DNA from: Perkinsus chesapeaki ATCC PRA-425
Lineage: Eukaryota > Protista > Perkinsozoa
DNA: 56,997 nucleotides
Assembly: GCA_013115145.1 (NCBI GenBank)
Contig: JAAPAO010000181.1
Location: forward strand, 1 to 56,997
Direction: 5' to 3'
Shown: piece after piece, positions 1 through 56,997 of the stretch
Layout of the letters: each line of letters begins with the position of its first letter
Position numbering within the stretch: position 1 is the stretch's first letter
Program-made: the position numbers and the translations under genes
Notes under the pieces: model-generated
Told to the model about the DNA's origin: nothing
The model's input: the letters and a program-made list of their open reading frames with translations, nothing else
The model's database searches: none

Positions 1-217
1 CGTACATCAATGCGATATCACTCGCGGCCAGAGGCGTGGCCGGCTGGGAAGCTACAGGGTCACCGGCGACGCCCTCCGATTCCATGTGCCTGAAAATTGC
101 GACATTTCCAGAAAACCGGACTTGTGAAAACGCAATCATTCGAGGTACAGTAATTCTAATTTAAAAACCGAAAAGCTTCCAAACGATCCGGTATTGCCTT
201 ATCGATGGCAGAGAAAT

Positions 218-247
218 TGACTTCCCTGGGATTCGAACTCGCGGTCT
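218..247 (-). pseudogene. tRNA 3'-end relic (T-arm plus acceptor 3' strand), host context unknown
   Basis: + strand reads T GACTTCC CTGGG ATTCGAA CTCGC. This is the exact antisense spacing of discriminator, 7-nt acceptor strand, 5-nt stem and TTCGAAT loop. The T-stem does not pair. Confidence 0.35.
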
Positions 248-1496
248 TCAAAAGGTAGACGTAGCGGGCAACAAAGATATGAAAATTCTTCATTGTAAAA
301 CTTGGTGGGTGTAACAACACCTTGTTTTCCTTCCGAGTTTTTGCTACGATTATCGTGAAAATATTCTGGAGAGACAAAAAACCTTTAATACGTATTACGA
401 CATTGTTTGCGTCGTATGAGATATAAATAATATCTAATCTATATCTATGACTACAAATCAAATTTACTAACTAAAAATTTGCTAAAAATGTTTTTAAGCT
501 GCGCAAGGTGGATTCTTGGGTAATCAAGTACGAGAATCTCAACGGAAAAGGAATCACAAGGAAACTCGTTTTGGGTGTTGAGAAAATCGCCCGCCAAGTT
601 TGCGCATTTCTAGACGACGCGTATCGTATATCTATATAAACTGACTCGGAAATTACATTATATAACTGGAGCTAGTGTTTATCGCACGAAACATCTGCCC
701 CCTACCTGGCATAAGCAAAGTACGGTGCAACCAGAGTAATACTGCGGGCGCTGGCACGTCGAAGGGCAGAAATCTGGGAGTTATAACGACATCGTAATGA
801 CGCACTAACACGGCAGCTTACCATGAGACATGACTCCATCAGAGCATCATGGAGGCATCGACTCCGGGAAACTCCACTCTTCTTGCTGATGGGGAATTGC
901 TGAGGAAACGAGTGATGATAAATAGGCGGACGCGAACTATCTCGACATCGTCGAGATGAAGTCTCTTCACTTATACAAACAAACCGAATTCGAGGCCATT
1001 TTTACTACGAGCAAATACTCTGGAATTTTGGTGACCTTCGGTTGTCAACCGCCACGTGAACCGGTAACTCACCACGACCGTTTCCCCAATGCGAAGATAC
1101 GCTAGAAAATCCTACAAATGCTCCAGACCAAACAGAAAAAGCAACTGCATTCATTCCGGCAAAGTTTGTTTTGCCTCCATGACTCTCTCGGCACCAGACG
1201 ACTGGCCACCGCGCTTAGTATCCGCTCTACGTGAACACTTCGTTGTTCATGCTTTAGCGGTAAGAAATGCGGAAAAGTGTGAGCTTGAAAGACGGATGGA
1301 GATTGATGGTTGACTTACTTGAACTATAAAGCAATCTTGTCCACGAACTTCGTCGAGAATGTTCACAGTTACTTCACCATCGGCGAACCTAAGAGAATAC
1401 TAATGGACGACAAGTTTCACTCCGCCAAAAAACCCAATAACCCTCAAGTAGTTCCTACACTGTAGGAACTACAGATGGTATAAGAGTGAATAAGCT

Positions 1497-1571
1497 TGTC
1501 CGTAGAGTAGATAAGCGAAGTGCAGGGGGAGTCTGTACGGGCCTAGTTGTGCGTTGAACAGTCAGACAGTC
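1497..1571 (+). repeat. 75-bp dispersed repeat, partial copy of the 10054 element
   Basis: TGTCCGTAGAGTAGATAAGCGAAGTGC...GTTGAACAGTCAGACAGTC is near-identical to 10054-10128. Confidence 0.85.
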
Positions 1572-2121
1572 CTACACTCGCTACAGTCTCAATGGAGCTC
1601 CTGAATCGCAAAGGTAGCAATGTTCAGGATTATTGAGCCGGAATAACAGCCATTTTTGGGGGTTATTCCTCAGCAGGCAGTCCACACAAATTTAGATATA
1701 CATCAGCAAGTCGATCTTACTTTCCAGTATAAACTCTCCCTTGCGTGGTTCCCAAGTTTGCACAGATCTCTGACGCCAGCTGGCCCGAGTCCGAACACGC
1801 AAAGACTTTCATATCTGCGAGAGCCGTCATCTTTCGACTAGCCACGTAGCTACCTTACATTTATGTTTCCCCGGGTCGACATAATACTCCTCACTTTCTT
1901 CCAGCTCCGGCTCATCATCGCTCGCTTGTCGAAGAGGTTGCTCCTGTGGCCTAGGCGGACCTGACAGCGCATCATCGTCAATCACCCTTTCTAAGCCTAG
2001 CTCTGCAATCTACTCGCCGTCTCGTTATACAAAATACACTCATAATTCTGGGAGTTGCAAAAATCTACCAGATGCGGAGATCTCTCAAGATTTCCCTTCC
2101 CTCGGCGCCACCGCATGAACG

Positions 2122-2849
2122 CTAGCGATTGCGCATATTAAAACGCGCTAACACCAAGATTCCTGTGAATACTATAGTGAATTCTATACCAGCTAGTGGA
2201 ATCTTCCAGGCTCGACCGGGCAGGCCGAAAACTGATACGGGGGAAGTTCCCCCCAACCTACCGCTCTCATTATCGGAGGTAGCGCTGGCATGCTCCTCAT
2301 CAGGGGGATACGGCGTGGCCAATGACGCGTAGTCGTCTGAACAGGCGAAAGATAAGTTGTAGGACCTCCTTCGAATCTCCTTCGAATCATCCAGACGCTT
2401 ACATATAGTGAACGATATACATCATCACTGTTATGGTGTTTACTACAGTACATCAGTCTGTATCAGGAAACCCACTTTAGCGAAACCACAAAAAACCCAA
2501 AACGCGAATTTTTGCTGAATATTTCTGACCCAGAAATTCTGAGGAAGATATTAATTTCACAACGCGGCCATCGCCAACTCGACGAAAAATTTTGATTCAA
2601 AAACGTGGTAATCGCAACGAAATTCACCAAATCTAAATACGTATGACAAATGCCACAACTGTGAGCGAACCTACACTCGTGAGACCGCATCAACTCACCA
2701 AGTCCCGGAATTGAGGCAGATGACCTCTTCTTCTCTTCAAGCCAGGCAACACCCATCGGTGTGGCCAGCAACCCCAAAGCTGTCGCAATGCCGAATACGC
2801 CTAAAAGTACAGTAGTTCCGCCGAGGAGCATATCAGATAGTCTCTCCAA
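2122..2849 (-). CDS. Hypothetical multi-exon protein, possibly membrane-associated
   Basis: Hydrophobic segment MLLGGTTVLLGVFGIATALGLLATPMGVAW followed by a GTGAGT donor. Further GTAAGC...TTCAG intron near 2340-2405. Frame of the last exon is unresolved. Confidence 0.3.
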
Positions 2850-3629
2850 AAAAGTAGGTCGCCTTCGGATTTCGAGTAACGCTTCTCACCTGTCCCTGCC
2901 TTGGCGAAATTTCGTTTCTGTGCGGCGATTCGCTTCCACAATGTGGCACCAGCGACGCTCCCTCTCTGTAAGGGACTTGCTGTAACGGACGCCATAGCCC
3001 GCGTTATCCATGGTAGCATCTTGATGGGGACAGCAACAGCACACAATCAAAATTCGACAATTGAACCCTGACGATAATGACGGACATTCAATGTCCCCGC
3101 GATAACTCAATCAGCTCCCGGGGGCGATATACTCGGAATTGCGCGACAAGTTGCGGCCGACAACTACTACTAGTGACCATGTCGATTATTTTATAGAGGT
3201 AAATTTTTCGAGAAAAAGCAAGTCCTCGACACATCAGAAGGCGTGTGAGTTCCAGTGATATTCGGTGACCGTTTCGCCTATTTTTATTCCCTATCTTTTT
3301 TCTCGTTCTCCTAATTGCCCCCACACGTTTCGATCAGACCGAAAAAACTGAATGATAGAACTGCGTTTTCCCATTCGCAATTTCGATGCCAAAATCTTCT
3401 TCTTCCTTGAAAAGTCTCCCCACCAAAGCTTCGCCTATCTCCACTCCACCAAGCCCGATCAGCCCAGTCCAGCCAGTAACACAAAATCTCCCTTGAGATG
3501 AAACGGCTACAATGATAGTTCAAGAACAATGAATTTTCTCCAAAAAATTACGTTTAACGAACATCATGCTCAACGCCGGTCTGCGCCCCACCCGACGGGC
3601 TCGCCAGCGCCTTAGGTATCCATGGCCGG

Positions 3630-6600
3630 TCATCCGAGCCTGATCCACAATCGCCGAGAAATGCTATACCACAGCCTACTCCTGATTAACTGTTCCGCTC
3701 TCGAAAGAACATCGCGTCTCGAACTTGCGTAGAAGAGAATCTCGCCGTGCACGCCTTCTGGAATCCAATACACCGACAGCGGAGCGAAGCGCCTAAATGT
3801 CCGCGGCCTTCCGGAACGCTCAAGCCGCGTGCCGGCTCACGCGTCTGGCAACTCCCGATTGCTTTCTGCTATCTCGGTCCTTTCCAACCTAACGAAGGAG
3901 CAAAATGCCAGAATTTTATTATCGGTAAGTGACCGACGGTCTTTGATGATGATATTTGGCATGCCCATCAGATGCGCATGTGATGGTTACCTTAGGAGAA
4001 TATTGCCCATCGGAATACTTGTTAAATTTCCTGTTAGACTTTTTTTATATCTTCCTTTTCCACGTCAAGGGTTCTAATACATCTTCACACTAGGCAAATC
4101 CTTCTCTTCACAATTTCGATTATATCTTCGCATTGAGGACATTTTCAGACTCGAAATGCACACACTTTCGTGAGGCTAGATATCCCTGCCAGCATCAACA
4201 ACTTACTTTTCCACGCCGAGCAGATTCCTAGTGGAATGGGCTGGAGCGATGAAGTCGTTGCCGCCCAGGGTGATGTGTGTCGGAACATTGCGGAGATCTT
4301 CCGGCCAGAGAATGTTCTGAAAAATAAAATCTAAAAAATTTCCCGTTTTTTTCTGGGAAAATGCAGTTTTTTCCCCAAAAGTCGAGGCAAACACTTCAAA
4401 TATTCCTGAACAAATGAAAGACAATTAGAAAATGCCATAAAATAACATCACAATTCAACAATAATAACACTTACGATGTAAAAACTGGACGAACTGTATC
4501 ATTATTCTGAGACCATCAAAGAGCTGAAACTTCTATAACTTTCCTACCATCAATTTCGCGCTGAGGTTGGTCCAGCAATGCCGAAAGAAGGGGATTTATT
4601 ACACAGATATGAGAATAGTCTGAACTTCACACTCTCAAGCATTGATGGATTAACGTCCATAGCAAAATTCTCCCACATTTCTTCTGAGATGGGATTCCAG
4701 AAAAGTCTTACTTCTTCCCAGAAGAAGTTCCTGCAAAAGGTGTGTACAGTGTAGAGCTCCCTCAAGGAGAAGTACGTGGCCAGCGCACCAAACGGATCCG
4801 AGTGGTCCTGAGAAAAGCATCGGCAGTCTACGGAAGTAGTGTTAACAACCTACGATCTTCAGTGCGTTGTGTAGAAGGTCGCTCTTGACGAGAAGGAAGT
4901 TGACCGGATCAACAAGCGAGAGCGATCGGACTATTGACGGTTGGTAAGCCTGAGAAGTTGGTAAGGATGAGACATGATGGAGGCGGGAAGTCTCACCAGA
5001 ATCCATCTACTGGTGATACAACCAAAGCTGTGACCGATCTGAGAAGAAATACTATTTGCACATAAGAGGCGGCACTGAAGTAATACACGCGGTTACATGT
5101 ATGGACGGAAAAGCCAGAACTTATGGCATAAAAAGTCGAAACGGTCGGCAAGAAACGATTAAAGTAGATCGAGGTGGGGAGTTCATACGAAGCAGTTAAA
5201 TAATGAGCAACTAGAAGTAGATCAATACCGACGTCGTTGATGCACCACGGGTGGGCATGGAAGTACTAGAAGTCTACTTAGGTGAACTACTATAAAGTGG
5301 AGAGCGCGGGAATCGAACCATGCACCTCCAGGATGAAAGACATACACCCTTGTCCACTAAACCATCCAGAACTTACCACATGGCAATGTGTATATCGCCA
5401 AGCTCTGAGCATGTCGATAACACAGGCGCTCATTTCTCTCGCCGATGGAAGATTAACAAATGGACGACACGCAATCTAAAAACACAAACAACTTGTTTCA
5501 CAGGCCCATGAACTCGGGAACACTTTCCAGAACTGCCTATACCGATGTCGCCACCAGAGAGCCATGAATGGTCCTTAAACGTTCCCAGAGGGAACGCGTT
5601 GGACCGTCAAACTTTGACGCTTCCTCTTCCCTTTCCAGGCAGAGCCGGGCTCTGCATATTTTAGCATTCTCGGGCCAGGGCAAAACATACCGATGGCCGC
5701 CTGCTATAATTCTGAGGAAAAATTCCTGAAGCATCTTGGGCCCCTTGAGTACGTCTGTTTCCAGGAACATATTTTCTACCCAAGTTTCATTATTTTTTCA
5801 CGTTCTCCGCTCTAGTGCCAGATGACTTCCTGGTCCCAACCAGCACGAGAATTTCTCATAGCGATCCCGGCGGTGATTGCTGTTAAAATTTCACCTCGGT
5901 GGTGGAGAACTGACCGTGAGCTTACGTGCGGCATGTCCACACAAAAGATGTCCCTGTCCGGAAAGATACGAGCTATCTCATGGACGACCGGTATATAAGG
6001 TAGCAAACCAAGGCCGATGCCATGGCAGACCCTAAACCAGGAGGAACTGTCAGATCATTACCCGTGACTGAAAATCGATCACAGAACTGGTTTTGTGAAC
6101 CACTTCTTCACTCTTAGCAAACTTCAATGTGGTTAGATAACGCCTATGATATGCGCGGTTGGTACGAGAGTGCTCCTCCGACTTAAAGAGGCTACCTCGA
6201 AGGCACGCTGCATAGGTTGAATCATATATATAATATTCATAAAAATAATAACCAACTTTGATACAAAAGCAATCTTCCACGCCGCGGGGACAGTTATTGT
6301 GTTGGACTGCATCCCTGGCGATCTTATCAGTTGATACGCATAGTCGGAGGTAAACGCCTCAGCGTCATTCTAGTGGATTCAGCGTACGTTATCCCTCCAC
6401 TCGATAGGTGCGATTGAAGTAACCGAAGCTATGAGTCAACTTGATACAGCTGCCGCCGTCCTACGGCTTCTGCGAAATCGCTTAAATCGAAGTTCCCGAA
6501 ATGCCGAGGCAACATTAAATTAATCATTTTATAATTTTACTGAGGTGCCTGACAATTACATATCGCAGTATCGCTTACACAATAGGAGTCTTCCTCTGGT

Positions 6601-7400
6601 CCATGTTAAGATCATCACTGCACCCCACGCCAGAACGGAAGAAGTACTCCATCGAACCAGCTCGGTATTTACTAACAGGAAAAAGTCCGGCTCATCACGG
6701 TGCGGTGGCTCACCTGAAACCCATGCCCAACACAGGCGCCGTCATAGCGAGGGTTGTCAGTGCCGGTATTGCCACATGAGTCATGGCGTAGCAAATGGCA
6801 GGCCGATGGCTGCAATGCGGGATAGAAATGTGGCGGAAAGTTGGTATGACTTACAGACTGGGCAGAGGATCCTTTGTGAGACGGAAGACTTTAACATCTT
6901 TGTTGAAGCCATCTGTAAGGAGAAATCGGTAATAATAATATTGGCAAATCTGGAAAGTATTTGTTGAAAGAACCAATTTGCAATTGATCGGAGGCGCCGA
7001 TTCCGCGGCTTGTAGAGATACATGAGGCTAATAGAACTGTTCCCGTATAAAACGGTGTGGAAATCCAGCTCACAAGTCCCCATCGGTTGAGGAAGAAGCC
7101 GAACAGATATTCCCACACTGACTGTTCCTGGCTCGACACCGGCCATAATTATCGAGCTAATCGTCGAGGTTCCGTAGGTAATCGAAAATGCTGAAACTTC
7201 TGCTGAAACAGTGTCCAGGATCTCTCTCACCTTCCCACTGGGCATGAGCCCACTTCTCCATATAATCCACCATGATCTGAAAACAATCCAATAATCGTAC
7301 CCACCCCTGGAGAGCTTCATACCTCCATCTCCTCCCGCTCCAGTGGCGTCAATTGCTCTACCTGAACGTATCACAAATTTACTCTTTTCGATTCTCATCA
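3630..7400 (-). CDS. Alpha/beta-hydrolase fold protein, paralog 1 (multi-exon; 5' end approximate)
   Basis: Exons join in frame at GT-AG sites: FRLTKDPLPSL|HRPAICY...KTPIV|VCHGIGLGLLPYIP...CVDMPH|IACRPFVNLPSAREM...HCHV|IGHSFGCITSRWIL|AYQPSIVRSLSLVDPVNFLL...RELYTVHTFCRNFFWEE|NILWPEDL...LGGNDFIAP...VYWIPEGVHGEILF. Contains a GHSFG nucleophile elbow plus candidate Asp and His. Confidence 0.85.
5298..5371 (-). pseudogene. Degenerate full-length tRNA (Glu-TTC-like) inside hydrolase-1 intron 5376-5039, sense to host
   Basis: TTCTGGA TG GTTT AGTGGAC AAGG...CTTTCAT CCTGG AGGTG CATGG TTCGATT CCCGC GCTCTCC A. A-box and B-box have canonical spacing over 73-74 nt, but the stems no longer pair. Confidence 0.65.
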
Positions 7401-7429
7401 AAATTTCCGATCCAGAAATCGGCAGTGTT

Positions 7430-8160
7430 CCTCAGAACCGCGGCACAACACTCCAGCACAACAGAGTCCACAAGGCCTGCATTCCCATCCGACCGAACCG
7501 CTCCCTTACCTCGTAACCTTCAAAGAAGTACTCAGATATCCACATCCTCACGTTCCCTCTTTTTAGTGCTTCCACCGGGGCGCCGTTGAACCAACTGAAA
7601 AACACACTGCTGGCCAACGGCGAACCGAATCCGAGATACCACCGCAACTCTTCGCTCCAGTGAGGATGCTTGCGGACTACTCAGCCCGGATACTTCGCAG
7701 TAATTGCCGAATCGACTACGAGCACCGAGTAATGCTCAGTTGCCGCTACTATACGATCGCAAACTCTTGACAACCCGCGCCAAGATGAGCTATATAATTT
7801 GGGCCAAACAGTCAGGGTGGAAGTTTACTGCAAAAGATCATTTGGTTTTTATTCTATGATGATGAAGTTCTAGCCCACAACCATGTGAGATCGGAAAGCG
7901 AAATGGTGCGGTCCACTTGGAGGCCTCACCTCGAAATCTCAGCTCTCTGTAATGCTCGAACTTTGACAGCGATCTCCTCGCTTGATTCTGAGAAATATAA
8001 GGTGTATACTATCGAATGATTTGAATCAAATCCCGACGAACAGTTCGTCGCTAAACTGACCTGGAAATCTTACGGCGAAAATCCACAAAAGCATATCCGT
8101 AATGCGCTAAAGAAGTATCCTAGGTTGAAGCTTACCTTTAATGTCGGACGAATCCTCGTC
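7430..8160 (+). mobile_element. Possible degenerate Ty3/gypsy integrase C-terminal or chromodomain-like remnant
   Basis: Interrupted frames with PLPYLVTFKEVLRYPHPHVPSF, YNLGQTVRVEV and FVAKLTWKSYGENPQKHIRNALKKY. Weak resemblance only. Confidence 0.3.
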
Positions 8161-9699
8161 TTGGCCATTGTCCGATATAGTAGATATCCAGCTCTGAACT
8201 CGAACCATTAGCGACGCCGAGCCTCGTCTCTGCGGCTGAGGGGTAACTGGTAAGGATGCTTGCAAAAACCGAGCAGCTGATCAACATTAATAATAAATAG
8301 GACATGAAACAGTACAGGTATTGAACTCTCCCGTCAGCAGTTGCACATAGAGTAGATAGTCTGACTAAGTCATCTGTGGCTTTGGACTATAAATTCACAC
8401 ACACTGTGTGTCTACAAGACCCTCTGTTAGGCGGCAAGTCGCCCAAAAGTTGCTTTCTCGCGTATAGATGGTCAAACTAGAACAAAATTTTTAGTAATGT
8501 TATTATTTCACCAAGGGAGTCCATTGGTATGACTACAATACAATTGATTATGAATGATTGTCATTATGAATCTTGATTAATCACGAAAAATTCCCGGGGA
8601 ATTAGTAGACTTCGCTCACCCATTTTTGCAGAGCGGTCGCACCCGTAACTTGGGGCACATAGCCTAGAATTGTACAAGCAGAAATTCGAGTAGATTCTGA
8701 ATCCCCATGAAATTCTCTATCGAATAGGATCGTTAGTTCACTATGTTCTCATTTAACCTCATAAATTTCTCACCAGTGCCAAGGTCCGGACCTTTTTGAT
8801 ACCTAACTTTCGACATCTTAAAATTTGAGTTACGGGTGTCGGCGATGAAGAAGCTCCATGAAGTGTAGCATACTGTACGCTACTATTAACAATTATAATA
8901 ACATTATCAACATATTATTAATAATATGATATAAAATAAATATATGAAAAACAGCTGAATATGAAACGCGTTACTCCGGATACAAGATGAAGTAAAACAG
9001 CTAGTCGACCAGCCCGCTTTACTGACTTTGTTAATTTTGAAACGAAGCATCTAGCTCTTTAATCATTTCCCTATATTTTCCTCAGCAAGGAATCCTTACC
9101 ATCGGACGTCGATGGCACGCCGAGCAGTCGACCATGCCTCTTCTTTCTCGCCTGCTCGCTGTCCCAAATCCTCACCAGATTCTCACTAGAGGTGAATCGC
9201 GAACCGAAACGTCGCGCGCCTGAAAATCAACGATACTCATCCTTAAAGCCCTGCACAGGTTTATCTGCTACTTGACTGGAAACAAAAAGTGAAAAACGGC
9301 TCAGATGTCTGAGCTTTGAGTGATCATTTTGTTTGGTTCGAGTGAATTCACGTCCCAACGGCCAAACGCAAAAAATGCGTTTTTCTGGTAAGACAGGTCC
9401 GGATCACTTACAGTACGCGCAATCTAGATAGGCCTAAATTGTTCAGTGCGAGAAGTCCTTAACTATTGCGAGTTTTGACCTGATATTTCGACTGTAGAGT
9501 CCTGTAACCATATCATTCTGCAACCCTTGTTGCGCAGGCCCAACTCTCGAAAAATCTCCCTGTCCAATTTTTTGGCACAAATCTGCGCGTCTAGAGTAGA
9601 TCAGCAGCGCTCATTATACCTTTATTAAGCAAATTTTGAGCACTTCGGTTTAATCCGTGCAAGCCCCGATGCTCAACGCGATCAACGGAGTGAATCAAC

Positions 9700-10053
9700 T
9701 AAACGAAACAAATCAAACTCCACCAGCAGACATTTTTCGATCGGGCGCCCCTACCTCTCGTGTGGCTCCGTCGAATCCAACTTCCGTGTCATCCGGATGT
9801 ACTGCTGCATGAATCTGAGGTTGAAGCGTGCAAGACACAGAGATGAAAAACCAGAATTTCACCAACTGAACGAACTCGGCATCGATAGATTCGGCAGTGA
9901 CTTGACCTCCACGGTAGAATTGCCGGGGCAGGTGGCCTGCATGCTCGGTGAGGAGTCCTCAACAAGACATGCTCCCATCCGACTGTCGGTGAACACCTTG
10001 ACCCTTTTCTCACTCTCCCGAAAAGATAGCGATTCATGCGGAGCATGAATCAT
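9700..10053 (-). mobile_element. Retroelement RNase H remnant
   Basis: KRVKVFTDSR resembles the retrotransposon RNase H (I/V)xTDS motif. In-frame stops follow, and the segment abuts the 10054 repeat. Confidence 0.4.
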
Positions 10054-10324
10054 TGTCCGTAGAGTAAATAAGCGAAGTGCATGGGGAGTCTGTACGAGCC
10101 TAGTTGTGCGTTGAACAGCCAGACAGTCATGTGACGTCCTGTCCCCTTAGCGATATATTTGCTAGCTAGGCTAGTAGAGAGTACTTTAATACGTTCATTT
10201 GATAAATGAGTTGATTTGTTCATTTAATATATTTGCCAACTTGATCTCTTCTATAAATATTATCTCCGTGTCTTCTCAATAGTGAGTGTATTGTTATAGT
10301 CAGACTGCTCGGAGTGAATCTACA
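10054..10324 (+). mobile_element. Putative solo-LTR-like element (TGT...ACA; right end uncertain)
   Basis: Starts with TGT at the point where homology to 1497 begins, has an AT-rich interior and a candidate ACA end at 10324. No target-site duplication found. Confidence 0.3.
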
Positions 10325-11676
10325 AATAAAGCCTTTTATCAGCTAGGCCGCAAAAACCTCCCCACGGGACGACTGCGCTTTCTGCAACTAATGGTTGCCA
10401 GGAAGTTTCTTGGCATCTGAAGAAATGCTGGAGAAAAAGTGCTATCAGCGCAAGCCCAGGACAAGGCAAATTCGTCGTTCTTGACAGGTTCGATGACTGT
10501 AAAACTTGGATTCTAAGACTTAAAATCGTCAATCAAATCGAGTACTATGGCCTGTTATCGGACGCCATGCTCTCACTATGAACAAGGCTTCGGGAAAGTT
10601 AGTGCTTCCAATCCAGCGACACCACAACGTTTGGTATCGTTCGTGCTTGGTTTGACGGACAGTAAGGGGGTAATAGCGGCGACTGTGCGTAAATACGTAT
10701 TCGCTGTTAAAACATATACTTATTAAACATAATAACGTAATGAGAACGCATGAGACCCAGCCAACGAAGCTTTAGTATCGCGTGCTTTGACAAGTGCCGA
10801 TAAACTTCTGAGGGAACGGTGAAAACCATCAGAGCTAGCCGCAATTTTGAACTGAACCAAGAATCTCTACTGTACATGCGTTAGCTGCCATGCAACTAAC
10901 GTATAGAAGTGAAAGAGAACAGTTACGTTCGGCTGTGTGGGTAACATCAGTCTTTATGCTGCGTGTTGATTACATCCCGCATACGTTAACTGAGGATATC
11001 ACTTAGTGTGATAGTTTCATTGAGGTTTGCTTCTGGATTGATTATTAACTGACCTACATTTCACGTTCTACGTTTCTGTTCGCGCTATGTCGGCCTTGCG
11101 TGTGGAGTATAATCAGTCAGCAGAGGTACTCAACTCTCCGTGGTCTCCGCTTGGTTCACCGCTAAGTTTGGTACCTTTTTGGGGGTAGGTGCCGCACCTA
11201 AGGTGCGGGTTAGTAATGGGGGACATTGTCAGCAATGTTCGACTCAACCTACTGATAAACTATGAGTAGCGTTGTAGGCTGAGCTTCGGAGCACATCACC
11301 GAAGGCCTCACTTAACACCCCCAGTTGACCCCCACATTGAGGTCCCCAGTTGACTAAGTATACACGAGGATAGCGCTACGTAAGTGAAGGTCAGGTCTGA
11401 GCTGTGTTTAGAGCACAACCAGTGTCCTTTTATTGTGCGCGCCAGGATGATCGCAGTAGCTCCGAAATAGGACTGTTTCAGGGGTTGTCCTCCAGAGGTA
11501 CTAGCTGCCAGAAACCGGAGGGGTTGTACTCCGTTTAACTCAATTCCTGCGGCGCCATGCCATGGCGGCCATGGGTATACTTTTCGTGTGTTTCATTGAC
11601 TGGGAGAACCGTCAGCACGCGCGCGTGCCAAACAATGCGTCTGTGATGTCCGACTCAACCTATTGATATACTACTG

Positions 11677-11951
11677 CACCATTTCCCGTGCAAGTTTGAC
11701 AAATGTCCAAGCAACAAGCGAAAGGTGGGAAGTAAAAGGGTTTCGTTTAAAGTGCCGAACTTGGGCGCGTATTGTCAAACTTGGTTGCGTATTGTCATTC
11801 TTGGATGCAATACTGCCAAACAGTTTGACTCTTGGACAAACTTGGACTGGATAAATAGAGGTTCTGTCAAAGATGACTGCACATCGCCAATCTTGGAAGT
11901 GATACTGATATTGTTGCTTGGACATTTGTCAAACTTGCACGGGAAAAGGTG
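11677..11951. mobile_element. MITE, 275 bp, 41-bp terminal inverted repeats, TA-type target duplication
   Basis: CACCATTTCCCGTGCAAGTTTGACAAATGTCCAAGCAACAA ... TTGTTGCTTGGACATTTGTCAAACTTGCACGGGAAAAGGTG, 1 mismatch. The empty site CTAC-TA-GTTCC is present at about 13859-13869. Confidence 0.9.
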
Positions 11952-12362
11952 TAGTTCCTATAGCAGCGTTCTAGTGATCCTCGATCCTAGATAAGAGCTC
12001 TGGTATGAGGCTTGTGCTGGCTCGCCGTCTGCGCCGTGAAGCTCACTATTCCCACACAAGATGGCTCCCTCGGAGGGAGTCCCTCCGCACAAAGGCCACT
12101 CAGTGATGATTATGTGCTAATTTTTCGTTATTATTTCTTCGCTATGATGATGCAGTGGCGCCAGTAAGGCCACTGTTATACAAGCTGTGGTATTTATCCA
12201 TTTTTATCGATTAGAACTCTTGTAGATTGGGCTTCTTTACAGAACTGAAATTGCAACACGCACCAAAGCTTCTGGTCCAAAAGTTCTTCGCGCCAGTGTA
12301 ATGCTATCCTCACAGTTCCGTTATAAACTCCGAATAAGAGTTAAAAAGTGTCACTCAGCAAT

Positions 12363-12783
12363 ATGTTCAAAGTGGTGGTTATTAGCCTCCTAGTTAAGCC
12401 TCAACTGGCGGAGGTGGCAGCTCTTGGCAAGTACGCTGGATGGGATCGCAGCCTTAAATTCCTTTGCGTGATGACCGTGAAGAAATCGTCTGAAATGCAA
12501 ATTGTGGCCGACGTTGCTGACGACTAAGTCAAAAAGAGAAGCGTGCTACGGCTGCCGCTTTCTGTACGGTTTATCCAACGGGTTTTCTAACAATAAGACT
12601 GGGGAAGAACTCTACGAGGTTGATATCATCTCCACACCGGAGTGCACGACCAAGGGGTGCCTAGATAAAGTAGCAAGCGATATAGGTGTTGGTAAACATT
12701 GTCGCTGGAATGCATACCCGAAGAATGGCATGATGGATGTCGACGCCTGTGGCTTACACTGGCAGCTGATGCATTTCAGTTAA
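12363..12783 (+). pseudogene. Secreted 6-Cys family copy 1 (A-type), frameshifted
   Basis: MFKVVVISLLVKPQLAEVAALGKYAGWD...QIVADV, then an apparent 2-nt deletion. Continues in another frame as CYGCRFLYG...CRWNAY...DACGLHW. Confidence 0.85.
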
Positions 12784-13679
12784 GAAACATTTATTTGTAA
12801 GGCGTATCATTCGAAGGCCTTCTGAAGACTGCCTTCATGGTACACAGTATTTCTGTGGAATCATTGGCAAGATCGTCTCAGTACTAGTCTCATTCATTTG
12901 CCCTTGTAGTGAGTATACTAGGGACTTACCAGAATCAAAGCTCAGTCCACATGATTGGGTTGTGTTTTGTGGAAGTGGGTTAATAAACATCGCCCCAATA
13001 TGACAGTATATAGCGACTAGCAGGAAGAAATATTCTACAGACTCTCAAGTTCAGAGACCTTTAAATGAGACGCTCAAAATGTGGTAATTCGAGCGTCAGC
13101 CAAGGTGGCGGTTTTCGGGAATATCCGACAAGGCCTTTGAAAGGCCGCCTTTCCCCAATGGAGTATCTCCATTAGGAATTCCCAAGGAGCTTCCGAGGAA
13201 TTCCCGGAATTCTCGCGGGAATGGCAAGAACAACGAATTTTTGCGCATTCGATAGCAATTTGCAGCCAGCAAATGTCGGTATGCGTACAAGGAGTTCCCA
13301 TTAGGATCTCCATGACAGGCTGTTTGAAATAGTCGTAACTGTCCTTTCATACTTTAGTTGTATAGTATAACCAAAGTATCACTAGTAACATATAACATAT
13401 ACGCATCGTAAGCCTGTAATACAAGGCTTGTATCCGTTATTCCTGTGGAACTTAGGATGTCTTTAGAGTGCATAGACAGTGGAGGAAGTCCTGGCTGTAT
13501 TCCTTTGCGAATGCCTGATGTTCCTCTGTGACATGAGGCCCACAAACCTTGACAGAAAATATGTTCCTAGACCGGAAGGCGGCACTAAATGCCTTCCTCC
13601 TGGGAGAATTTAGGTTCCTCTACGGCTTTCTGTCCACAAATTCAAGCGATTCCCTGTCAGTCAGTTGCCTTGTCATATA

Positions 13680-15070
13680 GAGTATAATCAGTAATCAGAG
13701 GTACTCAACTCTCTGTGGTCTCCGCTTGCTTCACCGCTAAGTTTGGTACCTTTCCGCACCGTGCGGGTGAGTAATGGGGGACATTGTCAGCACGTGCACG
13801 TGCTAAACATGTGTCTCAGACACAGTGTCTGTGGTGTTCGACTCAACCTACTGATACACTACTAGTTCCTGTAGAAGCGTTATAGGATGAGCCTTGGAGT
13901 ACATCACCAAAGGCCTGACTCAGCACCCCCAGTCGACTACTTATACACGAGGATAGCGCTACTAATAGGATAGCCACCACTTAGGATAGCGAATCTGGGT
14001 TATACAAGGTAAGGTTCGCTTCTTTTCTTGTACTGAGACACGGAGACTTCTTCTGCTTCTCCCAGTTTCGCGCACAAATTACGTAACACATGGTGTCTGA
14101 CCAAATGACGAAGCATAGTTAGCACTTTGTCAAAGTTCTACCTACCGCTCTCGCGACAATGACCTGATAAAGTTCTCGTACACTCAGTGGAAGGTCGTAG
14201 AACCCTCCCAAGACCGCTGGACCTCCCTGCTCTAAAGCCCTCGGTTTCGAATTGGCGCGGTTCTTTCCCACAGGTTGTGCGAAGAGCGCACACAAGTAGC
14301 CCCCTCACAGAACTCAATTTGCAGCAAGCACCAAAGCTTCTGCTCTAAAAGTTATTCGTGCCATGGTGTAATGTTATCCTCGCAGTTCCGTTAGAAGCTC
14401 TAATTTCACTTAGCAATATGTTCAAAGTGGTAGTTATCACCATCCTAGTTAAGCCTCAACTGGCGGAGGTGGCAGCCCTTGGCAAGTACGCTGGATGGGA
14501 TGATGACTCTCGCTTCTACTGCGAGATGACTGTGAAGAGCTCGTCTGAAATGCAACTTGTGGCCGACGTTGAGCTGGGGAATCTGTCAGAAGTGGACAAG
14601 TGCTTCGACTGCCGCTTCCTGTACGGCTTATCCAACGGGTTTGCTAAGAGTGGGGACGAACTCTATGAGGGTGATTCCATCTCCACATCGGAGTGCACGA
14701 CCTTTTGCCTAGATGAACTAACAAAAGAGATCGGTGTTGGTGAACATTGTCGCTGGAATGCATACCCGGAGAACGGTATGATGGTTGTCGACGCCTGTGG
14801 CTTACACTGGCAGCTGCCGCACAGGAGTTAAGAAATATTTAGTCGTAAGGCGTATCATTTGAAGGCCTTCTGCAGACTGCCTTCATGGTACACAGGATTC
14901 CTATGACAGGAATCATTAACAAGACCGTCTCAGTACTAGTCTCATCCATTTGCCCTTTCAGTGTACTAGGGACACTGTCCATATGACAGTCAAAATTCAG
15001 TCCATTTGATAAAGTTGCGTTTCTGTTAGTTACACGCTGTACTACCCAATGTGACAGTATATAGCGACTA
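13680..15070 (+). repeat. Duplicated cassette, unit 2
   Basis: Homologous to 11100-13030 (see unit 1). Confidence 0.85.
14418..14831 (+). CDS. Secreted 6-Cys family copy 2 (A-type), intact, single exon, 137 aa
   Basis: ATG at 14418, hydrophobic leader, then GKYAGWD-FYCEMTVK-CFDC-YG-CL-CRWNAY-DACGLHW. Confidence 0.85.
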   Translation: MFKVVVITILVKPQLAEVAALGKYAGWDDDSRFYCEMTVKSSSEMQLVADVELGNLSEVDKCFDCRFLYGLSNGFAKSGDELYEGDSISTSECTTFCLDELTKEIGVGEHCRWNAYPENGMMVVDACGLHWQLPHRS

Positions 15071-17134
15071 GCGGCCTGCTAGTCTGCAGTGCAGACTCTG
15101 CACGGTCCCTATAGAGAACGAGAGCGGCTCGGTCTCCGTTGTCAAGGTTCTTGGTGTTCTCATGATACTGTTTGTTGTTAGCAAAGCGGAGCGTTGCGGT
15201 GGTGAAATCGAAGAGCGAGAGAGAGCAAAATGGTAGAGAGCGAAACTCCTGTCCAGCCGTCGCGTACGCGCAACTTGCGCGGCGCAAGGTCTCGACACAA
15301 CGTGCCGAACGCACGCGTGCAGTATCCTAACGAAGCCGATCGATGAAACGAACACGAGGTCGTTCCAAACGATCATGCTTCATGCAGAGCAGAAATGTAC
15401 CGCTGGAAGCATGTTTCGTTACTTCAACCACTCCCCCCGACTCCGGCGATGTGCGCGGGTACATCAAATTTATCCGAATGGTGTAGGCGCACAGAAACAT
15501 CAGCGAGTGAAGGGTTACCGCTAGGGGCAAAAAAGTTTGTCACTCGGTATCCGGTCCAGCAGGATCAACTTCACGCGCTGTGTTTCTACTTTCCCACACT
15601 CTGGTGACCGGGGAGATTTCGCTCTTTGCATGGTATAAAAATCATCGTCACTTGTTACAATTTGTGACTCACAAACCATTCCTGGGACTTTTTCAGATGG
15701 AGATGCAACATTAAGCCGCATCGCCGGGCCCCTCTATGGCTTCCTGTCAAGAAATTGCCATTTCCTGTCAGTCACCCTTTCCGTTTCCGAACATATTTGT
15801 CGCACCGTGGCTCCGTTCGACCACGGGAATCCGCCACGATTATTCCAAATTTGCCGCACCATAAAAAATGAAACCGTAAGATATGCCTACATGTATTTGC
15901 CTCAACCCTCTCAGAGATCGCTTCAACTTTGCCATTCTCTTCTCTCTCGTAATGTTAGGATCCTTCGGCACAAGATGCACCTAGTCGATCACAAAGATAC
16001 TCTCGCACTCGCAAGATTTTTAATTACATTAATCTTGTTCAGCTGCCATCGCTGCCAGAGATACGCGAAATAAAAGTATATCTCGAAAGTCACATAAGCT
16101 CTAAACGCGTGTTTGACAACAAGACCTGAAAACAGCCTCGTCGTCGGTTTTCCGAGATCGCCTGCTGCGTCATTCTTGTTTCACATTGTCGATGAACAAC
16201 AAGAGAGTTACTGGGTGATTCATTATCATCGCGACTTCATGCATGATACCCGCCGAAGACGATCCAGCATCCTCAGAATTCTCCAACTCGCCGAAATATC
16301 CTCCGTGACGTTCCTCATATTGTATCGCATTTTTTGGTAATTTATGTGTTTTTTTCGAAAACTGAAATTATGGATATGATGACACCGAAATTACTTACGG
16401 AAGGCGTCTGAAGTTCCACGGACGCTTCCTGCTTCGATCTTCAATTTCCATCTGAATGAAATCGATCACATGGTCATCCTATCAACCTTCGAAGAATCTT
16501 ACTTAGCTGCAGTATAGGCCGCGACTATCGGCAGAACCATTCTCACTGGCATTACCAGTATCCACTTTGTCAACAAACCTTGAAACGATCGATCGCGCAT
16601 TGCTGAACAAAGCCACCTTGCGCATGCGTGCATACCGATTTTTTCTTACTTTTTCCAAATTTCTTCATTATAATAAATCCTATTAATAATAAAACAATCG
16701 ACTTCACTTTTTTACCTGCAAACTCAATTAAAATGAATCATTTCCAACAAGAACCATCAAAAACCCAGGCTTGTTCAAAAGCCTCTCCACCAGCTTACCT
16801 TCGAGCATTCTTATTCTAATAAACGGTGAGAAAGACAGAGGTTAACTGAATTCAAATCTCTTCTGTCCGACCTTTTCCGGGACCTCCAAAAAACAGGCCC
16901 AAAATCCTCTCTCCGCCCGTAATTATAACAAAGCTGCCTCCTCGCGATTCCAAAAAATTCCGGACGAAATTTCGTGAAATTTTACCATTTCTTGGAAGCC
17001 TATGAAGGCGAAAACATGCATGTATGCCAACGCTGTCCTTTTTCCGAATATTCTCCAACTCCAACGCAAGAGCAAAATAACAAGTGAAAGCACTCATACC
17101 AAAAATAAGGCCGCAGGTTCGAAGCCCAGGCTCG

Positions 17135-20090
17135 TTATTTCTCCCCAAATAATTCTCTAACTTCTCTCAGAACTCGTCCTCGCCACGCTTTGTTCGTCAA
17201 TGCCTCGCCATGGATCCCCTCATCACACCAGCCGACAGTTAGCGGCTTAAATGGACTGTCTCTGCCACTTTTTCTGAAACTCAACGAATGTCTAGTAATG
17301 CAAAACACTAAATGACAGCCAATATGAAGTTAAAAAATAAGGCGCAGATTTCAGTGGCAGAAATTTTTCATGAAGCTCCCCCTGACGTCGCCAGATTGGC
17401 GAACCGATACAGAAAACAGTATCGGTTCAATTCTAGTAGAGTTAGTAGATTTTTGAATTATTGGGTTTTGAATTTCATTTAAATCACGGAAGCTCCGTGG
17501 TAAATAATATAAGTTCACCTTGAATTAAGAGGCTTTTGTTGGAGACGGAGCTTGTTCAACTGCCCATCTCGAAGTATCTCCTGTCTAGCCGCCCTAAAAC
17601 AGCCTATTGTGCATCTTACCCGCTTCAAGCTAAGATATTCCTTACTCTTCAGCCTCCAATAATCGCCTCACCGAATGCGCAGGTAGTATGAAATCCTTGC
17701 CACATAACGAAACGTGCGTCGGGACATCTCTCAGTTCTTCCGGCCACAAGTTATTCTAGAATTTTAGGAAAAATTACGAAAAATTTTAGGAAAAATTTTA
17801 TCACCTGCTCCCAGAAAAGATTTCTCGTCAAAGTGTGGGCCGTATAAAGCTCCCTAAATACCAGATACGTCGCCAGGATGCCCATCGGGTCATCGTGGGC
17901 CTAACAACCGAAAGGTCGTGGGTTCGAATCCCACCGATGACATTTTAACGCACTTTTCTCTGGGTGTTGAGCAGCAGATCATTTTTAACCATTAAAAAGC
18001 AAACTGGATCCACCAAGGTCAAAGAAGCGATTCTATCGGGCTCGTGCGCCTAACAAAAATCTTGCAGTCTTGCCCTCTCTTGCATTTCCTCAACGCTGCA
18101 CTTACCAGCAACCATCTCACAACAATAGTTCCAAAACTATGCCCAATCTGATAGCCAGGAATCGAACTTGTGCGGGTTCAAAATGTTACCATGTGAGCCC
18201 GAGGATATCCCCACGCGGTTAACATGTCCGCCACAACCACGCACATCTCTCGAGATGATGGCAAATTCGGGTAGGGGCGCATTGCAACCTTCAGAAGGAA
18301 CAAGGGGAAGGAGAGAAAGGCCAATTTGGGAGGAGTAAGCTGCTCGGATGATACAATCCGACAAATTCATGCTGGGACGGAATTCCAAAAATAGAAAAAG
18401 GAAAAGCGAAATCGGAAAAAAACGTGCAAAAGCTCGCCTTTTTTGAATTTTCCTGCCAACAAAAAATACCGCGTAAATCTACAGCGGGACAATTTGCACA
18501 AAGAATATTTTGTCAAGTGCTACATGTGGTATTTCTATACAAAACAGATCCCTGTCGGGAAAGGCTTCCCGGATATCCCTGACCAGCGGGATGTAGGGCA
18601 GAAGACCGATACCAAGGCCGTGACAAAACCTATCATAGTCATGAAATCGATCAACCGTTTCATGATTTTTACACTATCGGTTCGGTATGCTGATCCTCGG
18701 GTGCAGGAGCTTTGGAATACCAGTACTCTACAGTGCCAGAACGATACTTTCTGCCGGGAAAAAATTAGTCACGCGCCAGGAAATTATGGCTGTATCAATG
18801 GAATCTTAGTAAGATTCCATTGATACAGCCATTAATAAGATTATCTTACGTGAATCCAACAAGCCTCTCCAAAATGATATCGGTGACGACTGGCAAGGCG
18901 AAGTGAGTTATACCATAACATAGGAAAGGACGATATCTTCAGAAAAAAATTCCTTCTACGACTTTTCCCCGAAAATTTCGCCGGTAAATTAGCAAAAAAA
19001 TAGAGGGAGCCTTAAAATGGGCTCGTCCACCTCGCGGACTCGAAATTCGAGCGAGCGAGAGGAGTTTTGGGGGTTATCGTTGTTCTCCGGAAACAGCTCG
19101 AAGATACCCATTCAAATGTACTTCCGAGCCAGCTTGGAAAATATTTCGAAAAGTCCACGGAAAATTCGCGATTTCTGTTCATAAATTCCCAAAGTGATTT
19201 TAAGATTCGAGCATTTAGGTGACGAGGCCAAGGCGTCATCAGACCAGCCGCGAAGGAATATATTTCCCCGGACACGAAAGATCTCCCTTACGCTGCTGGG
19301 AGCGGGTCGCTCATGAACCGCATGCATCTTACATTCTTATTCGTACCATCTGACAGAAAGAAAATCCGGAAAATTTCCGGAAATTTTTCACCTCTCAATC
19401 CTTCCGAGATGTGAGCCCACTCCGCTAAATAGTCAACCATGACCTAAGAAGAATCATACTGTCGTGCGCATGCGTGCAAAATCTTACTCGCAATTCCTGC
19501 CTCTCCTGGATCGACAACTCATCCGTCTGGCAAAAAGCGGAAGAAATTAAAATCCGGGAAATTCCCCACAAAATTTCCTGAATATCCAAATTTTTACTTG
19601 CCGGTACTCGAAGAAATATTCAGCAACCCATTCCTCTAAATTTCCGCGCTCGAGGCTGTCGACCGGGGCACCGAAGAACCAACTGAAAAATGGAAGACTT
19701 TGAATGAGTAGCTAGAATCACGTACGCACTGTAAAGATTCCTGTACGAAGATTCCAGTACGCACTATAAAGATTCCTGTACGAAGATTCCGGTGCGCACT
19801 ATAAAGATTCCTCTACGCACTATAAATATTCCTCCACGCACTATAAAGATTCCTCTACGCACTATAAAGATTCCTCTACGCACTATGAAGATTCCTCCAC
19901 GCACTATAAAGATTCCTGTACGAAGATTCCAGTACGCACTATAAAGATTCCTCTACGCGCTATAAAGATTCCTCTACGCACTATGAAGATTCTCCCATCT
20001 TGCCTCGATATCTCAGCTCGCAATAATGCTCTCACTTTCACCGCACATAATTCATCATCATAATTCTCGTCCTCAATTACTGTAAACAAA
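17135..20090 (-). CDS. Alpha/beta-hydrolase fold protein, paralog 2 (multi-exon; 5' end approximate)
   Basis: WFFGAPVDSLERGNLEEW...FCHGLGIGLLPYIP...CIEIPH|VAMRPYPNLPSSREM...RAHM|IGHSFGTIVVRWLL|AHEPDRIASLTLVDPVCFL...RK|AHDDPMG...RELYTAHTLTRNLFWEQ|NNLWPEEL...GWCDEGIHGEAL. Intron positions match paralog 1. Confidence 0.85.
17901..17942 (+). pseudogene. tRNA 3'-half relic, antisense within 53-nt hydrolase-2 intron 17953-17901
   Basis: CTAACAA CCGAA AGGTC GTGGG TTCGAAT CCCAC CGATGAC A TTTT. Perfect T-stem, canonical spacing and a Pol III terminator. Confidence 0.8.
18150..18172 (-). pseudogene. B-box-only tRNA relic in 42-nt hydrolase-2 intron 18189-18148
   Basis: GTTCGATTCC in the intron preceding IGHSFG. 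Same intron and orientation as the longer relic in paralog 1. Confidence 0.45.
19723..19995. repeat. Minisatellite: 11 x 21-bp units plus 3 x 14-bp units
   Basis: TACGCACTATAAAGATTCCTC repeated, interleaved with TACGAAGATTCCAG. Probably lies in a hydrolase-2 intron. Confidence 0.95.
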
Positions 20091-23000
20091 GCCGAACCTG
20101 ATTAACGACGGTGGTACGATTCTAGGCAGGGGGCTTTTTCCTGCATTTTTATTATCATCATCAATCCTATCCTACACTCTTTAAAATAGCTCACTTGCTC
20201 ATCCCATCCCATAATAATTATCCCTATTCTTAATTAACCCCAATTCTCCAGCGGTATTTCCGATCACTACGCACATTTCCCCGAGTAAAGTTGTTGAGAC
20301 AGCAGTTGAATTACTAATACTCCACTATTACCTACGGTATATACCAACATACCAGCTTCACACCTGGCGTGACCTAGGTACGGTAGGTATATATAATAGT
20401 GCTGGTACAGCAGCAGGAGGAGGAGGAGGAGGAGAAGGAGGAGTAGCTACGTCATCCCGCATCATTCCCAACCCGAGATTGCCTACTCCGTCATTCAGAT
20501 TACGTCCCCCTTTTCTCACAGCTGTATCCCACAAGGTATCAGCTAACTTTCATCAATCTACCGCGAAATATTCGCTTTCAATCAACTTGCCGCCCAACAA
20601 ACGCGAACACACTGTATTATTACTTACTCGACCAAATCCGGATTTCCTTCAGAAATATTAATTTGCACGCATGCGCATGGCTTACTTGGTTGCCTCAATA
20701 TATCCACACCTTTATCGTGTTTCCTTTCCCACTCTCTAACTAAATTCTCGCTCGTAAAATCAGCTTTGGAATTAACCGGACCCAACCGCTTTCGCCTGCT
20801 TGGTGGCGTCCAGATACCTTCAAGAAATATCCAAAATCTTCACAGTGCGCAACTTTTCCCCAAAAAATTACACACAAAACGCTTTATACAAAGGTTTTCA
20901 GAAATTCCCGGATTCCTCCGAGTTAATGTCTCAAAACTGAGATTTTCAGACGAACTTACAGCCTCGAAAAAACGGCCGATGAAAACGAGTTATTTTAACT
21001 AAACCGAAACATGTGAGGCATCCCGGGAGACATGCTCTACATATTATGTAGGAAGATTGAGAATTTTCCAACAAGCCATGGAAAGCTTCAACATACCATT
21101 TGCCTTGTTGCCTCGACACCCAATGCTCAATACATTATATGACACAAGCTCTGACGAAGTTTTATACTCACTATCCTAATACCATTACCCATACAGCTTG
21201 TACATTCCGGCGATGACTCGGAGGACGATCGGAAGCGTGTCTATGCGACCACCATTTTCGAACGGCGACGGTTGCACTAAGCGAGCATCCTCAATAATAA
21301 GTTGCAGCAGTAATATTGAGTCAATATTACTGCTACAACTTCGTCAATACTAAAGCTATCGTAGCGCTGAAAGTTACTAAGCACTGGGCAAATACGTGCT
21401 ACGGTAGCACTGCTACCCCCGTTAAACGTACCATAGGATACCCGTTAAATAACAGTTTGATTTGAGCACTGGGCAAATGACCGTGACCACCAAGATACTA
21501 GCTTTCCTATCTCTTGGAGGGGATGATGGCCCATTTCTTATTATGTATATTCCTCTACAAGTCATTCGTTCCCTTTTCCTCCTCTGCCCCCTCCCCCTCA
21601 AGTATTACAAACATCCAATAAATGCTGAGCCTCCTCGTTCAGACCAACTTGAAGATCTCGGGTGCTACTCAACTGCTTCGATTGCGAGAAACACTAAGAA
21701 AATGAGAAACGGGTTGGCAGAAATCTGCATTGCATGGAAACATAGGTCTCGTTGAACCCATTCCATACAGGTATACAAGTTGTATAATACAACTACATAT
21801 TTGTAACAACATAATTTACACTATAACCTTATCATGATCTTACTCATCGAAAAGCTATTTTTATTAATAACATAACACCTGCCACAGCAGCTTGGGTAAA
21901 ACATTCGAAAATGATTTCCCCAATCCGCTGAACTTCATGATGGACTCCATCATGACCAATATCACAATTATAATAATAGTAATATCGTTGATAATAGTAA
22001 TGTCATAATTCACTGCTTGAAAGCCATAAAAAGTCATTCATGCACCCTCTAAAACTTGCCACAGCAACTGGGGCGAACTATTCAGATAGTATTCCCCAGT
22101 CTCCGAGAGGATGAATTATTTACCCCCCCCCCTCTGGGATGATGCTTCCTTCACAAGGCAGGCAAGACCATTGTAGCCTTATGATAAACAATTACATATA
22201 ATAACTTGCATCCAGGTTTGAATACTAATATTGCAATCCAACGTTTAAGTGAAATCATAAATGTCAGCTCACAGCACTCCTTACATGCTACTGATTTTGC
22301 CAAGACAGATCTCAGATTAATCCAGATATCGATTCGTCCGAAAATTAATTGTTCGCGATTGAGATCCTGACCATTTAATATAGGCTATATTTCATCACCC
22401 ATCCTCGGTACTTTGCTCCAAGAATAGGAAGATCGAGTTTTGCTCTCAGTAAGAATTTTTACGCTCACAACAACTTCCTCGTCAACCTAGAGCATACCAA
22501 ATCCATCGAAAATATCCCTTCAACAAATTGATAACTTCCCTCCCACCCCAACTAATACCCTCTGTAGCATCGGCTTCGATGAGTTGTGATCCGGATTCAC
22601 CGCCGCATGGACCTGAGATAATGGAGTTGATAATAAGTTCTCCCTACTAACAGTGAAGTTTTTCTCACGTATCGATCAATACATACCGATTTCCCATCAA
22701 ACCAGGTGCCCACTTTCCCCAAAACTGCCCCACCTCATTGGTGTCGCCCCTCGAAGCCGCTTACCGCCCCCCTCCCTATTACATGTATCTCATGCAGGCC
22801 TCTCAAGCACCTCTTCAATCTCTCCATCCGAGTGCTGTTCGCTCCCACTGAGTTCAAATCATTTCGCGGCGGCAAATGAGCCTGTAATCGTGCGCATGCG
22901 TGCATACCCATTTTTCCTCATCACCTTTCGATTTAGTTGCCGGTACTTCCATAAATAAATAAAATAAAAATAAACCTCCAATGTGAGCCAAAACCTCATG

Positions 23001-25012
23001 AAATGCCGACCATATACGCCTGAAACAGTTTTCTTGCGCGCCACAATATTCTACTGTGAGAATGCTATATAAGTGGTGTGCCTTCTATAAGACTCTAATA
23101 AACATTACAAACCCGTTTTCTGGGACCTATTAGCAATACCTGCTAAATTTTATTTGTGCAGTATGAAAGAGGTCTCTGCTCCGAGACGAACAATAGAATC
23201 TTGGTCTGGTCTAGCAACATATTCCCTATCAAACCTATTGCTATCATTCCTCCCCAATATAAACATTTCTCGGTGAGACTCGAAAACACACACACTTCAG
23301 TTCGTATTGGCGCTGCTCACGCATACCAAACACTTCCATGCTCGTGATTAAACAATAACAATTTTAGAAAGTGAGTTATTGGAGAAGAGCATCAGATGGA
23401 ATGAGTCCTGTTTCCTTTTGCTCTCATAACATATACCGGGAATCATGATATCATACCTCCCAACAACCAGAGGCTTGCGGACCGCAGAGGCTAGTCGAAC
23501 CAATCTAAACTGCTGCCCTCCTTCCTGAATAACCCAGGTTTATTACTAGCTAGCTCCGCCGCTGTCTCAACATGCCCGTTCCGTATCTTAGCTCGCCAAC
23601 TAAGACCTCGAAATGGAGTGCGCCACGAAATTCATCTTACCGGAAGAAGGTGAGAATCCATACAGCTGGCAGAACCGCTCTCAAGGGGGCGACGATGAGC
23701 CATCGGCTGGCGAACCGCCGACCCCTTTCGGTGCCTGGGGGCGGCGGCGGAGTCCAGGCGTCATAGTGGCGAGTACAAGTGCGTCACTTCATTAGCGAAT
23801 AATTTCGAGCATGATTTATATAAATAATCCTTGTTGTATTATACCAATACAACTTACTACTCACTGCAGTGATGAGCTAATGAATAGGGATCATTAAAAT
23901 GATACGCTTTCGAGTGAGAACAGAGTGAGTTCGGCCAATAGTGTTCGTTGGCGAGTTGGATACAACAGACTAACTTTTAGCGATAGCTCTGCCGAGAAGA
24001 TAAACATATAACACATCGAAACAACAATGCTACATGCTATTGAATGCCTACAAGGCACCTCATGAAAGCATGTGAAAGCTATACAGTATAGCCGAATATT
24101 TCTACAAGTAATACTGTGTAGTATATACGTACAGTAATACTTCTAAAAATATTCGACTACCATGAATCGGCAAACCTCGAACATCAATCATCCAAGAAAT
24201 CTCCTCCCTACCTCCAAGCATGGCTGCCATGACCAGAGCCGCAACTGCCTTGGCTGCTTTAGAGGAAAACGAGTGAGTTCGACCTGGTCGAGGCACCACT
24301 AATCGCTCACAAGCAATCGTTTGTAAGAATGGAGACGATGAAAATGGATCGCCAACTTTCAGCGACATCGCTGAAAGTTGTAATAATTGAGGCTAGCTGG
24401 GAGAGAAAAATAATTCATAGTGAGCGGAAACCGTAGAAAGATTGGCCGGATAACTTATCAGCCAGGAGTTGATGAAGCCTGTCGATCTGAGTTGAAAAAT
24501 ATGATTTTGTGCGCCAGTCGAATGAGCCATTCGAATCGGCTCGGTCATTCGGAATGTGACCGGAGCCAATTCGGTACGTTACAGAGGAACCCAACCGATG
24601 CCGAAAGTAGTTTCAAGATGAGGCTTACTGAGTGAGGGTACACCAACCACTGAGCTAGTGCTGCTCATGGGGTCTTACAGAGAGGGACTAGTGTAAAAAT
24701 AACTACACGAAATAACAGGTAGCAAATCTGGAGCATTCATATGAAGAATAGTGAAATACCGATGAACTTGAACTCAAGAATCAAGCTAGAAAATAAAGGA
24801 AAGTCTTCTGAGAGTTTCATTTGATTGATTATCTGAGTCTGAATTCCTACCTGGCGTTAGTCTAAGTACCGGAATGGGCGTGAATGGACTAAGTCTATTC
24901 CCGCTCCGGTGGTGCGATCAGTCGCCTGAGCATCTCTCAACTGCCTGACAAGCTGAGTAGACAACCGATGTCGCGGGACAAACAGTGCCCCATAAAATAA
25001 GGTGATCAAATT

Positions 25013-25589
25013 ATGAAAGGAGATGATACTACTTTTGCTGTCATGAATATGGACTGTATGCACCCCAAACATAAGCTGTCGGGCGATGTGGAACCTAAAC
25101 GAAGAGGTCTACATCCTGAGGCCAAGAAGGCCGTGGACGAGGGACTGTTAGGTGGCATACATGCGGCGCAGAGCGCTATAAGATTGAGGGAGGAAGGCTC
25201 CAAGGATCCGCGGGGCATCTCTTCATGGATGCTCCGAGCGCCTCCTAACCTACTCCCGGGGAAGTAGGTTGCAACCCCTGGCATGGAGGAGTCCTCCATG
25301 GCATGGAGTCCATGCCAGGGTCGTCCTGCAGCAGCAGTGAAGCGAAGAGATCTTGGAGCGTACCGTACGCTCCAACATGATCTTGGATGACCTCGTAGGC
25401 TGCGTACGAGGTCCTTCGGGAAGTTTCGACCGGCGAAGCTGGGGTCACACGGAGAGTACGATATACCCCGGTATATTCCACTCCATACCAATGCCATGGA
25501 CGGGACAAAACCTGCACTTAGACCAGGCGTCACTGTCACAAAGGGCTGCGATGCAAACCTTGACGGTGTGCAGAGTCCATAAGCTGTAA
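25013..25589 (+). mobile_element. Possible degenerate DNA-transposon (Mutator-like) ORF remnant
   Basis: CMHPKHKLSGDVEPKRRGLHPEAKKAVDEG...IRLREEG weakly resembles the MULE transposase pre-catalytic region. Stops follow and no introns are seen. Confidence 0.25.
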
Positions 25590-26669
25590 TCACTAGTCAT
25601 TGGATTGGTTGGTTGATGAAAATATTAATCTAAGCAATTGAATTTCTATCACTCAGCTCATCAACGAATACAAAGACAGTTACTGGGTTGTGTACGGCTG
25701 GACTATGTACGGCAATATCAGGGACATCAATGGAGAGACAGTGATTGCTGATACGAGCAGTGTACATATCGTTGACATCAGACCTATATCACGAAAGAGA
25801 AATCGGTGACGCAGTCGATGCCGCTATAGTTGAATGGTCGGAGATCGGAACTTAGTAAGTTCAACTTACGAGTGGAGCTAATGACGTTTTCTACTATACC
25901 AGACGGAAAGACTTACAGTGGCTACCAAGACGCACGCAGCATCACCTGGTTCATACACGAGCTCAAGAACAAGGCAAATTGTACAAGTCATATAAACAAT
26001 TATGCTGTTGCCAACAGTCTGTTGGTAACACTCTCTTACTGAAAACAAGAATCCTATCCTGATCAATGGGATATCTTTCCACTGAAGTGTACCACTCCAA
26101 GTGATTCTCGCTGTGCCTACACTGTAGGCTGATGTTCCATAAGCATATTCGCGTATCCTAACACTGGAAGGCTACCAGAATGAAGACTATTCCGGCCAGA
26201 CACGTACGCAGGAGCGACGTTGAGGCTCTCATCTTGAGAGTCTCAAGTTGAGCGAGGCGTGCCCCAAACCGTAAGGCGCATTGCCGATCCAAACTGCGGG
26301 TGAAAATCCCCACTGAGACCAGATCAATCCAAAACTCAAACTCTGAGCAGGTTCGAATAGCAGGACAAGTTGTCCTGGCCAACCTTAGATTTCATGGGAC
26401 CTGAGAAGATGCTACAGGCGCTGTAGTACAGGCCTACAGCGCGAGCCACGGATAGTGGTACCAATGTATGTGCGCTCCGGTTCTGAAGTATGAGGTCGCA
26501 TCGCGGCACACGACTCGTGGGCTCTGCATGCCGTCAGAGCATTGGACACTTGGCAAAAAAATCGATTGCTAGGGCGCGCGCAGGTTGGAAAACGCGCGAG
26601 CAAGATTTAATTTTCTGAATGGGTTATTTTTCACAATTTGGGCAGGCTTTGCGTCTTCCTGTTAAGCGT

Positions 26670-29600
26670 ATGACCAGACGGTTCCTCGCCTCGACCTCGC
26701 GTATCACCTTTAATAGGCTAACTACTAATATCACAGGTATCTTAGCTCCACCCGTACAAGATTCTTAATAGGTTAACTTTCTGTCAGCTCGTTCGGCCAG
26801 TAACGCTGCTGCAGCTGCTCATGTAGACTTCAACGGCAATTCTCCCAAAGTAAGTCGCTTACGCCATAACGGCGCTACATTCCCCCGTAGATCGCTGAAG
26901 TCCACATTCAAGCGCATCCTAGAAAATATCACGACAAAAGGGTCTTCAACTTCTCAGCCGGTCCAGCTGGCCTTCCCGATGAAGTGAGTTGGGAGAGTTA
27001 TAAATATAATTCCAATGAGAGGGTTTGCATACCAATAAACCTTTAATAATGTTGCTCGTAACATTTGCGGAACTTAAAAGCTGATTTCCCCCAGCAATTC
27101 ACCAAGTATCGGCAGCGTATCTTCTCAGTAGGTTATGCTGGAAGCTCAGCGTGATTTTATTAATTATGACGGTACAGGTATGGGCTTTATGGAGCTCTCT
27201 CATAGAGATGTCGATGGTCCTTTTCAGACGGTAAGCTCGAGCGCTAGGCCCTGTTGGTCTCCCTTGTGATACTGTATAGGACAAGTCGGCCGAAATTTTG
27301 GAAATTCCGTTCGGGGTTATTCGGCCAGTGGGAAATATTGTAGCCTCACTGGCATGAGCCTCATGCGAAAAAATATCTTCGTGCCATGAGGATATTTCAA
27401 TAAGTATTTTGCCATAATACGGTACCTGTGGTCTTCGGGGTGGGCAACCAACGGAAAATCCTTGCTTCAAGATATGATATTTTGCAACCGTTTGCAAAAA
27501 ATAGCTTTCTTTAGTATTGGAATTCCCATAGTTGAAAATCTGTCTTAAATTCTTGCTAGAATGTGTTTTATTCGCCCGCGGAAATGTCAGTGACGATGAA
27601 TCCTTCTGGCATGCATCTGCGTTGTGTTCATTCCGACATGGAAGATCCTCCATGACCGTCGGGCTCCACGGAAGTGTAAAAGTCCACGCGAGATGGGTTA
27701 TTGAGGCTGCTGCCATCTTAGGGGGAATTTCGGTATACAGGTTGTCATTCTTGATGCATTCAAATGACATAATATGGTGATGACTGATGTGCCAGGTTCT
27801 TGCTCAAGCTGAGAACAGACTGCGCGATATGCTCTACATCCCTAACAATTATAAAGTGGGATGAGGTGGTCACCCAGATGAAGTTGGATTTGGGTTTGGT
27901 GTTAGGTTATGTTCCTACAGGGAGGAGCTCATGCACAGTTTGCTGGAATACCGCTGAATTTATTCCATCCAGAATTGGGACATAAGGTGAGAAAAATGCC
28001 GGGCCTGGGGATCGAACCTGCGACATGACTTCCTGTGCGGGATGGACAGGAGATCTTACTAGTGTACAACATACGGAGAAGGGCGGGTTTACGTGTTTCT
28101 GCTGCTGCTGGGATCGATCGGCGGTATAGATAATAATAATAAATACATTGCCTGTTGTATACCACTTTATCAATTGAATTTGCATTTTCACTTGGTAATA
28201 TAAGGGATATAATATCAATGTTGATTGAGTAACAAATCGGCAATGTTTTGCCTAATCGAGCGGTCTAGTATTGAGAGCGTGAGGAGTGTTATAACAGAAG
28301 AGAATCTTTTAAGGAGTTCCTGTGCTCGGCTATGTCACCGCTGGAGCGATTAGCCGAGACATAATATCGGTCAGATGGGAGATGCTATTGCTCTGCAGGT
28401 TGTTGAGTACATCGATACCGGTTATTGGGGTCAACGCAGTCTGGGTGAGTGTGCTAGAATGATTGGTGGAGATAAGATCAAGGTTATTAATAAGGAGTTT
28501 AATGATCGTTTAGATGGGAATACTAGAGGACTTCCAGGTAGTGAGGGGAAGATCGTGGGTTCGAATCGCGGTAGGGACATTTTAAATGTAATTTAAGTTG
28601 TCTATTTGGAACTATTTTACAACTCAAAAATCCTATATCACATTTGTTCTTGAAGCAATCAAAAACAGTCAGAAAATCAATACCTTATTTTCAATAAGGT
28701 TAATTGTAAACTCTATGTGGTACCGCAGTTGGGCGTATCTTGAGGTTGAGCATGCAAGATTCATATGAGCCCGGTTGCTTCAGGTTTCTCCGATCTAGAT
28801 CTCACCACACCACCTGAAGAAGTTGCTTTCACTCATTTCACAGCTAATGAGACCATGGAAGGTTTGGAGTATCTCGATGACGCCATGGCTGCGGCCCTGA
28901 AGGATTCTGGGCGTGATGTCGTTATCGATATGACCAGTACGCTCCTGTCGAGGCCTGTTAACGTGGAAAAGTAATAATAACGGCGATGAGGGGGGTTTAT
29001 ATATTATGATATAGAATATGTTTTTGGGCGCACGATTACCACATGGAGCATGGGACTCTTCATGGTTCTTTCGGGACTTGTACTCTAGCCAAAAATCGTT
29101 CCGTCGGGCCTTAGTGCCACTTCCCTTCCGCTGGGGTCCCAGAGGAGGGTGTGGGTCTTACCTGGTCGTCTGATATGATTATCAACATTATGTCACTCCT
29201 CGAGTAGTTGGTAAATGATGTGTGTTTTCATACGCCATAGAGATGGGTAAATTAGGTAAGTTGAATGTTGATGAGTACTGAATCGGGGGGATATGAAATA
29301 GTAATAAATGAAGTTATATATTAGTCGAATGATGCTTATTGGTTTCGATGATTCGACCTGTCAGTTACGGCGTCATCTATGCTTCTGGTGGCAAGAATCT
29401 TGGTCCGGCTGGAGTCTGCCTCGCTATTGTTCGGGATGATCTTATCAGACCAGTAGGTTTCCATTCAGTTCTCAGGCGAGCGCCTTTATCGGTCTGTGGG
29501 TCGTTGAGCGAGCATCATAGCGGTGAAAAATGGTACATTTGAAGCTCGAATTTGGGATGGTTTTTCGCTACGGGGAATTTCTTAACAGAAAAGTTTGTTT

Positions 29601-30420
29601 TCTGTTGATCGAGAAACAGTCTTTCGGTATTATTCCTTTCCGCTTCTCTCTGTGCCAAGTTGTAACACTAGGAGACATTGCATCGGTTTCCGAACTCTTT
29701 AATTGGAAGACGAATCTCAAATTGTTAGCTAATTGTCATCTCACCTTGTCAGAATTCGCCCGGATATGCCTGCCCGTCTGTGATTGATTTTTACACTCAA
29801 TCGACCTCCACACCGCTTTGCAGTCTTTACAACACTCCGCCCACCTTTGGCATTTATATGGTCAATTTAATGCTGGGATATTATCAAAGGAAATATGGCC
29901 AAGCAGGGACACTGGCAAATATTGAGAAGGAAGCCATGTAATAAAAATGGAGGGGGTGGGGATCGAACCTGGGTGTGTTGTTTCAGTCGACGAGCGAATA
30001 AGGTTTGGGGGACAGTTGACCGTACTAACGGATTTTATACTGTAGGATTTTTCGTGATTTTTCGATAGATTTTTTGCCGAATTTCAGAGTCCCGTTCGCC
30101 CTGCTGATCGCAGCAGAATGTCGGTGTGCGTTCGCGCTAGAGGAGGCGATCGAGCGTTGGAAGACCGGTTTGTTGCCGAGGTGATGGAAAATAATTTCGC
30201 GGCGCGTGACGGTGTTTTTGTAGGCTGAAGAGGCGGATTTATTTCAATTGCAGGGGAATAAAATAATTGGCGGCATTCGAGTTACTCTGTAAGTTGCCGG
30301 GTGCCGGGATCGAACTCGGGACCTCTAGATTGGCAAAGCAGTTACAATGGCGTCAAGGACGAAGCCGTTAATGCCGCGTGCGACTTTCTGGAGGAGTTTG
30401 CCAAACGTTGTAGTAGTTAA
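26670..30420 (+). CDS. serC: Phosphoserine aminotransferase (SerC/PSAT1 family, class V PLP enzyme), 14 exons, N-terminal extension
   Basis: Joined exons: RVFNFSAGPAGLPDE|VMLEAQRDFINYDGTGMGFMELSHR...IPNNYK|VMFLQGGAHAQF...YIDTGYW...TANETMEG...IDMTSTLLSRPVNVEK|YGVIYASGGKNLGPAG...SLYNTPPTFGIY...RSRMSV...GGIRVTL|YNG. Confidence 0.95.
27997..28024 (-). pseudogene. tRNA 3'-end relic, antisense in PSAT intron starting at 27987
   Basis: GTGAG AAAAA T GCCGGGC CTGGG GATCGAA CCTGC. Antisense terminator plus canonical 1+7+5+7 spacing. Confidence 0.7.
28550..28583 (+). pseudogene. tRNA 3'-end relic, sense in PSAT intron starting at 28538
   Basis: AGATC GTGGG TTCGAAT CGCGG TAGGGAC A TTTT. Confidence 0.65.
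29948..29972 (-). pseudogene. tRNA 3'-end relic, antisense in 49-nt PSAT intron 29938-29986
   Basis: GTAAT AAAAA T GGAGGGG GTGGG GATCGAA CCTGG. Confidence 0.65.
30295..30341 (-). pseudogene. tRNA 3'-half relic (Phe/Cys-like), antisense in 53-nt PSAT intron 30289-30341
   Basis: Sense reading: TCTAG AGGTC CCGAG TTCGATC CCGGC ACCCGGC A. Confidence 0.7.
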
Positions 30421-31164
30421 GAGATACTTCAAGGTGATATATGGGATTCGAGTGAGAGGGATATTTTAGTCGCAGGTATTCTCTGTTATTTTGTCTTGTT
30501 ATTTTGAAATCGATCGTCTGATCGATTTCCTGCCGATGCAGCCAATCAGGCCAGAACCCCTTGATAGGCTATCTTCGGTTTGCATTTCTTTCACACTGTG
30601 AGGATATCACAGACTGCAAAGCTCGAGGACAGCAAATGTAATAATCTATTACGAGGAAGGCGCAGCCAAAAATGCACCGCAGTCGTGACTTAGGTTCTTG
30701 ATACATACAGACTTAAAGCTTATTTATATAGTCGCCGAATTTCGTGGCGCGCGGTAGTTTTATGCTGATTGATCGGGCCAGAACCCCTCGGTTGATTAGC
30801 GACCACCGCTGCGACGCGGAATGGAAATTCTGCAACTCTATGTTCTTGTATACAAATGGTTCGCTGCTTGAGGCAGTTTTGAAATGAAGAAGAAGTGGTT
30901 GAATTGTTAATTAACCTGGGGGATTGGGATACAGAGGGACGACTGCTGGGTACTTTTATAATTTATTTTGGTTGTTGAAGTTTGAGATGGTATGGGGATA
31001 ATGCGGATAAAATGCAGGCAAGGAGCGCAGCGATGGTTGCCATTTTAGGAATGTAGAAGAAATGTGGGATGCTGAGTGGTGGAGCTGTTAGATGATGTTA
31101 GTCGGAGGAGGGGGGGGAGTTCTGATGGGTTACTGGTCGGGGCGAGACGAAAGTGTGTGTTTTT

Positions 31165-32433
31165 ACGGGGATGATACTCGGATTTTTCGGAGCTCGGGTT
31201 TGCGTGTGAAAGGGGAGTTTGGAATACATTTGGTTTCTTAAGAGCAGAAAGAGACGGGGTAAGCGATCCTGGTGGGCACAGCTGACTCCCTTTAGTATAT
31301 CTCAGTTTGGTATGATAACTCATTAAATGCCCTGGTCGTCACTCTTCCCGTTTAACTTTCATGATGAGGTTATTATCTCATCGGGTTTGAGTGTTAGAGC
31401 TTGTTGGGTTATTCAGGCCGTTGGGGAGCTGCTGGGGATGTCGGCATTTTGTGGAGTGATGTAATAGGGGTGGGAGGGGTAGCGGTTAGGATTGGCAAGT
31501 AGTAGGTAGTTTAGTAGTAAGTTGGTTATATTGGTAACCATTATTATACTGAATAATAAATCGGTATTAATTAACTACATTAATCCTACCAGTAAAATAT
31601 TGAATGATTTACTAGTAGGATTAATGAAATTAAAGTACTCTACTACTGGCGGACTACGATCGTCGTCGTCGTCGTTGTTGGTGTATTGTAGGTTCGTAGT
31701 GATAATAATGAAATGAGAATTGATTTTAAAATTGGCGTCGTTTCAATGGCATTATATACTGAATGGGATTCTGGGTAGCAAAAAGGAGTATGTAGAAGAT
31801 ATATTATACACCAACTGAAGCTGTGGGGTTATTACTGACGTAAATCCAGGGGCTTAAGGGTAGACAACGAAGACTGATAACGGTTTGTGGGGAGATAAAA
31901 GGCTGGTTGTTACTACCCTCTCACAAGGACAGAGGGTGCGTGCACAGAAATTATTGGCAGATATTAGGTCCCCACATTTCCATCCTAGCTTGTATGAGTC
32001 TTCGGGCCTCAGGCATTCGTCTTCCACTGCAGTACACTATCATCATCACCCCGCCACCACCAGCAGCAGCAGCTTTGCTGGCGCTCGGTCCTTTATTGGC
32101 GCGACAACAGGATTGCCGATTATGCCACCTGCGATGGGGACAGGACCGACACAACCGGGGCAGGGTCCACAGATGACAGGTTATAAGGGCGGCTGGCAAT
32201 CTGGAGCTCGTAGGGGGATTTGAGTTTGGTTATGGTGACCGATCTTAAATTGTCGGAAAACTAGGTTATAGCACCGTGGTCGATGCAAGCGTGGAGCTAA
32301 GATTCAGTTCTTGTGAGGTACGGTGATGCCACCACCGCAGCCGGGGGCGCCGCAGACGTATCCGACAGTACCACCGACGGCTGCATATCCACCGAACGAT
32401 GCGAATCACCAAGCACCGGATGATATAGGGTGA
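31165..32433 (+). CDS. Hypothetical multi-exon protein with Pro/Gln/Gly-rich C-terminus (boundaries approximate)
   Basis: Plausible exons GVWNTFGFLRAERDG|YISVWYDNSLNAL..., IMPPAMGTGPTQPGQG and MPPPQPGAPQTYPTVPP...DDIG* with GT-AG sites. The full join was not verified. Confidence 0.35.
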
Positions 32434-32879
32434 AAATACAGGGTGCGGGCAGGGGTCGTATCTTACGGTTGAGCATGCATTTGATGATTTAATAGATACC
32501 AATGGATAGGACTGCCTGTTGCTCGTATGCACGCATAATGCAGCTTTGAGCATAAATTTTAGATAGTTGTGATTGGTGTCGGCATACTTGACCATTTCAA
32601 GATCGTAAAAGGCAGAACCAATTTGCGATATTAGACTACTCAACCAAGAGGATCTCTCATAACGAAAAGGAAACCCGAGAGTATTAGGAAATGCAATGAG
32701 ATAGAGCTTAGGAATGGCACAGGCACTGTGGCACTAAGATAGTGCAAATTAATATAGCCAATATTTGTAATTGATATATGGATCCTAGTATACTGGAGCT
32801 AGTAGTAGTAGTATAGACAATATACGTAAGTACAACACAATCTACTGTAACAAGCTCAATTGCATCATTTGAGGCTAAA

Positions 32880-32947
32880 TGGACGTGCCGGGGTTTGAAC
32901 CCGGGGCCTTCTGCATGCAAAGCAGACGTGATACCACTACACACCGG
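32880..32947 (-). pseudogene. tRNA-Ala(UGC) pseudogene lacking a pairing 5' acceptor strand
   Basis: D-arm GTG TAGTGGTAT CAC, anticodon arm TCTGC TTTGCAT GCAGA and T-arm CCGGG TTCAAAC CCCGG all pair. The 3' strand CACGTCC has no GGACGTG partner. Confidence 0.8.
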
Positions 32948-33126
32948 CTGGGTGGAAAAATCGAGAAAAGGAAGGGGGAAAAGGGGGGGAGAAAAGAAGA
33001 AGAAAAAAAGGATTATTATGGCTGCAATATCCCATCTAACACTATTCAAAGTTCGAAAACCCCACTATCCTGATAGATTACAACCCAACACCTCACAGTA
33101 AATGAAAGAGTGCTTTATTGGTGTCG

Positions 33127-33830
33127 TCAAACTTCAAGTTTGCGTTTATATTCACCATGCTGCATTTGCTCCTGTAGCGAGCCTCGTTCACGGCGAGGCG
33201 GTATCACTCCTCGCCTTCTTAGCAATGAACCTGACCATATGAACATGAAATCAGTCGTGGAAAACAAGGGCTTACGCGGCTTCCGCATCTCTTGCCTCCT
33301 CTGGTGGTCGCTTCTTCTCCTGATATCGGATCCGCTTCGCCTCCCTTCTCCTTGCCATCTTTGCCTCGCTGCGCTTCTTCTTCAGGGCTCTCAACTCATC
33401 AACCCGAGTGGGCGAGATGTTGCCGGCCAAGGGGCAGAGCCAGGTCAACTTTTGCTCTTCGTCCGAAAACCTCTCGTGACCAGGAAGAAAATTGCCCTCC
33501 TTATCTCGTATAACCGCGCTCAGAGGTATACCACATAATCCTAGTCTCAGGCCAGGCGGCGAAGCCGCCTGGCCTGAGACTAAAATGGCCCTCTTATATA
33601 ATCTCCCCCGGGTTAACCGGATAGCGCAGAGGCGATAAACCACCGCACACCACACGCCCGGTGAGAATAACGATGCATGTATTCGAGTCTAATAGATACG
33701 ATGCGGCGTCTGCACGAGCGGCCAACCGAGTTTCCTTTCTTGTATTGGGGGCAGCTGCCGCCCTTGGCGCAATTATCGGTATGTGGCTTAGAGGGTGAGT
33801 GTGCCACGAAGTTCACTAGCTCAGTCACCA
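33127..33830 (-). CDS. Hypothetical protein, multi-exon (5' end unresolved), TM-like segment and basic coiled tail
   Basis: LEYMHRYSHRACGVRWFIASALS|GLCGIPLSAVIRDKEGNF...RALKKKRSEAKMARRREAKR...EAA|RRGVIPPRRERGSLQEQMQHGEYKRKLEV*. The joins keep frame. Confidence 0.55.
33542..33582. other. Perfect 19-bp inverted repeat with GAA loop
   Basis: TAGTCTCAGGCCAGGCGGC GAA GCCGCCTGGCCTGAGACTA. Confidence 0.97.
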
Positions 33831-34446
33831 TTGTTCTGTCAGCGGGCGAAGGGCAAGTCAAGGCGACTCTGACAGCGATATGGACAGCGATTGCTCATGA
33901 TCGTGCATGTCGACATTTTCTGGTGTTTCGAGAGGGTGCTTGCGTTACTATTCCAGTGGGTAGCGCCATCTAGCCTTACCGAATACTCTTGCTCATGTGG
34001 AGGAGATATAACAAATATCTTTTTTCCGGGACATTTTCCGGAAGGCTTACATCATCGGAGGGGGAAGTCTTCCGGAGAATATCTTCCTAGATGGAAAGTA
34101 CGCATTTATTCCTTCTGAAGCTCCTCGGGTAGGATTTGCCCTATGCTTGACTCCCTCTTAAATGCGCATGTGCCAGCACCGGTGTCGGAGTCACTTCAAC
34201 TAGTAACGGTTTGAGGCGAGGAAGAGTGAGCTCTGTTCCAGTTAGATCAGCGCGTTTGGTACGAAGCAGTTGGCTTGCGGTGGAGACGCTCACTCATCGG
34301 CACACACTGAGTAAGGATCGGAGGAGGCTTTGTGGTGTTTAATAAAAGGATCGCGCTGAGCCTTCTGGGGGCACTTGGGTATCTAGAGAGGCGGAGTCTT
34401 CACCAGCGAGTTACTGACCATATTCTTGATTGTATCAAAAATGGAT

Positions 34447-35250
34447 ATGGCCGGCTCAATCTACAGCCTAATGACCCATCTCAGGTCTTGTTTCGCCAAC
34501 TCTTTCGCGCCACCACCACAAGGATTGCCTGTCGGTCTACAACCTGGAGGCACATGGCCGCCGCCGCAGCAGCAAGGCGGAGGAGTACAGGGTGAGAATC
34601 AGGGGAGTTTTGGGAAGTGAGAACAAATGAGCCTATTATTTTTCGTATTCCCTAGCGGCGGGTTAATACCGATATAGCTCTATACAGTGTGAAGCAATCT
34701 AGGGATTCATAGAGTAGCATTCACAAGTATTCCCATAAGGTATACATTTGATGCTCCCTTTTGCCTCATATAGCGGGAAGTGGGATGCTGCCAAGTGTAA
34801 GAATTAGTCAAGTAGTTTTTTGATTTAATGATGAATCGACTAAGCTTAGAATTCTTGGGGCAGTTGGTCAAATACGATTTCAAGAGTAATCTTTATCTTA
34901 TCTCATCTCCTAATTTTTATGGCAGATTTTGTGGTCGAAATTTAAGCCGTCTCTCATCATCTCAGGATTCGCTCCTCCGTCGTGGCCTCCCGCGGCACCT
35001 CCGGCCGCGGCGCAGCAGCAGCAGCAGCCGTTGATGAACGTACATCCGCCGACTGCAGCTGAACCGCCGAGTGTTAGAGTTAGCGGGGATTCGTAAGATG
35101 ATGATTCTGCGTACTTTTATCGTTACTGCAGATACGCAAACGAAGCGAACAGGGCGGCGGAGAGAATATCAATGTTGGTCCTCGGAGGAGCGGCGGCGTG
35201 CGGCACTCTAGCGGGACTCTGGCTGGCTAAGTGCTCCCGACTACGGTTAG
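34447..35250 (+). CDS. Hypothetical Pro/Gln-rich protein fragments (structure unresolved)
   Basis: FAPPPQGLPVGLQPGGTWPPPQQQGGGVQG| and GFAPPSWPPAAPPAAAQQQQQPLMN| are bounded by AG and GT. Confidence 0.3.
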
Positions 35251-35490
35251 TGAGCTTGTCATTGTTTTATCAGGCCTCGCGGAGATAGAGGCGGAGACTC
35301 GGACTCTGACATGGAATCTGACAGTGATTGATGCTCTGCATGCCTGCTTTCATTTCTCGTTCATTTGACGACATTGCGTTTTCCAAGGAAGTGGCGGCGC
35401 GACTATGGCGCGAACGAGAGTAACCACTTAGTTGTGATGCAAAGTGTAGCGGCACACAGTCACTTTCATCAGTCAGAGGGGAGAAGCCCC

Positions 35491-38260
35491 ATGAGTGAGG
35501 TTGGAGGCAGTGGGAGTCTGGATGACTTCACAGAGCTTGCTCCACTTGGCGAGGGCGCGTACTCATCAGTGTAACGTAAACTGCTGACTGCCTTTCGAGA
35601 GTTGGCCGTGGGCAGGTATAAAGTGTTAAGGAAATCGAATAGGAAGATTTACGCGCTGAAGAAGGTGAAGCTTCCGAGTTTGTCGGAGAAAGAGAGGCAG
35701 AATTCCCTCAACGAAGTTAGGCTGCTGGCGAGCATTAAGCACGAGTCTGTGATAGCGTAAGGGCGTATAAGCCGGATGGCGGGATCGAACCGCCGACCTT
35801 CAGTTTACAAGACTGACGCTCTACCACTAAGCTAAACCGGCTTATTTTTCGAGTATGGATTTTCCTACTGCTTCTTATCTACTCAGTTACAAAGAGGCTT
35901 TCTTCGACGACCGAGCACACCAGCTTTGCATTGTCACCGAGTACGCCGATGGAGGAGATCTATTTCAAAGGATCGTAACACTTCTGATTCCATTCAACAG
36001 CGCAGCTCGGTGCTCCTGGGTCAGGTGCAGCACCAAAAATCTAGATTATATATGAGAGAGCAGGATGTCTGGCGAATCTTCATAGGAATGTGTTACGGCT
36101 TGAAGGTGAGGCGCGGATAGATTCGACTGAAAAGGAACCCGACTTAGGCACTGCATGATTTGAAAATCCTCCATAGAGATTTGAAGAGCGCGAATGTCTT
36201 CTTGACTCGCAGCGGTGATGTTAAGCTGGGTGACTTCAACGTCTCCAAAGTCGCCAAACGCGGACTGCTTTACACTCAAACAGGCACACCCTATTACGCC
36301 AGCCCTGAGGTAGGCATTCTTGCAGGCATATGTGTGTGAAGCAAGGGACTTTGTCAGGTTTGGAAGGACATGCCTTATGATATAAAAAGCGATATCTGGT
36401 CCCTCGGATGTGTCCTTTACGAAATGGTCGCGCTGCGTCCGCCTTTCCGGTGAGACTTTTGGATCTCATACCACAACATAGCAATCTTTCAGCGCGGATG
36501 ACATGGAAGGTCTTTATAGGAAAGTTTTGAGAGGGATCTTCCCTCGTATACCGCCTTGCTTCAGTCCTGATTTAACACAAGTAACATCTTCCGTCTCGTT
36601 GGCGCCGATAACCGTGTGTAGGTCATAAGTATGTTACTGGTCGTTAATCCTCATCATCGCCCCACGATACCACAACTGCTCCACCAGCCTGTCATGCAAC
36701 GTCACATAAGAGATATTCATAACGTAAACTCGTCACTAGGACCGCTAGGCTAGCAGCCACCGTTCGCAGGTTCGGAACCCCTCCGTGATGGAAGCCGACT
36801 CGGGCGGCGGAGGTCTTCTAAACACCATCAAGCTCCCTAAGAACGCCAGTGCGACCGATCTCGCTAAGTACCGAATGTTAGCCGCCTATTTCACCATCGT
36901 AACCTCCTTAGTATAATGCCAAAGCCTCGTTATGATGATGACGGCCCTGTAGATGACATGGGAAGACATCCATCTGCCGGAGTGTATGCAGCTGCATTTA
37001 AAGTGATGCTATCCCTAGTGGTATAGGTTCCAGTCATCACGGAATACTCCACCGTCTCGAAAAGATTCCGATTACGGCACCCAGCCCCAACATCCGAGTT
37101 TACCAGTGGAGCCTCACCGCTACGAGGGTTGCCCTCTATCACCCATCAAGGAGAGCAGTAGCGGTGATCTGGCCGGCGGGTGAGAGTCTCGGACGCAACC
37201 GTGACGAATGATCTGCGATCCATTAGACCACGACCAGGACCGAATAGTATACTTCACGAGCTTGATGATGCTTTGGACCGTCTGCAACAAGAGCAGCAAC
37301 ACATTAACGAGCACCGTCGGCATGCCCAACGAGAACGACAGCAGCATCAGGCGCACAGTGGCCATCGGCAGTATGTGGGTGCGGGTAGCCCTCTGGGATA
37401 TAATGATTATAATAATAGGTCAGTATGGAAATACTACTTCTGAAGTTCTTAACATTTTTCTCAGATACTATGCAGGAGGATCGAGAAGAGGGTCAGGCCG
37501 CCAAGCTGGTAGCGCCGTGTCAAAGCGGGTAAGTCTATTATCTCTAGCCGGAATGGTCTAGTTGGTCATGACGATCGCCTCACACGCGATAGGTTCCGAG
37601 TTCGATTCTCGGTACCAGTATTTGATCATATGTTTTAGTCGGTTGGAAGCAGCTACCAACGTAGTCCTCCGCAATACGGCGCCCCTAGACACTATTATGG
37701 TGGCTCCCTTAACACCCGCATTCCCGGAAGGCCTCCGCACGGTAGTCTTTACACTGTTAATCACTCTTCGAACGTTGCGTGACAGGCCCGAATGTTGCCC
37801 ATCACCCAGGGGCTCAGCAACAGCATTACGGCCTGAATCACCGCGATGGAACAGCCTCGAGAGGAAGTGAGATATGCTTCCTAGTGGCCCTTTAAACTCT
37901 CTTTAAGGTCAGCAACAGGGGCTTCCACAGATTCACGGCCATAACCCAGTATATCCTGGAGGTGAGCATATCGCATTCTGCTCACCCGGAATCACCCCAA
38001 ATGGCGCTCCTCAGGCATTCGCTACGGCGGCGGCGGAGGTGCTTACGCAGCTTATCAAGGTCATCATCACCAACGAGTAGCAAGGTAGCTGCGGCAGACT
38101 TAACGATTACCCCAAGTCTCCCCACAGTGGTGTGGCGGGCGGTCGCCGGGTTCTCGGGCCATCTCATGCTCTCGGAGTTGGCGGCATGCCCTTGCTGAAT
38201 CGTGGAAGGCCAAGAGTGAGAGGGACGCATTCTTTTGTTGTCTACCGGCGTTCAGGTTTA
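35491..38260 (+). CDS. NIMA-related Ser/Thr kinase (NEK family) with long low-complexity C-terminal tail
   Basis: LGEGAYSSV|YKV...YALKKV...NEVRLLASI...A|YKEAFFD...[10 protein letters not shown]...[12 protein letters not shown]...KLGDFNVSK...[11 protein letters not shown]|VWKD...[13 protein letters not shown]...RPT. The tail exons join in frame to a stop near 38260. Confidence 0.95.
35770..35841 (-). tRNA. tRNA-Thr(UGU), intact cloverleaf, antisense in NEK intron 35757-35886
   Basis: GCCGGTT TA GCTT AGTGGT AGAGC G TCAGT CTTGTAA ACTGA AGGTC GGCGG TTCGATC CCGCC ATCCGGC T. Confidence 0.95.
37547..37620 (+). tRNA. tRNA-Val(CAC) with two acceptor-stem mismatches, sense in NEK intron 37529-37638 (possibly pseudo)
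   Basis: D, anticodon (ATCGC CTCACAC GCGAT) and T arms (CCGAG TTCGATT CTCGG) are perfect. Acceptor is GCCGGAA/TACCAGT. Only TTT follows. Confidence 0.8.
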
Positions 38261-39441
38261 ATTCTTGCCGCGGTCTATCACTCTTGTCTATCTGCAGCTG
38301 TTATTTGCATGATTATATTTGTTCCTTTGTTGTTCAATGACTAGCTTTTGGTTATACTCATCTCAATACAGCTGTGAGATACACACAATCGAGCTCATGT
38401 CAACTGCTCTGTATATCGGCATTTCCATATCCGTACCAACTATGCAGGATTGGGTAAAATTCAACTTTAGAACAAAAAGAGCGTCATTACTAAATTAGTA
38501 ATACAAATGGCACTCTTTTCGTGCTCGTGCTAATTCTGTGTATCGCAAGATCGTTGACGAAACGGTTTAGACCAGTTGATCTGTTCCAGTGTGAAGTTTC
38601 ATCGCCTGGGAATCCCATGGCCCGGATCGGATATTACAACAGTGCACACGTCTTCTCGCCATCTCGAGAGTCAATGAATGACTATTACTTCCAGAATAAC
38701 GAAAACTAAATTCGGCTAATGAGCTAGTAACCAATAACTGATTATCATTGATTACTAAAGGATGACTTGATGAAACAGACCGTAGCTTCTGGAGTGATCA
38801 ACCTACTGGAATGCGGTCAATTCAAAGAACCTCATGCATGAGAGCATTGAGTTAAGGTCGATGAGGAGTTCTCGTTTGTTACTACAAACATTACGAATGA
38901 TGAGATGTCAAACTTAAGACGGTCTGAAGGATTCTTATTAATATTTTGCTTCCCAAGATAGTGCACCGTGCACTATCGTGCACCTTGCACGATAATATCG
39001 TTATGACATAATGTCATTGACATTAACGTGTTACAAGTGGCTTGATACGAGTTGTACATGAGGTTGGTCACTATCCCCACTAACGAAGCTCTAATCAGCA
39101 GGATTCTGAGGATAAAACTGAAATCAGGGAACCCGATGACGCTAAATACTGACACACAGTGCGAGTGCAGTAACGTAGCACAGCGCACAATACTCGCCGT
39201 TACAAACACAACTCAACATATGAGCTAAGATTTGTTACCAAAGCATATACTGAGAGAATCTATTCGGGCCGTCGCAGGGAACGCTCCAAACGAGGAAGGA
39301 TGCTCGTACGCTCTGACTTAGTCAGAGCATGCGTGTAGTCTACATGCATGCACGTAGAATGACAAGTGCGATCATACCTAGGAGCAAATCAAGCTGGGCC
39401 CAACTATACCATAAAAGTGGTGCCTCGCGAGCTAAGACTGC

Positions 39442-39897
39442 TTATTTCACAGGATGTAACTCCCAGTGTATTCCACAGTCGTTGGCATCGAAAATCATCG
39501 TACCATTTGCCAGATATGCATTCCAGCGGCAGCTTTCCGCTATACGCATCTCTCGTGCTATTCCGTTCAGACATTCGTTGGTGTAATCGTCTGTCTGAGG
39601 ATTCGAACCAACTTGGTGAAGTGGGTCGCCACTGCTCTCGGTACCACCAGCCTTACCAAAGCTTTTCGATGAGCCATAGATGAAGTGGCAGTCGGGGCAC
39701 ACTGCCTCTCCTCCCGGGCACTTTAATAGGATGTCGGCCACCATTGCCATCTCAGGTAATTCCCTCACAGTTATAAGGCAATAATATTGATCACTTTCAT
39801 CGAATCCCCCATACGTGTCGAGAGATGCCACCTCCGCTACTTGAAGGAATAAAAGGAGACCAATTACGATAACTTGAGCCAAAATGCGTGCTGTCAT
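39442..39897 (-). CDS. Secreted 6-Cys family copy 3 (divergent), intact, 151 aa
   Basis: MTARILAQVIVIGLLLFLQVAEVASLDTYGGFD-YYCLITVR-CPDC-YG-ECLN-CRWNAY-DCGIHW. Confidence 0.85.
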   Translation of the reverse strand: MTARILAQVIVIGLLLFLQVAEVASLDTYGGFDESDQYYCLITVRELPEMAMVADILLKCPGGEAVCPDCHFIYGSSKSFGKAGGTESSGDPLHQVGSNPQTDDYTNECLNGIAREMRIAESCRWNAYLANGTMIFDANDCGIHWELHPVK

Positions 39898-40418
39898 TCT
39901 CAAGTAGGTGTACGGGAAGATAACGCGTGTAACTTACGCTATGTAAGACTTCCCTCCCCAGGTGTCACTTGGTGCTCCCTGTCGTAAAGCTTTCCCGTAC
40001 TCGCACACCCCGGTTGAGCATGACATAAACTAATCTATGAAATATGTGATAGTTCATATCAACGAACTTAAGCCATCCAATGCATGCAGTCCCCAACTAG
40101 CACATATGTACGATGCATAATTGGTATTCCCTGCAGCATGCCATAGACGATTGCTTTTGTATGGCGCCAACCTATCGTAGGGTTCGGTCTGGTGGCGGTG
40201 TTCCCGATTAGTCGGGGTCATATGAGCCTCAAAAGGGTGGACAAATTATGGATCATGATTCGTTGTGAGCATCATAGTCTATATGGTGCTCGCCACATGT
40301 TCGGTAAATATAGATACGATTCCTTTGCGAACTTTACGACTTGAACGCATAGACGAAGGAGATAAGCTGGCGGCGCGGCTCGCGCGCAAAAGGCTAGTTT
40401 TCCGCATGCGTGCGCAGA

Positions 40419-41655
40419 GATGTTGGTAATCTCGTCGAGGTCTAAGCGCTCAGCAATAACTGGTCAATCTTGGCACTATAATGAGGACCTATACGTATGC
40501 GTGCGCCTGGTGTGGTGTACGGCTAGTGGTGTGAGCGCATCAAGACGGGCGATTTTATATTCGATACACGTTAGTTCTAGAAAGGTCAAAAATGATATTT
40601 TATGCGTAACAGGGTGGACCAACTCTGAACTCGACAGAGGGGAAGTGAGCAAAAAACTGCAAAAAACTGCATTCTGGTCTGTTACGCAGAATTCTGAAGT
40701 CCGCAAGTCGCAAGGGATCGAACATTACATGATGAACGAATCGCTAGAGGACTTCCCATCAGACCTCAGCTGGGTTGAGAAAGGTGCCGTTAACAGCCCA
40801 ACCCATCAGGGCACATGTGATAGCTGCTACGCGATAGGGACATTAGGTAAGAACTGGCTAACATTGAGGTTATCAATTACCACTTGATAACCTTCTTGGG
40901 TGATATCCATCATATGTCTTATCCTCTAGGTGCTTTGGAAGCAGCGTGCTGGGCTAAAACTGGTACCCTGCCGAAACTATCAATACAGCAGGTAGTTGAC
41001 TGTTCACGGGAAGAAGGCAATTCGTGAGCACTCCTACCAAAAAATATTCGTTAATAATGTTTTTGTTCTAGAGGTTGTGTATTAGGCAATCGAGAGTCAA
41101 CCATGAACTATATAATCAGGTATGGCATAGTGTCCGATGAAGACTATCCTTATGGAGACAAAGATCAACAGTGCGAGAATGACGTCGTATCTGATAAGAC
41201 CAAGCAATACTTGAAGGTGAGACCAGCTCTTGAAGAGCTGCTCTTCAATACCGACGGTTCTCATGTCGTGTGACTTTTTCAACCTGGAAATCTACGAGTA
41301 GACGATGTCGTTCTGGTCGCGGTAAACGATCTCAGAAGCCTTTTCGTGCAACTTCAAAAGGGCCCAGTAAGCATCATGGTTGACGTTGCCGCGCCTGAGT
41401 GGCAAGCATACGAGGGAGGGATTCTTGAATGTGAGTCGACGATTTTGATAACGTCGAGAATCAATGTCAGCCTTCCCTTGCGAAGCGGTTCCAAGGCACA
41501 TGGTTCTCCTTGTCGGGTAGAGAAAGGGAAAAGGCAAGTCTATCGCCCATCCTAAACTTCGTGGACTATCCGATAGTTACTGGGTTATAAGGAATAGCTG
41601 GGGCACTGGTTGGGGGGTATGCTAGGATTATCCGAGATCCCAAAGCTACACAATG
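40419..41655 (+). pseudogene. Papain-family (C1A, cathepsin L-like) cysteine protease, divergent and frameshifted near the 3' end
   Basis: SWVEKGAVNSPTHQGTCDSCYAIG|ALE...LSIQQVVDCS...DYPY...GPVSI...GGI...RHMVLLVG|YWVIRNSWGTGWG, then a frameshift before GYARI. Confidence 0.8.
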
Positions 41656-43229
41656 ACCTGGTAAGAATACTATATTTCGTCACAGATGCTGATAAGATCT
41701 AACATCAAGCATCTTGGCAAATCTCAGGCTTCTGCAATATGCTGTATTATGTGGCCTACAGAATACAATTCTCGGACTCAACTTCACCAGTTGCGTGCCG
41801 CAAAGGTAATCTAATTTCAACTATTAAACTGAGTATCCGCGTTCCCTTAGGTTCATATTAGGTGGTTATATAATCCTGATGAGGTCAGTCTCCACCAATC
41901 CTTTATATTCTCGAACGCCATGGAGTCGCGATGATTTAGAGCGCACGCGTGTGCTTTCGCTCCTGCTGTTCATCGCTTTCATCAAATGGGCTATAACGGA
42001 CCCCACAGGCCTTGACAAAGTGCTTATTGTAGTTTCATTTAGTCACTTACTGTAACCATACTACTGTTTCGGTTTAATAATGGCGATGACCTCAATTCAG
42101 ACCCTGGTGGGCACCGGATCAATGACAAGGTATTTGTTCATCGGCGGAGAATCATCGCACTTTAAGTAAGCGAGTTGAAATCTACAACACTCGTGATGCC
42201 AACAATTCCCTTGTATAAAAGCACCACGTCATTCCCGTGTATCTTGCCGCTTTTCCGCATTTCGTCTTCAGTACTCCGACGTTCAAGGAGATTGGGTGCT
42301 CCCGTCCTTATTGAGTTCACTTATTTTACAAAGGTTACTCTTTGCTTTACATTGCTAGTACTCGTCGAGTGTGCTCGCCAACTACTACTCCTTCGACGAT
42401 TCAGTTACCGCCCGGCACGTTTCGCGATTAGTGGTCTTTTTCTTCAGCCCTTCAAGGACAGGAATCGCCTACAAAATTGATCTAATTGCTAAGTCTTGGC
42501 CGCTGTCTACCAATTAGGCTTTTCGCTCTACACGTTAACCCACCTGGCTTTTATCATGTCGTGAGTACTACTCATGAGTACTACTACTCGTGAATACTCA
42601 CTGGGGCATATATTATGGAAGTCTCTCTGCTTTGAGTAATGTGAAAGATAATCGAATTGAAAGGACGATTCGGAAAATAAGTTACAACCTCTCGCTCGCT
42701 ATTGAGTATACTATTACTCTAGGTGGCAGTTCAACCCACCAGATTTGGATCAGAGGTTCAATATTCTATCTAGCTCAACCATCAGAACCATCGAGTGTAT
42801 TCTCGTTCAGTTCTATCAGAATTCACCTTGATGGTTCTAGCGAACAATTTAGAACCATTCAGACTCAGTTACCCAGGTCTTAACGACCTAGGTAACCAGC
42901 TCACGTCGGCACTTCGCTCATCACAAAAGGCTGCAACACCATTCGATGATGAGGACGGCCAAGCCTTGGGAGAATGCTCAAAAGAGATTGCCAAAGCTTG
43001 GCTTCAAGCAGACGTGAATGTCGAGTAAAGACAGATCTATTAAACCTCTTCATCATGATGGCTTCAGATGGCCCAGCTCAGGCCGGAAAATGAAGGTGGG
43101 GCAGAGAATTTATAACATTAATGATCCGAATAATACTCCGTACGACGATCCTTGATATAATCTAGCTAAGTAGGTTCTCGAAGCCAGCATATATCAGATG
43201 AAACTTGAAAGCACAGTCTGCTGGTTTAA

Positions 43230-43305
43230 CAGTGGAGCCTCATCGCTACGACTTGTGGCCCACGAGGGCTGCCCTCTGGCTAGTGGTGATCTGGCCGGCG
43301 GGTGA
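43230..43305 (+). repeat. Displaced, indel-bearing copy of a NEK exon fragment (37104-37183)
   Basis: Shares CAGTGGAGCCTCA(C/T)CGCTACGA, GGG(T/C)TGCCCTCT and TAG(C/T)GGTGATCTGGCCGGCGGGTGA. Confidence 0.8.
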
Positions 43306-44282
43306 CACTGTCAACGTGACAGGTTCTGACGCACCCGTGGCATACGATCTGCCATTTATCAGACCGCTGATTGTGCCTCTCCCTATGATGAGGGACAGGC
43401 CGTGCTGGGTACCTTTCGGGTACCTAAAACATTTTCGCAGCCCCAAAAGGGGCATTTCCACGCTCACCGTGGAGCACCGTGGCACGGTTGGTCCTTTGGC
43501 AGACTGTTAGTGGCAGTACGCGTGTGGTACTTTGGTTCCCGTTTGGTGGGGGACTTCTTCCTTCACTCCTGGGGATGTGTGCTTTGGCTGCAGTGCCGCC
43601 GCTGCACTTTCGGCCACTGCCATGATGCGTCCGTGTCTGGCCATGTCTGGGTGACTGGGTGACCCCTTCAGGAAGGGGTTACCCTTCACCCCCTGGGGTG
43701 ACAACTTCATCATGAACCCCAGTGAGGTACATGATGAAGTTGGCTGGGAAAGCAAGCCTCCTCCATTTTAACATGACTCGCATCAGGAATCGTGATGTTC
43801 CTATTTAGTTCTTCCAACCCGACTTTGTCCACACGGGGCATGTCCTTTGCAGTCGTTCAGGAAAGCGTTTAGCCTTGCATGGTCTCTGGCATTTAGGAGA
43901 AGGACTTCCACTTCCAGTGGAAGTCCACACTTCCTGGACTTCACACTGTTCCTGGGACAGTGTGAAAGTCACACTGGGACAGTAGTCACCACTTTTCCAG
44001 TGGGACAACGCTACACATTACGTGATGCCCACTGCCACAAAACACAATTCAATCATGTGGTCTGAGATTTCAGAACTTAGTTTTGTTACCAAATAATATC
44101 CTAAAAGATAGCCATTTACGACGACAAACTTATACCGGCATTTTGGAGGCATAAATGACCGTGAGCGCTTAGCTCTGACTCAGAGCCTCTGAGCGTTTAT
44201 ACCAGGTTGAATCTCCCTTATCACAGGAAACTCGAGGTCCACACAGCTCGCGCATGACGAATCAATATCTCCCAGCTGTGGA

Positions 44283-44756
44283 CTATTGCCGAAGCTCCCA
44301 ATGTGAATCGCAGGCGTCAATAATCATCTCAGGGAGAATCTTGTCATTCATCGGGTATACATTCCAGCGACAATTGCAGCCGATGTCGAAACTTCCTCCC
44401 ATTTTATTCAGACACTCGGTGGGGTCATCTTTAAAAAAATAGAAAGTACCAACTTGGTGAATTAGACTGTCACCATTCTTACTGCTATTAGTCTTGCTGA
44501 ACCCTCCCGATGAGCCGTAGGCGAAGTAGCAGTCTTTGCAAGTTGCTTGAAGGATTCCGGCGGTCAGCTTAACCTCGGCCACAATTTCCGTCTCGGAGGA
44601 CTCTTTCACAGTCATGGCGCAGAAGACGGAGTGTGTTGTATCCCATCCCGTGTATAGACCCAGCGGTACCAACGGCACCTGCATCTGCGCCAGCCGAGGC
44701 TTCAATAGGAGACCGATCACCACTACTTCAAACAGAGCGCATGCAATTTTCCTCAT
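44283..44756 (-). CDS. Secreted 6-Cys family copy 4 (B-type), intact, 157 aa
   Basis: MRKIACALFEVVVIGLLLKPRLAQ-GLYTGWD-VFCAMTVK-CKDC-YG-ECLN-CRWNVY-DACDSHW. Confidence 0.85.
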   Translation of the reverse strand: MRKIACALFEVVVIGLLLKPRLAQMQVPLVPLGLYTGWDTTHSVFCAMTVKESSETEIVAEVKLTAGILQATCKDCYFAYGSSGGFSKTNSSKNGDSLIHQVGTFYFFKDDPTECLNKMGGSFDIGCNCRWNVYPMNDKILPEMIIDACDSHWELRQ

Positions 44757-46268
44757 ACAGATATACGAGTAGTTACGCGAGATTGGATCGCCTTATATTA
44801 ACAACAGAACTGAAGGAAGAGCATCTCATATGCGTGAAGCGCCGTTCATGGTTTTGTTGTGTCCTTATTGCCTTTTTCGCAGTGACGCCGGCGGCGTCAC
44901 AAGGTGGCGCATGCGCTCCAGGACCCTGGGCAGATGAGCTACTGATGTTCGATTGAAGCAAGGAATGTGTTCAGTTTTGATATTCACTAGGCGGAGACTT
45001 AGGCGAAATCTGGTTGTACTTCTTGTTGACGTCTATTTGCCGCTAGTGGTTATACTTTATACCTTGAGTAACGTCGTCAAAGGCTCAAATGTCTACCGAC
45101 TCCATAATCTCCACAGTACGAAATTAGGACGTTTCTTCGCGTCTAACTACTGTTTCGATGTCTACGGTTATGAGCAGCTCCAAGAACGTTCTAGATACGG
45201 CTCGCCATGTGATCTAGGTAGGGAGAAAACTCGAGGCCTACTTGTTCTGGAATACCGAACAGGACCGGTTCTGAGCTGTCCCGGTCACACGGCTCTGTGG
45301 CTACCCTCGACAACTCTGGGTTATCGACCCAGAGTCTGGATTATTATTTGAGTTCACCGCATCTATAATTACATCGGGATGTGTTCCTCAGAGTCTGAGG
45401 CACAGACGGTATGGCCATTACGCCCGTCGGCCGATAAGGATTGCATTCAGGAGGATGAAGCCAGCCTAGTGAACATGGGACACTAGTAGCCCCAAGTTAC
45501 TACAGTGGCGCCATGGAGATAATTGAAACAGGAGGGAAATGCAATGATGCATTCTGATAATCGTATCCTCAGTCAGTATCACTATGGATACTGACCGCCA
45601 ATATTAGAACTAGATATCTGACGAAATAATAAACCACCGAGTACTTCAAAAAAGATCCATCCCCCAGAATCTTGTGGCCCGCGCAAGCTCACGAGTAGTT
45701 GGGGTATGGCTGTACCGTTCTCGGCTAGAGAGCAACTATGCCCAGGGTTTTGAACAATGAAAGAGATGCTATTTCCCGGCCGTACTACGGCCTTATTTTA
45801 CTACGGCCGCCGTAGCAAAATAAGGTGAATCCGGAGAACCGGTACGGTAGAATCCAGCTGCAGATGCTCAGCAATAGGGCGGTTGCTTACTTTCGAACTA
45901 GTGACTAGTTACTTGTAGTCTGTGAGTTTCCAAGAGGAAGTTTACTACTTCAAACGTTATCGAAAAAGGTTGTATGGTCGCAGCAGTACGGTCACACTGG
46001 GATAGTACCTCCACGTTACAAATTGTGTGATACCCGCTGACAGTGGGCCAGTGTGACAAACACAACCCAATAATGTGCATTAACTTTAGACCCGAAGATG
46101 TTTTTGCAAAACATATGATAAAAAGATAACCATCCAGTACGACATACTAACAACGACATAACGAAGGAAAAAAGCAAGTACTGATACGAGATTGCCAAGC
46201 TCAGCTTGGTAATGAGTACTATGTCCTTTGAAAGCCCAATAGTGATTCGCTTCAAGACTCAAGCTTGC

Positions 46269-46718
46269 TTACTTGACATGAACTAGCTCCCAGTGTGCGC
46301 CGCAGCCATCGAGAACCATCCCGCCATACTTCGCATATGCATCCCAGCGACAATCGCCACCCACACCGATAATTTCAGCTAGTTGGTTCAGACACGCAGT
46401 GGTCGGGTCCGTCGGTGGGGGAGTGAAGCCAAATTGGTAGAGCGGGTCACCACTGATTCCCCTGCTTCTATTGTTACCAAACCCATTCGACAGGCCGTAC
46501 ACGAAGTTGCAGTCGACGCAGGTTGCCCGATTAAATCCTCTCTCCAACTCAACGTCGGCCACAATTTGCATTTCAGGCGAGCTCTTCACAGTCATCTTGC
46601 AATAAAAGCGATAGTATTGATCCCAACCAACGTACTCGCCAAGGGCTGCCATCTCCGCCAGTTGAGGCTTAACTAGGATGCTGATAACTACCACTTGAAA
46701 CAAAGTGCTAAGCGCCAT
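46269..46718 (-). CDS. Secreted 6-Cys family copy 5 (A-type), intact, 149 aa
   Basis: MALSTLFQVVVISILVKPQLAEMAALGEYVGWD-FYCKMTVK-CVDC-YG-ACLN-CRWDAY-DGCGAHW. Confidence 0.85.
   Translation of the reverse strand: MALSTLFQVVVISILVKPQLAEMAALGEYVGWDQYYRFYCKMTVKSSPEMQIVADVELERGFNRATCVDCNFVYGLSNGFGNNRSRGISGDPLYQFGFTPPPTDPTTACLNQLAEIIGVGGDCRWDAYAKYGGMVLDGCGAHWELVHVK

Positions 46719-56997: not shown

Follow-up and report, generated by a model that had tools for sequence, protein, structure and literature searches.

Why should tRNA genes and fragments of tRNA genes lie in the introns of unrelated protein-coding genes, and what becomes of such copies when they die? The question is raised by one entire contig of Perkinsus chesapeaki, a parasite of oysters and clams, which was analysed as a single 57-kb window (56,997 nt) together with sequences from two relatives, Perkinsus olseni (L001) and Perkinsus marinus (L003). 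A preliminary description of this DNA had listed nine introns with tRNA sequence in four genes; all nine were found to hold real tRNA genes or relics within GT-AG introns, in sense as well as antisense orientation, the hosts being two paralogous hydrolases, PSAT and a NEK-like kinase. Three sites were added to these nine, namely a split tRNA-Ala, a relic at 17107-17143 and a weak relic at 211-248. tRNA genes were called with ARAGORN and Rfam (RF00005 threshold), and B boxes were searched for with the pattern GGTTCGAWYCC, allowing at most one mismatch and comparing the counts with 100 shuffles.

In Perkinsus, tRNA genes reside in short spliceosomal introns of protein-coding genes. Intron 2 of the NEK-like kinase (35757-35886, + strand, 130 nt) houses tRNA-Thr(TGT) in antisense orientation at 35770-35841(-); the gene is intact, lies 13 nt from the donor and scores 70.3 bits (ARAGORN and Rfam). 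This gene is identical at 71 of 72 positions in P. olseni, within flanking intron sequence that has diverged, and the neighbouring exons are in frame and conserved in that species. The intron borders were placed by hand on a donor and an acceptor common to both species, because the two-species splice model gave no joint answer there. Kinase intron 12 (37529-37638, + strand, 110 nt), whose borders come from a joint splice model of P. chesapeaki and P. olseni and from alignment, carries a sense tRNA-Val(CAC) at 37547-37620(+) that reaches 54.8 bits (ARAGORN and Rfam), yet has two acceptor-stem pairs broken; these are broken in P. chesapeaki only and are intact in the P. olseni counterpart (64.7 bits). 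Rfam also reports an Ala(TGC)-like copy at 32880-32946(-) with 44.7 bits. Together with the P. olseni comparison, this match reveals a split antisense tRNA-Ala(TGC) in an intron of an unannotated gene (32430-33665, + strand), its 3' 65 nt lying at 32880-32944 and its 5' 13 nt at 33647-33659, parted by ~0.69 kb of inserted sequence that comes with a duplication of 4 bp (ACAC) near the A box; another ~0.44 kb is inserted between donor and tRNA. In P. olseni the tRNA-Ala is intact (68.3 bits) and fills an 87-nt intron, leaving only 8 + 7 nt of non-tRNA sequence. Judged as a functional tRNA gene, the Thr copy qualifies and the Ala copy does so in P. olseni only; for Ala and Val, decay has been caught in progress. 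All three lie within ~8-18 nt of the 5' splice site (Thr and Val here, Ala in P. olseni).

tRNA genes nested in the introns of protein-coding genes occur in nematodes and vertebrates, where they are likewise functional Pol III genes within Pol II introns and lie in either orientation. However, in those hosts the tRNA is a small passenger in a long intron, whereas in Perkinsus it nearly fills the intron (87-130 nt) and dead copies leave a selected B-box relic in an intron of 42-59 nt. We found no paper describing intron-hosted tRNA genes or relics of this kind.

Several of these relics are found in PSAT, in which the introns at 27987-28398, 28538-28783 and 29938-29986 were obtained by exact mapping of the annotated protein P0011. 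Intron 7 (27987-28398, + strand, 412 nt) contains an antisense tRNA 3' half at 27990-28028, 5 nt after a GTGAG donor; in P. olseni the orthologous intron is 59 nt long (L001 11493-11551) and its B box is degraded, the core G57 having been lost. Intron 8 (28538-28783, + strand, 246 nt) has a sense relic near its donor at 28548-28588, whose B box persists in P. olseni (L001 11720) and has degenerated in P. marinus. RNA contigs, taken from runs labelled 'RNA?', skip both introns exactly (412 nt with GT..AG ends and 246 nt, respectively), showing that both are spliced. Intron 11 (29938-29986, + strand, 49 nt) consists almost entirely of an antisense tRNA 3' half, with orthologues at L001 13340-13386 in P. 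olseni and L003 ~11432-11482 in P. marinus; a 14-nt core, GGGGATCGAACCTG, is identical in all three species. In intron 14, the last (30289-30341, + strand, 53 nt), GTAAGT is followed by another antisense 3' half, and the orthologue, at L001 13763-13813, is 51 nt long and has a B box. Its donor comes from the P0011 mapping and its end, 30341, was set by hand; the corrected intron set that includes this end gives the annotated C-terminus on translation. A weak 3'-half relic lies on the minus strand at 211-248 in a long PRPP synthetase intron (~95-704); no counterpart of it was seen in the P. marinus intron.

In the hydrolases, as in the kinase, introns are defined by exon conservation across two or three species only. 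The 53-nt hydrolase 2 intron at 17901-17953 (- strand; joint two-species splice model) is nearly all antisense tRNA 3' half, running from donor through A-run, acceptor strand and T arm to variable loop, and has orthologous relics at L001 2267 and L003 3129. It overlaps an Rfam T-arm/acceptor match at 17889-17942(+) that partly borrows exon bases; apart from this match, the short relics are called by neither ARAGORN nor Rfam. A second hydrolase 2 intron (18148-18189, - strand, 42 nt), with orthologues at L001 2520 and L003 3484, holds a sense B-box relic and is followed directly by a mini-exon encoding GHSFG (18106-18147). Its paralogue is the hydrolase 1 intron at 5039-5376 (- strand, 338 nt), which was placed by mapping paralogous exons to hydrolase 2 with a check of sequence and frame and is followed by an exon (4997-5038) encoding IGHSFG. 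Here a sense Glu(TTC)-like tRNA copy at ~5296-5370, full length but broken, starts 6 nt past a GTAAGT donor and has its B box at 5309-5319; neither ARAGORN nor Rfam called it. One relic is common to the two paralogues, whose exons are only 55-65% identical, and predates the duplication, an event far older than the divergence of the species. The remaining relic, at 17107-17143 (+ strand), is not intronic, lying 9 nt past the hydrolase 2 stop codon, and its B box is kept in P. olseni (L001 1337-1347). P0011 mapping, the C-terminal translation and cross-species exon conservation agree with the earlier claim that the flanking exons join in frame.

The relics share a simple anatomy. The short ones begin at about tRNA position 33-44, lack the 5' half and end in the gene's own T-run, without body or tail; in antisense copies, which adjoin the donor, the splice site falls 0-3 nt beyond that T-run, and the usual intron length is 41-59 nt. 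Every relic matches the B-box consensus GGTTCGAWYCC with at most one mismatch. The decay series proposed at the outset is real, leading from the intact Thr through Val with its acceptor mismatches and the full-length, broken Glu-like copy to the 3' halves. Matches to the B box number 17 in the window against 3.07 expected, a count reached by none of the 100 shuffles, and the other two species also show an excess over shuffles (12 versus 1.75 and 10 versus 1.42). Among the distinct sites, ~12 are tRNA-like and ~3 look like chance (39599, 40714, 49249), the latter in agreement with the 3.07 expected. Nine of ten sites are intronic, but ~70-75% of the non-coding DNA is itself intronic by rough estimate, and statistics do not support a bias towards introns as against intergenic DNA (binomial p ~0.2).

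How old are these sequences, and are they merely decaying? Ten sites (three tRNA genes and seven relics) occupy orthologous positions in P. olseni, which is ten out of ten within a colinear 22 kb, and three of the relics are also present in P. marinus. No lineage-specific tRNA gain was seen among the ten sites, nor any presence/absence difference in the colinear stretch. The preliminary description had envisaged a cycle of birth and death. Its decay path is visible in Ala and Val, but there is no sign of recent birth, and since all ten sites are shared with P. olseni, three reach P. marinus and one is older than the hydrolase duplication, a fast cycle is unsupported.

Between the species, neutral sequence has reached saturation: identity at four-fold positions is 39% (n = 175), and 19 short introns of the ordinary kind align no better than shuffled sequence, scoring 0.51 versus 0.47. 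In the relics, B-box positions 2-7 and 10 (tRNA positions 53-58 and 61) are 94-100% identical over 16 pairs, with flanks at 30-48%, and in ~920 nt of orthologous sequence ~0.07 B boxes would be expected by chance, against six seen for seven relics. The conserved core comprises G53-T-T-C-G-A58 and C61, often preceded by the variable-loop AGGTC. Saturation at neutral sites coupled with near-identity of the core shows these to be ancient B-box motifs that have been selectively kept, and not recent insertions. The core is held by purifying selection, which contradicts the suggestion that relics are simply being lost, and the relic B box is probably still used. The constraint is not absolute, as the loss of G57 from intron 7 in P. 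olseni and the decay of the intron 8 motif in P. marinus indicate. Outer T-stem pairs are retained in 28/75 cases (0.37, the chance value), so no RNA fold is kept and the core is preserved as a linear sequence motif, and the T-run is not consistently kept between species, which fits a factor-binding site without transcription.

These features lead us to favour, with moderate confidence, a model in which dead intronic tRNA genes leave selected B-box motifs that are putative TFIIIC docking sites, resembling the 'extra TFIIIC' (ETC) sites of yeast. A dying copy, disabled through stem mutations or an insertion at its A box, erodes as its intron shrinks back towards 41-59 nt; the B-box core alone escapes and is kept at orthologous and paralogous places in three species. 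Retention of the motif would be due to continued binding by TFIIIC, the Pol III factor that is the one reader known for it, and the relics would then act as DNA docking points within Pol II genes, with possible effects on chromatin boundaries and organisation or on transcription or splicing of the host gene, no tRNA being made. In yeast, ETC sites are bound by TFIIIC without Pol III and act as boundaries (PMC3395662). Like the ETC sites of budding yeast and the COC sites of fission yeast, the short Perkinsus relics have a B box without an A box or complete tRNA gene, the hydrolase 1 copy being full length but broken, and are conserved between relatives, here beyond the neutral level. For the known sites, TFIIIC binding in the absence of Pol III and an effect on chromatin are proposed (PMC3395662); for the Perkinsus relics TFIIIC binding is a prediction. 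ETC/COC sites are few and intergenic, whereas the relics are intronic, visibly descended from tRNA genes, often make up the entire intron and keep a near-fixed distance from the 5' splice site.

That distance is not predicted by a pure chromatin role, and an alternative, which we consider unlikely, is that the TTCGAA-centred motif is an RNA-level splicing signal of very short introns, either a branch site or an intronic enhancer located ~22 nt into the intron, with descent from a tRNA as mere history. Indeed, whichever way the B box is oriented, its start lies 17-29 nt (mostly 22) from the donor, the palindrome is identical in both reading directions, and in the antisense relic introns of 47-53 nt the sole adenosines found 18-25 nt ahead of the 3' splice site fall within the B box, so that a splicing role is possible there (e.g. 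29938-29986). However, conservation is just as strong in PSAT introns 7 and 8 (246-412 nt), whose 3' splice site is over 200 nt away from the motif, and in the non-intronic relic (17116; L001 1337), and both cases argue for a role at the DNA level. In addition, no B-box-type motif occurs in 37 ordinary tiny introns, and G53 and C61 beside the palindrome fit a tRNA promoter and not any known branch-site consensus.

Other short, partly palindromic motifs recur and are conserved in these introns, including TGATCGATTT (4 versus 0.24 expected) and TTTCGYGGCGC (3 versus 0.06), and show that introns here do carry DNA signals. The relic motif could, with about the same low probability as a splicing signal, be one of several such palindromic transcription-factor sites, selected for binding a factor other than TFIIIC; its palindromic TTCGAA core could be recognised in both orientations by another dimeric DNA-binding protein or by an RNA-level reader. 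Against this, conservation falls precisely on the B-box positions that are invariant in tRNAs, G53 and C61 beyond the palindrome among them; part of the AGGTC upstream is retained as well, and descent of the sites from tRNA genes is demonstrable.

It is very unlikely that the relics are evolving neutrally as remains of dead intronic tRNA genes and look conserved only for want of time. Decay is in progress in Ala and Val and some relics have decayed in one species, but four-fold sites and ordinary introns are saturated and relic flanks have diverged around a near-identical core, which together largely refute this reading, and one relic has survived since before a gene duplication that is far older than the separation of the species. 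Least credible of all is a mobile tRNA-derived family (SINE, MITE or introner-like) inserting into or creating introns: although intron ends carry tRNA-related sequence, the donor lies right against the antisense copies, almost all of the P. olseni Ala intron is tRNA and tRNA-targeting Dada transposons exist in P. marinus (PMC3706591), the copies are alike at tRNA consensus positions only and belong to several isotypes, none differs in presence between species in the colinear stretch, and no terminal repeats or common tails were seen.

A profile from 31 sites found nothing beyond its training sites, so an introner or mobile family with near-identical copies was rejected. Introners and transposon-derived introns (PMC11282704) are similarly short, with a body of one kind of sequence and splice sites at or next to the element ends; unlike them, the Perkinsus elements form no near-identical multi-copy family, show neither insertion polymorphism nor target-site duplications, derive from different isotypes and are ancient. 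A tRNA-derived SINE was likewise rejected, and the presence of several isotypes (Thr, Val, Ala, Glu-like and others) in unrelated genes confirms that this is not one SINE family. In mammalian B2, MIR and Alu elements (PMC4382998), a tRNA-type B box also persists in introns and can bind TFIIIC. SINEs, however, come in large families and combine a 5' tRNA-related head, which includes both the A and the B box, with a body of unrelated sequence and a tail, whereas the Perkinsus relics are single-copy, orthologous 3' halves with a terminator. Dada DNA transposons target the A box of P. marinus tRNA genes, in a report that makes no mention of introns hosting those genes (PMC3706591). The tRNA-Ala described here was similarly disrupted at or near its A box, but Dada elements measure 4.7-11 kb and make a 6-7-bp duplication, as against 0.69 kb and 4 bp, and no transposase was seen.

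A broader proposal is considerably more speculative. In Perkinsus, dead intronic tRNA genes may have become putative TFIIIC B-box docking sites genome-wide, ~22 nt from 5' splice sites within Pol II genes, and many tiny introns may have originated when tRNA genes inserted and a donor was recruited just beyond the terminator, which would make these introns an ancient, tRNA-derived type of 'introner'. If the docking-site model is correct, a Pol III factor would be linked to the transcription, splicing or chromatin of the host genes.

tRNA-Thr(TGT) at 35770-35841 (-) and tRNA-Val(CAC) at 37547-37620 (+) are called by both ARAGORN and Rfam, the latter also reporting an Ala(TGC)-like copy at 32880-32946 (-) and a T-arm/acceptor match at 17889-17942. 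These calls, together with the excess of B-box patterns (GGTTCGAWYCC with at most one mismatch; 17 in the window against 3.07 expected, a count reached by 0 shuffles), confirm the tRNA sequences recognized in the preliminary description. The excess is similar in the relatives P. olseni (12 against 1.75) and P. marinus (10 against 1.42). Twelve distinct window sites look tRNA-derived, with a T loop and AGGTC ahead of the T stem, and about half of them keep the 5+7+1 spacing to a T-run; the matches at 39599, 40714 and 49249 are chance-like, as the shuffles predict. Among 25 relics (degraded tRNA-gene copies, mostly 3' halves), 12 carry a T-run at the canonical place, against a rough chance estimate of ~5%, and its retention between species is inconsistent. 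A profile built from 31 relics recovered no additional, more degraded ones.

The comparison draws on a single contig and two related species: window 16670-40420, including the gene spans annotated there (L002), a P. olseni locus colinear with window 16000-38341 (L001) and a gapped P. marinus locus that contains the orthologue of hydrolase 2 and a portion of PSAT (L003). The annotated P. chesapeaki PSAT (P0011) and the P. olseni PSAT protein (P0001) were both reached from a PSAT exon; an MMETSP fragment (P0002) was without genomic record. P0011 was mapped exactly onto the DNA, the kinase was modelled jointly on the splice sites of two species and local pairwise alignments were made between species; the kinase and hydrolase models are comparative inference. 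Pfam matched almost nothing on long ORFs because the exons are short. Simple GT..AG ends with open frames either side proved far too permissive as an intron criterion and were dropped, and a 234-codon ORF at 27102-27803 (-) was rejected as a gene.

Four of the 14 PSAT introns bear relics (27987-28398, 28538-28783, 29938-29986 and 30289-30341); the end of the last, 30341, was placed by hand, and the corrected intron set translates to the annotated C-terminus. Two small runs bear the label 'RNA?' and are only presumed to be RNA; their contigs skip the first two of these introns with GT..AG ends, and three relic-free introns likewise. One such contig also skips 42 nt just past the PSAT stop codon (30432-30473, GT..AG ends), which looks like a 3'-UTR intron. 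An RNA contig joins ...DVDGPFQT straight to VLAQAE, without the annotated exon 27280-27339 encoding DKSAEILEIPFGVIRPVGNI, which is missing from P. olseni PSAT; this contig represents a divergent allele or copy, and the exon may be mis-annotated or alternative. These runs also contain, at greater depth, a second form of the PSAT transcript (28397-28869) that differs at many third positions (19 differences in 140 nt); a divergent haplotype, a paralogue or a further strain in the culture could account for it.

The kinase, whose closest solved relatives are NEK1 and NEK7, has 15 introns of 31-51 nt and two larger ones, between exon blocks conserved with P. olseni. tRNA-Thr lies antisense in a 130-nt intron (35757-35886), 13 nt from the donor, both borders being set by hand on donor and acceptor sequences common to both species, and tRNA-Val lies in sense in a 110-nt intron (37529-37638; joint two-species model), 18 nt from the donor. 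These introns are compared in two species only, since the P. marinus locus loses colinearity beyond PSAT. In hydrolase 2, an antisense relic fills a 53-nt intron (17901-17953) and a sense relic a 42-nt intron (18148-18189) directly before the mini-exon encoding IGHSFG; in the paralogous hydrolase-1 intron (5039-5376), a full-length, broken Glu-like copy begins 6 nt past the donor. A weak relic lies at 211-248 in a long PRPP-synthetase intron. The placement of the originally noted sites in introns of PSAT, the kinase and both hydrolases is therefore upheld by the PSAT mapping, the contig skips and the conserved exons. Not every relic is intronic, as one (17107-17143) lies 9 nt beyond the hydrolase-2 stop codon. 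With 9 of 10 sites intronic and, by rough estimate over the modelled 21 kb, ~70-75% of non-coding DNA being intronic (binomial p ~0.2), a preference for introns over other non-coding DNA is not established in this window.

The right third of the contig is relic-free and mostly composed of members of one family of small genes, apparently with a single exon each, that have a ...D.CG.HWEL... motif in common and no Pfam match; the seven copies lie at 12481-12780 and 14349-14828 (+) and at 39445-39933, 44286-44792, 46272-46724, 48186-48596 and 51017-51484 (-). Well-preserved tRNA 3' halves occur in an unannotated AT-rich stretch of the P. marinus locus (L003 15616-15656, 15842-15882 and 16952-16992, all -), where two form a duplicate spaced 226 nt and two have GT...AG flanks at tiny-intron distance.

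The preliminary description had suggested that tRNA genes may repeatedly be born in introns and then lost. Such a cycle is not borne out: within the colinear stretch, 10/10 sites occupy the corresponding position in P. olseni and none is P. chesapeaki-specific, so no recent birth is seen. For seven relics, six B boxes and one degraded version were found in ~920 nt of orthologous P. olseni sequence, where ~0.07 would be expected by chance. P. marinus likewise retains both hydrolase-2 relics and the one in PSAT intron 11. In PSAT intron 7 of that species (L003 9280-9935), the 5' end, where a relic is expected, falls outside the assembled sequence; a ~60-nt tandem repeat fills the intron, beside assembly gaps. 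Time depth is supplied by the paralogues: the relic ahead of the GHSFG exon is common to hydrolases 1 and 2, whose exons are only 55-65% identical (orthologues, 84-94%), and is therefore older than an old duplication.

What the loci do record is decay, in a series running from a working, intron-filling tRNA gene through a broken gene and a 3' half to a B box only. An 87-nt intron of P. olseni consists of 8 nt, an intact tRNA-Ala gene (68.3 bits) and 7 nt. In P. chesapeaki, a 0.69-kb insertion (32945-33646) with a 4-bp duplication (ACAC) splits this gene near the A box, and an extra 0.44 kb lies between donor and tRNA, giving an intron of 1236 nt; the surviving 63 nt of the tRNA are 100% identical between the species. 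Neither insertion has a second copy in the three loci. The larger one contains a perfect 19-nt hairpin (33542-33582), and the 184-codon gene annotated inside the enlarged intron (33188-33831, -) may be spurious. P. marinus has been described as having Dada transposons, which target tRNA genes, and an exceptionally large set of tRNA genes (PMC3706591), but neither the size nor the duplication length of the Ala insertion agrees with Dada. In tRNA-Val, two acceptor pairs are broken, in P. chesapeaki only. The intact antisense tRNA-Thr (intron 35757-35886) and tRNA-Ala (L001 15760-15846) have no T4 terminator in reach, and the host splice donor and coding exon come immediately after them. This window contributes intact tRNA genes almost filling their introns, an Ala gene that is whole in P. 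olseni and split in P. chesapeaki, and the time depth from the paralogues; literature searches on Perkinsus introns with tRNA or B box, and on intron gain via tRNA genes, found no description of the phenomenon.

Antisense relics share one layout, consisting of the donor (5-7 nt), an A-run, one base, the acceptor strand and the T arm, and the distance from donor to B box is consequently 22 nt in three independent introns and 18 nt in one more. The T-run of sense relics also serves as the pyrimidine tract ahead of the acceptor, as in the PRPP-synthetase intron of P. marinus (50 nt; L003 ~972-1020); the B box of the hydrolase-2 sense relic is 21-22 nt from the donor in 3/3 species. Relic-bearing introns (42-59 nt) are close in size to ordinary tiny introns (41-56 nt), 37 of which yielded no clear branch-site consensus. 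Motif excess over shuffles, orthologous conservation and placement beside the 5' splice site, which holds even where the intron measures 246-412 nt, are all non-random.

Neutral sites are saturated between P. chesapeaki and P. olseni, given that identity is 39% at the four-fold degenerate sites of PSAT (n=175) and that ordinary short orthologous introns (n=19) align at 0.51, against 0.47 with shuffled partners. When 16 relic pairs, orthologous or paralogous, are compared, identity is 94-100% at positions 2-7 and 10 of the B box (tRNA G53-A58 and C61) and 30-48% at 46 flanking positions. Outside the B box, the T stem has three pairs, and these are complementary in 28/75 cases (0.37), the chance value; the sequence is retained as a linear motif rather than as a tRNA-like fold. 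What is demonstrated is that the relics descend from intronic tRNA genes and that purifying selection keeps their B-box core.

Other short motifs are conserved in these introns. PSAT intron 13 retains the GC-rich AATTTYGYGGCGCGYGA, which we take to resemble an E2F-type site, in three species (window 30181-30223; L001 13647-13697; L003 ~11680-11722), with further window positions at 23620-23630 and 30740-30750; its core, TTTCGYGGCGC, has three occurrences in the window where 0.06 would be expected. TGATCGATTT appears to be another conserved class of intronic motif: tiny introns contain four exact copies against 0.24 expected (window 6072, 16459, 18644 (-) and 30519 (+); L001 849-898 and 11362-11411), and the upstream hydrolase of P. 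olseni has it in the orthologous intron. Three species have CGTTGAGGAARTGYAAGA...GCAAGATTT in common in the hydrolase-2 intron that follows the GHSFG mini-exon (window 18050-18105, -; L001 ~2398-2453; L003 ~3248-3300), despite the saturation of ordinary introns.

To our knowledge, TFIIIC is the sole reader of the B-box motif, and it would be the putative reader of the relic core, a reading we hold slightly more probable than its alternatives combined. Yeast B-box-only ETC sites bind TFIIIC without Pol III and have boundary activity (PMC3395662); the short relics are likewise B-box-only and would be bound in a comparable way. One alternative, a different DNA-binding factor, would read the same linear motif. 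A role in splicing would accord with the placement beside the donor. That these introns contain further conserved short motifs favours reading at the DNA level in general. A mobile family, also weighed, is opposed by the sharing of all ten colinear sites with P. olseni. Neutral debris is countered by the purifying selection on the core.

In practical terms, the relics account for pseudo-tRNA calls within genes and expose annotation errors, such as spurious genes in expanded introns. The dated decay series within one locus makes it testable whether tRNA genes seed or shape spliceosomal introns. Should the relics prove to be TFIIIC sites, Perkinsus, a lineage with little-understood gene regulation that lies at the base of the dinoflagellates and near the apicomplexans, would exemplify on a large scale the recycling of a Pol III promoter element as a signal inside Pol II genes.
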